The position numbers were made by a program, and so were the translations under genes. From positions 25,668,001 through 25,732,000 of the forward strand of contig NC_086374.1 of NCBI RefSeq assembly GCF_036588685.1: 64,000 nt of DNA. The letters are read 5' to 3'. Positions within the stretch are counted from its first letter, which is position 1; each line of letters starts with the position of its first letter. This document shows, in pieces, positions 1 to 64,000 of this stretch. The DNA is from Mytilus trossulus (lineage: Eukaryota). Below the pieces are notes generated by a model. That model was given only the letters and a program-made list of their open reading frames with translations. It had not been told where the DNA came from and did no database searches.

Positions 1-228
1 AAAAATATATCAGTTTTAGAGGGAATAGCAGGTGTGACTATGTACGATAAAGTTACATTAAAACATTTAGCGATACTCTCAAAATAAAAGGACAGTTTCG
101 TATTTCTGAATTTTTCTCTACTGATAAGAATGTGATTGTCTCGACAGGTGTAATTGTATCTTGAACAAGAAAGGGTTTTGGATAAACCGGTTTAAAGAAA
201 GTATAGTTTAAATGCAGACAACTTTTAC

Positions 229-3200
229 CTCTAGATTTTGAATCCATTCGATAATGAAATCCCTCATTATAATCCTGAAATTGTCTTACAAATAGTTCTA
301 TCTCCGTTCTAGAGTAGTTTCCAGTTTCCAGATTTTGTACTTTTTGAAGCAACTGTGATAAAAATTCTACCAGCGCACTGTAATTCCGATCACCTCTCAT
401 TTCCTCTATTTCGTCTAACAGGACCTGCAGTTCAGGTAGAGGTATTGTTGTTACTCCTGCAGGGTATTCAACTATCTGAGGACGTACTGGATTATTCCGT
501 CTTTCAAGTTGTTTCTTTTTCTTTTTATCCTTGTCTATAACAATCCAAGATTGAAACTAAATGTGTTAGTAAGATACGAATACCTCATCTCTACTACTCC
601 TTTTAACCTTTTTAAACCAAAAATAAAACCTTTTTTTAAAGATATACCAATAACATTCTCCACAACTAAACCAGACTTTGGTCTATAAGATATTGACATT
701 TATATTTTTATACTTTCTTACACATACATTGCTTTAAGGCTTAACAAAATAATTCAAAATCAAAAACTGTCAAGATAACCTCATTATGAGCTCTGTTCAT
801 TAATAATGATATGAACAAATACAAATATCCTAAGCAAGTTTCGTTATTTCGTTATATATTTGGTTCAGAGTATTTAATTGTGTCGTACGCATCAAAACCA
901 CATTTTTTATTTTCCAAGCTACATCATTGTCTCTTCTTCTCAGTCAATATACCATATTATCTTTATTTGATATTCATAGCAAAACAATGAATAAATAACT
1001 GACATACATTACCTCCTGGTCCTCTAACCATTTTTCCAGTATTTTGAGGTTTCCCCGTATTCCCTGCAATTTGACTGGACCTTCCTGTATTACTAGCAGT
1101 TTTGTCAGATTTCCCGGCAGGCGTTACATTTTGACTTGACTTTTTTGTATTTTGAGCAGATTTACCAGCATCAACATTAGTTTGATTACTCCTTCCGGTG
1201 TTTCCATTATTCTGAATAGATTTTCCGGTATTTGCAGGTTTTAGTGGATTCATTCCTTTCTTTAAATCATTTTGTTGTTTACCAGGTTTTTGTCCACTTT
1301 CTATGGATGTTTTCACAATATCAGCCGGGTTTCCTTTCATTTGACCATTGGGTTTATTTGGCTTATTGGCTGGTTTCGGCGTATTGGTTTGAGTTTTCTG
1401 TAAATTGTTTGCTTGATTTCCTAGTTTCTGCTGTCTGAGTTGATTTTTTTGTGAATTATTTTGCTGGTTTTCAGCATTTTGAGCTACTTTTGGGAAAGTA
1501 TTCGACTGCTTTGGTAGATTCTGCATATTTTGTTGCACTCTACTTTGTTGATTGACTGATTTCTGTGTATTTGGTTGTGATGTCATTTTATTGCTGACCA
1601 GATTTCCGGCCTTGTCTTGGTTTTGCTGACCTTTGTTTACAGTGCTTTGCTGTTTCAATGGTGGAAGACCTTTTTGGTAGGAAGTTTGAGAATTGTTTGG
1701 TCGATTTTGTTGTTGTTGTGATTTTTGCATGTTGGCAGGGAGCATACCACTTTTCTGTCTTTGTGCTGGAATCGACTCTGTTTTTGTAGTTGATTTTTGT
1801 CCTGTCTGATTTTTTGAAACTTGTCCATCCGGTTGTGGTCTATTCAATCTTTGCTGTTGAGATTTTTTGTCAAGATCCTGACGCTCTTTTAAATTATTCA
1901 ACTGTGCAGCCGGCATCGATTTTACGAGGTTATTTGTTGTTGTATCCATTTGTTTGTTCTTAGAAGAAATGATCTGAGACTTCGACAAATCAATTTTTAT
2001 TTTTGATGTCTGTCCAGGCGGAACAACATTTTGAAGTCCTTGTATACTCTTCAGCTGGCCAGTCGGCATAGATTTTGCTACATTATTAATTGCTTTGCCG
2101 TTCCTTCCGTCGGTTTTAGAAGGAATTACTTGAAACTTTGACATTGTGTTTGGCATTTTCGACATCTGTCCAATATTTTGTTTTTGTCCAGGTTTCTTTT
2201 TTTCATCACCTGTTCCATGATTGTTATTTTGCATACTTCCCAACTTCCCAAGTTTTTGAACAGATTTGGAAGGTTCATTTTTACTTATTCTTTGTTGTGA
2301 CTTCGATAACTGAGGTTCATTTTTACTTATTCTTTGTTGTGACTTCGATAACTGAGGTTCATTTTTACTTATTCTTTGTTGTGACTTCGATAACTGAGGT
2401 TCATTTTTACTTGGCGAAGGCTTTATCTAATAAATAAAAAATAATTATAAAACACACTACAAGCAACAGTGTATACGCATCTTAATATTTGTAACAAGAT
2501 TGGACTTGACACCAATAATCAGTTGAAACTAAATATTCGTGCATATTCTTTTCTTGGTTCAGTTGAACTTTAATCTTGGTTTGAAAATATATACCAATAT
2601 TGAGTCCTATTTCTGAATTTACATTTATTGTAATGACCTTAGAAATCGCAAATATTCAAAATACATTTTCTTTGTCTTGTCTTTATATGAAAAATCTAAG
2701 ACACAGTTTAGTAGATTTAAGCTGACATAAACAAAGTCTTTCGCAATTTCAAACTTTTATTTTTTATATATTTTCTTTCAAATATGGCCATTTTGTAACA
2801 TGCCAGTAATGGTGGCTTTACAAAACTTTCTGAATGCTTCTGATCTATTTTTTTTTTTTTTTTTTAATAATAGTCCTTTATTAGTTTGAATCTTTACAAA
2901 TACGGTTTTGATACAACCATCCTAACTTTTCCTATATTACACTATTGTGACGTTTAAATTATCAAGATTTGTTCTTATAAAATTGTGCTGGTCATCTAAA
3001 ACTAAGTATAATTTTTAAATATATATGTACATTCGTTGCTCTACAATCTGTCGATACCTGCATCTTGGCATTGCACAAGATCATGTTTCTCTGACTGTTC
3101 TGTTAATGACGTCTCTAAGACTAGGTGTTTTAAAATGAGATTGCAAATTATCCATGCAAAATTGACATTGTAGTTTTTTTCCACCTGTTAAGGAACTTTT

Positions 3201-3634
3201 GGATTTGTGCTCTTTGATATTATATGTATTTTGTCTGCCAAACTATATGTCTCCAGCGTACCCGAAGATTTTTTTTTATACCACTAATATCGGTCTACTA
3301 CGAGTTTATCACACTTGAGCGGACTAGGACGGATATATATCATGAGCATTGTTTTTTTTCAAATGCACATTTTGATATTCCTATAATCACAAGGTTGTAA
3401 GGAGAAAAATGACTGTAGCTAAGGCGTGAATGTTGTTAGTTTTTCATTACATGTTTTACACATGTACGTCCACCTCATATTTCTCATATTTTCACAATAA
3501 TCAGACATAAAATGTTCATATACTTATCCTTAAATGTCTAGGCCCCCTCCAATGAATGATTGATACTCAATAGTAAATCCAATTACATATCTTACCATTG
3601 TTGTATTTTTTTGTATATTATTCTTTGATGCCAT
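229..3634 (-). CDS. Caspase-like gene A (3'-partial; runs off the left edge): long Q/N/K-rich low-complexity N-terminus plus the conserved pre-caspase domain
   Basis: Predicted exons (minus): 3634-3596 (MASKNNIQKNTTM, gtaag donor, phase 0), 2426-1013 (ttag acceptor; contains ORF 963..2243; phase 1) and 534-229 (..VRQFQDYNEGFHYRMDSKSRG|gt). All junction phases match. The last exon is paralogous to exons of genes B and C and ends in the caspase-entry motif Y-x-M-x-x-K-x-R-G. Catalytic exons are not in the window. Confidence 0.75.
2271..2412. repeat. Perfect 42-bp coding tandem repeat (3.4 copies) in gene A
   Basis: Unit aggttcatttttacttattctttgttgtgacttcgataactg starts at 2271, 2313, 2355 and partially at 2397. 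The minus strand encodes SKNEPQLSKSQQRI repeats in frame with gene A. Confidence 0.95.
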
Positions 3635-6600
3635 TTCTTCATTCTATATCATTCTAAAGACCAAGGCTACAAAATAGAAAAACCTACATTGGTCTATTTA
3701 GCGTCAACCTAACGAGAAATTGTCGACTCTTCCAACAAGATTATGACGAAATGAAATCGACACTGCACAACATTAATGGTTACCATCATGAATTGGTTGA
3801 CTGATGCGATCACTATGTGTGTGTCTCTACTCACGACAAACACGATTTCGCAGTCTTAATTCTTCAGATACAAGTCGCCTGAACCTTAATATTCATTAAA
3901 ATATAAACATCACGTTTATTTTATTGTTTTGCAGTTAACACTTGTACAAATGAGTTGGTGTGATGGAGCCCGAATATGGCTCTTATTTTAACTTACATTT
4001 CCAAATTAGATTTGATTATCAATATCTCAATGTTTCAAAATAGAAACAATAACTAGATTGGAAGTATGTCCTTAATTTCAATTTGCGTATCATCTATCAA
4101 GTATTTTAAGGCGTCGAAAAATTATAATTTTCAACCAAATTCAGTTATAACAAGTCTTCTGTGTCACTATGTCTCTAGTGGAGAGTTTTCTCATTGCCAA
4201 ACATATACGTTTTTCTTATTTTTCTATTTGGATTTAATCCTGGAAATCATATTCGTCGATTAAAAAAATAGCTTGTTGAAAAACATCAAATCTGACTTGA
4301 ATGATAAGTTTATCGGACATTGCTCTCTATATTTTCTAAGTTGAAATCATGAAGGTTGTGTCGACTTTTGACAATTTCTTTATTTTCAGCCTATTTTCGG
4401 TGTTAATGTCGACCTTTATAAGAAAAATCCCAAATTCACTTTTTCACATGAAACAATTTTCATCTTGAAATATTGAATTTAAAATTGGGAGCAAGATATG
4501 GCCCTGATCCGTATTCTGTGCATTGATCACGATCCTGACTTAGATATAATATTTAAGACGTTTTTGTATCATATATACTCTGATGAAGAATGTTGTCATT
4601 GATAGTAGTGTATGGAATTGTAAGCTGGGAATGTAAAAGCGACAACCCGACCAAAGAGCAGAAAACAGCCCAATGCCACTAATGGATCTTCAACACAGCT
4701 AGAAAATCCCACACGCTCCTTGAAGAAAATATGAACGTACTTGTTCATCGAAAAAAATGATGTCACACTAAAAACATATATAAATGAACCAAATTTAACA
4801 AAACATACTCGACTAACAATGGCCAGAGGTTCATGACTAGGGACAGGCGCAAAAATGCCGCGGGATTAAACATGTTTAGTGAGAACTCAACCTTCCCTAT
4901 ACCCCTAGCCAATGTATATAAACACACAACAATACGAGCACTACTTTATGCCACCATATGGCTTCAACAATGAGCAAAACCCATCCCTCCCTCAAATCTG
5001 TGACAATTGAAAACAGGAAACCAAAACTGTCTAATGGCTGCTAAAGACAATACACGAAACACAAATATGGTAGACGAATTACGTGCCCCTTACTTGACAC
5101 ACATGCATTTGGCGGGGTTGAAATTGTTTGTGATCGTTCAATCCTCCCCAAAAAAACGTGGCGCAATGATGTAGTAGTGCAACATAAGAATAAGCTGGAA
5201 AGGTCTCGACTCATGAGATAGACACGAAGCTAACTTTCAGAAATATTATTGTTAAAGAAAAAGGAAGAAATCAACTTACATGAAATTCATTCAGTATTCA
5301 TAAATATCTAACACTCCATGTGCGTAAAACCAAACACATATTTCAATTATCAAATTTCATGACTATTTGACTACTTTAAAATCGATTAAGCATGAAAACT
5401 GTTTAAGAGATAAGCTAATTACTTTTATTTTTGACTAATTACCATGAATGCAAACAAATACACATTCTCTATGTGTGAAATGATCCGAAAATCTGTTTGT
5501 ATTACTCTAATACTTCGACTGTCTTTTACCATTAACATTTGGACTTATTATTATTGATAAGTAAATGTTTTATAAAAATATGAATATGAATATGAGATTC
5601 AATTGACAATGAATCGCTAACTATCTACCCGATACACAATGACGTAGATGTAAGCACCCATACATCACTGACGGCCTTCAACAATGAGCACAGACGGTAA
5701 CCTAATAAAGGCAGTGTCATGACATAATTTGTAACAATACAAACGAGAAAACCAACGACCTGGTTTATACGTGAATCAATGAACGATATAAGTTAAGGTA
5801 AACAAATAGAGTTATCCCTCCATGTACTGGCTCTGCCCCTCATGTATGTTTTTCAAGCCTATTGTGAATCTATGACGTGAATCAGATGTGGATACTCAAA
5901 GTTCTGAAGATCTGTAAAAGTACATACAATTCGTTCAACTTACAAAATGTTTGACTTTTCTACACTTAACACAAGTATTCCTCATTATAAACAATAAGAC
6001 AAATTGAAAGAGTTCTCCTGCTTCGTTTCAATTAAAAGAATTTCCAACGTAGATACATGTTTATTGTCTTAGAGAGGGTTAAATAGTAAAAAAATCTCTA
6101 ATTAAAAAACAAAATTTTCTGAAACTGAAATTCGAACGATGCTTGATTTCTTGATTGACAACTGATATTTTACACGTTTGTAGGAGTTTTTTTTCAACAA
6201 TCAATCGGCATTCCCATATGAACCAACTGTGCTCTTCTTCTGTTATAAATTAGGCTGTAAGTTTTCTCACATGAATTATTTGATATTTTTCATCTTTAGA
6301 TGATCTGATATCAGTGCACTCCTATAAGCTAATAAAGGCACATTCTGTGTCACAAATAACAGTAAATATATTTCCCTAGCACATCACAGCCTTTCAATCT
6401 TAACTCATCACTTTCCTTTATCATTGGTATCAAACTTGTAATACAATAGATGGTTCTATAGCATCTACATATGGAGAAGTACATAAATACAGAATCTCAA
6501 ATAGTAAACATTAAAATAGAATGTATCCCGATAGACTCCCTTTTCAGTAGGCGACATACTTCGTTTCAGACACGCAGTTTTGTACGTTTAACTTCCATTT

Positions 6601-9600
6601 TTTCTTCATTCTCTGGTTTCAATTTGATGTCTTGGCTACTAGAACGTCAATTATCTTGCCGTGATTTCTTTTGTACATTTTACATATTCACCATAGTTTC
6701 GTAACTTTTGCAACCTCCTTATGAAAACGTTGATCATTATGTATTACAATTAGATGCCCAGACTCTATGCTCTGAATTTTCCTAATGGAAGTATACTTAG
6801 AAATTATATTGGTAGAAATCGACTACTTGATTTATCGATTCAGTGCTGGTTTTTTTTCGGCGTTTTGTTTAAGATATTTCATACAAAATAAGAACGACAA
6901 AATAAATTATAAACATTGAAATGTTAAGACATTTGGCAAAATACGCGGATAGTTTGCTGTAAATGCAGGTATAATTGAGAAGGCTCATACAAACGTAGTG
7001 CAATTGTCCAGAATATGAGAAAATCATATGCTGAAAGTTAAAAAGTTCTCAGGTGACCCAATTGAGTTTATAAAGTTTGTGCGACAATTTACAGATACAT
7101 GCCACAAAGCAATTATACAGAAGACGACTTGTTGTGTTGAACTCTCTATAACAGTTTAAATATGGAGAGGCACATTAAACAGTGTCAGAGTAATGTAAAG
7201 TGAAGTCAGTTCTATAAGTGATTTAAGGGATAAATATGCTTATCGAGAGCAGCAATGGTAATAATTTGACGAAAGTTATGGCAACAGTGAAATGTCTTTA
7301 TTATGAACGTACTTTATTGGCCGATACTGAAACCAAGTGATTCAAAAAGGTTGGACATGTTTCCACTTTTCTCAATAGAGTGTGAAAATACTGCACATAA
7401 TATCGGCGTTTTGCGTACCTTCGTCTACTTGGAAAAAATAAAAAGACTCATGTGTAAAATACCGATTCATTTACATGGGAGGTTGAGAAATGTTATTCAT
7501 AGAAACAAATAAAGGCAACATTTGTATACCGCTGTTCAAAAATCATAAATCAATTGAGAGGAAACAAATCCGGGTTCCAAACTAAAGCCGAGAGAAACAC
7601 AAACAAAGAGACAGTTAAAACATTGAAATATCGTTAATTTTGCCAAAGATGATGCCAAGAAAGTAACGGACTTAATATATAGTACTTAGTAGTAGTACAT
7701 CAGTAGATACAAAATACAAAACTAAAATAAGACATTTACAATAAGTTACGGAAACGATATTGACCAACGTGTACGTAGATAATTTAAATCAGCTGTCAGA
7801 CGACAAAGTAGTATCGTTAGTAGATGGTGTTAGGTAGCTTTGCAACATATGTGGTTTAAATTTAACAAAGCACTATTTGAAATGCAGTAGAATCAATTCC
7901 AGAATATAATTCAAGTATAAATTAATTACACGTATTTTTTGTTTGTTTACTATACATGTGATAATACATGTGTGCGTGTTTAGGATAAACTATATGCTTG
8001 TTTGTCAGTTGAATGAGTTATGGCCGCAGTGCAGTATATTCATAGTTATAGAACATTGCAATGTTAATAACAGGAAATTTGAGTTCGCGCGAAAATATTT
8101 TATTGGCAAGTGTTTTTATATTTATATTTTATATTATACACTGCGGTCGTGCAGCACAATTCATTAAGAATTAATATTTTTTTAATTTGAGCTTATTATA
8201 GATGTTGAATACGACATGCTAGAGTTGTAGGATATAGAACAAGAGTGCGTATCAACGTGAAAGTGAATACTCAGAACCAATGTATTTGGCAGATGCTTTT
8301 GAAGTCTTCAAAACATATTGTGACGCTAAATTGTTCAATCTACAAGGTGATTTACAGGACAAACAATGATCTGTATCTAAGAATTTTGAGGCAGACGAAA
8401 CCATTACATTTAAAAATGAAAGTAATTGAATGCAATTCCGCTTCATTGTAGAAATCATAACTGAGACTAAGATATTTTCCTAAATCTGATCTAATTCTAC
8501 TCTGACTTCCAGTGCCGAACAATTGTACTAAATTTTAAAAGTAAAAACAAACTAATAAACGTTGCTTATAATTCTGCTCTGGGCTGGGCTACGATGAGAG
8601 AGTACGAGTTCAACGACATAGCTAACAACAAGGAGGATAAAGGGCTCTAGCTGCAATATAATATGAATATTATAACAAAAAAAAGTAGGTTGATATTTGT
8701 GTAATGTAACATGGTCCGCTTGTTGCTCTTTTCCCTCAGACTCTCAACAGACGAACTACGTCTGTGGGAGCTGATAGTGGGATCTTTACGTGTTGTGGGG
8801 GGTTCTAGCTGTGACAATGCCTAGGATGGTGCATGACATTGCTGCCGATGTAAAGGCAGGCCGGGATCGACAAACACCTAGAAAATAAAGAAACTCGCTA
8901 TTCATTTAATAAACAAAACATCAAAGTAATTACAATATAATTTCAAAGTACAATTTTAAAGTTAAAATAAATTGAAAACAATAATTAAATACTACAAACA
9001 ATTCTAATTAAATATCAAATAACCATGAACAATAATATTTACTGTTAAATTTGTTAAATTTAACCTTTGAATTAAAATATTAGTTTATTATAACCTTTAT
9101 CAATTTTTTTCCAAAATAAAATTAAAAGAAAATAATTTTAAATCTAAATCATTTTTAAAACCAAGAGACTCACCTAAAATATCAAGAAACTCGCTATTAA
9201 TTTAATTGCGGCTTGGTCAGTTTATATACTAATTTCTAACGTTCTGATAACCCTTAAGTATCTGCAGCAAACAGGATTACAGAAAATAAACAGGATAGAA
9301 AAAAAAACGAAAACAGGACAATGAAAGGATTTATAAGTTATTAACAAAAAATAGAATGCATAAATATAGTTATGGTCAATATGATTCAGAACTTTCGATA
9401 ACAAAATACTCAAAGGAACTGATCAGGCAAATAAAAAGATGATACAGTAAACATAAGAAAGTTCATATACACGTTACTTCACCTGTACATATTCAGGATG
9501 TCACTATCCTGTCACGATATAAGAGAAAACTTGATGACCTAGAAAAAAATAACAGCGTGTACGTACATTGCCAAAGGAGTATGTCCGGTTTATGATTTAG

Positions 9601-9737
9601 CCCATGAACGATTTCTTTTTAGATTTGTCACTGGTATAGAAAGATAATTAATCTCTGCGCGACTGATTTTTCCACTTCACATGATTTTTGTAATATGTTT
9701 TAAACTATGATTAAGCCACCTTATTATATCAGTCATT

Positions 9738-9754
9738 CATTCATTTTACTACAG
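9738..9754 (+). promoter_or_regulatory. Putative spliceosomal 3' acceptor in the 5' UTR of hldE
   Basis: Pyrimidine-rich cattcattttactacag ends at 9754, 60 nt upstream of the ATG. The ATG context aatATGG is Kozak-like and has no Shine-Dalgarno. The matching donor was not identified. Confidence 0.4.
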
Positions 9755-9814
9755 ATTTGAAAATTCAATGCAACGTACTATACACTTTTGTGAAATATTG
9801 ACAACACATTAAAT

Positions 9815-11230
9815 ATGGATATTCTACAATTATTAGATTGTTCTAAACGTGTTTTAGTCGTTGGAGACGTGATATTGGATAGATATATCTACGGGAAATG
9901 CGATCGTGTAGCTCCTGATATCGCTGTCCCAGTTTTAACTGCATTATCCAAAGACTTCGCACTTGGTGGAGCTGGTAATGCCGTTTGTAATTTAATAGAG
10001 ATGTGTTTGATTGTTGATTTTGTCACAATTATTGGTGAGAAAGATAAAGTCATAATCAATTTACTAAAGGATAAGGGCATAAGTGAAGATGGTATTTTAA
10101 GATGTCCTAATTACCGTGTTAAAGTGGTCTCAAGATACATTGCCAATCGTCATCAGTTTATTCGAGTGGACAAACATGTTGATAGTCAAGTAAAAGACGA
10201 AACTGAAAACAGACTTCGAGACATCATAAAGAACAAGATGGCTGCCATAAAGTACGATGCTATTGTTTTGTCTGACTATAGAAAGGGAGTTTTGTCTGAA
10301 GAGACAGCAAAAGGGATAATTTCTGAAGCCAACGTTCTACGAATTCCAACCATTGTTGATCCAAAAAAAGGAAACTATCAACGATTTCAAGGGGCAACGT
10401 ATATAAAACCAAACAAAGAAGATGTAAGCTACTTAATGGACATTAATGTTGTTACAAAGAGTAACATACCCATGATCTGCAAACAATTTTGTGAACGTTT
10501 CAATATAGAATATTGTATTTTAACACTAGCCGATGATGGAATAGCCTTCTACAAGAAAGATGAGAGCGATGGACTTCTCTTTGGGGTCATTCCAACACAT
10601 AACAATGTAGATGTAGTCGATGTATGCGGTGCTGGAGATACATGTGTAGCTGCTATTGTATTTGGAGTATGTCATCAATGGCCTCTAGACAAGACATGTA
10701 ACTTTGCAAACATGTGTGCAGCTAACGTTATAGACAAATGTGGAACAATACCTGTTAGAATGCTAGATATAATTCATAAAGTAGTGTACAGCCAAAAGGA
10801 ACTTGTAAACATAAGGCGTCTTATTCCAAAAAAATCCACTATTGTCTTAACTACAGGATGTTTTGATTTATTACATGATGGTCATATAAAATCTCTTCGT
10901 GAAGCAAAAGATCTCGGTGGTCTTTTATTTGTGGCCTTGAATTCCGATATATCCGTGAAGAAGAACAAAGGAGATAAAAGACCAATCATACCTCAAACAG
11001 ATCGCTTAACTATGCTTATGGCTACAAAGTATGTAGATTTTGTCATCATGTTTGATGAAGAAGTTCCGTATTGGATTATAGAAACTCTAGACCCAGATAT
11101 TTTTGTAAAGGGTCCTGATCGTACAGAGGCAGATCTACGAAAGCGTTTTCCAGGCATTAAAAAAATACACATTACAGACAGTAAAGGTATATCAACTTCC
11201 GGTATTATAGAGAAAATAAGAAAATTATGA
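9815..11230 (+). CDS. hldE: Bifunctional HldE (RfaE/GmhC): D-glycero-beta-D-manno-heptose-7-phosphate kinase / heptose-1-phosphate nucleotidyltransferase, single coding exon
   Basis: 471-aa intact ORF. N-terminal PfkB-type kinase motifs: VLVVGDVILDRY, GGAGN, LSDYRKG, IVDPK, KPN, VDVCGAGDT, AN..A..V..K.GT. C-terminal cytidylyltransferase-family motifs: TGCFDLLHDGH (HxGH), LNSD.SV...KG..RP, VDFV..FDE, PDIFVKG.D, GISTS.II.KI. Domain order and length match bacterial HldE. Confidence 0.95.
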   Translation: MDILQLLDCSKRVLVVGDVILDRYIYGKCDRVAPDIAVPVLTALSKDFALGGAGNAVCNLIEMCLIVDFVTIIGEKDKVIINLLKDKGISEDGILRCPNYRVKVVSRYIANRHQFIRVDKHVDSQVKDETENRLRDIIKNKMAAIKYDAIVLSDYRKGVLSEETAKGIISEANVLRIPTIVDPKKGNYQRFQGATYIKPNKEDVSYLMDINVVTKSNIPMICKQFCERFNIEYCILTLADDGIAFYKKDESDGLLFGVIPTHNNVDVVDVCGAGDTCVAAIVFGVCHQWPLDKTCNFANMCAANVIDKCGTIPVRMLDIIHKVVYSQKELVNIRRLIPKKSTIVLTTGCFDLLHDGHIKSLREAKDLGGLLFVALNSDISVKKNKGDKRPIIPQTDRLTMLMATKYVDFVIMFDEEVPYWIIETLDPDIFVKGPDRTEADLRKRFPGIKKIHITDSKGISTSGIIEKIRKL

Positions 11231-12137
11231 GCATTTGGTAACCACTTTCTGCAAAGATGTCATGCAAAGGTTTATGTAGGTAACTGTCAAAGTTCTTTTT
11301 GTCACGAAACCACATATACAGAAGTCTTGCTTGTGTTGACATTGGACTTTAACAAAACAAATACTAGTAAGCTTTATTGGTATGTTATAATGCAATATGT
11401 TATTAATTTGTATGAGAAATTAAAACAACATTTTATAAAAGTTTGAACTGTTTTTAGGAGTGATTTACTCTCACCAAGAACGTTAAATGCTGAATATTTA
11501 AAAGCCAATAATGTATAAGTACCGAAACAGATGAAAATCTGTATGAACAGAAAGCACATACAAATTATAACCAAATTAATATAAGGTCAACTTTGCCTGA
11601 GGGCATTGATCCTTCTTTTCATAATAATTCAAAGTTTATGAACGGACAATTTTAGAAAGGTTTTTTATAAGTCATGACAGTATATTATAAATCATGTTCG
11701 TAACGAAGTACAGTTGAACATGTGATCTCTATATGTCAAGATACTGGTGATAATAATCTTTGCGACTTATTGACCCAGTGTAATTTGTTCAGGGATAGTT
11801 AAATGTTCAATTGTATTTAAGAAAGGTAGAACGAAAACGGCAGATAGAAAAGTGGTACAACATTCGTCATTTTTAAATAATTAAGAATAAAAAACTTTTT
11901 TTGTGTGATGCAATCGTTGTCATATTTCCAGCATATCGGTATATAATGTAACAATTGCAGTCTTTGTATGAGTTCAATACAAATACTTTATTCTCAGTCT
12001 AAATACTTATTACAAGTCGATTAATGCTCGCATCAAAAGCCATAATTATAATATATATCTTGTTTGTTCGGGGGTTGATGAATTTGATTTTTGTTAGCTT
12101 GTTACTCGGGATTTTCTACATTTTCTTGAGATAATTA

Positions 12138-12275
12138 GTTACACAGTTTTCAATTGTCATAATACGAGAATTTATTAGGTCAATAAAATCAATATCGGGT
12201 GAGGCGAAGCCAAACCCGATATCAATTTTATTGCCCCGATAAATTCCTTATTAGGACAATTGAAAACTCAGTAAC
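12138..12275. repeat. Long imperfect palindrome (~63-bp arms) with a GCGAAGC mini-hairpin loop
   Basis: Arms gttacacagttttcaattgtc...atatcgggt and acccgatat...gacaattgaaaactcagtaac; loop gaggcgaagccaa. Confidence 0.85.
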
Positions 12276-13293
12276 ATTATGAATAAGGGAGATAACTCCA
12301 ATTGATGTAATAAAAATTGTTCTGAAATTTATTAGGACAATATCAGCCAATCAAATTGCGATAAATAAATGTAAATCGCTTATCATTCTCTGTTATCACC
12401 AGTGTTTTCAGATATCATGCGCTTCAAAGATTTATAAATATCGGTATCATTAGCTAGTCAATTTTTATCAAAAAATTTGTCTTAAAATCGTAAAAATACT
12501 ATTTTATATTCTTTTAATTTTAAATCTCATCACCTGACTTGATTATTTGGGTCTTAAAAATGTAATAAAACAGCTCTACACTTGAAGAACTACATAGAAC
12601 GTAAAACCTCATACAATTAAGATTTGAATTTAATTGAATTTAATAGAACTTGTTAGACGCCTTTATTCCAGACGACGTACTTTGTCTTAAACATATATAG
12701 TTATTAAAGGTACCAGGATTTTAGTTTAATACGCCTGACGCGCGTTTCGTCTACATAAGACTCATCAGTGACGCTAATATCAACAAATTTATAAAGCCAA
12801 GCAAGAAAAAATTTGCAGAGAATTGAGGATAATATATTTGTTCAAATTTTAACTTCCGCGGAGTTCAGTATTTTTGTTATTTAACTTTATACTAAATTGC
12901 TTCATTTTGTGATATCATGTACCATGTGTGTGATTAGTAGTTTCAATAATGTTAACATGTTCGATGATCATCGCCACCAAAAAGTCAATATTTTAAAAAA
13001 GCTACATTATTTCATGTACCTTTTATATGTTAACATTATTTTGTAATTCTATCAAGAATGTTGCAACCGTCTAAATGAATGACGGCTATTAATGTTTTAT
13101 ACCTTATTTTGATAAGTTGATCATTATGTATCCCAATCAGCTGTCCTGACATTATGCTCTGATTTTTTTTCTGATGAAAGTAAAAAAAGAAACTATATTT
13201 GCAGATACTAAATACAAGATTAATGAATTCAGTGCTGTTGCGGCGTATATTTAAAAATGGTTCAAGCAAAATTAGGACTACAAAATTAACACT

Positions 13294-13877
13294 GCGGTAG
13301 GGTGCATTAAGGCCTGGTTTTGGCCCAAGAAAATAAAATGTGTGATAACTATTTCAAATTGGCACATAATGTTTTGAAAAGCATAGGATCAAGAAATATA
13401 AATGAAAAACATAAAGATTTTTATCAAATGACGTCTCAATTACGCCATAATATGCACTATTTTCACAAAAACGCTGAAAATACAGAAATTATGCAGTTTT
13501 CTATCTTTATTTCCATTAAGGAAACATCGTGCACAGCCAAGAAACAACAAAATAACTTAACAGAAACTTTATTATAATTATTGACATAATTATAACAAAT
13601 ATAAAGTTATTTCTTGGGTGCGCACATACTTTTTCTAAATCCAAATCTAAAATATACTTAAAATTTGATGAAAAACGAGGAAAATCACAAAATTTTAGAA
13701 AATATACAAATTAAGTCATGATTTGTTGCCATGGTAACTTGTTCAATGACAAATTTGTTTTGTTTTTCTGAATATCTTGTACCTTAGTCAAGTTTTTAGT
13801 AATTTAAAAATATATATGATAACTTTTAAATTTGCATTAACTTTTGGGCCAAATAAGTGCCTTATTGCCCCTACTCC
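13294..13877. mobile_element. Degenerate MITE with ~35-bp imperfect TIRs
   Basis: Left end gcggtagggtgcattaaggcctggttttggcccaa versus the reverse complement of the right end ggagtaggggcaataaggcacttatttggcccaa; AT-rich non-coding interior. Confidence 0.55.
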
Positions 13878-15254
13878 AAAGAAATATTACGAAATTTGAC
13901 AAAATCGTCTGATAGGTTAACGTTATGTTGGTGGGAGTTCAAATATAATTCAGCAGATTAACTGAGGGCGGGAAATCACAATGACAGAATATAAAATGTA
14001 TTAATTCTTCCATTGTTTTTTTTCGTATGCTTTCAGAACTACAAAATCGGAAAAAGAAACAAATTGTTATTAAAGTCATAAAAAAATATATTAGGAAACT
14101 AACTTGCCATTTTTGGAAGTTGATGTAATTTTATTTATAATGAAAACATCATGGATATCTTAGCTACTTGTGCACTTTTTAATCATATCTTATATTTTAC
14201 AAAACATTTTATTTTATCAAGCGTAATTTTTTAAATGAATGCCCACTTTTTAATAATTTGTGGTTCGAGCCCTTTCATCCTATATCTAGCTTTTGTCCGA
14301 ACTTTGATAATTTATATTCATCTCCTAAGTTCATATAGGTAATCTTTTATTATATTCTATTCTATTTTATTTTATTCTTTAGACGCCTACACAACATGAT
14401 ATTTTATACCAGATTTAAATTTTGTTGAGTTGATTTAACAAAAGAACGAAATGTCCTACTTTTGTTTACTTGAAAAGTTATTTTCGTTTTAAAACTACAA
14501 ATTAAAACATCGCAATTGTGGTTCTATGAACATAAAGATGTATCAATTCAATGACTTTCAACGACACCATGTGATAAAAACCAAGGACAAAGACCAAATT
14601 AAAGGCGGAGATACGTTATGGACTGGAACGTTATTCCGTAAAATTAAATGTACTTTTGAAAAGATAATTCATCCTTTCAAGTATCCTCAAATCCAGTCAA
14701 ATGCGGATTTATAGAAAAGTAATTTATTTTTAGTCAAAGAAATTACACAAAAAGTTATTATCACAAAAATAAGATGAACAATCAAAATGTAGGTTTATGA
14801 GAAGATTATAAACTATATTATAGATAATGTATATATCTTGTTTCACATCACATCATATAAAAATTGTGATTGTATTCCAATTTATATTTATTGAAATTTG
14901 ATCAATGGAGTTTTTTTTATTATTTTTTTTTTATTGTCTCAATGCAGTTGTCATATTTACATTTAAGTAAGTTTTGTTCATAAAACAACTGGACAGAGAT
15001 GCAATGGTGAACACATACACTTAGTATAAGGTTTATTGGAAATATAAATTACTGGGACTGAATAAGATTAACAACGTAACAACCAAAGAAAGACAAGTCT
15101 ACTAAATAAGTGACATGGAACGACAAATTTCAGAAGTTATCACAGTCATTCAGGCCAAGCTAGGTTCAAACTTGAACATCTATTTTAGAGATCAAGATCA
15201 ACATGTGTTAAAGATAATTTTTGATTGTTTTTGGTTAATTTTCAAAATCCCGGT

Positions 15255-18200
15255 TCATTGAAAGAATAAATGACCTCTGAGACAGTCAACAAACATTGTA
15301 ACGGATCCTAAATCACCAGGTCTAAGTTCTGACTTCTTTTCTGCCAATTCTCTATTCATGTCTTCAAGAATTGCAACCAAATCGCACCTAAAATATAATA
15401 TAATTCATCAACAAGGATATAAATATAACAAGTAAAGTTTACCCAACATTTGCTTTTTTTACACACACACCTCTTATTTTTTATTTTCTTATGTATTACA
15501 TAACGTGCAAAGACTGTACAGAATATTGCAGTTATTGTCAAAACGTATTTTATTTTAACGCCTTAAAATGAGTGCTTGTATACAATAACTAACCATGTGA
15601 TTATGGATTTCCGAATTGATTTTCCTCTAAGTTCAGTATTTTTGTGATTTTACTTTTTTCTGTATCTAGATGTACATGTACACATAACAAAGGCAATTGC
15701 ACGAGTACTTGTGTATATTATGGTAACAGTAGTTTGCCGATGCAAAAATCTAACACCACAAAGGACGAGAACAGGTGCTTTGTTCTGAAAAGCCATGCAA
15801 ATATACTTCCAGTCAAAATTTCGCACTCGGGGAAACGGCACAATCGGTCAAATTACAGATAAGACGAATATTCTTATAAACATTGTCCAAGCTTGAATAC
15901 TATTTATTGCACTAGTAGGAGAGTGCAATTAATAGTCTACTACAAGATATTAATGTAGAGATTTTCAGAAAGGTTTATGGTAAATGAAAGGTTAGATTGC
16001 TACATCTGTTTCATAATTAAGAATATGCCAAACCGTTTTCGTCAAAAATATATGAATTAAATTCAATAAAAATCAAACAAACAATCAAACAAACAAACAA
16101 ACAAACAAACAAACAAACCACACGCACACACACATCGCAAAATAACACATTTCTTATTGAGGTCAATAAAAAAAAACACCCCAAAACACACGCTTAAATA
16201 TTTGAAAATAAAAAATTCAAAAATGATAATTAAAAACTGGTTTCACACTGAGAATTTAAAATCGCACACATAAAACCATGGGAAATAAATCTGTCAACGA
16301 GGTCATATTTGTAGATCTTTGTACCTTTGTCCATAGGTACTCAATCATACCACACTTGATATATCGTTTGGTTTGAAAAGGTATAACTTTTGTTTTGCTT
16401 TAGTATTTTATAATAGATTAACATTGATATGTCGACATAAAAGGCTAAACCATAAAATGTTGACGTTTTTGTATTTTATGAAATCGTGTCACCTCACGAT
16501 AGACAACATTTCACTACGAAATACTATCTTTGACAATATTTCACTTTGAAATACTGTAAATGACAATATTTAACAGTGAAATTCTCTTCATTCCAATATT
16601 TATAAGCTCTTATAAACTTCGTACTTTATTTTGCCTTTTTAACATTTTGGATTCGAGCGTCCTTGATGGGTCTTTTGTAGACGAAACGCGCATCTGGCGT
16701 ACATACAAAGTTTAATCCTGGTATTTTTAATGTTTTTTAATGTGAAATACTGTCCAAGAAAATATTTCTCAATCTAATTATATCTTCCTGAGAAATCATC
16801 TGCCATAAAAATTGTGAGCGTGTCTGGATCAAATTCTTTTTTTGATGAAAGAACCAATAAGAATTTCTGCATATATTCATTACATATGAGAGAAAGGGAG
16901 GGGACTGGATCGTTATTCTTGGTATCAAAGATGTTCACTGCTATACCAACTCAGAATATCTTATAAACGTTCCAATTCCTTTATTTTACAAAGCATTACG
17001 AGTTATTAATCATAATTATCTTTTACTTATTCGTGTCACAGACCATAGCATTGAATGTTAGTAACCATTAACTTACGCTTTGTATTTGTCACTGAGATGT
17101 TTATACAGTGAGTAGAGATAATATGATCCAGTCTTTTCTCCGTCTTTAGGGTTGTATGCTAGATTTCCCGGCAGTGTCGAAAAACCATAAAGAAAGTCTG
17201 TATCATTTATAAGGGGCTGCAATGTTTTTTGCATCTTATCTGAAATATAAACAGGCTAGTCGTTGTGCATTGCAAGCAAGGGTGTCGTCATATTCTTAGA
17301 AATGTGGTAAACAAATATGCAAAGACTGGATGTCAAGTTCTGTGTTACAAGGGATTTCAAAATATTGAAGGAAACCGTAAAAGACAAAAGCTAGCACACA
17401 ATTAACCATAAACATTTTCATATAAAAAACAAGAGTTAGTTCATTGAGGGCTGTCATAATCAGGTATGTCATCAACGGTATGTACATCTTATTTGGTATA
17501 AGACACTGATCGTATGTATTGTCCAGTAATCAAAGCCAGCAACGGGCCTTATTCCAGACGAGGAAATAAGGTAAATATGTGGAGGACTCTTACCACGTAA
17601 TGATATAATCAGCTTGTGATGGTGACTATAAAACTAAAATTTAAATCCTGTCAAGTAGTTCTGCCAAGAAAACAATCGCTCTTGATACAAGCTTTCATTC
17701 TATTGCACAACAAAAGGAAAGTCCCTGTTTGGAAACTGAATTCCTGTATGTAATACGTTTTCATTTTCTTTCTTACTTCTTTATGATCAATTAATGATAC
17801 CCAAATACGAGCATTTGAATTAGTGTCGCGCCATTTGGAATATATTGAGGAAAACTGTGATCATTTTTAGCAGAATTGATCAGAATTCCATTACTAGAGA
17901 CTTATGTTATTATGTTTTTAAGAGACGGGTTATCATTTTCATAGAAAAAGCAATGCACAATAAGTAAACATTTGTTGAAAGACTCATACTGAATTATCAA
18001 TTTATTAGTACAACATATTCAAAAAGCTTTACTGTACATGATATTTATATGCTTCACAAAGTACAGAATAGATATCTCTCAAAAATTAGCATGTGTAGTG
18101 TGAAGTACCTTCAGTTTCTATGTTGCATGCTTGAAACAAAAATATCTTCGGTTTTCCATCTAGATCTGGACATGCATCCACAGTGAATCTTTTTAACTGG

Positions 18201-21200
18201 GGACCTAACATGAGATCATACCCATCACTGCCGTAAACTTTATTGGCTGTCCCGTGACTGGAAATAATACAAACAAAACAGTCGAATTTCTTGTGATCAG
18301 CTTCTGCCATAGCTTTCATTTCACGCTCTATCTCCCATTTCTTCAAATTATCCTTCCTAAGTACTTTATAACCAATCGTTGACATAAGCCCCTCTAGTCG
18401 TTCTGAAACACAAATACTATTTTGTATGATGCATATCAACAAAACGTGTTGGCAAACAAACCGAACATTTAAGAGAGCTTTCTGTCAAATGACCTTCACA
18501 AAGTGTGGACTGGTATTGTGGTATAAAATATATGAAAATCAAAACCCATAACTCGAAAGCAAATTAAAATCAAAATGACGGCATAATATAGTCAACTATA
18601 CATAATGGCATATGACCCTGCCAAGAATAAATCCTTCTGTTTATAGAGGACTGCTGATTTAAATTGCAAAGATAGTGGTGTATCTGAAATTATAAAACGT
18701 AATTCTACTTCTACTAAAAATAACCCACACCTATACTATCCAAACATTTACATGCAAAGTTAAATAATGATCTAATGAAATTACAGTACACCTTTTCTAT
18801 AAGTTATGTCTATTCAATGTGTACTTTAATTTTCTTAGCACATTCAATGTTTCTACATGTTTGTGATATCTTGGACATTAATATACTCGTTGGCTTGAGC
18901 AAAAGATCTTAAAATAAATATGTTAGATAGAGATCAACAGTAGATTTTCAATGTATGCAAAAGTGTATATTTGTTTAATTGTACTCCACGACAAGCGTAA
19001 ATACTTACTTGCATCACCTTCCACACCTGGTCTGTTGGGCAACTTTTTACTGATTGGACATCCCGGTACTTGATAAAATTCACTGTTGGTTATCAATAAG
19101 CAGTAACCTAAAATTTTCAAATTGATAATACTTATTTTTCCATTGGAATCTTCGTAATTTGACACCCTTTCTTACAAATATTATTGAAACCATCATTTTC
19201 AGACACTTTTTTTTTTAACTAAAACTATTGAAATCGTTAACATTAGTTAGTGTTTTGAATATTACCTTAGAACACATCATTATCGGACAGTTTTAAGGCA
19301 AATACCATTGGAACAATCATTAAAAGGCATAGTTTTCACAAATTCATTTGAAACCGTTATTATCAGACAGTTGTTTTACAAAAATATTTGTCACCATCAT
19401 TATCCGGCAATGTTGTGACAAATGCAATAGGAACCAACATTATCACACTGCTTTGGTAAACACCATAGTGAACTTCATAATCAGGCAGTATTTTGACACG
19501 TATTATTGGAATCATAAAAACAAGGCAGTGTTGTGACGTATACCATTACGATTATTATTTTTAGACAGGGGGTTGACATATTCATATCAACATCGTAGAA
19601 TCTATTCTCAAATCCTCTAGTATAAATACTGACTTACCAACAGGTTTAACAGTCAGCCTGTACTGAAATCCATCGGTATAGTCTTGGTATTGTCTAACAG
19701 TCATGTCAATCTCTATTCTTGAGAATTGCCCATCTTCCAACGTATTCAACTTCCTGAACAAATCTGACAAAAAACCAAGTGTGGCGGAATATTTCTGGTC
19801 TGTTTTCAGCTGTTCTATCAGAGTTAACACACCACGAGCATCTTTTAAAGGCAGCACTGTTGTTCCCAGATGGAGCTCTACGACTTGTGCAGTTTTTGTT
19901 TCCTTTTTCTTGTTTTTACCTTAATATATGAGTTATTTGATTTGACAAAGGTATTATATAACTTTTTTCAACTATTAGAAGAAAGTGAAAAATTTACACA
20001 TGTAATGACGAACTACAATTGGGCACGATAAATGTGTTTTAATCGTAATTTCAGATGTTCTGTCATCCTTTTAAAAAATTGGGAAATCTCATAAAAATCA
20101 CAAATTTGAAATTTGAAAAAAACGCATGAATATATAAATTATTCCATATCACATTTCAAAACTAGTTTAAAACTGACTTGAAAGTTTAAAAAAACGTTCA
20201 TTTATAAATAGAATTAGACATACACTTTAAGTACTTGGATTGCGGTTTGAAGGATAATTTAAAGAAATGGGAGATAGAGCGTGATGGAGAAATGTCTTAT
20301 TTGCATTCCTGCAAGCCACATCTTTTTATATCTATTATATCATAACTACATCTCAGTTTTAAGTCTTCTCTAAACATTCAATGTTATCTGAGAGGTATCA
20401 GGCACATAAAGACGCAAAACAGAAATCCGGTCAAATATCCTTGCATCTCTGCATCTTGAAAGTATTTTATAACTGATCGCATAGTTGTCCTTTTTCTGCA
20501 AAATTTTTATGATGTGTTTGTCTTATTAAATAGTCGACTGACTATACTCTTTAAAAAGAACTCTTTTATTGTTATTTAAGCGTATCAAAGTTATCAAATT
20601 AATGTTTTGGGGTGAAAAAAAAAATCTTTAGGTGTAATAGTTTAAGAACGTGCTTTAATGATCCGTTTTTGGTTGCCAGTTTTATCTTTTTTGATTATCA
20701 ACACTACATTTCTACACAATTCTGTCAACTAGAACATGTTAAATTAACCTTATTATTGCAACTATTATTTGCTTCAACTCACATTCATTCAGCTTTTCAT
20801 TATGAAATTAAAAATATAGCTTTGCTATATATAGTAACTGTGATAAAACTATAAGAACTGTTAGTATTCTCCTTGACAATATCAGTGTACGTTTCGGCAA
20901 TTTACTTTATTAATAGGTTGTAGGTATTCCTATGAGAAGTATTTTTGCTCCTTCGATAGCAGATTTTTACCTACCTGTCTTGTCATTGATCATAGTGTAT
21001 TTATCTTGCTCATAAAAAATCTAACATGAGCAGTAATGATGATCCATGATTATACGTTTCTACGATTTGAATATTTCATTTCCCATGTTGTAATCCATGA
21101 AACTTACTAAACTGTGTTCGTTTTGACTTATTGTTGAACATGTTGAATGACACATGGCAACCTGTATATGTTCACATCATTATCCATTGATATTTTGCGG

Positions 21201-24200
21201 AGATTTGTATCTATGTTAATCATACAGCATCTTATTTTCATAATTTACTTTCAGCTTTCAATAAAATATCTTAGGTATATTTTCAATATTTGATAGTGCT
21301 TTTTTATTTAAAAAATATGCAAAAGAAAGATCGCACTCCAAACATGCATGTGGACAACACACATTCAAATAAAAGATGAGAAATAAAAATGATCAGACAT
21401 TTTTCACTAATGTCTAATTATACATATAAACATAATGGAAGCTGTTTTATACGACAAACATTTTCAGATTTGAGATTTACAAAATCAGCAGACAATGTTT
21501 TGTATACAATAAACACACGATGCACCAATATGCAACATTACATGTGATACACAAATATTTAACAATACTTGCATAAAACGTACGAACATTCCACAAGAAC
21601 AAGTATAGCATCAAGTTACAAACATAAAAATATTAAAAAATAACTTGTTTTGTTGTTGATGTACAGATATATCTCAATTTACTTAGAATTACTTGTCATT
21701 TCCAAATCATCTAAATAATAAAAAAATTCTTCACATCAAATTGTAGTACAGACACATAAACATGGCTACCCGAGGTCGTTGAATTTTTATTTTTTAATTT
21801 TTTTTCCCTATGCAGTCATACCTTTTCCAAAAAAAAAATATATTTTCAATCGCCATAGTAATGATGATTTGAAAACGTTATACAACTCATTTCGAACTTT
21901 TTCTCTTACGTACATGACGAAAACTAGTTGTCTAAAACTACATATGTTGTCTGGAATAGATAATTTTTCTATTCGACCAAATTGGAAAAAAACATGACAT
22001 GCAATTATGTATTCTCAAAAAATATTTACATCTTTCCAAATTAAACATAAATGATAAATGGGAGACTCTCTTCAAAGAACGAATTTTTAATAGATAAGAA
22101 GCAAATAATATTTGGAGTGAACGTCAATCAAACAGAACATGAACGACACAAAACACATTCCAAATCACAAGGAACCTAGTAGAAATGTGGGTATCATAAA
22201 GAAGAAGTGTGGAATACAAAATAAGTTTACATTAAGATTTATTGGAAATCCAACAAACTTATTCCTGTAAGTGGTAAATGGACTAACTAATGTATCGTAT
22301 TGAGTAGAATTAAGAATGGAAATGGGGAACGTGTCAAAGAGACAACAACTCGACCACAGAAAAAAAAGATAGGTTTTGTTCACGCATCGTTGTCTACATA
22401 ATAGAATTAGATGCGACTTTCATATAAGTGAGAGAGCTTCATCTAGCTATACAACCAGTCTCAATCCGCTATTTTCTACATAAGAAATGCCTGTACCAAG
22501 TCAGGAATATGACAGTTGTTCTCCATTCGTTTGATGTACTGAAGCTTTTAATTTTGCCATTTAAATGGGGACTTTCCGTTTTGAATTTTCATCGGAGCTC
22601 AGTATTTTTGTGATTATAATTTTTATAAAAATGCCTGTCATTCAAATAGTCTGAACACAGAGCGACTTAACCTTGTAAGAAATTGTTAGTTCTAACCGAT
22701 TTTAACGGTTCAACCCTCAATTTTTCTTATAATGTCTTGTCCAAGTCAGGAATATGGCAGTTGTTATCCAACAGTGTATGTTGCATTGCCGTTTATTTTG
22801 TTGCACTTCAGTGTTCTGTTGTTTCGTTTTTTCCTCTTATAGTTGATGTGTTTCCCTCGGTTTTAGTATGAAACCTGGATTTGTTTTCTCTACTTCGATT
22901 TAAGACGTTTGAACAGCGGTATATACAAGTCTACTGTTTCCTCGATTTAAAATGGGTGTAAATATATCTCCTGCATAAAACCGGGTTCATAATTACCAAT
23001 GTAAAGGTTTTAATATGGTTACAGAGTGACACTTAGTATAGTTAGGCACATATCAAAGTATATGGTATAGGGGTTTATAATTTTCTTGTTAAATAATGTG
23101 GTATGTTATAAAATATTGGTAATACTATCGACAGTCGGAACCTTTAGTTAAAGAAGAAGAGCGTGTATTCTCGGTGCAACCAACTGCTAAGATTATTGTA
23201 TCGTCCTAATTATCACTTATTCAGTATTTAATTGTATAAACTCTGTGTGCGACTCTTTATTAATAAAATTCACGGTACCAATTTTCTTGCACCAGATGCG
23301 CATTTCGACAATACATGTCTCTTCAGTGATGCTCGTGGCCAAAATATTTGAAATCCAAAGATTATATAAAAGATGAAGAGTTTATTAAGGTATACCATCA
23401 ACAACAAACAAGTTTCTTGCCATTAACCATACCGAATAGAACGGAATCATATACTTCCATGAGAAATTCTGATGGAAAGAAAGCACAAAAGATACTGAGA
23501 TGTTATAATATTCATTTATCATTTCATTCAATAATTTATAGTGGTGTACTCTTTGGTCGAGCGAAAAGCTTTTTTGCAAATGACAAAAACACATCAATCT
23601 TTAAACAAAGGAAAATGGTTCATGCATTTTTATCTTAAGTGCTATGCAATTAAAAAAACAATGTTCTGAAATCAAGGGGATTATTTCACCACCTAGTAAA
23701 AATAAGTGGAATATACTATGAACTCTTGTTCTTTAAAATTTTGAAAAAATACGGATGGAAAAATTTCTATCTGGCATATGACAAAAAGAATTTACAAAAT
23801 ACAATACGTACCTAATTGGTTGGCAGATGGGTTGGCCAGTTTCTTCCGTCTCTGGTCCGTCTTTACATTTGTATCCTATATATGTTAGTATTGAATTATA
23901 ATTTTTCATTTGTAATAAATTAAAGCATCCGATCAAGTATATGTACATTATGCTTTGTTGTGATTAATTTTGCCATCCCCAATAATACACTTGCATTGTC
24001 TTGATATAGCGGTACTCTATAAGGTAATTTATGCTGGTCTTTGTTGTTTTTTTAAAGTCTAATATGGAGGTTTGGTATATTTTATAGCTAGTAACCTCTG
24101 GGTTCGTGGTTTCTATTTAGCGAACCAACTATTATCCATTGTATCCATATGAAATGACTGTAAGAAGGCAAATTTTTTTAGTCATTCACAAATTGTTTTG

Positions 24201-24550
24201 TTTGTATGTATGCTCGATTGTTTCTGGAAGTTTCGGGTTTAATAGAAATAAAGATAACTGTATCAAATGAATATATTCTTTCCTCCATGACGATGGTAAA
24301 AACAAAACAATCAATAAATAAGAACTTACTCAAAGTTACATTGCCAATTAGTTAGCTTCTATAATTGTGTACACACAGGAAGATTGAAACATGAGCAACA
24401 AAACATATCATCAAAATTATAGACTCCATTTCTGTTTTATTTTATCAAACTGTCTTATTTAATCTTATAAAATCTCCATATTACATAAAAAAAGAAATTT
24501 GTAAGACTTACCTCTCGGGTCGAATCATTTTTCTGTTGCGACGGTTTCAT
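15255..24550 (-). CDS. Caspase-like gene B, complete (~363 aa): unknown prodomain + p20 (SHG / QACNI) + p10
   Basis: Predicted exons (minus): 24550-24512 (MKPSQQKNDSTRE), 23875-23812, optional 18-nt microexon 21710-21693, 19919-19638, 19107-19009 (GYCLLITNSEF..LPNRPGVEGDA), 18402-18109 (FDCFVCIISSHG..YGSDG..LDGKPKIFLFQACNI), 17239-17077 (DFLYGFSTLPGNLAY..GSYYLYSL) and 15387-15255 (..DCLRGHLFFQ*). All are GT-AG and phase-consistent; total 1092 nt. The first three exons are less certain. Confidence 0.85.
16073..16118. repeat. (AAAC)n microsatellite
   Basis: caaacaaacaatcaaacaaacaaac... directly visible. Confidence 0.9.
19170..19580. repeat. Degenerate ~38-40-bp minisatellite (about 10 copies) filling a gene B intron
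   Basis: Recurrent unit approximating caaata.cattggaaccatcattatcagacagtgttttga. Confidence 0.65.
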
Positions 24551-25736
24551 CTTGTTTTTCGAAGGATTAATCCAAGTCTGTGTGCAATAACTTACTTAAT
24601 GAAAAATGCATAAGTCGCCAAAGAATATAATTAACAAAAGAGTTTATCGTTGTCATGTTCTGTTTCAAATGTTTGCTTTTGTCTATTTAGCTTATACATA
24701 ATTAACCTAAAAGTTAATTGATAAGTAGTATTCCCGTGGATAACACAGACCGATTCTATTTGTACAACTTAATATTGTATGAAATCTTCAAGGCGGGACG
24801 TTAATATATTGGTCCCAAGTGTGTAACTATAAGCGTTTTCAAAATATCCTTTGACATCAACATTTTGATTTTCCAATACAAAAATTGATCTTTTGGATAA
24901 ATGTGTAAAAAAAAAAGTAAAATAGGTATGACAGACTTATCAAATATATCATAGATAAATACATTCGTATAATGTTCGCTGCTATCGGAAAAGATGGAGT
25001 TAAGTTTTGATATTGATATAAATGATATCTTTATGGCATCATTATTTGAGCGGTGGATATCAGAGTACTCAACACTTACTCCTCCCACGCATGTTATAAA
25101 ACGTATTCAGGTAACGAGTGAAACTATTTTTCTTAGTTAAGATAAATTATATAAAGGTCTCAACATGCAGCTTTCATATACATTTGAGAAAAGGGACTTT
25201 GGGGAGACAGTAGCCCATTACGATTATCTAATAAAAAGGCTTCTAGAGATTTTTATAAATAAGTCTGCTTCTGTATAATGTGACACGCTTCGTGACCTCT
25301 AGATACAATAAATTTCTGTTATTACTTAAGTTTATATGATACGATCTTGTTTTAATGATTCGAAGTTATTAATCTTTAACAGATACTCTCTCCGTCACAA
25401 GTAACTTCTATATTTGTAAATAATTTATAAGTCAAAAACAAATTAAAAGCAAAACCATATCAGTCATTATTCGTTTTGTAATCAATATATTAGTCGCGGA
25501 AGACTAGGTGACATGGAAATGATAAAATCAAAAATGTGTTTGTAAAATTGAGAAAGGTCAGCGATTCTAGAATATTTAGTGCAGAATTTATATTAGTTTG
25601 ATGCTTGTTTATCAGAAGCTTGTTGTAGAAAAGCTGTTTTAAATAGATAGAATTAATCAAATTTGTCAACAGATTTTTAATCATTTGAACATTTATTTCT
25701 AGTTTCTATGATGTCAGTTTAAAGCTTAATGTATTA

Positions 25737-25960
25737 AGGGGGTCTCATTGGGAGGTTCTAATCCCGGAACCCGCTTACTCTTTTGTCAGATCCCCGTATC
25801 CCGCTTACACTATGTACGTAAGCAATTATCATTTTTTTGTAATTTCCCGTGTCCCGCTAGATTTCATTTCCCGTTTTCCCGGCACAATAGTTTTACTTTC
25901 ACGTGTCATGCTTACAAAACATCGGCAATCCCGCGTCACACTAAGACCGCAATGATACCA
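25737..25960. mobile_element. Small GC-richer MITE-like element with internal ttcccg/atcccg repeats
   Basis: Degenerate inverted ends ggtctcattg / caatgatacc and repeated tcccg motifs. Confidence 0.4.
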
Positions 25961-26279
25961 ACTATTGATTAAAACAAATTTATAATAAAACAGTAGGAAT
26001 AAAAGCCCTTTTGATTACAAGGCTGCTTATTATCAAGAGTACGTAAACATAGGCTAACCCTAGAAACAACATCAAATATATTTGGTTGTAAAAAAGGATT
26101 TAAAGTATTTTAATATAAATCACTCAAATAATTGAAAGATTAACTGATTGAAAGATTAACTGAGTTTTTTAAGTATAAAAAAAGAAACAAATAGACAAAC
26201 GACAATCTACAAAACATTACACAGAAATCTGAAAATGATCACAAAACTCCGCTAGACAGCCGAACTGAATTAATGTAAA

Positions 26280-26610
26280 AAAGAAGATGTAGTATGATTG
26301 TCAATGAGACAATTGTCCACAAGAGACCAAAATGACACAGACATTAACAACTTAAGGTCACCGTACGGCCTTCAACAAAAAGCAAAGCCCATGTCGCATA
26401 GTCGGCTGTAAATGGCTCCGATATGACAATGTAAAACAATTCAAACGAGAAAAACTAACGGCCATATTTATATAAAAAAAAAGAACAAAAAACAAATATG
26501 TAACACATAAACAAACGACAACCACTGAATTACAGGCTCCTGGCTTGGGACAGGCACATACATGAATAATGTGGCGGGGATGAAAAAGTTAGCGGGATCC
26601 CAACCCTCAC
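26280..26610 (+). repeat. Interspersed repeat family R2
   Basis: aagaagatgt.gtatgattg.caatgagacaa.tgtccacaagagaccaaaatgacacagacattaacaac..caccgtacggccttcaacaa recurs at ~26835-27080, ~37020-37138, ~5590-5790, ~38675-38830 and ~48445-48540. Boundaries approximate. Confidence 0.8.
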
Positions 26611-27976
26611 TAATGTGCCCATTAAGATTGTTCTGCTTGGATGTTATAAATTTTAATTTTGAATAGCTACGTATGGCGTCTTTACCAAAGATACTGAATC
26701 TATTATCTCGAAAGAAACATCACATGCAATAAATCAAAATTGACGCGATATGTTCAACAAAATGATACTCATAATATTAAAAGTAAAATTATGCTATTAC
26801 AAGAAAGCCCCTTTTCGTCAATACAACAATTCGCTAGAGACCAAATGACATGAACGTTCACTACTATATGTTACCGTACGGCCTTTAAAAATTATCAAAA
26901 CCCAAACCCCATAGTCTGCTATAAAAGACCCTGAAATGGCAGTTCTAACAAGAAAATTGACGGCTTGATATAAGTACAAAACGATGATCAAACTAGATAT
27001 ACAGCAACAAATGGCAACCACTGAATTACAGGCTCCTAATTTGGGACCAGCACATAAAAAATGTGGCAATGTCAACATTTAGTCATCCCATTAACTTGGA
27101 ACAGATGTGTAACAAAACAACATTAGACACACTATAAAACTCAGTTGAAAAAGGCTAAACTCATTAGATATATTTACACATAGATATACATCTAACAAAA
27201 GCACGGAAATGACGTGGTAGGGTACTTGTACATCAGTATACAGATTTGAGAGTACTCGCAGTTATTGACAGCTAGTTCAAAGCCACTAAAAGCTAATAAA
27301 TCATTCATCTTAGACTAAATTATCAATCAGTACACATCCAACATAAAATAAATGCAGAGAAAAAAAATGACCTTATGCAATGCCAAGATACAGGTATCGA
27401 AAAAAAGTAAAAAAACAAAAATACTGAACTCCGAGGAAATTTCAAAATAGAAAAGTCCTTTACCAAATGGCTAAATCAAAAGCTCAAACACATCAAACGA
27501 ATAGATAACAACTGTCATATGTTCTTTTTTAGAGAATGATGAATTGAATCTGGTTTTACAGCTAGCTAAATCTCTCACTTGTATGCCATTTGCATCAAAT
27601 TCCATTATATTGACAACGACGCGTGAACAAAATAAACAGACAAAATAGGTAAAAATGTATTATAAGCTTAATCACTATAAAAACAAACAATATGTAACGA
27701 AGAAGCACAAAAGGCATCTAATCAAATTAAACAACCTTATTTATTGCTTTTTTTGATTATCCAATTTTATTTAACTATGTTAAAAATACTCATAAAGGAT
27801 TGAACGATTTCAGTACTTGGACCCAATCCTTACCCTGACAGTCACATAGTTATGTGAACATTAATTCTGACGTAGAATCGCACTTTTGGCGTACATCAGT
27901 TCATCTGCATGTAAATTTCACACAGGTACATAGAAAATAGTTTTTTCGTTCAAAGTATGAACAGAATATAGTCTAT

Positions 27977-28500
27977 AAAATTGAGAAAGGAAATGGTGAA
28001 TATGTCAAAGCGACAACCACCCAACCATAGAGCAAACAACAGCCGAAGGCAACCAATGGGTCTTCAATGTAGCGAGAATTCCCGCACCCGTAGGTGTCCT
28101 TCAGCTGGCCCCTAAAAATATGCATAATAGTACAGTGATAATGGACGTCATACTAAACTCCGAATTATACACAAGAAACTAAAATTTAAAATCATACAAG
28201 ACTAACAAAGGCCAGAGGCTCCTGACTTGGGACAGGCGCAAAATTGCGGCGGGGTTAAACATGTTTATGAGATCTCAACCCTCCCCCTATACCTCTAGCC
28301 AATGTAGAAAAGTAAAAGAATAACTATACGCACATTAAAATTTAGTTCAAGAGAAGTCCGAGTCCGATGTCAAAAGATGTAACAAAAGAAAATAAATAAA
28401 ATGACAATAATACATAAATAACAACAGACTACTAGCAGTTAACTGACATGCCAGTTCCAGACCTCAATTAAACTGATTGAAAGATTATGTCTTCATCATA
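27977..28500 (+). repeat. Interspersed repeat family R1 (SINE/MITE-like)
   Basis: Near-identical blocks (gtcaaagcgacaac..ggccagaggctcctgacttgggacaggcgcaaaa..caaccctccccctatacctct) also occur at ~4610-4940 and ~54186-54450, with fragments at ~22307-22370 and ~33205-33245 (inverted). Boundaries approximate. Confidence 0.8.
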
Positions 28501-28925
28501 TAGTTCTTTTATGCATATCCTCTGCAGAATATAAATTAGAAGTTTCCCTTGTTCTACTTGATTCATGCTTACAATGCTTATCGTGAATTTTTAGTAGAAT
28601 AAAAGCCACGTAATTGTGTCAGTTAAACACAAAAAGGCATATAGACAAAGCACATTAGCAAAAATGAAAGACAAGCATACAAAAATAATCATAAAACAAT
28701 AACACAATTTTGAGGAAGGAATTTTGATTTGATGGAACATGTCACAGCCATAATTGTTAAACCAAAAACATATTAACTTTTTTTTCGCCATGAGGATCTG
28801 AATTTTTAGATAGATTTGAAAGATATTTAGCATAATAAAAATGATCAAAGATTGTTGATAACATTACTGTATAAATGTAATGAATAATATTCAATGCTTT
28901 ACAGGATAAATTGATAAAAACCTAC

Positions 28926-31493
28926 CATCTTCTTCGCCAACTGGACAGGCCTGGAAGAAACACAGTTTTGGTTTGCCTTTCAGATCTTTGCACGCTTCCT
29001 GTTTGAACAACTTTAATTGTTGACTTATCAAAACGTGTTGCCCGTCACTGCCGTATAGTTTCCCTATATTTCCATGGCTGGACAAAATAAGTAGAAAACA
29101 GTCAAAGGCTTTATGGTCAGTACGTGCTATGGTCTTTATTTCATGTTCCATTTCCCATTTTTTCAGGTTATCTTTCCTAACTACACGGAATCCTAGTCCC
29201 GTTAAAACTGTTTCCAGGTTTTCTGAGAAGATTTTTTATGAATAATAATTAAAAACTTTAGTTTGCTAGAAATCAAATTAAAAATGATTATGTATCAAAT
29301 ATTAAAAAAAAAATATACTAATCGAGAAATGTTATATACCGAAAAATGTCAACTTGGTTCTGAGAAATGTCGAGTAACTTATAATAAATTTTCTGTTTCT
29401 CATGTTTACTGAGAAATGTGACCTTAGAACTGAGAATTGCAACTTTCAACTATGTTTAAATGTTTAGAACTGAGAAACGTCAACTACTAATAGAAATGGC
29501 ATGTACTGAAAACATGTCAAACTTGGAACTGATAGAAGTCCCGGGAAATTGCAACTTGAAGATGATATTCAAACTTGGAACTGCAAAATATTTTCCCAAC
29601 AAAATGTCACTGCTGGTTGTTTCGTAATTGATAAAAATACAAATGTGTATTATCATTATATTTTCCCTCCCTTTAGCAGCAAAATACAAGCCTCGCCCGC
29701 GCATAGAGCATACATGTCTCAACTCGATATTAAAGAGCTTACAGAGACTCTACAGATACTATTCATCCTTGGAAAACGTCATCGGTGTCGGTGTCTCTAT
29801 ACAAGTTCATCAAAGAGTATCTTTTTGAATTGTTTATTTTTTAGTTTGTGAGTTATTCGACAAAAATTACATATTTATAACCTCTAGAAAAATATGTTTA
29901 ATCCTATAATGTTTTTAATGTTAGTACCAATTAAAACAATATCTAATTTTTTACTGCTGTGCTATATTGGTAACATTACTAATAGGTTTTCAAAGAATAA
30001 ATTAGTTAACATTGAGCTGTTTAACTAAATATCAAACTTTACCTGCATCAGTGTCTGCTCCAGGTCTTTTTGGTAATTCTCTACTTAAAGGGTCTCCAGG
30101 AATCTGGTAAAATGTTCCATTACTAATGATTAGTGCATAACCTGTTCAAAATAGGTAGACATATACTTACATATAAAATTTCGGTATATGCGATTGTTGG
30201 TTATTTACTTTACATTTTTGTTTATCTTTTTATAATTATTTTTGCATATTGCCACAAAGGCAAAAGTCTATCCATTTTTTTTGCAAAAAATACCACTCAA
30301 GCCTTAGCTACGACCGTTTTAAACTTGCGGTGAGGTGAAAGTGATTAAGCTCCATGTTGAAGGCCTCACTGTGATTCGATATAAAGAACAGCTATAAAAG
30401 CGCTGTTCATTTGGTTTTTGTTTGTTTTTGTTGTTGTGGTTTTGGTTGTGCATGTATTGGTTTTGTGTCATTTTGTATTTAATAAAGAAAAATAAACACC
30501 TCTTGGTTTAGCATCCATTTTGTATTTAAATCCTTCACTATAATCCTGGAACTGCCTTACTGTCATGTCCACTTCTAATCTAGTGGAATGGCCCTTCTCT
30601 AATGGCTGCAACTTCCGGAAAAGCTCTGTTAGAAAACCTGATGTGTTTACGAACCTATCGTCTGTTTTTAACTTTTTGTACTGATCCAAAACCAGTTGAG
30701 CGTCTTCCAGAGGCAATTCGGTAGTTCCTAACTTGAGTTCAATACTTTCCGTTTTCCCCGATTTACCTTTGGTTATCTTCTGTGGTGTCTCATCTGCAAT
30801 GTTCATTTTAAAAAATCATACCTGACTAACACCTAGAAAAAGTTTACAATAAGGATCAATTGAGAACAAAATGCGATTAAAGAGTTGATTTCAGCTTACT
30901 AATTGTGAACTTTCCATTTATACGAAGCCATATTCCTATAACGCCTACATATAAGTTAAATATTTCTCAGTTTATACAACATTCAAGAGCCAACGTTTCC
31001 TGTAATTATTTCCCTAATAGATAATTGCTGCATACAAGGAAGCCATTGATCCATTGGTTCCAAGAGATCAGGTTAAAGTAATCCCTTCGATAATTTTACG
31101 GACGCCATTACGAGTTGGATAACTGTTACTGAATATCTGTTTCACAGATGACAATGTATTTATATGTCCCAAATACCGTTAACACAGTCCAATCATATTT
31201 CCCTCAAATGTGAACGAGAATTATGGCCAATTTGTACTGGCATGAGTAACATGAAGTGTAAAAATTTGTACAGGTACAACATCAGCATAATACATTTGTA
31301 TTTTCCTATCTGAAAAGTTGGAACCTATTCTGTTGTCCTCAAGCAAAATCATTGTTTTCCTGCCATGCCAAAAATTACAATAATTACCTTCCTGAGGACC
31401 ACCATTTAAACCTTGAACAATATATTTCTTGTCTTTTTTAAGCTTTTCGTCCTCTTTTACCTGACCTTTAGTTGTCTTGTTTAAAGCGGCCAT
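28926..31493 (-). CDS. Caspase-like gene C: prodomain + p20 (SHG / QACPV); own p10 exons not found
   Basis: Exons (minus): 31502-31388 (ATG at 31493), 30793-30500 (..VRQFQDYSEGFKYKMDAKPRG), 30141-30043 (GYALIISNGTF..LPKRPGADTDA) and 29222-28926 (FDCFLLILSSHG..YGSDG..LKGKPKLCFFQACPV). Exon sizes and phases mirror gene B. There is a probable 5'-UTR exon ending at 32015 (gtaag donor). Confidence 0.8.
29320..29590. repeat. Degenerate ~20-bp tandem repeats in a gene C intron
   Basis: Repeated aactgagaaatgtcaacttgg-like units. Confidence 0.55.
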
Positions 31494-32918
31494 GCTGCTA
31501 TCCTTTAAAATAGAGAAAAAGTATTGTGTCTTGATTAATTATAATACATGTACAATGATATCATATCATAGAACTACAAAAAAATGTGATTTGTAACTGC
31601 GATGCATAATTATTGAAATAGAATTAGATGGTTTAATACATAGACAACAGCTGATGTATAGGCCTGTTCCTGCAGGCATCTGGGAAGAATCTCATTATGG
31701 TCTCTGAAGGGTAATGTCTAGTTAAAGTCAATGGTTTTCTCACATGTGATTGTATGTTTACTACTGCTTCTTCGTGTGTTGCTTTCTAGTTACCGAGTTT
31801 CAACCTTGATCATAGATTCTGCTATACTAGTGTTTGCAGGATGTTCGTTCTTGTCCATGTTTTTAGGATGAATTTAAAGTTTGCAATTTCAGCAGCTCGT
31901 CTACATGTCATCGAAAGGCCATCAACTATTAGCAAAACTCAATGCTATAAAAACCCTATTACGCACTCAGAAAACCCACACATACACCAATAATGTTTTT
32001 ATATGAATACTTACCTTTTTCTTGAATCGTAAACATTTGTGTCATTCTTGTACAACCATAATAATCATACACACATAACAATTGTAAGCATATGTATACA
32101 ATGTAAATGTACAGTTGTGATCAATGGTCCGATCGACGAGATCCCATTATTAGTTTCAATTAAAAAACTATATTAAAACTAATTCTGGTTTCATTGGAAT
32201 ATTTGAATATTTTCTATGTGTTTTTTCTTGTTTTCTAATTGATGGTCAGCTCTCTTGTTTAAGTTTACCCATCATCCCTTCAAATAGGAGATATAATTAT
32301 TAAATAATGTAACATACAATCATTTACAATGTCTATAAAAAAAAATTAGCACTGTTAAAAGTCAATACTGACATGACTGATTCAACACAGAAAAGACAAT
32401 TGATAACACCAGTTTTACCAACCCGTACTTTAAACTAAATGGCATGTTTTAATATCAAAATTAAATAGAAAAGTAAAGTACTGCAAATGATCCCCCGTTT
32501 TGACTCGAAACATAGTACTACTATAACATTAAATTACAGGTCATTTAATATATCTATATATACATTCGGAAAGTGATCTCTAATTAACTGTACAAAAGAA
32601 AACTTTAATATTCGACACTTTTGATACAAGTCTTACAAATTAATTGTTCCATTGTTGAACACTCTATTGACGACAGATAGTATTACAATACCAATTTTTA
32701 ACAGATTAAGATAACAGGAAACTTTAAAACAAGTAAGTAATTGTAAACTTTCTTCGTGTTTTTTTGTCTTCGATAAACATTTTTTACATAATTCTATTCT
32801 AAATCATAAACTTATTGTCGAGAAATAATTTGGTACCCCTAATAACTGTTATATTTAACTTATTTCTAAAGTAATGCCTTATTTCTATTTTCAGTATGTA
32901 AAACATATTAAAACAGGG

Positions 32919-35900
32919 ATGTCATCAATAGGGGATAAATGGAAGGAAATGGTAAGGCATATTACTTCAAAAATCTTTTACAATAAAAGCATTGTGCAAA
33001 ACGTGTGCTGACCAAAGTTTACACCTCGTAATAGTCCCATCATTTGTACTAAAATCGTTTTTGTTTAAATTCTATATTTATATATATACTTTTTAATGAA
33101 ACTTTTATCATTCGTCATGCAGGGTTCTCTAGAGAGGTGTTTCGAAAGAGGACGGATAATGTCCTTCATACAGTCATAAATGTTGACTCTTAAATGTCAT
33201 AGTAGTCGTCTCTTTGACACATTCCCCATTTCCATTCTCAATTTTATTTCATGTTTTGACCCCAGAACAAAATAAACAAATCAATTCGATAAATAGTAAA
33301 TCATTTTTCTTCAACAGAATTATTTAAAAAAAACAAACAAAAAAAAAACCGCCCGACACAATAAAACTTTTGTTCGTGTCATGGAGAGCGGGCAATTTAA
33401 AAAAAGTTTTATATCATGACTCGTTGACGAGATTATTTTCAATTTCTTAATTTAGAAACCTCTTACAGTAGATGTCAAACGCAGAAGGCGTTTCTGACAC
33501 AATATTTGGTACAGCTTACTAGCTACTAACTAGTATCCGTCTTCATTATGTTAAGCTTAATGTATCAATTTTCTATCTATATACTGATGTGTCAATTTTT
33601 ACTGTTGAGGCAATTGTAACTTGTTATATCAATGTGTTGTAGAGCATTTTGGATAACCCAGTGCCACATTACAGAAATGTTCACGTGGTGAAAAAGAAAC
33701 CTCTTAGAAATATTGGACCAGGTAGGATCAATTACATTCCTGGTACTTCCCTCACCAGTAACTTGTTGAATACATTTTATTTGACGCAAAGAATTTTACT
33801 TAGTAGGAAAAGAAAATACTTGTTTCCATGCACACACTTTTCCATCCATAAACTTTATTTATCCCTTCCATACATTTTGAAATAATAGATCAGCAAATAA
33901 GTTTTATAAAGATATAAAAGAATAACTGCGCTGTAGAAACAAAACAAACCTCCTCAATGGTATTTGACAGATCGTTTTCATTCGATAAGATATGTGAGGT
34001 TGTTTTACAGCATATTATTCGAGATATTAATACATCATTATTTGTAGGTTTCAAGTCTGCACCAGCGTATGGAAAGAAATGGGTTAATCACAAGAAAATA
34101 TCAGACAACGAATCTTTAGGTAAATATAAACAGTTTGACAAAACCAGATTTTTTAAAATAGCTTTCAGTAACTGCAAGATTGTTTAGATCGACACTTTGC
34201 GTCTTTTCTGTATAAAAGTTGGTGTTTTTTTTGTGTGTTTTTTTTGGTACTTCGTACGGATCTGATGAGGCTAGACTTATAGAGAATCGAAACTTGAATT
34301 AAGTTTCATCAACCTCTTTATTTTTTATAGCTGTATGTTGATAGGCTCCAAAAATGTTGTAGTTCAGTGTTTCATTGACGTGCACACAAGTACTATTTTA
34401 TTCAAGCAATTATAGTTCAGAAATAATTCGCTATTCTTATCTTGTTCATTTATATGTAACTCCATGATGTATTACAGTACCTGATCTATTTCAGTATCAT
34501 CTGCCTCTGGGTTTCTGTCCTATCGATCGTGGACCAAAACAAGCCATGCTTCATCTTTGACAGGGAAATTACGTAAGTTGTTTCAGATGGCAAATAAGAG
34601 CTGCTGAATATTTAAAGACCAATGATAACAAATATCCGTTACCACAAACTTGTATGTGCACTATTGAAACATTGCTTTAAAAATACATAGTTCTGGTATG
34701 TTATTTTAATGTGTTAAACAGTATACAAAAGGACGATACAAGAACATTAAACTTCACTTTATTGCGAGATATTTATTTTTAAATTACATTTATACAAGTT
34801 CGGGATCTGTTTTAATAGACTGTCTGTAGACTTGAAAAAGCCTTACAACATCATATTTGCTTCTGTACGATTAACATCCAATCCTTTAAACGCTTTACTC
34901 GATCAAATTGTTGTGGTTCTTTCAGAAATCATTACTGTATGGGCATAAGTAAGATTATTATGAATGTTGATGACAGGCAGCTATGACCCTTTTCTCCTTT
35001 ATGTTTTTTTTAGGAATATTTAACCCAGAGAACGTAGTTGTCCGACTTATCTCTCCTACCTCAATAAGGGTGTCATGGCGGCCTCCAGAAAATTATGGAA
35101 GTGAAATCACGCGATATATCATCGATGTTATGACAGAGGATGGGGACAAAATAGGGCAGCATATAATCGAAGTCGACAACCCAGTGAAAAACCATTACAC
35201 ATACGAAATAGAAAATCTGCCTTCTGAGGCGAAATTGAATGTTAACATAAAAGCCAAAAGAAAGGGATATTACAGTGATTCTGTACAGAGAGAAATATCA
35301 ACGTATGAAGAAAGTAGGTTTAAATAAAGTCAACTTATAATTCTTACCATATAAATATTTAAAAAAAAAATCTTCTCAGGCAATTTATGCTTAAATTACA
35401 ACGTTCAATACACAAAATAAGTAATTATCAAGAATATTTTCGAGAACGTGACAATAGTCAAAACAATTAATGGGTGGTATATTTTTTCCTCAAATGATTT
35501 ATTTCAGATATAGCCGACCGGAATCATATGAGAAGAAAAATAGAGACATCAGATGGCGAGCGCGGAATTGTATCACCTATGCCATATCATATGGGAGACA
35601 AAACTAGAGGTACATAATTACTATGATTTTTTTTTCAAATCTAAATTGTTCTTTCTGTGTCTGTAGATCTAAAGTACGAATTATTGTAATTTGTGCATCA
35701 ATGTAGCAATTTTACTGTAACGGAAACCATATATAGTGAAGTATTTCAAACCGTGCTAGGTTACCGTAATTCAGTAATGAGGTTCAAAATCAGACACGAA
35801 ATCATTTTCCTCATTACGGATCTAAGTTTTAACAAGTATCACAAAATATACAGAATCTGTTATCATGTAAAAAGAATTGTGATTAATAAACAATTCAAGA

Positions 35901-38900
35901 AATTTTAAAATGTTTTTGGAATTTGTTATTGTGAAATTGATTCGTTTAAACAACTTGTCAAATAGTACATAAGTACATTGAAACAGTTATTACAATCACA
36001 TGGTTACCTTTTATGTAATCTAAAATAATATCCGTAATAATGAATTTATGTTTAGAAGATCAAATGCCTAGTCAGTAATTTTTTTTATCAAAGATACAAG
36101 ACTGAAAATCTAGTACGCAAGGCGCGCGTTTCGTCTACAATAGACTCGCCCAACTAATAAAAAGTTGAAAGGCCAAATAAATAACGAAGTTGAAGGGCAT
36201 TGAAGATACAAGATTTCGCCAAAAACAGCTATGGTAATCTTTTTCTGGGAGATAAAATCCTAATATTTCAAAGAATTAAGATTTTCAAAGACCTGTATCT
36301 TTTTTATTCAGTGTGTTATATTTGCAGGTTTTGCTTTAATCATTGTAAACCTTAATAACCCGGCAGGTGAAGAAGATGCAGGTATGTTCTGATTAGTTGT
36401 CTTCAAGACCAGTAAAACATATTTTTATTTGACTAGACATCGACACGGGTATCCTTAACAAATATCACCACATACTATCTTAGAAGTCTGTATGGTGTTT
36501 ATGAAATAAAAATGGAGATATAAGGTTTATGTGTATAAGACAAAGATTGAAAGAAAAACTAGAAAAAAGAAAACAACACTTTATACAATGCATTTGGCCG
36601 AAGAGATTTTCTGGAATAAACTTTACTCAGAACCCTCAAAGCTAAATATTTGAAAGACAAGAACTGGGTATCGACCCACTGCTTTAAAAAAGACAAAAGA
36701 AAACCCATCAATTTATAACTTTCTGCATCTGAAGCGCTCTTATTTTATACTTCTCCAATGCTCAAAGCCGAATGTTTAATAGCCAAAGATAAATGTTTAT
36801 ACAAGAACCGAAACAGTTGAAGAGCTTTAGGACATAAACGAGTTGAAGCCTTAGTTCTTTAATATTTTTTTAATATATCAACAGCCAATATAATAAAGCT
36901 TTGTTTAATTCTCGTCAGTATGAAAGTAGTGATTACTGAGCTGGTGACATCCCCCGAATCGACCCAGTGTTGTAAAAGATTCAAACAGCACTTTTCAGAA
37001 TTTACCACAAACTTTAAAAAAGAAGATGTGGTACGATTGCCAATGAGACAACTGTCCACAAGAGACCAAAATGACACAGACATTAACAACTATAGATCAC
37101 CGTACTGCCTTCAACAATGAGCAATGCCCATACCGCAGGTTACAGTTAAAGCGCGTATGGAGTACTAAAGAGTAAAGGAAGAACTTATGCTTCATCTTTG
37201 AAATGGTAATGAACATAAAACAATTTATTTGTTATTTGTATTTGTTTTTACCATAAGTTAGTGTCGTAAGAGTGTATTTCGAGGATATAAATACCTATAT
37301 GTCACCGCTCGGACTTCAACATTCAGCAAATTATATACCGCATATTATGATACTGTGCACGCAGACCGTGTTATTTTTATTCACAAATAAAAAATGATAT
37401 TGCTTGGTTGTAGAGACAGTGTTTCCTTGCGTTCAATTACGTAAAAAATACTATTTTATCATATAATTTGACAAATATTTTCTATCGAGACGGAAAAATA
37501 TCCCCATGTTGCAAAATGCTTTCCCATAGTGAACATGAGTGTGATATACACAGTAATACACTATGAATATTCTCTGGAACTATATATACACATGTTTATT
37601 TTGTTTTGTCAACCTCGAGCTAATTGATTCTTCTCAGTTTGAATCATCAATGTAAAAATGAGGTAATTCAAAAGTAATGTATAAAATATGTAATAGTACT
37701 GTAACATTTTATAATCCTTTATTCTAGATTACATGAAAAGTCTTTTCAAGGATCATCTGAATTTCAAAGTTGCTACTCACCTGAATTTAGAAGCATCAAA
37801 AATGAAATCAGCCGTTCAACACTATGCTGAACAAGAGTCCTACCATGATATATTTGTCTGTGTGTTTGCTTGTTCAGGAAATCTGGGAGTGTTGTATGGC
37901 TCTGATGGAAAACGAAGTGTACCAATAGAGGATTTGCTACGACCCCTCAGTGAAAGTAGAGGGTTACAAGATAAACCTAAAATTGTCTTAATAGATGCTT
38001 GTCAAGGAGTGGAAGAACATTGTAAGTAACCTATGTATCTAACAAAGTTTGAATTAAATGTATTTCATCTTACAAATATCATGACCAAAACATTAATGAT
38101 TTCTGAATTGATTTGACATATGTTCTATTTTAAGTCGAAATCCATGCAACACCATTAGCTCCACATTCAATCAAAATATCTTGGTCTCAGCACAAAGTTG
38201 GTGAGGGAGATGAAGTAAGATACATGGTTTACTATAGAGTATCCGGAGGAGGAGAACGGTTCGAAGAAATCACAGAACACAATTCTCTGATACTTAGAGA
38301 CCTTCAAGACAATACGGCATATAGAATTATTGTTGTTCCACTATGGAAGTTTCGATCTCTTTCGGGAAAATGGAAAGAGGTCAAAGGTACACCATCTCAA
38401 GAAATTGAATGCTCTACATTTGAAAAAGGTATTCAATTCCATTATTAAGTATCAAACTTTCGCAATGTGTTTTTTAAGAACATGTACCATAAAATGCTGA
38501 TTACTTTAAATGGACACTAAAACTGTATTCTTCCCTTTAATGTACATGTATCTTGTAATCAAATAATAATAAGTATGATACTAGTTACTTACTTTGATAC
38601 GTAAGTACCTAATTTACATTTGATAAGTCAAAATTGCATCTTGTGATCTTTACAAATTTAAGCAAATAAAGAACAATGAGACAAAACACCATCAAAAACC
38701 AAATGACATAGAAGTACTCGTCGTTAGATCACCGTTCGACTTCAGCAATGATAAAAACCCATACTGCTGATCAAGCTTAAACAATGCCACAACATGACAA
38801 ATGTAAAACAATTCAAACGAGAAAACAGATGGCCTGAGTAATGTTCTAACCTTTAATAATTACATTAGATGTAAGTTTCATTATAATACGGTATTCTGAT

Positions 38901-41900
38901 TGGCTAACATGTTATTCCGTAAACAATTGCATCAGACAATAACATTTATCATGCATGATGACACGAGGTCCCACAAAAAAGTGCACATGTGAATTAAATA
39001 AAACTGGATAAAAATCGTGATTTCATGATTTTAGCTAACAAAATGTAATTATAAGTATTGAATACTTCTTTTTGAAACTTTATAGGGTTGTAAAAGCGTT
39101 GACCGTGCGTACATTTTTAGAATGAAGCGCTTCCGCGCTTCATACAAAATGTACTTCGGTCAACGCTTTTACCACCCAATAAATTTACAAAAAGAAGCAT
39201 TCAATTCTTAAATAAAAAAAAAAACCTAATATGATATAATGCACAAACGACAATCACCGAATGACATGTAACGGACATCAGACCGGCATATATAGAGTGT
39301 AGCGGTGTTACACATATTTTCACCACCAAACCCTCCCTTTACATTTATAGACAGTGGCGGGACCATACTTATGTACCTTGTTTATTTATTTGTTACTTAT
39401 AACCACAAATTACTCTCTATTGATGGCCAATATGTTTTAGATTCATTTCAGCCAAGGCATATTAATGCTGTTTCAATGAATCCATATAGCATTGATGTGT
39501 CATGGATTGGACCTAAATATTTTGAAAATATAAAGAATTATATAATATTTTTTCGTGGATCACGGATAACAGTCAGTCCGTCGCCAGATACACTGAACTA
39601 TTTTACACAACTTCATCACTTGCTACCAGACACTGAATACAAATTAAAAGTAGTAGCTGTCTTAAAAAACGGACAGCGAGATGAAGTGGAATTATTTGCC
39701 CACACGAAAAAGAAAGGTATATATATATATGTTATGCAAAATGCAATGTCTCGAAATATAATTCCATATAGCTCTTCTACTATAGCTCAAAATATTGAAC
39801 ACTTGCACAAAAACAACAACACTCCATATTTTAACTATCAAAACCATATATATATATAGATATAAAGCAATTACAAAATTGAGGCTGTGTATGACAGACG
39901 AATGCCATCTTCAAAGTGAGAGTCATCTGGTTCCCAAAAATATACTAATTTAGAGGATTTCTGCTTACTATTGCATCAAGGGTTAACAATGGTAAACTGT
40001 TGAAGTTATGTAATCAAATGTTTTACGTACGGCACACTGATATGGTTTACCGCTATGGTTTGTATGTGTCACTGATGACCATTTATATGGTTCATTTGTC
40101 GTTACCATAATCATGTCATCTTTCCCTCAATTGTTTAGTGGAGGACAAAAGTTACATACAATTTTGTAAATTTCAGAGAACATGCAACCAAAGCAAATCG
40201 ATTGTTTTGTGATTTCACCCACACAGGTGTGTGTAAGATGGAAACCACCAGACGGGAAACACAAACATTTATTAACAAAATACAAAGTTCGGTGGGGTGA
40301 AAGTGCTAGAAACTATAAAGAGATTGACACTGAATACGCTTCGTGTATTTTACGGGACTTAAATGTAAATACAGAATATACAATACAAGTTAATGTTGTA
40401 ACAAAGAAAGGCAAGTTTGATATACCAATAGAAGTGAAGGAGCCTGCAAGAACAACCATTCGAACGACTACTCGTAAGTTAATAATAGCTCCATATAACT
40501 TTACTTTTGAAACACCGTGCAAATACTTCTTTTTAAAAACGTCTTCACTTTGTTTATTACATGTCTATTTTACATATACGAGCTCTTTCGTAGGCAACAC
40601 AGTACACTGTTATTCTTGTTTGTTTCTCACTAAAAAAACCAAGCACGATTACTTCATTGTTGACCACTAAATGCATTCGAGCTACTTTTTCATATTCAAG
40701 ATTTTAAAGTATTTCATTTAGTATACTTTGTGTGTTTGTCATGTAATTATGCGTTGTCCAATGTTTAAATCTCGACAAGCTAATCTAGTATAATTTTATA
40801 CAACATGTAAGTTATTAAAGAAGAAAATCGTATCCTTTTTCTTATATTTTTCAAAATTATAAGCAGGTTATAAAAAGGAAAATCATAAAAATACTGAACT
40901 CAGAGGATAATCTAATCGGAAAGTCCATAATCACATGACAAAATCAAATGACAAAACGAATGGACAAGAACTGTCATATTCCTGACTTGGAACAGGCAAT
41001 TTCAAATTAGAAAATGGTGGATTAAACCTGGTTTTATAGCGCTAAACCTCTCACTTTGTTGACAGTGTCATCAAATTTCGTTATATTTACAATGATGCGT
41101 GAACTAAACAGAGTTAATAAATGAAATAGTCAAAATGTGGAAAAGCAGTCCTCATCGTGTTACAATTTTTAAAGGAACAATTTAATAGCTAGAACACAAA
41201 AACATCTATCTACAAACACATTCATTGATTCGCGTGTTAGACGTCAGAAAATTTTGTACGTCACATATTTTTGTCTTTCGATGTTTACATAAACAATTTT
41301 AAAATTTCACATGGGCAATGTTAGCATACAAGGTTAAAAAATCAAAAGTATGTAAGAACTAATTTCAGAATATAGACCGAGATTTAAAATAGTCCAAAAG
41401 TTCTATGGAATTTATAAGAATCCAAAAATTGTTCATTCCACTACGCGATAGAAAATTTTTAAGGTTGTGGTTTAACATATTTTCGAATTCATAATAGAAA
41501 TATATCATAATGACATATTATAGAACAATAACATACTGACGGGATTTTTTAAAGTACAGAGTCACATTATATAAGAACCAAAGAAACACAAAAAGTCGCA
41601 TATACAAAACACACCAGCAAAAATGACAGATAATACAAACACCTTGACGGGATGTTTAAGTACCGAGCCACGTTAAATGGATATCTCATAAAACAATTCA
41701 ACAGTAAAAGTAATATTAATAATAGAACAAAGACAAATGAAAGAACAATATACATGTTGTTAAGATGAAGATGATAAACAACATCAGTACGCAGAATCCA
41801 TACATCAAGACCATCATGTATTATTTGTGAAGTTGATACGGAATATTTATCAACAAGGTCCTTCCGATAAACTTTTTTAGAAAAAAAACTTCATGACTTT

Positions 41901-43526
41901 TTCTGTCTCTCTTCGACTTACGAGTTTTTAATTCCCTCAATTGTATTTTATGCCTGATTACTGTTGAATGTCTGATCATCTTATTGAATTTCTCTAACTA
42001 AATGCTTCAAAACTTAAAATTGTTCATTTTCTTTTTTAAGCTGGATCCACATATATTCCAAAAGAACCAGATTTCTTAATTGGCATATCTACGATACCAC
42101 GTTTTGGGAGTTACTTAGACCAAGAAAAAGGTTCAAAGTATCTTTCGGCAATCAAACATCACTTTGAAGACAATCCGAGGTATGTTCAACTAGAATTCTA
42201 TTGAACTAGATATTTACTACAAGAACTGTATGACATATTTATCATGTTGAATGCTGTTGAAGTGATATTGTCAAATATATCGAGCTAATATTAGATTGAA
42301 GTTGATGCTATCTTTCTATTGGCTTGCAAACTATTTTAATTAATGTCCATCACATAAATACACTTGAAAAGTTCCTAAGATAAGATAGGTTATATTCAGT
42401 GCTAGAACAGAATGCTAAAAAGAGGCGTAAATAATTATGAAAAAAAATATTGTTCTACATTAAGGGCATACGATACAGTTTTGATCCATTATTTAAAGTT
42501 TGATGGAAATTTCCATTTAGGCTATTTTTTGCCTGATTAAATCAAATATATAATAAAAAAAAATATACCTTCATATGCTACTTTTTGAGTTAAATGAGGT
42601 CGAAATTTTGTATATTTGCTTACAAAATCGGATTTGGGGCAGTATTTTCCCTTTGAAAGAAAGACATAACTGTTTTTGTTTTAAAAGATAAACACAAATG
42701 TTTTTTTGTTAAATCAATTGTAATTTCTGTATTTTATAAGTATCCTAAAAATTTATGCATTTTTTATTCAGAAATAACTCATATTTATAATCAAATGGTC
42801 AAACATGAATTGAGAAAAAACGTCATTTTTTGCTGTATATTAATATAAATTAAAAAAAAATTGCACTATTAACAGTTTTATAAAATTTGGTTCACATAAT
42901 CTCCCTGCAAAATGAAACAAGATGTCATTTTAAAAAATCGGGGTACATGCACTCGTTTTCAAATTAAATCAGTTTGAATGATAAAAATCAGTCGAAAAAT
43001 GCATCTTTTCCCGATATGTCACAGTTTGACGTCGTGAAAATAACATTTTACGTTAGCAACGTCATTATCTCCCCTTTAACTGTATCTTATGCCCTTAATT
43101 AAGCAAATATATATAACTTCCTGTGTTAAGGATAAACAACATATGACATATAACTGCATGACTCTCCTGTTCACACTTTTACAATATATTTATTTTAGCA
43201 ACGCAATGATTCCCGTGCAAACTGATTCATTTTGATAATTGCAAGTAGATCTAGGTATTTTGTTCAAAACATTTTAAGACATTAATTTAGATTCGTAAAT
43301 ACTAGTATAAAATCAGTTAAGTTAAGAATTGAATTTTTGTTGAACGTAGCTATGTGAAGAAACAATATGTTCAAAGTCTCATTTGTTTTTCAGGCTTGTA
43401 AGGAGAGATATAACAACAGTTCTTCAAGAAGCAAATACCATGGTTAACACAGATGAGAACACCACAGTCAGACAGGTGGCTTTGTTATACTCAACACTGA
43501 CAGGACCTATATACTTTAATTCCTGA
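32919..43526 (+). CDS. Gene D: FN3 - caspase p20 - FN3-FN3-FN3 - caspase p10 (~716 aa), catalytic His replaced
   Basis: Exons (+): 32919-32951, 33643-33721, 34048-34119, 34495-34572, 35014-35313 (FN3), 35508-35609 (..YHMGDKTRG), 36328-36381 (GFALIIVN), 37728-38021 (FVCVFACSG..YGSDG..LQDKPKIVLIDACQG), 38135-38428 (FN3), 39441-39716 (FN3), 40177-40473 (FN3), 42041-42179 (IPKEPDFLIGISTIP..GSKYL) and 43394-43526 (..RQVALLYSTLTGPIYFNS*). All GT-AG; 2151 nt in one frame. FN3 exons show the P..V...S.TSI.VSW..P and L.P.TEY.I.V.A signatures. Confidence 0.85.
39052..39210. repeat. Long imperfect palindrome (~77-bp arms), core of a non-autonomous element in a gene D intron
   Basis: ...gtaaaagcgttgaccg..gtacatttt..atgaagcgc TTCC gcgcttcat..aaaatgtac..cggtcaacgcttttac... 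Confidence 0.85.
40880..41880 (+). repeat. Interspersed repeat family R3 (longest copy)
   Basis: aaaaatactgaactc.gagga.aa...ggaaagtcc...caaaatcaaa..gaatggacaagaactgtcatattcctgacttgg. Related copies occur at ~27405-27960 (+), ~57970-58430 (-), ~22370-22620 (-), ~47665-47831 and ~54775-54860. Boundaries approximate. Confidence 0.8.
42464..43094. mobile_element. MITE with TTAA TSD and GG...CC termini (Kolobok-like), last intron of gene D
   Basis: TTAA|gggcatacgatacagtt ... aactgtatcttatgccc|TTAA; 17-bp TIR with one mismatch; non-coding interior. Confidence 0.75.
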
Positions 43527-43963
43527 CATGCAGAATTGAAAGCAATTCACATCACATTACAAAACTTGTACGTGACTATCTTAAATTCCAACTGAAGAGT
43601 GTAACGTCAACATTTTTTTTATGAATGAAACGTCTGATTCGGGATTAGAACTCAAGACTAGCATTCTCTTTATGAGTAAACAACATGGATTTAGATTTAC
43701 AATTCTATTTGAACTTTGAAGATGATACACTAAACAACTGCGAGCATGTGAATTATATCATAACGTATATTTTGAATGTTTATATATTATTAAGATACAT
43801 TCTGATGCGATATAGTTAGTAGTATTTTCCCCCTTCTTTTCTGCAATCAATGACTAGTGTTCGCTTTATTTGGAATGCTAAGAAGGGTCAAATATTCGAA
43901 CCCCAATAAGGTTACTTTTCAAAAATGTTCTTAACTGAACCTTTATGTATACATAAATGAACG

Positions 43964-44499
43964 TTAAACCTTTCCGAGAAATACGGGATAACGTAATGTT
44001 GTTACAGACTGTGGAATTTCATAATTGTCCAATGAGCATATTATTTCCTTCTTGACATCTTCGACTATACTTTGTATATCTTTCCTGAAAAAAAATAATG
44101 CAAAAACAAAAGTTTGAAAATAAAAGCGGAATAATTCAATTCTATTCTTGAGCATTTTATATATTGGAAAATGTTTGAAGTTAAATAACGCACGATTATA
44201 ATGGAAGTGCGTACGAATCCGAATTCAAAAGTTTGGTATCTTTGAAGACATTTACAAACACTGCATCGGTGGATGTTTCAATAGTCCTTAATCATGACTT
44301 CTGTGTTGGCTCAGTTTGTCATTGCTACGGTCAGAATTTGTATAATTACAGCTCAGAATTTACACATTTGTTTTTAAACACTTAGGACTAAGAAGGCCTT
44401 AAAAAAATATAGGTGTTATTTTCTCTATTGATGATGTTTAATCAAGTTTGGTCTTTCGACTGTTTTCATTCCACTTGTGTGTCGCGTGTAGCCGAAACG

Positions 44500-44539
<40 letters not shown>

Positions 44540-47500
44540 ATAATAATTCTTTATTCCGTAAGCAAATATACAGCTCATAGGATAAAATACATACACAAAT
44601 TATACAGTTTACATAAACATATACAGCAATAATATATAGCGGAGTTTGGCATACAATTTACATTGGTAATAAAGGTACAAAAAAAAAGCCGAAACGGAGT
44701 TGATGAAAGTTTTTAAAACAGTTTATTTTATCCTTTGGTGGGCATGTATTTTAATATGATATATCTTCTGTTCTGAAGGGGAAAAAAATAAGATTTTCGC
44801 AAACTTTCTAAATACTATATCTTTCCTTTTTATTTTTTCCAATCACAATGTTATATCTTGAAATAACACCATACTAGTAAATGTAGAAAACATACTTTTC
44901 GTATTTTTCTCCAAGATGCCTCTTCAAAGTATTAAGAAATGATGACGTTGAAGACTTGTATGCAGTAGTTGCAGTTGCAGATGCAATAAAAAAGTCAGGT
45001 TCTTCCAATAAATACTGAACTGTTGATCCTATAATACACAACAAACAATCGTAACATACCTTATACATACACAAACAAAGCACGTAAAATACATTATATA
45101 TACAAAAAAGCAAAACACCAAAATAAGCTGAAGAAAAAAAAAATTGGTTGACAACTTTTATCTGCAAAATTAGTATACATAAATATTCAGTAGCATGTGA
45201 AATACTGGAAAAAGTAGATAACAAATGTTCAAATCTCTTTTATTCATGTAATTAAAAAAATCTATGTAGAATCTTACAATTAGTGAAACATGAAAAATAA
45301 AGGCAACAGTAGCATACCGCTGTTCAAAACTCATAAATCCATGGACAAAAAACTAAATCGGGGTAACAAACTAAAACCGAGGGAAACGCATTAAATTTAA
45401 GAGGAGAACAACCGACACAACACTGAAATGTAACACACACAGAAACGGACCAAGCATCAGACAAAATCCCACGACAATAACAAATATAACATCAAAAACA
45501 AATACATGAATTTGGGGTAAACTTATCCTGCGAGTTCTGAAGCGGGGACAGTACATATAGATTTTCAACGGTTTCGGGACTTACACATCCTCGGATTTCA
45601 AATGTTTGGCTTTGAGCGTTCCTGATGAAGGTATATCCAGAAAAGCGCTTCGAACGCATGACATTAATAAACGTGTTGTTTTCAATTTTTTATCACTGTG
45701 TCGATACCTCTGTTGGCTGACTATCAGTCCCCGGGGTCATCATCAGCTCAGTAGTCAGAACTTCATACTGACATGATTTTACAAACTTTTCTAAAATTGT
45801 CCGTTTATAAATTTTGAAGTTATCAAGTAACTAAGATTTCAACTCCCTCAGGCAAAGTTGACTTTAGAAGAATTTGGCTATTCATTTTAAGTATTTTTGA
45901 CATGTAGCTCTGTAACGGTTTCGGTACTTATACATCCTCGGATTTCAAATGTTTGTCTTTGAGCGTTCCTGATGAAGGTTAATCTAGCAAACTTCTTCAA
46001 ATGCATGACATAATTAAACATGTTGTTTTCAAGTGTCTCTTGCTATTGATATATATAAACTTAAAACTTGTGATGAGTTGTTACTTACCTGACATCATTG
46101 AAGGCGTTCCTGAAAGGAAATATAGTTAAAGATAAAAAAAAAAAGAGTAATATATGAAAATCCCATATCATGCATATACTACCCAAAGGTTGATGTATGG
46201 CATTAAATAGACAACTAAAATAAGATATCAAACTTCCATGCATTTTTTTTAAATTTGAGAAAATTCAATTATCGGATTATAGAAATATGAATAGTATTAT
46301 TTGAAAATTAAAGATAATTCCTGAATAAAGTTTCGTGTGTGTTTGTGGAGTTTACTTTGGTTATCAGATACTTAAGGCATGTTTTGAATAATGATGTGAT
46401 ACAAGTACAAGCATAACTCTTTTCTTTTCTCGATATTTTAATTACCATTCTTATTCATTTTCACAACTTACGGTCTGCTAGTGTTGTTATATCAATATAT
46501 ACTGGCATACTTTCTTCGTCTCTGACTTCAGTTTCAATGTCAATCACCTTCCCCTCTACAATCGTTGTCACAGATATATTATACTCTGTGCCTTCCTTTA
46601 GATCGTTAAACACAATACATGTATACGTTGTCATCTTCTGACTATACTCTTCGTGTGTTTGATCCCTGATTGACACTTTATAACCCAGAACTGCCCGGGA
46701 CTCAGGTTTTGGTGGTATCCAGTAGACATAGATTTGAGATGACGATACAGCTTCTACTGAAAGTTTTCTAGGCTGCATAAATTCTGAAAAAAATGTGTGA
46801 AGGGTTATATATTTCGTTTGATTTAATGGAAGTCTTTTCCTCCACTTAATTTCTCCTTTGATGTAGTTTAGTTTTAAGAAGGTAATATCGTTGGTTTACA
46901 TTAGATGATTAACCGTTTTTAACGTGAATATCACCTTACCCTGACAAACTTTACAACCTGTATTGTTTGAATCACAGTTAATGACCAAACTCAGTAAGAT
47001 TCTGTCTGAATTCCATTTTAATGATGAATGAATAATACTTACCGTTACCTTGATAACACGTTAGCCTAAATTATCCAATATTCATAATTATTCTGCCGAA
47101 ATCTAGACACGGAAACTTAATTTAAAAAAATCATTAACAGCTATTCTTATCATTTGTCTCATTTTGATATTTTAATAGATTTGATTGATTGTCGTTTAAC
47201 GTCACAATTGTTACTATTGTGCTATTTCGTGACAGTCAGTTTTTATTGGTGGAGGAAGGGATAGTACCCAGAAAGAATAACCAACTTTCGGTAGAAAAAC
47301 TGAAAATCTTTGATATTTCAGTTTCACAAGGTAAAATCAAAACCATCATTTTCGATAAAAGGGAGGAATGTTTTGGTTTTGTTGTTGGTTTTTTAGTATA
47401 CGGTATATTTATTTTCTTTTTCTTTCCCTATTGTTACTTTTCCTTCTGTGGACGTCAATACTACATTCGTATTCAAACATCCTCGTTTGCTTTATTCGTG

Positions 47501-50500
47501 ACTCATGATGTATTAGATTTCAATAAATCAATCTATAATGGGTAAATTGTTATTTGGATGGAAAGTTGTCTCATTGGCACTCAAACCACATCTTTCTATA
47601 TCAAATTATCTTTTTCTAAATTATTTTAAAAGTACAATGTTATTGCTCATTTAGAAAAGTTGAACAACAAAAAACGCCGAACTCCAAGGAAAATTCAAAC
47701 CGGAAAGTCCGTAGTGGCAAGATAAATAAAAGCGGAATTGCAACATGCAATAATTTATATAGTAAATGGTGGATAGAACTTTGTTTTATATCTTGCCAAA
47801 CCTCTTACTAGTATTGTGTTGACAACGATGTCACGGTGGGTATGGTTGTCCTGCGACAGAACGTACTGTGCTGGTGATTTGGTCCTGACGGGTGCTGGTG
47901 GGTCCTGATTCTGTGCTGGTGGGTTTGTTTACATTGTATCAGAACGGCAATAAAACGACTGTTTTGTTGCTTAATTTTTCTCTGATGTGTCATCAGTATC
48001 ATGCAAAGTATATTACAACAATATTATATTGCAAAAGTCGTGCAAGTTCGTTAAACGGAATTGTCCTGACGCTGTGCTGGTGATAAGAAAAACGGTCCTG
48101 GTTCTGTGCTCCTATGTCCTGTTTCTGTGCTTTTATATTTTAGTTAAAAGTGGTATATATTCAAGATCATTGATGCTGTACTATTATTGACTTATTAGCT
48201 GTTGTCTGCTTTCTTGAAATTAACATTGTTGTGAATCTGTTTACTGTTATTATGAGAGAAAAAAATACCCCTATTTTTAAATATTTTTTTTTAAACTAAC
48301 TGTAATCTTATTTATTGGCCTGTTAATGGAACCCTTCTTGCCCCCTTTTAAGATAAGAAAATATGTTTACGATTTTCGGGATTACGATCATTTTGCAAGA
48401 TCACCAAAATACGTTGTAATTTATACAATACTTATATAAAGTAGATGATGTGGTATGTTTGTTGTCAATGGACAAATTTCCATAAGAAACCAAAGGAAGT
48501 ATGTGTTAACAACGATACGTCATCGTACGACCTTCAACAATAATCCATAAAATAAAAATGTAAAAGGTTTTGCATAAAAATGGAGAGCAAAAATAAAGAA
48601 CAAAGGACTTTCTGAGCGTTTGAATCATGTCTTTAGCAGCTTAAAACACATTTGTTTGTGAACAATTGAGTGCTGACTATAAGAATGACAATAGTATTGC
48701 GGGTTTGTTTGTTTGGTGTTGGGTTTTTTTTTGGGGGGGGGGGGGATAAGTCAGAGCGAGGTTACAGTGAAAGCTTGGAATAGTTTTCCGTAAGATTTAA
48801 AAGTTGTATTGTAAAAGAAAAATGTATCTTATAGCTATTAAGAATCACTTGCTGTAAGATTTTTCCAACACATTTTTTTTTGTCTGAACGGTTATCAGGT
48901 AAATTTTTTTCGAAAGTTCGATAGAACACTAAAAAAAATCACTATTTTATGAAAGGGCAGGCTAGAATATGTCAGAGAATGAAGACGAGATAACCTAGAG
49001 AACACTAATAAAATTAAGATTTCTTAGCTTTTTTTCATTTCAAAATAAATATTTTTGATAAAGAATTACGGGGGAGGAAGTGAACAATTTGTCCTTCTTT
49101 TCTATATATAAATATTTTTCATGAATACAAATAAAATGTGCCTTGATTATAATTGAAAATGAGTAAATGGAAAAAATACCCAACTAAAATACACTTTTAT
49201 TTTAATATTGGTAATATCACTAAGCTTTTAAGTTTTGTCTGTCAAACACACCATCTCTGTAGTAATGACTCCTTACTAAGATATTTCACTTTATTCATTT
49301 TTTTTCTGCATTTTTTTATATTGTGAATTCATAGAATTATTATATTAAAATGTAGCCTTAATTTATATTTAAAAAAAACTGAATCTAAAGCCAGATATAT
49401 CAAACATTTTTGTTTCCATCTATCCGTTTTCAGGACTTTAACAATCAACAATAACACGCCTGGAAAGTAAAATGCGTACTCGGCTGTCTGTAATCGACCA
49501 TTTTTAGACACCCCAGGCTCCTAAAAAACAAGCCGGGGTGGGGGTTCAAAGATGCAAATTAAGTTCTTATATCAATATTTTATCTTTTCGTGTACGGTTT
49601 ATGACCCCTCCTGTGGCCTGTCAATTCCGAAATGTGCAAACTGCAATAGTATCAAAACAGCAAAGACAATGAATAATAGAGATATAATTTTGTACATATA
49701 TCAAGGGGAAACTTCTTGCAAAGCATTATTATTTATAGTTCATTATTGTATTTAGTAGAAAAAGAGAATTAAGTGAAAATAAAATCACCATTTTTGTAGA
49801 AAATTCACAGACCTTTGTACAGATATTTTTGTTATGTTTAGCATGGGATCAACAGAATGGTTCATTACCGACGGTAAAAAAAATCTAAATGTCTATCTAC
49901 CTTGCACATTTCATAAAATTCAGATCAGATAACGGAACTGGTTCCAGCAACATTTATAAGCAATTTAAGATTGTGACCCTCACAGTTTCCATTCACCACA
50001 AATATTCTCGTTACAAGAATCATTTTAAATACAAAAATACGTGTTGCATGCAGCCTTTTGTTTATCTATTAATATATGTATACGGATAAAGTTATGAAAG
50101 GCAGCAGGGTCATCAGGGTGAGGAGTCCATGTCATCTGAAATAAATGCTAAGCATAGATCTAGAAAGCGACATTAAAAAAAGTCTCTTCTTTTCGACTTT
50201 TTTCGAACAAATTGACACATAAAATGAATTATATAGTATTGTGGATTTTTTTAATTATTTTAGATACTATATATTAATTGTTATCTGATATTGGACGAAA
50301 GATGTTGCCCTTTTGTGTTATTATGTAATACAAGTTCAGATCATTTGAAAACACATATTAAACAGCCAAATGGATGCACAAGAGCTAAAATAGGAGTCAT
50401 AGATCCTGTTGGCAACAATTATCTGGCTAATTTTATTGATTTTGTAACATTTGTTTCAAATATGACCAACTTCTTATCCAAAATCACCAGCACAATGACA

Positions 50501-53500
50501 GGACCCACCAGCACAGTATCAGGACATGAATAAATTGTGAAAATGCTAAATTTTAATAAATTGCGATGTTTTTTCACAAAATTGTTTTGTCGTGTGGATT
50601 GCGGTATAGAAAGCGGACTCTATGAGCATTTTTGTTTTATTTTTTCAGTTTGAGATTTTCTAAAAATGAGCATTTTTGTGTTACGCTTACTGAAACAGTT
50701 TAGAGGGTCGTTTTTTTAATGGTTTATATATGAACCCCTAAGAAACGAAATTGAAAAATCTCAACTGTTTTCTTCCATTTTGTATGAGTGAAAACGTCAA
50801 AAATCATCATTTTCGTCTTTGTTTACATTTTTTCATTGATCACCAGCACCCGTCAGGACCAAATCACCAGCACAGTACGTTCTCTCGCAGGACAACCATA
50901 CCCACCGTGGATGTGTGAACAAATATAAAGAAATTACGGGGATCTATATTAGCTCTAATCAACATCTTTTTAGATCTTATAATAGTTGCCTCAAGGGTAA
51001 CGATACCACACATCCTTACATGATAGTGTATTAATATATATTTATAAAAATGATGATGTAAATTTGTAATATTACTTAGTTAATTATACTATTAAAAGTG
51101 TGTCTACCACAACTTAATTTTACCTATGAATATTTAATTTAACTTACGTGGTTGAAACGTTGTTAATGTGGCTTTCACTGGCTTTCCAGAATAGCCATCT
51201 TCAAAATCAGCTGAAATTTCCAGGTTATATTCAGTATTAGAATTTAGTTTATCGAATTTGCAGGAATAACTATCGTTTTGTTGATTAAAGGGTACATGTT
51301 TTATTTGTGATGTAAAAGTGTTGTGTAGTAATAACTTAAAGTCCTTCAATTTCCTTTTGGAAAGTTTCGGTCTTTTCCAAGAAGCTTCTAAAACTGTCTT
51401 TGACGTCGATCGAAACTGAACTGCTCTTGGCTGTAACGAGTCTGAAATAAATCACAGAACTAAATGAGTCAATCGCATAAATTTCATGAACAGAAAAGAA
51501 ATATAACCATATCACTAAAAAGAATCATTATTGGTTTTCTAAAGTTTTGCCTTTTTTGAGTATTTTTCCTCTTACTTTTAGCAAAACAAAATATTTCAGT
51601 TAAATATCAAATTTTCCTGAAAACATATAGGATATCTATGAAAAAAGACCACCCAGTACTATTCCACTTTATTTAATGCGTATTCTTTCGGTTGAAATCT
51701 TTTTTATGCAATGTCTACTTGTCATTCTTAAAAGAAAACAATATGTGATTATCCAGTTTCATGCCAACACAAACCTTGCGCTTTAGCAATCTGTACTATA
51801 TAATAATCCAGTCGCCAATAGGAGTACCTACTACATGTAGAAAAAAATTAAAATTTCTAAATCGCTTTAAAAAACTTGATCCCAACTGCCAAAACCTAGC
51901 CAAGAGTTCAAAGCTACTGTTTGAATAAAGCTGCCTGATAAAACAGAAATTGGTCAAAGCCTAAAATGTGACTAATCGATGTATAATGTTTACAATTTTG
52001 TTGCAATATCAAGAAGGGGGAGAAAACATGTCAATATAAATTCTCAAACTATTCGATCATACCAGTTGAAATTAATACAATACAAAATTCGGAATCTTAC
52101 CATCCAATTCTTCGATGACTTGCTCACGTACTTTAAACGCATCAACAAATACAAGTTTGACTTTGCCTTCCCCGATTTCACATTTGTCTTGTTCCTTCTT
52201 ATCGGCAACCCGTAGTGGTTCAAACACTTTGTTCAGTAAAACTGGTATTCCGTCTGTTCCATAAATGTTACCATTATACATGTAACCAGTAACAACACAT
52301 ATAAAGCAGTCATTTTCATGTTGCTCTAGGCGGGATGAATATTTTTCCACTGCCTGAATTATTCCTAGTCCAGTTATATTTTCTTCAATCAAAACTTCAA
52401 ATCCAAAACCTTCTAGTTGTTCTTTAAAGCTGACTTAAAAATAATAAAACTGAGATAAATAAAAGCAACAGTATTATACCGCTGTTCAAAACTCATAAAT
52501 CCATGAACAAAAAACAAAATCGGGGTAACAAACTGAAACTGATGGAAAAGCATTAAATATAAGAGGGGAAAAACGACACAACAAAGATAACATAGAACTT
52601 TATCATCAATTGAAAATGAAAAAAAAAATCTGGACGGGGTTGATGGTATACAATTGGAACATTGAAATCATTCTGTTCTCAATTCTAGTTTAAAGTCATA
52701 TATTTGTGTGAATATCTAGAAAAACGTCAAGACAAGTAGCAACCCTTTAATGTTTGTATGAGATCTGCTTCATATGTAGTACAAAACAAGTCAGTCAGTA
52801 GAGTTGCACAATATTTACCTATTACAACTGTTTGTTGAAATATCAAACCACCAAACACAACAAATATGTTATCATTAGAAAAAAAGTCCGGCATTACAAA
52901 AATGTAATATACATTGTATTTGTTATGAAAATTAGTGTGGATCAAAGTAAGATGTTTCATAATTTTGAGCAAGGAATTTTATTTACGATTTATATTGTTT
53001 GTAGAAAAAGCATTGTATAAGGAAACGATGTAGTCGATTGTTTAACTGGACGTTCGGGATAGTAGGATTGATTGTAGAAAAAAGTTTTGAAAAATTCTAA
53101 ATATTAACATACTTATTTCTTTTGGGAATATCAATAAACTTACATATATCTGTTTGAATACCATCTAGATCCGTTAGATGAGACAATTGGAAATTCGAAT
53201 GGTTTGCTATGATTAACGCAAATCCATTTACTACAATACAAATGTTTCCATGTTATCATTATATTCCTTTTTTCGAAAATAAAATCTTCTGCATTGAAGT
53301 TGATCATTACTTAAAACATACATTTTAACAAATTCTTAGTTGATAATTTTTCATATCTCGTATAAATACGGTCCAAATTCTTGCAAACAACTTAAAAGCT
53401 CTCCACATGCTGTACGTTCCTGTCACAAGTCTGTAACTCAGGGGTTGCCGTTTGATGTTGTATAGCAAAATTGTCTTTTGTTTTGTGTTTTATACATAAA

Positions 53501-56312
53501 TCAGACCGTTCTTTCACGTTCTACGACGAAAGTGTATTTAATAATTCATTTACAAAATGTTTTGGTGCTACACCTTTGGTGAGACTAAAATGTTCAAGGT
53601 ATTTTGCACTTTTAAAAAGTCAGTTTCATAAAAAGAATAAATGTTTTTGTTTCAAAAAGTGTTTGCTCTATTGAAATCATCATATAATTCACATAATAAT
53701 TTAAGTACAAATATCTATTTTCCTTTTTCACCTTTCTTTTATATATTTGATTTATTTTAGACAAACTATTGTACATACCTGGTTTGAATGTTGTTATTTG
53801 GGAACACTCTGTAATTATTCGATATCCTTCGTTTGCAAGGCCCTCTAATTTCACATCGTATGTTGTCCCTGATTTAAGATCTTCTATTACATAAGACGTC
53901 AAAGACACATCTGGATGTACTGCATGGAACACGGTATTATCATCTGTTTGTTTTCTGAAGAATAAGGTATAAGCCTTCAAGTCTGTATAGTCTACTGGGT
54001 CCCAGTAAACATCTATTTCAGAAGGTGACAATGCATACACTTTCAGACGATCACTTGGAATAACTGTATAGAGAGAAATGACATTCGTAAACATAATTCA
54101 AAAAATAAATAATTTCGATACAAACAATATGCGCTTATACTGTATTACTAGTATATTACACATATTTGCCAAATGCAAGTATCTTAAAATTTAGAAAGGG
54201 AATGGGGAATGTGTCAAAGCGACAACAACCCGACCATAGAGCAAATAACAGCCGTAGCCACCAATGGTTCTCCAATGTAGCGAGAAACTCCAGCACCCGT
54301 AGATGTCCTTCGGCTGGCCCCTTAAAAAATATGTATACTTGTAAAGTGATAATAGACTAACAAAGGCCAGAGGCTCCTTACTTGGGACAGGCGCAAAATT
54401 GCAGCGGGGTTAAACATGTTTATGAGACCTCAACCCTTCCCCTATACCTCTTCATGTATATATTTCTATTCTGTTTATCATATTTCGTCGGTTGTATTCG
54501 ATTTATGAATTTGATTTTCACTTTGGTATCTCGAGTTTTGTTTTAATTGATACGAAACATTAGCAATTCTTGCCAATGAAGATGTTTAAAAAACAATGTT
54601 CATATAAACCACTTTTGACTCTGGAAAAAAGATTATCGACAGATTACCTATTCCGTGATAGGACATTATTATAGTATTCGGATCTGAAAAGCCAACTAAG
54701 TAGTTTATCAAGTATAAGATCGGAGGAAATAAGGGGAAATAACTGTTTTCCGACAAGTTTGCAGTGTAAAAAGTAAATAACAGAAATACTGAACTCAAAG
54801 GATAATTCAAAACGCAAACTCCTTTGTCAAATGGCAATATAAAAAAAATCAATCGAATGGTAAATTAAACATAAAACAAAAATTGCACCGTATTTCTTTG
54901 AGTTGCAATTACTTGACCAAGCAAAAATATAAATACCATACCACAGAGTAGATAACATGCCAAAATAGTATATACTTAGTAAGTCGGTTGCATATGATTT
55001 ATTGCTTACACCAATGTATGTATTGCTCCAATTGTTTTCATCTGGTATTTTATACAAAAGACCAAATTTAGTGAGTTGCTAAAAAATGAAAATAAGACTT
55101 TAAATATTTCGTGCGTCCGCAACACTTTTGTCAATCGACCTTTATCGAAAACGCCCAAAACATAACAATTGAAAGCAACGTGAAAAAAAGACATTTGCAT
55201 AAATATTTTGCATTTAAAACTTATCGCAGGTTTAAGAAAAAGAATACAAAATAACAAGTACTTACTCTTATCCTCTATAGTTTTAACATTCTCCTTCATT
55301 GCTGACACCTGTGTATGTAAATCTTGTATCAAGGATATAACCTGTGCCTTCTGTCGAAATTTGGATAACAACTCCTTCCTGTGTTTAAGTTCTTGCACTT
55401 TTGTATGCAATTCTTCTGTAGTAAGAGATGACAAGTCGTCTGCTTTTTTCCTTTCTTCCACATATTTACTTGTCTGTTCTATCTTCTCATTTAATTCTTG
55501 CAGTTGCATATCAATTTTAGACCGGGCTGAAATATCAGTTGCCATAGGTGCTACACCTTGAATAAAATGAAAATATAAATCTAACAATCTTTGAGTTATT
55601 ACATTCATAATCTGGTACTAAAATAACCAGCATCTATACCAATTTAAGTTGTATCCTAATCCCTTTGATGTAATGAGTTAGAAAACTAAATGTAAGTTCA
55701 AAAACCAAGGACTGCGACTAACTATCCCTAAACCCAAAACAACAATTATCAAAATACTACATCCTTATCATAAATTTAAGACAATCGTTTAATCACATAT
55801 ATTTTCATTACCATATTTTGCTAGAAAGATTTGTAATTTGTTAAAATATGTACATTGACACTTAATAATTACATACTGTTGGAAACATTCTGTACTTCAT
55901 TTGTTCCGAATGAATCTGCTTTTAAATCGTCTTGAAGGTTTGTTTGTTCTTCTGATTGTAATGATTGTATTTCTTTAATAAGTTGTTTTTGTCTAAGAGC
56001 TTTCTTCTGATTTTCCAGTTGTTCTATCTTCATAATAAGTTCGTCTCTAGTTGTAGTGGCACCTTTGTTTTGCTTGGTACTTTCGTTAATGGTCACATTC
56101 CCTATTGCCCTGTTTCTGTCACTGTCTGGAATACGTGCTAATGTATTTGAAGTTGGTTCAACTTTTAGTTTATGCTGATTGTCCTCTTCCTCTATGTTGT
56201 TTTGTTTTTCGGTTAATAATATTTCTGGTGATATATTTGATTCAGTCTTCGTTGGATTTTCGTCATCATCCTCTTTTGTATGATCATTAGATGTTGCTTT
56301 TTCGTTTTCCAT
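43964..56312 (-). CDS. Gene E: coiled-coil - FN3 - pseudo-caspase p20 - FN3-FN3 - p10 (~782 aa)
   Basis: Exons (minus): 56312-55877 and 55556-55266 (E/Q/K-rich heptad-like), 54683-54648, 54063-53779 (FN3), 53230-53144 (GFALIIAN..LDGIQTD), 52433-52101 (CFICVVTGYM..IYGTDG..GKVKLVFVDAF), 51441-51148 (FN3), 46783-46472 (FN3), 46109-46089 (microexon), 45028-44896 (EPDFFIASAT..SSFLNTL) and 44084-43964 (..EIPQSVTTLRYPVFLGKV*). 2349 nt in one frame. Confidence 0.82.
44490..44701 (-). mobile_element. Young 5'-truncated poly(A) retro-insertion with 15-bp TSD
   Basis: Direct repeat agccgaaacggagtt at 44490-44504 and 44687-44701 flanks a 36-nt T run (44503-44538) and ~150 nt of sequence. AATAAA on the minus strand (44550-44555) lies just upstream of the poly(A). 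Confidence 0.85.
45296..45520 (+). repeat. Interspersed repeat family R4
   Basis: aataaaggcaacagtag.ataccgctgttcaaaactcataaatc..aaaac.aaatcggggtaacaaactaaaaccgagggaaac recurs at ~7508-7600, ~52458-52590, ~62865-63020 and ~22780-22940 (-). Confidence 0.8.
47832..50909. mobile_element. Non-autonomous Transib/RAG-like DNA transposon (3078 bp) in a gene E intron
   Basis: 69-bp TIRs (47832-47900 and 50841-50909, one mismatch) begin CACGGTG. A 5-bp TSD GATGT lies at 47827-47831 and 50910-50914. The rejoined empty site (ttgacaacgatgtgtgaacaaa) matches another copy of the host repeat at ~27610-27631. No transposase ORF was seen. CAC termini with a 5-bp TSD are characteristic of Transib. Confidence 0.85.
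52745..52900 (-). mobile_element. Degraded reverse-transcriptase remnant (Penelope-like)
   Basis: Translates as DNIFVVFGGLIFQQTV.I...CATLLTDLF...YEADLIQ, resembling RT motif B. Similar stop/frameshifted fragments occur at ~6130-6240 (+) and ~20868-20975 (+), and SQLIRY.RAC-like C-terminal fragments at ~30900-31180 and ~63150-63420 (+). Confidence 0.5.
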
Positions 56313-57274
56313 TTTTAACACTATATAAACAGTATAACTAATAAAGACCTTTATTAAAAGTTGTTTGTAATTATATCTTAGTCTTTGTCACGCTTTATCG
56401 CTGTTTGCTTTGTTTATTTACCCATATCAAAAAACAAAACAAAAAAATGTTTTCATTGAACTATACTTTAACTATGCATTGATTTGAAACGATCCGATTT
56501 CGTTAATTGATTGTGTGAGCATTCTTTCAGTATAATAGATTTAGTTTCATACTTAAAAAAATATAATATACTAAAAACATACCAAAGTCATTAAGTGTTT
56601 GTACTTTGTTTTAAGATAAAGGTTGACATTACTCAAATGTACCAATACCAAATAATATAGAGGGTAATCCTGGATATAGTCAAAGTCTTTTTTTAATATG
56701 TACCCGATCATTCGTGATATACTTGTATAAGAAATTGTGGGGTATTATTTAACCAAATCAAGACACTTTTTCTTTGTTACATCGACGAGTTAGCTGAAAG
56801 CAATTTTACCGATCAAAATTGAAAGGAAGTTGCCTTAATGTGTTTATAACATTTTAATAATGATATCCCGTCCCCTGTTTACCCTTCTGGAGCACTTCAT
56901 ATTACCCACAATCTTAGTTGGGGTTGTTTTGATCAGTCTTTGATTTTCTATGTTGTGTTTATGTACTATTGGTTGACCTGTTTTCAGCCAAAGCGTTGTC
57001 AGTTGACTGGTTTGAATATCTCTTTGGTATCTTTCGCCTCTCTTTGCTTTATAACAAATTTACTATCATTATACAAAAAGGACGGAGTTAACTTCATTTT
57101 TGTATAATTAAAAGGAACAAATAACATTTTGAAATTGTAATTTTTAGACAGGGACATTTCTAAGTTTGAAGAATAAAAAATCAAATGTGTTTTTGGAGAT
57201 CTGTTTACTTTAACTCAAACTTAATGAAGATTATTTTTCAAATATATTTCTCATTAATGGCACTTTCTTTTTTG

Positions 57275-57480
57275 GAATACTAAGGCTTTTCTACCTCAGG
57301 CATAGATTACCTTAGCTGTATTTGGCAACACTTTTAGGAATTTAGGTCCTCAATGCTCTTCAACTTCGTGTTTTATTTGGCCTTTTAAACTTTTCGGATT
57401 CGAGCGTCACTGGTGAGTCTTTTGAAGACAAAACGCGCGTCTTGCGTATTTACTAGTCCTGGTATCTATGATGAGTTTAG
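57275..57480 (-). repeat. Interspersed repeat family R5
   Basis: The taccagga..tacgc..gacgcgcgttt.gtct..a.aagactca.cagtgacgct motif recurs at ~12705-12830, ~16600-16730 (-) and ~36090-36270. Related segments occur at ~11500-11690 and tandemly at ~45565-46030. Confidence 0.7.
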
Positions 57481-57771
57481 TTTCATGCTATGTTTTTCCC
57501 GTCTGAATCTAACACATCTTTGGCTTTCAAATATTCGGCTTTGAGTGTTTCTGTGGCAGATAAATTCAGACAAGTGCTTCGAACGCATGACATTTATAAA
57601 GTATAGTTTTCATTTTTTTATGCGACAGTATTGTTGCTCTGAACATTTGCTAGAAGTTTCAGGTTTCAGAAGTTCTCACGTTAAACACTGATCATATCAT
57701 GCGTAATAATGAATTGACACATGTTATTGCTAAAAAACAAAACCTTGCAGTATAAGTACAAACATGGATAA

Positions 57772-57960
57772 AAACAAGAGTGTGTCCATAGAACACTGAT
57801 ACCCCACTTGCACTATAGTTTTCTATGTTCTGTGGATCGTAATATTAAGTTCATAACACTAAATTGACATTGAAATTATAAAAATCATATGATAGGTATG
57901 ATAACATGTGTATTAAGTTTCAAGTTGATTGGACTTCAACTTCATCAAAAACTTCCATGA
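57772..57960 (+). mobile_element. Helentron/DINE-like non-autonomous fragment
   Basis: Starts aaacaagagtgtgtcc and contains catgtgtattaagtttcaagttgattggac, motifs I associate with mollusc Helentron-type repeats; recognition from memory only. Confidence 0.35.
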
Positions 57961-59571
57961 CAAAAAAAAACTGTATGCTAACATTGCCTATGTGAAATTT
58001 AAAAATTGTTTGTATATACATTGACCGATAAATATATGTGACGTATACTATTTTCTGACGTCAAACACGCGAAACAATGAATGTGTTTGTAGATAGATGT
58101 TTTTGTGTTCTGTTAAATTGTTCCTTATAGAATTGTTACACGATGATGACTGCTGTACCCATATTAGACCATTTTATTTATTATGTCTGTTTAGTGCACG
58201 CATCATTGTAAATATAACGGAATGTGATGAGACTGTCATCAAAGTGACAGGGTTAGCGCTATAAAACCAGGTTTGATCCACTGTTTTTAAAAATGCCTGT
58301 ACCTAGTATGGAATATGACAGTTCTTGTCCATTCGTTTTTGATGTGTTTTGTTATTTGATTTTGCCATGTGATTATGGACTTTCCTATTAGATTTTCCTC
58401 TAAGTTCAGTTTTTTTTGTGGTTCTACTTTTTACCTGAAGCGGGATAGACGAACAAATGATTGGATGAAAGGAAATACAGACAGGAAAACATAATGCCTC
58501 TAGGTGAGGCATAAAAAGGATAATATGCGAAAGGTAAATAGACGAAGACAACCACAGTTCAAAAGAACTGACAGAAAAACAAACATGTTCATGTTTTCAT
58601 GGAGGTTTAGTTCAATATTGCACGAGCACATAAAAGAATTAAGAATTTCAAGGGCTTCTCATTTTTACCGATTTTTCATTAATGATACCGTGATATATAT
58701 GAATTTTCAGATATCCTGTTACTGTAGCATTGAAAACTTGCATGAATGATTTGATATACTGAACTATAAGACTAAGACAACAATCATTATTGACACAATA
58801 GCAATTGCATAACATGAATTCGAATCCAATATTACTTCAAAGTTGTGTATTGTCTGTTTTTAATGATTCTGTCATTCCCTCACGATATCTCGAGTACTTT
58901 TTACCGGGAAATTGTCGCGTCGTCTTTTATTTGTGATTTTTGGACTGAATTAGAATTAGCTACGCTATTATACGAAATTATTGTGGTATCTAATGCAATA
59001 TTTCCCCTTTTTAGGAGCAGCACTCTCATTGATACTCTTCCATTTAAAATTACCGGACCTTGTTCGGTGGTAATATCAATAACTCCGACCTTTTAAACAA
59101 TACGACCTAAATATATATATTCAAACCTCACATTGCTGACAGTCGAAACAATTATCAGGGAGACGATATAAAATACAATTTTCCCATTTGTAGATTGGAA
59201 AGTGGCCATTTGAACACTCCGCTTCATATCGAAAGTGTGCCTATCCTGGTGTTCCGGGGATGAGTCCATAAGATTCAACAATAACACACCTCTGCATATA
59301 ATTTGTTTTAACTTCAAACTTTATTTCTAAACTAAACTAAAGTATAGAAATGATAGAAAGAAAAAAAAATAACAATCATTGACATAGAATTCTTTTCTTT
59401 TCGGCCGTCATTTCTATCTTCTAGTTTCGAAGATTATTCTGATAACAACTTTGATCACACGAGTCAATACATGAATATAAAATCATGATTCAAACTTTAG
59501 AATTTTCTAGGTAAAAATAAACTTGATATAATTCACAGAAAAGGTATATCATATCATTATGCCTGAAAAAT

Positions 59572-62500
59572 TTAGTTTCCTTCATCTACATTTTGTTTAT
59601 CATTATCAGGTTCAGCGAGTTTCATCTTTGGAGAACCTCCAAGAAATAATGCTGTGTTCAGTGTCGATGATAATATCGGCATTTCATATCTATCTGATGT
59701 ATAAATCAGCTCATTTCTTACATCTTGTATAATGGACGTTATGTCAAACCTGAAATATAATGAACAGACAAACATTATGTCAAGTTTTAACACAATTAAG
59801 ATTGAAATATATTTTTAGAAAAACCGGAAACCTACTGCTGACATAACAAACAATGATGCATAACTCAATGTTTATCAATCAACTACCGGTATAAGTCCAG
59901 ACTATCCCGGTTTTTGTTTGGGATTCGTGTTGCTTAGTCTTTTGTTGTCTATGTTGTGTTCTGTGTACTGTTGTTTTCACTTTCGTCGTTTTGTGTTTTG
60001 CCATGACATTGACAATTAGTTTTCAGTATGTGAATTTGAATATTTATTTGCTGTCTTTTGCCTCTTTTTTGCATTCATAATTGAAAACTATATAGCGATT
60101 ATTCGAGTTTTCCATTTATGAATTTCCCAATTCGTAATCTCAACAAACTACTACTGCTCACACTGTTTACATTTCATACTTAGTCAATCATTCAATAAAC
60201 CCATCATATATACCAGGATTGAAATATTAATATAACCAGACGCGGCGTTTCCTCTTCAATAAGTGTTTTTGTCAAATCGAGTCGTTTCTAACTGCAGTTT
60301 CTTTTAGCTGTTCGATAAAATCTATATTAAAAAGATAGAGGTTGGTTTCGTCATATGCATATGACATTGATGTCAGGTCTCCCAGTGTCCAAAGACTTAT
60401 TTTCTTAAAGTGTTGTATTCTTGTTATTTATACTAGTAGCTTAACAGGCTATTTCATACGAATCTCAATGCATCAAATACCACCCTAGTTTTCATTCTCA
60501 AATTGAAGCTTAAATTTCAAATGTTAATAGTTATCTTAATAGTCTCGAGTCAAAAATTGAACACGTAACCCCGTGTTTTGGTTGTTGCATCTCCGAATTG
60601 ATTCATTTCTATTATCTAAAAAAAACTTAGAAATAAAAGCTAGTTACACTATCGAAAATCCCATTACTGTAATACAGGGATAAATCATACCTGTTGTGCT
60701 TTTTGAGTAGATGTTTTGCAAAACAGCCAAGAAACGATGGGGACTCATCAGACACAAATGGACCATTGGCAGTAGCTATCATGAAATGTGGTTTACCCAA
60801 AATATGCGTTGTTGACGAGTCTAAAGAAATGAATATAAAATGTACATCATTATCCGAGAGAGAAGTACACAATGATATTACAACTTTGTTTGTTGTTTTT
60901 ATATTTGTCATGGCATGGACAGTTTGTTTTTGTCTTCTGAGTTTGATGGTTCCTTTCATATCTTCAACCTTTCTTTCGTCTCTCTTTATCCGATATTTGT
61001 TATAAGAATCTCGCTACAACATTTGTATTCATTTAGAAAGGAGTTGTACTTTATTATAAGTGTAACAAATAAAAACATGTTATTGTTTTCATCTTGCTGT
61101 TTAAATTTTTCCATAACCTTTCGATCATCTAACTAACAATGTGTCTTAAACAGAAAGACAGTATACAGGTAAATATTTTAAATACTCAAATATATGTGAT
61201 TGGTTAAGACGTGTAAATTGTGTTTTCATAAACTGCTTATGTAATACAAAGAACAAGTGTAGCAGATGCGTAGTACTTGTACTTAAAAAACGCAATACTC
61301 TTTACCTACTTGCAAGAATATCATTCGAAGCAGTAAGTGTAACTTTAAGCTTACCTGCCATAATTATTGGTGTACCTGCAAAAAAAATATGCCTATAATA
61401 TATGATATACAAACGACATTTTAAAAGTGATGATACTTAATATTAATCTTTTATTTTAAAGGAAAATAGTATCGTACTATACTTGGCCTTTCTAGGGAAC
61501 ACATTTTAATTCTGGTTTTTTTCATCGATGAGATTATCTTTTATATGACATCAAGTGGTGACGTTTTATACTTACAATTTTCCAATGCGTATTTCATTAC
61601 CACATAACATTACATTCAAAATATTTACAGCTACTTTCAATTAGTGATTAGTTTAATTCTGTACTAAGAGGTAAACATTCAAAAGTTGCAACATCTGATG
61701 CTTAAACAAATAAATAGATAAACCCACCATCTTTTGGTGTTGTTATCGACACTTCAGCTGGATCACTATACTCAACATTGTTTTTGTCCCTCTTTACTGA
61801 AGAGATTTTGATCGTATACATAGTATTTTGTTTCAAATTATCAAATACATGACATGGATAGGATACAGTTATTCCTTCGAATTCTTCTTGGTCTGTTGAT
61901 TTGTGGGATATATGATACAATAGATTGTCAGAGTTTTCTGTGGATGATTGTTTCCAAAAGGCATAGATCTGTGATTGAGAAATCAACTCAAGTCCAAATG
62001 CAACAGGACAATTAGATTCTGGAAAAAAAGAGAAGTATATCAGAGATAATACTAGTAAATAAAAAAAAAATACTTTTTGAGTCCTGCTTTTTTATTTTGT
62101 TTGCTTCAACCTACATAAAATACGCAAATGCTTAAGCAACATACTTTCTCCGCATTAATAATTCATATTTGAAAAGTTATCTGGCTATTAATTTTGTAAC
62201 ATTTACCTTTATTACTCGTTTTAATTATTCCGTTGACTGCTTGGCCATTATGTTCTGGATATGATGCAAACACTTCAAATTTATATTCTGTATTAGTTTT
62301 CAGTTTACCAAGTTCACAAATATAGGCTTCTTTTGTATGTTCTGCATTTATATACTTCATTTTTGTCTTTTCTCCATCATTTAAAGCAACTACGAATCGA
62401 CTGACTTGTATCTCTGAGAGTTTTGGATATTGGAATGAAAATTCAACACTTGTTGGATCGATGTATCGAACTTTAACATTTCTTGGTTGGTTTGAGTCTG

Positions 62501-64000
62501 TAAGATAGTTTTAAAATCATTAGAAATAACAAAATTTCCATAAAACAATGCCACTGCACCTAACAATCATAAGAGTAATACCTCAAGTATGCAGCAATAA
62601 AGCTACAAAAAAAATGAATTGCAGACTCTAAAGCAGTAATTACTTTAAAGATTTATTCTAATTTATCTATTGAAATTCTTTATCATCATTACATTAGAAA
62701 GACGTATATCATTCATACATCTTCATTTTCAAAATATTGCACAGAAAATAAGTGCTTCTTATATTTGTAGAAAAAAATGAACATTTCAAACATTGATATT
62801 GGCTGTAGATGATTTTTAACAGACTTGAGTATGTAATTTTACAACTTTTTGCGATTGTATTCTTTTATAAAGGCAAGAGAAGTATAACGCTGTTCAAAAG
62901 TCATAACTCGATTGAGAGAAAACAAAACCGAGGGAAACACATAAACTATAAGAGGAAAACAATGAAACATCAGAACACTGAAATGCAACCAAAAGCAAAC
63001 AACAATGCAACATACATAGAAACATATAACTGTTTCAGCTTCGAACTCAATATGAAGGATACCACATATACATTTCAGCTTCTTAAATTGACTTACATCT
63101 AGAAATTAAAAATAAAAATCGGATAAGAACAAAACTTTGCTATCAAAAGAAACAATTTCATAGCTGTGAGTGTATATGGAGTAAATGTCCCCTAGTTAAT
63201 ACGATAGCTTATAGCTTGCGTTTCCCATCATGTTTTCCTTGGAATAGGGTTACTGCTTACAAAGAGATATTTTAGACAGGAAAACCAAGTGGTAAAGTTG
63301 GTAAAGTTCCCTTCGAAATTTTATAGACGCTACCACGAGTGGTTTTACCGTTATCGAATGATATGTTTCACAAATTACTATAGATATGTTCCAATTGTTG
63401 TGAACACAATCCCGTAAGTCATCTTTTACTCGAATTTAAACTGATATGAGCAGCACGATGGGAGCAAAATGTGGGACATAACTCTTACAATAAACCAGAT
63501 ACCAACCCCGGTTTTTGTTGGTGTGTTATAAGAAGTGTTTTTTGTGTAGTGTTTTGTAGATTGTTGATTGTCTTTTCGTCGTTTTCTTTCTTTATTGTCA
63601 TGGCGTAGCATTTTGAGTTTAGATATCTCTGGTATCTTCCGCGTTTGTTTTCCGGAAATATGTTTTCTGAACAATCTTCATCACTAAAGTGTGACATTAC
63701 AAAAATCTAAAAATACATAAAACAGTTGTAAGCATACATATAAAAAATGTCGACACAGAACAGTCAGATCCTTCTTAATTCAGCTTTGAGTAGAGTTTAT
63801 TGAGAAATGAGCATTGCACGTTTTATCTAAATTTGCAATCTATATTAATTGTATGTACTAAAATAAATACCATCAAGTTCCTGTATTGTTTCTTCCTTGA
63901 TTTTGGCAGTATCTATCAACACAATTCTTTGTTTACCCTGGGCATCCGTGGAATCAGTGTTAATATCATATTTCAAACAATCTATTAATCTGCTTATTAG
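59572..64000 (-). CDS. Gene F (5'-partial): pseudo-caspase p20 end - FN3-FN3 - p10; paralog of gene E
   Basis: Exons (minus): >64000-63871 (..GKQRIVLIDTAKIKEETIQELDG, aligning with E's GKVKLVFVDAFKVREQVIEELDG), 62497-62207 (FN3), 62018-61728 (FN3), 61375-61355 (microexon GTPIIMA), 60820-60691 (KPHFMIATA..SFL) and 59749-59572 (..EMPILSSTLNTALFLG..*). Phases are identical to gene E. Confidence 0.8.

What the first reader, a model, noticed from the sequence alone, without database searches (positions are those of the whole stretch)
9815..11230. Intact bacterial-type ADP-heptose synthase (HldE) inside an animal caspase gene cluster
Seen: a full-length, uninterrupted, single-exon HldE with the kinase (GAGD) and nucleotidyltransferase (HxGH) motifs intact. 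It is flanked on both sides by host repeats and spliced caspase genes. It has no operon neighbours and no Shine-Dalgarno, shows AT-rich codon usage, has a candidate 5'-UTR splice acceptor (9754), and has ATTAAA/AATAAA downstream (~11419, ~11886). Known: HldE makes heptose-1,7-bisphosphate and ADP-heptose, the LPS-core precursors that mammalian ALPK1-TIFA senses as a PAMP; heptose enzymes are not standard animal genes, although homologs outside bacteria have been reported. Inference: a domesticated horizontal acquisition (bacterial or large-virus origin). It could let an invertebrate make its own NDP-heptose as an immune signal, a heptosylation donor, or a means of modifying microbial heptose phosphates. 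Its position among immune-type caspases may be functional or incidental.
Basis: partly seen in the sequence, partly recalled or inferred. Interest (0 to 1): 0.92.

Follow-up and report, generated by a model that had tools for sequence, protein, structure and literature searches.

The report
Mussel HldE-like heptose nucleotide-sugar gene
The mussel (Mytilus) genome carries an intact, transcribed, intron-less gene for a bacterial-type ADP-heptose synthase (HldE) among caspase genes; it is real and host-owned, but it is already annotated and this kind of gene has been published for molluscs, so the only new points are that its usual pathway partners are missing and that its closest non-animal relatives look viral.

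Summary
Window 9815-11230 (+) is one uninterrupted 471-aa ORF with a PfkB kinase domain and a cytidylyltransferase-like domain. HldE is by far its best family, though below NCBI's equivalog cut-off.

It is a host gene, not contamination:
- It lies on a 103.7-Mb chromosome scaffold, in single copy.
- Its read depth in an independent DNA run equals that of the flanks.
- Its GC3 matches host exons.
- Caspase p20-type exons lie on both sides.
- Orthologues are annotated in M. edulis and M. galloprovincialis, and HldE-like genes in the clam Mya arenaria.

RNA-type contigs cover only about 9732-11393 and run colinear across the proposed acceptor at 9754. The mRNA is therefore unspliced, about 1.7 kb long, and the acceptor is not supported. 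Sampled variants are mostly synonymous (13:8).

In a maximum-likelihood tree the bivalve sequences form a 100/99-supported clade. Its sister is a virus-like environmental group. The clade lies outside the sampled bacteria and outside giant-virus MAG (GVMAG) sequences.

The genome shows no GmhA and no GT9 heptosyltransferase, and the one alpha-kinase I examined is not built like ALPK1. The enzyme is therefore an orphan step.

Tang et al. 2024 already reported NDP-heptose enzymes in Mollusca. The finding is real and only modestly novel. The scan had noted this same stretch once before, and nothing similar on other DNA.

The parts
9731..9814 (+). Inferred unspliced 5' UTR; the likely transcription start is at an initiator-like TCAGTC (9729-9734) just downstream of a TATA-like TTATTATAT (9721-9729)
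   Evidence: RNA-type contig X9 record 28 ends exactly at 9732 and is colinear to 9888. X6 depth in bin 9652-9848 is about 60% of the next bin. Depth is zero over 9258-9651. Sequence. The start site is an inference.
9815..11230 (+). Complete single-exon CDS of 471 aa plus stop: HldE-like bifunctional enzyme
   Evidence: Identical to the annotated protein P0122 of the same 103.7-Mb contig.
9848..10750 (+). PfkB-family sugar-phosphate kinase domain (residues 12-312), with the GGAGN motif at 51-55 and GAGD at 272-275 (nt 10628-10639)
   Evidence: Pfam PF00294. TIGR02198 rfaE_dom_I scores 233.6 bits against 50.6 bits for the next kinase family. Sequence match to HldA 4E84, E 2e-28. The AlphaFold model's best structural matches are the HldA entries (4e8y_B E 9.1e-26; 4e84 TM 0.86-0.87), against 1e-17 for ribokinases.
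10829..11224 (+). Cytidylyltransferase-like nucleotidyltransferase domain (residues 339-470), with HDGH at 354-357 (nt 10874-10885), NSD at 376-378, KG at 385-386 and C-terminal G-I-S-T-S
   Evidence: PF01467. TIGR02199 rfaE_dom_II scores 130 bits. Match to HldC 5X9Q, E 1.1e-23. Motif list from PMC7993394. Alignments.
11231..11445 (+). 3' UTR up to the proximal poly(A) signal ATTAAA (11419-11424); the end point is approximate
   Evidence: RNA-type contigs end at 11358-11393 (X15, X9, X6). Transcript-sized public contigs of 1.56-1.67 kb carry the orthologues.
11886..11891 (+). Distal AATAAA, a possible alternative poly(A) signal
   Evidence: Sequence. One low-depth X6 contig covers 11812-11995. 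Orthologue contigs of 1.9-2.26 kb exist. The evidence is weak.
18089..18442 (-). Context only: nearest downstream caspase p20-type exon
   Evidence: Pfam Peptidase_C14, E 2.5e-20. Paralogous exons found. The upstream counterpart is at L173:8179-8508.

Best explanation
This is a resident, single-copy, intron-less nuclear gene of Mytilus. It encodes a cytosolic two-domain enzyme of the HldE family, also called NDP-heptose biosynthetic enzymes (HBE). [quoted passage not shown] After removal of the 7-phosphate by some phosphatase, the C-terminal HxGH nucleotidyltransferase domain joins heptose 1-phosphate to AMP from ATP, giving ADP-heptose. The gene is transcribed as an unspliced mRNA of about 1.7 kb from its own promoter and is kept under purifying selection. 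It belongs to an old bivalve lineage of HldE-like genes whose nearest non-animal relatives are virus-like environmental sequences, so it was acquired long ago and not from a present-day bacterium. The genome lacks a detectable sedoheptulose-7-P isomerase (GmhA) and any GT9 heptosyltransferase. The enzyme therefore probably works on heptose phosphates that the mussel does not make by the canonical route, for example from ingested or infecting Gram-negative bacteria, or on substrates from an unknown isomerase. Shown here: gene structure, host integration, family and fold, clade placement, and absence of partners in six-frame searches. Inferred: the catalytic activities, ATP preference, source of substrate, and biological role.
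For: - Intact ORF and two-domain architecture.
- Catalytic motifs are conserved in alignments with bacterial HldE, HldA and HldC.
- The AlphaFold model has pLDDT 86.7, and its best structural matches are HldA entries (4e84 TM 0.86-0.87).
- The gene is single copy on a 103.7-Mb contig.
- An independent DNA run (X2) has a 2154-nt contig over 9448-11602 at depth 9.25, against 8-9.8 in the unique flanks.
- Three RNA-type runs cover only about 9732-11393.
- Variants inside the ORF are 13 synonymous to 8 non-synonymous, pN/pS about 0.17, binomial p 8e-5.
- GC3 is 0.27, like host exons.
- Orthologues: XP_071153715.1 (M. edulis) and VDI52348.1 (UniRef A0A8B6FMC8), both 92-93% identical. Mya arenaria has HldE-like proteins at 40% identity.
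- Careful ML tree: the animal-type clade has 100/99 support and its sister, the virus-like group, 98/94. Brachyspira-type and other bacteria and the GVMAG sequences lie outside.
- Published enzymology: the HBEs tested from several kingdoms, at least one per kingdom including eukaryotes, made ADP-heptose, and HBEs occur in Mollusca (PMC11461863; PMC11573728).
- Pathway partners are absent, with a positive SIS control.
Against: - The protein scores well below NCBI's HldE equivalog cut-offs: 271 against 521 bits overall, and both domain models are also below cut-off.
- Several predicted heptose-1-P and nucleotide contact motifs of HldC differ throughout this clade: TNG becomes TTG, ExTP becomes EEVP, STT becomes STS, and the aromatic first residue of the FxxxRSTT motif has no clear counterpart. 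Substrate or nucleotide specificity may therefore have shifted.
- No GmhA, HldD or heptosyltransferase is detectable, so neither a source nor a consumer of ADP-heptose is known in this animal.
- The RNA runs are only guessed to be RNA, and they are contigs, so transcript ends are approximate.
- The variant sample is the tool's best-supported subset, not a full dN/dS analysis.
- An intron-split GmhA could escape a six-frame search.
Confidence: 0.7

Rival explanations
1. Neofunctionalised enzyme. The HldE fold is retained, but in bivalves the kinase and nucleotidyltransferase act on another sugar phosphate and/or nucleotide, so the product is not ADP-heptose.
For: The protein is below all HldE equivalog cut-offs. 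Sugar-contact motifs of the transferase are changed throughout the clade (TNG to TTG, ExTP to EEVP; the NxxE-type motif of the kinase reads NKED). No GmhA or heptosyltransferase is found in the genome. The stem branch of the clade is long.
Against: Both halves score far higher with the heptose-specific models than with any other kinase or transferase family: 233 against 51 bits and 130 against 51 bits. The best structural matches are HldA, E about 1e-25, against 1e-17 for ribokinases. The eukaryotic HBEs tested by Tang et al. made ADP-heptose. In the sister group, contig L086 keeps the gene beside a small sugar phosphatase and an SDR (short-chain dehydrogenase/reductase) epimerase/dehydratase, as in heptose modules.
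Confidence: 0.2
2. Bacterial or viral contaminant, or an assembly chimera placed among host genes.
For: The family is of bacterial type and the gene has no introns. Short-read contigs break at the flanking repeats, so no single short-read contig bridges to the caspase exons.
Against: Depth equals that of the unique flanks in an independent study. There are no N runs in the window. Composition and GC3 match the host. Proteins 92-93% identical sit on the 108-Mb M. edulis chromosome and on a 250,917-nt contig holding VDI52348.1. The nearest prokaryote is only about 35% identical. RNA-type coverage is mRNA-shaped.
Confidence: 0.02
3. A decaying relic: integrated long ago, still open by chance, and no longer functional.
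For: Pathway partners are missing. Protein divergence within the genus is fairly fast (87-93% identity). The P0002 cluster carries G310R at a nearly invariant glycine.
Against: A 471-codon open frame persists in 32% GC DNA in several species. Synonymous variants are in excess, p 8e-5. Catalytic motifs are untouched by the 33-62 substitutions between Mytilus forms. The gene is transcribed.
Confidence: 0.05
4. A recent, Mytilus-specific transfer from a bacterium, for example a symbiont or food bacterium.
For: The gene has a single exon and lies between repeats.
Against: No sampled prokaryote or cultured phage is closer than about 35%. Mya arenaria and other transcript-like sequences share the clade at 100/99 support. 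Codon composition is fully host-like.
Confidence: 0.03

Closest known systems
Eukaryotic NDP-heptose biosynthetic enzymes (didomain kinase/nucleotidyltransferase 'HENases') of Tang et al., Science 2024 (doi 10.1126/science.adk7314; read here only through PMC11461863 and PMC11573728)
   Same: The didomain architecture is the same, and the taxon is covered: the authors state that HBEs occur in Mollusca and Arthropoda. The physiological role in the producer is unknown there too.
   Different: The primary paper could not be read, so I could not check whether this Mytilus protein was among those listed or assayed. The commentary on that work describes eukaryotes as having the isomerase, whereas no GmhA is detectable in this genome. 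The STTR5 arginine is absent here (G-I-S-T-S), which by their rule argues against CTP/UTP promiscuity.
Escherichia coli-type HldE (RfaE), NCBIfam NF008454
   Same: The alignment is colinear over the full length (profile positions 11-473 of 475). The PfkB and HxGH motifs are present, and the protein is of similar length to the 475-position model.
   Different: The score is 271 bits against the 521-bit cut-off, and identity to sampled bacterial HldE proteins is about 30-36%. There is no operon and no GmhA, GmhB, HldD or WaaC partners. The gene has a eukaryotic promoter and poly(A) context.
Burkholderia HldA (PDB 4E84) and HldC (PDB 5X9Q), the split versions of the two activities
   Same: These are the closest solved structures for each half, by sequence (E 2e-28 and 1.1e-23) and, for the kinase half, by fold (TM 0.86-0.87).
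   Different: Here the two are fused in one chain. Several HldC sugar and nucleotide contact motifs are altered: TNG to TTG, ExTP to EEVP, FEHDRSTT to ..DSKGISTS.
HldE-like proteins of Mya arenaria (XP_052788354.1 and others) and of M. edulis (XP_071153715.1) and VDI52348.1 (UniRef A0A8B6FMC8)
   Same: They fall in the same clade and have the same architecture. The two Mytilus-type proteins are 92-93% identical orthologues.
   Different: The Mya proteins are only 40% identical, and several accessions and isoforms (492, 478 and 550 aa) sit on one 56-Mb contig.
HldE-type genes of cyanophages and giant-virus MAGs
   Same: They are two-activity heptose genes carried outside cellular bacteria.
   Different: They are only about 29-34% identical. 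The GVMAG sequences form their own clade away from the bivalve lineage. The actual sister group (P0008-P0010, P0164, L086) is uncultured.

Membership tests
HldE / didomain NDP-heptose biosynthetic enzyme | PfkB kinase domain fused N-terminally to a cytidylyltransferase-like nucleotidyltransferase domain in one chain of about 470-480 aa | tested here: met
   PF00294 at 12-312 and PF01467 at 345-439. NF008454 is aligned over positions 11-473 of 475.
HldE / didomain NDP-heptose biosynthetic enzyme | Score above the curated equivalog cut-offs (NF008454 521 bits; TIGR02198 345; TIGR02199 181.5) | tested here: not met
   Scores are 271.2, 233.6 and 130.3 bits. These are still the best families by a wide margin; the next kinase family scores 50.6 and the next transferase 51. 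The protein is a divergent relative, not an E. coli-type equivalog.
HldE / didomain NDP-heptose biosynthetic enzyme | Kinase catalytic motifs of the PfkB family (GG-x-G-N near the N-terminus; the DxxGAGD motif, whose Asp is by general PfkB knowledge the catalytic base) | tested here: met
   L50, G52, N55, N59, G272, G274 and D275 are invariant in alignments A1 and A2. They align to the corresponding HldA residues.
HldE / didomain NDP-heptose biosynthetic enzyme | Transferase motifs: HxGH, and TNG, NSD, KG, ExTP, KGG and (F/L)xxGxSTT as listed for HldC in PMC7993394 | tested here: inconclusive
   HDGH, NSD, KG and K-G (432-433) are present. TNG reads TTG, ExTP reads EEVP, STT reads STS, and the aromatic first position is not evident. 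The changes are shared by the whole bivalve and virus-like clade.
HldE / didomain NDP-heptose biosynthetic enzyme | Fold closest to heptose 7-P kinase rather than to other PfkB kinases | tested here: met
   The model has pLDDT 86.7. Foldseek: the HldA entries are best (4e8y_B E 9.1e-26; 4E84 E 1.5e-25, TM 0.86-0.87), ribokinases reach 1e-17.
HldE / didomain NDP-heptose biosynthetic enzyme | Catalyses heptose 7-P 1-phosphorylation and heptose 1-P adenylylation | not testable with these tools
   This needs an enzyme assay or complementation. It is supported only indirectly, by published assays on other eukaryotic HBEs.
Complete ADP-heptose pathway (GmhA-HldE-GmhB, then HldD and GT9 transferases) | Presence of sedoheptulose-7-P isomerase GmhA in the same genome | tested here: not met
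   TIGR00441, PF13580 and NF001628 give no match in the 1.3-Gb genome, even at E up to 1. The SIS control PF01380 finds exons at E 1.6e-11. Caveat: a gene split into short exons could be missed.
Complete ADP-heptose pathway (GmhA-HldE-GmhB, then HldD and GT9 transferases) | Presence of an ADP-heptose 6-epimerase (HldD) and a GT9 heptosyltransferase | tested here: not met
   PF01075 gives no match. The TIGR02197 hits are generic SDR epimerases that score equally with GalE and TviC models and are below cut-off.
STTR5-type promiscuous heptose nucleotidyltransferases (Tang et al.) | Arginine at position 5 of (F/L)xxGRSTT | tested here: not met
   The C-terminus reads ..S-K-G-I-S-T-S, with isoleucine at that position. 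The motif definition is from PMC11573728.
ALPK1-TIFA type sensing of ADP-heptose in the same organism | A protein with an ALPK1-like N-terminal ligand-binding domain followed by a C-terminal alpha-kinase domain | tested here: inconclusive
   There are seven alpha-kinase domain matches in the genome. The one long ORF examined (981 aa) has the kinase domain at residues 38-209 and no sequence match to any solved structure, ALPK1 included. The others were not examined. The literature states that ALPK1 and TIFA are vertebrate-only.

The most novel reading that the evidence does not exclude
The mussel cannot make heptose 7-phosphate itself. In this reading it uses its HldE-like enzyme to convert heptose phosphates released by Gram-negative bacteria into ADP-heptose inside its own cells. 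That would be a host-side amplifier feeding an as yet unknown invertebrate receptor, possibly coupled to the surrounding caspase genes. It would be an ALPK1-independent heptose-sensing pathway in protostomes.
Probability: 0.08. Interest if true: 0.85.

Novelty: already known. Interest (0 to 1): 0.38.

Why it matters
ADP-heptose is a textbook bacterial signature that vertebrates detect through ALPK1. Animals that encode the synthase themselves blur that self/non-self logic, and nobody knows what they use the sugar for. This locus does not reveal a new kind of gene: it is annotated, and the class is published for molluscs. It does give a clean, single-exon, expressed and easily cloned example in a tractable aquaculture species. 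It also adds three testable points. The canonical first enzyme and all known consumers of the product are missing. The bivalve genes form one old clade next to virus-like sequences. The gene sits head-to-head and tail-to-tail with caspase genes.

Tried and rejected
The genomic context of the closest non-Mytilus relatives (P0003-P0010) could therefore not be read, and their organisms remain unknown except for Mya arenaria.
L085, which looked like a split match, is a GC-rich bacterial contig.
- Single-protein scans for P0004 in viral and prokaryote collections found nothing.
- P0010 has no close viral hit. Its best prokaryote matches are spirochaete MAGs at 39% identity, which fall with the bacteria in the tree.
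- The cultured phage collection holds nothing closer than about 33%.
- The ESM Atlas only confirmed the family.
- The mimivirus early-promoter octamer is not enriched in L086. I therefore call the sister group 'virus-like', on the basis of tail-fibre-like and MutS_V+HNH genes, not giant virus.
- The TIGR02197 hits looked at first like HldD companions but are generic membrane-anchored SDR epimerases.
- A strict QAC[RQGK]G search found no caspase. The local caspases read QACN and QACP.
- No retroposition hallmark (poly(A) remnant or clear target-site duplication) flanks the gene. The only flanking similarity is a 196-nt stretch at 71% identity, 6713-6906 against 13101-13289.
- The Science paper itself is not held.
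- The open literature has no paper on a bivalve HldE.
Full report
**1. The observation**

- Window 9815-11230 (+) is one open frame of 471 codons with an ATG start. It is much the longest ATG ORF in 64 kb of 32% GC DNA.
- An in-frame TGA at 9791 closes the frame upstream. The start context has A at -3 and G at +4, and there is no Shine-Dalgarno sequence.
- Pfam finds a PfkB kinase domain (12-312) and a cytidylyltransferase-like domain (345-439).
- NCBIfam aligns the bifunctional HldE model end to end, at 271 bits and E 1.4e-80. The two heptose-specific half-models score 234 and 130 bits, while every other kinase or transferase model scores about 50 bits or less. All three HldE models are below their curated cut-offs.

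**2. Host gene or contaminant**

- The window is C2:25,668,001-25,732,000 of a 1.3-Gb, 541-contig assembly. The contig is 103.7 Mb long, and the gene occurs once.
- The window has no N runs.
- In an independent DNA study (run X2), a 2154-nt contig covers 9448-11602 at depth 9.25. Unique flanks are at 8-9.8. Contigs break only at high-copy repeats at 7485-7681, 8667-9257 and beyond 11425.
- The GC3 of the ORF (0.27) equals that of neighbouring caspase exons (0.27-0.38).
- The identical protein is already on record for this same contig (P0122).
- Proteins 92-93% identical are XP_071153715.1, 'bifunctional protein HldE-like [Mytilus edulis]', on a 108-Mb contig, and VDI52348.1 (UniRef A0A8B6FMC8), named as heptose 7-phosphate kinase / 1-phosphate adenosyltransferase, on a 250,917-nt contig. 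From my own knowledge, not from a tool, VDI52348.1 belongs to M. galloprovincialis.
- Contamination or chimerism is therefore very unlikely.

**3. Neighbourhood**

- A Peptidase_C14 exon lies at 18089-18442 (-).
- Paralogous p20-type exons lie at 28930-29226 (-), 37757-38002 (+) and 52120-52434 (-).
- I fetched 40 kb upstream of the window and found another at L173:8179-8508 (-), about 11.3 kb before the HldE start.
- The gene thus sits inside a caspase array, on the opposite strand to its two nearest caspase neighbours.
- Whether that placement is functional was not testable here.

**4. Transcript**

- Three runs classed by the tool as probable RNA cover the stretch from about 9732 to about 11393. 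They show zero depth in the unique intergenic DNA at 7682-8666 and 9258-9651.
- One contig ends exactly at 9732 and is colinear to 9888.
- That end coincides with an initiator-like TCAGTC preceded by a TATA-like string.
- Contigs end at 11358-11393, shortly before the ATTAAA at 11419-11424.
- Public contigs carrying the orthologous proteins are 1.56-1.67 kb and 1.9-2.26 kb long. These sizes fit use of the proximal and distal poly(A) signals.
- I conclude that the mRNA is unspliced and about 1.7 kb long. The spliced 5' UTR is not supported.
- Caveat: these are assembled contigs and the RNA label is a guess, so the ends are approximate.

**5. Constraint**

- Of the 21 well-supported variants that the read tool listed inside the ORF, 13 are synonymous and 8 are not.
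- The ORF has 306 synonymous and 1107 non-synonymous sites, which gives pN/pS of about 0.17 and a binomial p of 8e-5.
- The 33-62 amino-acid differences between Mytilus forms avoid the catalytic motifs. The exception is G310R in the 87% cluster.
- This is a biased sample and not a full dN/dS analysis.

**6. Relatives and origin**

- Two large protein searches give the same picture. After the Mytilus forms, a few sequences are 38-46% identical, and bacteria follow at 36% or less.
- One of the near group is Mya arenaria 'HldE-like', with several accessions and isoforms on a 56-Mb contig.
- A careful maximum-likelihood tree was built (59 rows, LG+C20). It puts Mytilus, Mya and seven unlabelled, mostly transcript-sized sequences in one clade with 100/99 support.
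- That clade is sister (joint clade 100/99) to a group of uncultured sequences (98/94 support): P0008-P0010, P0164 and L086.
- Sampled bacteria, including the Brachyspira-type sequences that are the best prokaryote matches of that sister group, lie outside. So does a separate giant-virus MAG clade.
- L086 is the only sister-group contig I could read. It is compact and 34% GC.
- L086 carries a tail-fibre-like glycine-rich protein, dCMP deaminase, an FkbM methyltransferase, the HldE homologue, an SDR epimerase/dehydratase, a small HAD-type (haloacid dehalogenase family) sugar phosphatase and a MutS_V+HNH protein. It is virus-like, but I cannot say whether it is phage or giant virus.
- The gene therefore belongs to an old bivalve lineage of non-animal ancestry, or perhaps a wider protostome lineage. 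A recent bacterial capture is excluded.
- The direction and date of the transfer are not resolved.

**7. Function**

- The AlphaFold model is confident (pLDDT 86.7, pTM 0.86).
- Its best structural matches are the Burkholderia HldA entries, well ahead of ribokinases.
- By sequence the two halves match HldA (4E84) and HldC (5X9Q).
- The kinase motifs are intact.
- In the transferase, HxGH, NSD and KG are intact. Three motifs that PMC7993394 lists as heptose-1-P or ATP contacts differ across the whole clade.
- The arginine of the STTR5 motif, which Tang and colleagues link to CTP/UTP use, is an isoleucine here.
- The likeliest chemistry is heptose 7-P to heptose 1,7-bisphosphate, and heptose 1-P plus ATP to ADP-heptose. 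A shifted specificity keeps about one chance in five.

**8. Pathway context**

- Three independent GmhA models find nothing in the genome, while the related SIS model detects host exons.
- No GT9 heptosyltransferase is found.
- The hits to the HldD model are generic intron-less SDR epimerases with an N-terminal hydrophobic stretch.
- Alpha-kinase domains exist, but the one long ORF I examined is not built like ALPK1.
- The mussel enzyme is therefore an orphan step. The canonical source of its substrate and all known users of its product are missing.
- This differs from the published summary, which describes eukaryotes as having the isomerase. It is the main new observation, subject to the caveat that short exons can escape six-frame searches.

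**9. What is known**

- The commentary by the authors of Tang et al. 2024 states that HBEs occur in bacteria, archaea, viruses, dinophytes and protostome animals 'Arthropoda, Mollusca, etc.'. It also states that the enzymes tested from each kingdom made ADP-heptose, that ALPK1 and TIFA are confined to vertebrates, and that the role of heptose in animals is unknown.
- The primary paper is not held, so I could not check whether Mytilus itself was listed or assayed.
- No open paper deals with a bivalve HldE.
- With the RefSeq and UniProt annotations, the gene and its kind count as already known.

**10. Verdict**

- The finding is real but of modest novelty (interest 0.38).
- The most novel reading still open is a host-side converter of bacterial heptose phosphates feeding an unknown invertebrate sensor. 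I give it about 8%.

**11. Tool notes**

- No spliced model had to be joined.

Noticed in passing
L167 (G000:C8:34082894-34083808), L168 (C1:89162255-89163166), L169 (C8:34067577-34068368, one TAA), L170 (C6:1157413-1158126): Intron-less SDR nucleotide-sugar epimerase/dehydratase-like ORFs of 343-373 aa. Two have a hydrophobic N-terminal stretch, and two lie 15 kb apart with one interrupted by a stop codon. They score equally with GalE, TviC and HldD models, so they are not specific HldD genes. They are possible further single-exon sugar-nucleotide genes of non-animal type.
   Followed up: partly
L208:1328-4273 (-) = G000:C15, about 7.99 Mb: A 981-aa single-exon ORF with a divergent alpha-kinase domain at its N-terminus (residues 38-209) and about 770 residues with no Pfam or PDB sequence match. 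Three further alpha-kinase matches on C6 lie within stop-free open frames of about 300 aa.
   Followed up: partly
window 9964-11362, as seen in run X6: The same run holds two contig versions of the gene that differ by about 6-7% at the nucleotide level (for example 1 against 16 differences in 261 nt). A protein cluster at 87% identity (P0002) exists, although the assembly has one copy. This points to very divergent alleles, pooled individuals or species admixture. P0002 carries G310R at a nearly invariant glycine.
   Followed up: partly
window 18089-18442 and 28930-29226 (-): The caspase p20-type exons read QACN and QACP where canonical caspases have QACRG, so at least some members of this array have a non-canonical active-site pentapeptide.
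   Followed up: no
window 963-2243 (-) and 53-400 (-): A 426-aa Q/N/K-rich low-complexity open frame and a 115-aa ORF lie upstream on the minus strand, in line with the caspase exon at L173:8179-8508. They may be the 5' exons (prodomain) of that caspase, which would make it divergently oriented to the HldE gene.
   Followed up: no
window 7485-7681: An extremely high-copy short repeat: summed contig depth is about 100,000 in a DNA run where unique DNA is about 9. It is also present in the RNA-type runs. Copies occur at 22847-22923, 45295-45390, 52457-52548 and 62867-62930.
   Followed up: partly
L086 (metagenome contig Ga0209086_10004949, 9.8 kb): A compact AT-rich, virus-like contig. The HldE homologue sits with a small HAD-type phosphatase (PHROG label 'phosphoheptose isomerase'), an SDR dehydratase/epimerase, an FkbM methyltransferase, dCMP deaminase, a TnpB-type fragment and a MutS_V+HNH protein. 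It is the only readable context for the sister group of the bivalve genes.
   Followed up: partly
window 6713-6906 and 13101-13289: A 196-nt direct similarity (71% identity, with a 52-nt core at 83%) brackets the HldE gene at a spacing of 6.4 kb. It is too short and too diverged to call a duplication boundary or a mobile-element end.
   Followed up: partly

Follow-up and report, generated by a model that had tools for sequence, protein, structure and literature searches.

Organization of the caspase gene cluster

We analyzed a window of 64,000 nucleotides from the Mytilus trossulus genome (contig NC_086374.1, positions 25,668,001 to 25,732,000, in an assembly of 1.30 Gb and 541 contigs); all coordinates below are positions in this window. 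Six caspase large-subunit exons, designated A to F, are located within ~68 kb, with the exon of A lying just left of the window and gene F running off its right end. The two neighbours within the window that carry intact dyads are the following.

15255..19107 (-): caspase domain of neighbour B; dyad and R179-equivalent intact, R341-equivalent replaced by Asn, no FN3
28926..30141 (-): neighbour C; dyad-intact large subunit only, own small-subunit exons not found

Alignment of the caspase parts of A to F with two caspase-8 proteins revealed His and Cys at the dyad positions of A, B and C, while His, Cys, Gln and both S1 arginines are all present in A alone among these neighbours. Profiles of both small-subunit exons, scanned over 204 kb, detected five and five exons versus six large-subunit exons, and none for C. 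Since the leave-one-out control of the same profiles recovered the small-subunit exons of B (E 2e-7 and 5e-4) and D (2e-7 and 0.04), we rejected hidden small-subunit exons for C, as well as C as a self-sufficient enzyme. C is thus predicted to be large-subunit-only, unless it is spliced onto the small-subunit exons of B. The sequence-only reading, an earlier inspection of this DNA, described B and C as dyad-intact and as possible partners for D, E and F. This holds for their large subunits, but not beyond them: C is without small-subunit exons and B lacks one S1 arginine, and therefore A is the only candidate for a canonical partner.

The C large-subunit exon ends in phase 1, and a B small-subunit exon on the same strand begins in phase 1 (28926-30141 and 15255-17239, -). 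By in-frame alternative splicing, the two large subunits of B and C could share one small subunit. A Mytilus coruscus protein, LG02.t1165, is reported to have one p20-p10 domain and one p20-only domain, with peak expression in juveniles and gill, 17.6 and 20.2 FPKM (PMC10967218); judging from the numbering, it may correspond to B plus C.

Other features were observed around the neighbours. A, B and C have a common N-terminal exon of ~90 aa (56-556, 19585-19920 and 30471-30815, -; 38-53% identical), an unnamed prodomain without a Pfam match in B or C. Just upstream of this exon in A is a 487-aa Gln/Asn/Lys-rich open frame with short repeats (966-2426, -), possibly the low-complexity N-terminus of A. 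A decayed piece similar to the B large-subunit exon is found on the opposite strand at 20250-20342 (+), with 53% identity over 32 aa and E 0.008. Between A and B, an uninterrupted 471-aa ORF (9815-11227, +) resembles bacterial HldE, the bifunctional enzyme of ADP-heptose synthesis. It includes PfkB and cytidylyltransferase domains, and its NCBIfam match (E 1.4e-80, 271 bits) is below the cut-off of 521. An animal HldE-like gene in a caspase cluster may merit a separate study.

FN3 domains split the caspase domains of D, E and F

The sequence-only reading omitted the FN3 exons that split each of the three remaining caspase domains. The reconstructed gene models are listed below; the contigs mentioned come from runs taken as RNA by guess, none being recorded as RNA, and their depths were not used.

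32919..43526 (+): gene D, 13 exons, 716 aa; N-terminal segment, FN3, large subunit, three FN3, small subunit
34048-34119 (+): D exon 3
35014..35313 (+): D N-terminal FN3 exon, phase 1-1 (Pfam fn3 6.2e-11; putative RNA contigs)
36328..36381 (+): D first strand and shortened R179 loop, Arg to Asn (alignment)
37728..38021 (+): D large-subunit exon with CSG and DACQG (motifs, Pfam, caspase-8 match)
38135-38428, 39441-39716, 40177-40473 (+): D three linker FN3 exons (Pfam fn3 1.7e-6, 5.8e-9, 6.6e-11; joined in putative RNA contigs)
42041-42179, 43394-43526 (+): D small-subunit exons, R341-equivalent Leu
43964..56312 (-): gene E, 10 exons, 770 aa; N-terminal region with a likely coiled coil, FN3, large subunit, two FN3, small subunit
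53779..54063 (-): E N-terminal FN3 exon (Pfam fn3 8.1e-6)
52101..52433 (-): E large-subunit exon with GYM and DAF (Pfam, alignment, putative RNA contigs)
51441-51148, 46783-46472 (-): E two linker FN3 exons (Pfam fn3 7.6e-7, 1.1e-10; spliced to the large-subunit exon in putative RNA contigs)
46109-46089 (-): E 21-nt micro-exon between the last FN3 and the small subunit
45028-44896, 44084-43964 (-): E small-subunit exons (alignment, profiles)
59572..64000 (-): 3' part of gene F, which runs on ~4.3 kb past the window
63871..64000 (-): end of the F large-subunit exon with DTA, spliced to the first linker FN3 in 4/4 runs
62497-62207, 62018-61728 (-): F two linker FN3 exons (Pfam fn3 4.6e-7, 2.3e-4)
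61375-61355 (-): F 21-nt micro-exon between the last FN3 and the small subunit, fitting a gap in a putative RNA contig
60820-60691, 59749-59572 (-): F small-subunit exons (contigs, profiles)

Each gene encodes one FN3 domain ahead of the large subunit and further FN3 domains in the linker: three in D, two in E and two in F. All nine candidate FN3 exons near D, E and F match Pfam fn3 (E 2.3e-4 or better), and a tenth is located beyond the window, where F also encodes a likely coiled coil, the first strand and the start of the large subunit. The earlier observation that reading frames and splice sites are intact was borne out: no stop codon interrupts the models (716, 770 and 679 aa for D, E and F), and within the window all introns are GT-AG. 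So are the remaining introns of the models, with one exception beyond the window: in this assembly, the first intron of F has TG at its end. This TG end sits 3.7 kb right of the window, at a place where contigs of other mussels splice, and F may have a different N-terminus in this haplotype.

The caspase domain is recognizable across the insertions. The Pfam Peptidase_C14 matches of the single large-subunit exons (E 3.8e-14 for D and 9e-10 for E) are too strong for the caspase likeness to be due to chance. In the complete D protein, the C14 match spans residues 221-712 as one stretch around the FN3 domains (profile positions 1-232 of 233), and the E and F orthologues behave similarly. In a search of solved structures, caspase-8 aligns to D residues 238-334 and 610-696. 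D, E and F each contain a large and a small subunit in one chain, as the caspase (C14A) fold family does, and in the alignment the whole small subunit is kept in all three, including its last strand. A crude scan found no hydrophobic leader or membrane segment in D, E or F, and hence the proteins are probably cytosolic.

Structure prediction was less informative. AlphaFold2 runs with 11-row alignments gave mean pLDDT of 49.8 for the D orthologue and 40.2 for the F orthologue, the caspase halves being of low confidence, and a fold search returned FN3 proteins only. Complex prediction for two copies of D residues 219-716 scored 0.01, the mark of the tool being 0.32, and carries no weight either way.

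Loss of catalytic and S1-pocket residues

The replacements reported by the sequence-only reading were all found in place: in D, CSG substitutes for SHG (37871, +; His to Ser) and Cys is kept in DACQG (37994, +); in E, the motifs are GYM (52287, -; His to Tyr) and DAF (52143, -; Cys to Phe); and in F, DTA (63913, -; Cys to Ala). The His region of F, just outside the window, has SYK for SHG, i.e., Tyr for His; a His is found three residues further on. When D, E and F are aligned with A, B, C and two caspase-8 proteins, the His/Cys positions read Ser/Cys in D, Tyr/Phe in E and Tyr/Ala in F, and none of the three has the dyad of an active caspase. We considered the shifted His of F as a rescue and rejected it, because the Cys and the Gly after the His position are both lost. 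For D, no other invariant His occurs near the motif in the sequences of 11 orthologue rows.

The S1-pocket arginines, previously noted as absent, are indeed replaced at both positions in the same alignment. The R179-equivalent is Asn in D, Leu in E and Ile in F; the S1 Gln is Asp in all three; and the R341-equivalent is Leu in D, whereas E and F have a shortened loop without Arg. The Arg-Gln-Arg triad of active caspases thus reads Asn/Asp/Leu in D, Leu/Asp in E and Ile/Asp in F. The loss had been called graded. It is real, but it comprises two steps rather than three: D keeps the Cys and the Gly after the His position, whereas E and F have lost His, Gly and Cys.

Splicing, conservation and selection

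Contigs from the putative RNA runs lack the introns precisely. The large-subunit exon of F is joined to the first linker FN3 exon in all four runs, from three studies, and one contig of 1664 nt spans the first FN3 domain through both subunits to the 3' end. Among the matches listed, the E large-subunit exon is joined to the FN3 exon in three records, and others connect the linker FN3 exons of D with one another and with the last exon. Full-length D, E and F proteins are encoded on single Logan contigs 2.3-2.6 kb long (P0002, P0014, P0033, P0041).

Selection was assessed from the 40 best-supported sites in each of two regions. In F (40 of 103 differences), 37 sites are coding, 22 synonymous and 15 non-synonymous (pN/pS 0.19, p 9e-7). 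In the D-E region (40 of 528 differences), six sites are in D exons, all of them synonymous, and no listed site is coding in E, for which the evidence of selection is protein conservation alone. Compared with five orthologue sequences from Mytilus, the caspase halves of D show 0-3 differences in 206 residues, and the second linker FN3 domain has no changes among its 92 residues in five Mytilus sequences.

The dead sites are themselves conserved. CSG and DACQ are present in 11/11 D rows (four short fragments of the 15 cluster members were left out), GYM with DAF or DAY in 13/13 E rows (five fragments and 21 of the 22 members of one cluster were left out), and SYKYHG in 11/11 F rows, with DTA in nine and DTV in two (two isoforms were left out). 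The D large-subunit exon is 99% identical to an M. coruscus protein whose 90% cluster spans five named Mytilus species. Relatives at ~58-80% identity, probably from other mussels, carry the same replacements. Consecutive GenBank numbers are assigned to the D, E and F proteins in M. coruscus, and the trio is therefore syntenic. The earlier proposal that D, E and F are maintained as non-catalytic proteins, to be abandoned if the genes evolved neutrally and were unexpressed, is strengthened by these spliced contigs, purifying selection and conserved dead sites.

A profile search of 1.84 billion representatives yielded 2027 hits. The best 150 of them include one protein with FN3, from the cluster of F itself, and five more single-exon fragments of the D/E/F type, the rest being ordinary caspases. 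Searches of the same genome, which set lower bounds, detected neither another E-like caspase nor another copy of a linker FN3 beyond the cluster, and two metagenome scans aimed at the flanks of distant orthologues gave no hits. Within what was searched, the FN3-split architecture appears confined to mussels.

Origin of the insertion

All FN3 exons have phase 1-1, and the linker set sits in a phase-1 intron that is also present at the same place in A and B; the large-subunit and last exons of D have the same lengths as those of A and B (294 and 133 nt). These features point to exon shuffling into an A/B-like gene as the probable source of the FN3 exons. The linker domains of E and F correspond in order, and the last one also matches the last one of D (E 7e-14, 1e-11 and 2e-10), which fits a single insertion of the linker set.

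In a 46-row tree built under a mixture model, D, E and F form one clade (96/85) that joins A/B (99/96). A quick tree of 117 rows, built without 51 library hits that lacked a full domain, agrees with supports of 87 and 95. These trees place D/E/F as a sister group sharing descent with A/B, with the caveats that the branches joining A/B are long, that the outgroups were picked by a D/E/F profile and that no paracaspase is included. In a tree without E and F, A is still the nearest row to D, but without strong support.

D, E and F all have Asp two residues before the Cys position, which the sequence-only reading regarded as para/metacaspase-like. The residue is there, but kinship does not follow. 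The best solved-structure matches of D, E and F are caspase-8, -3 and -7, and MALT1 and metacaspases are absent among the best 60 of 139 (D), 110 (E) and 153 (F) matches. We therefore rejected paracaspase membership and regard this Asp as a single shared residue.

Predicted role of D, E and F

As a reading to which we give about an even chance, D, E and F are predicted to be non-catalytic scaffolds within caspase signalling. The last small-subunit strand of caspases is the dimer interface. In this model, the two caspase halves would re-pair into the caspase fold with the FN3 tandem looped out, the retained last strand would still form the dimer, and the FN3 domains would bind partners as displayed arms. 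Through the retained caspase surface, the proteins could self-associate or engage an active relative, for example A. Caspases are described as obligate dimers in which linker processing creates contacts between neighbouring subunits (PMC11121540). Since 190-290 inserted residues fill the linker whose processed ends stabilize the active dimer, a partner caspase would more plausibly be restrained or localized than activated in the manner of FLIP(L). According to the alignment, an Asp that A and B have at an exon junction is retained in E and F, but not in D. E and F contain additional Asp residues beyond their last FN3 domain, and with these sites they may be caspase substrates. Several observations speak against the scaffold role in caspase signalling: there is no DED or CARD to bring the proteins to a platform, A is the only canonical partner among the neighbours, D is without the junction Asp, and the strong constraint on FN3, such as that on the second linker domain of D, fits a role without a caspase partner.

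The main competing explanation, possible but with clearly less in its favour, is that D, E and F are caspase-independent adaptors, whose dead fold is used in another pathway solely as a dimer hub that holds the FN3 arms and, in E and F, the coiled coils. About half of each protein consists of FN3 domains, on which constraint is as strong as on the caspase halves, death-fold domains are absent, and pseudoenzymes can have roles different from those of their active counterparts (PMC7586951). On the other hand, D/E/F are the sister group of the neighbouring caspases, E and F have kept the linker Asp, and none of the analyses suggests a non-caspase partner. A more elaborate proposal, which we find unlikely, is a release switch operated by caspases: active caspases of the cluster would cut the FN3 tandem out of E and F at Asp sites on either side of it, so that a binding module would be released or moved, while D would have a reactive Cys independent of His and C would be an alternative large subunit spliced onto the small subunit of B.

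It is rather improbable that E and F are dead but D is not, its Cys working without the canonical His, e.g., in a protease for basic residues or as a thiol sensor with the Cys beside the lost His. No clan CD protease is known to us to be active without His. Of the three proteins, D shows the highest conservation, its Cys and the Gly after the His motif are kept in 11/11 rows and in the fragment P0063, and the exchange of Gln for Asp with loss of both S1 arginines would suit such a change; yet Ser occupies the His position in every D row, no other nearby His is invariant, and both His and Cys are described as essential (PMC7836458). We consider it most improbable that the loci are decaying duplicates or annotation artefacts combining caspase and FN3 exons of different genes. 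The TG end of the first F intron and the often partial public models of the D, E and F loci could be taken that way, but against it stand purifying selection, the large-subunit to FN3 splices in F and E and the full-length proteins encoded on single contigs.

Comparison with known caspases and pseudo-caspases

To our knowledge, no pseudo-caspase other than FLIP(L) has been studied well; D, E and F add three conserved pseudo-caspase candidates of independent origin. As in D, E and F, the dyad of human cFLIP(L) is lost, its replacements are conserved and its gene adjoins active paralogues; E and F also retain a linker Asp as a candidate cleavage site, FLIP(L) being cut in the intersubunit linker at Asp376 (PMC7586951). 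Unlike cFLIP(L), D, E and F arose from the mussel caspase cluster, lack tandem DEDs, contain FN3 before and inside the caspase domain and, in D, keep the Cys; heterodimers are only predicted for them. Searches for DED, CARD and Death families gave no match at E 0.01 in the four full-length proteins of the D/E/F type.

Both subunits of caspase-8, -3 and -7 (C14A) are recognizable in D, E and F, which differ by the loss of dyad and S1 residues and by a linker enlarged with two or three FN3 domains. In MALT1, immunoglobulin-like domains flank the protease. MALT1 and metacaspases share the Asp with D, E and F, but are active His/Cys enzymes, and in D, E and F the beta-sandwich domains within the protease domain are of the FN3 type.

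The closest published description concerns M. coruscus LG02.t1168, laid out as a coil (36-75), FN3 (85-177), p20 (178-306), two FN3 (317-411 and 414-507) and Pfam C14 at 182-593 (PMC10967218); from layout and numbering, not sequence, it is very likely the F orthologue. The available text of that study stars it as dyad-mutated, classes it as p20-only and assigns FN3 to the prodomain, although its own domain table sets two FN3 after p20; there, neither the small subunit nor the linker insertion is described. LG02.t1168 is the only FN3 carrier among the 47 M. coruscus caspases and peaks in juveniles and gill (7.6 and 4.5 FPKM), and dyad mutations are called ubiquitous in bivalve caspases (PMC10967218). 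Oyster caspases without dyad and without p10 are also known, in an account stating that bivalves have no identified FLIP homologue and, in its accessible part, making no mention of fibronectin (PMC7836458). The pseudo-caspase status is thus partly in print already, and the split architecture is the newer part.

Our literature search, which covered openly accessible text, yielded no description of FN3 inside a caspase linker, or of this layout with folded domains inserted in the activation linker. With this layout, it becomes possible to test if a caspase fold can accommodate 200-300 inserted residues and if cargo can be carried in the linker. The D, E and F models also correct existing annotation: databases name proteins of this type COL12A, PTPRF-like and sidekick-like, so caspase surveys miss or truncate them. 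Bacterial clusters in the ESM Atlas combine Peptidase_C14 and FN3 in one protein (scores 0.77-0.85, the mark being 0.9), a lead based on shared domain content and not on domain order; this likeness is probably convergent.
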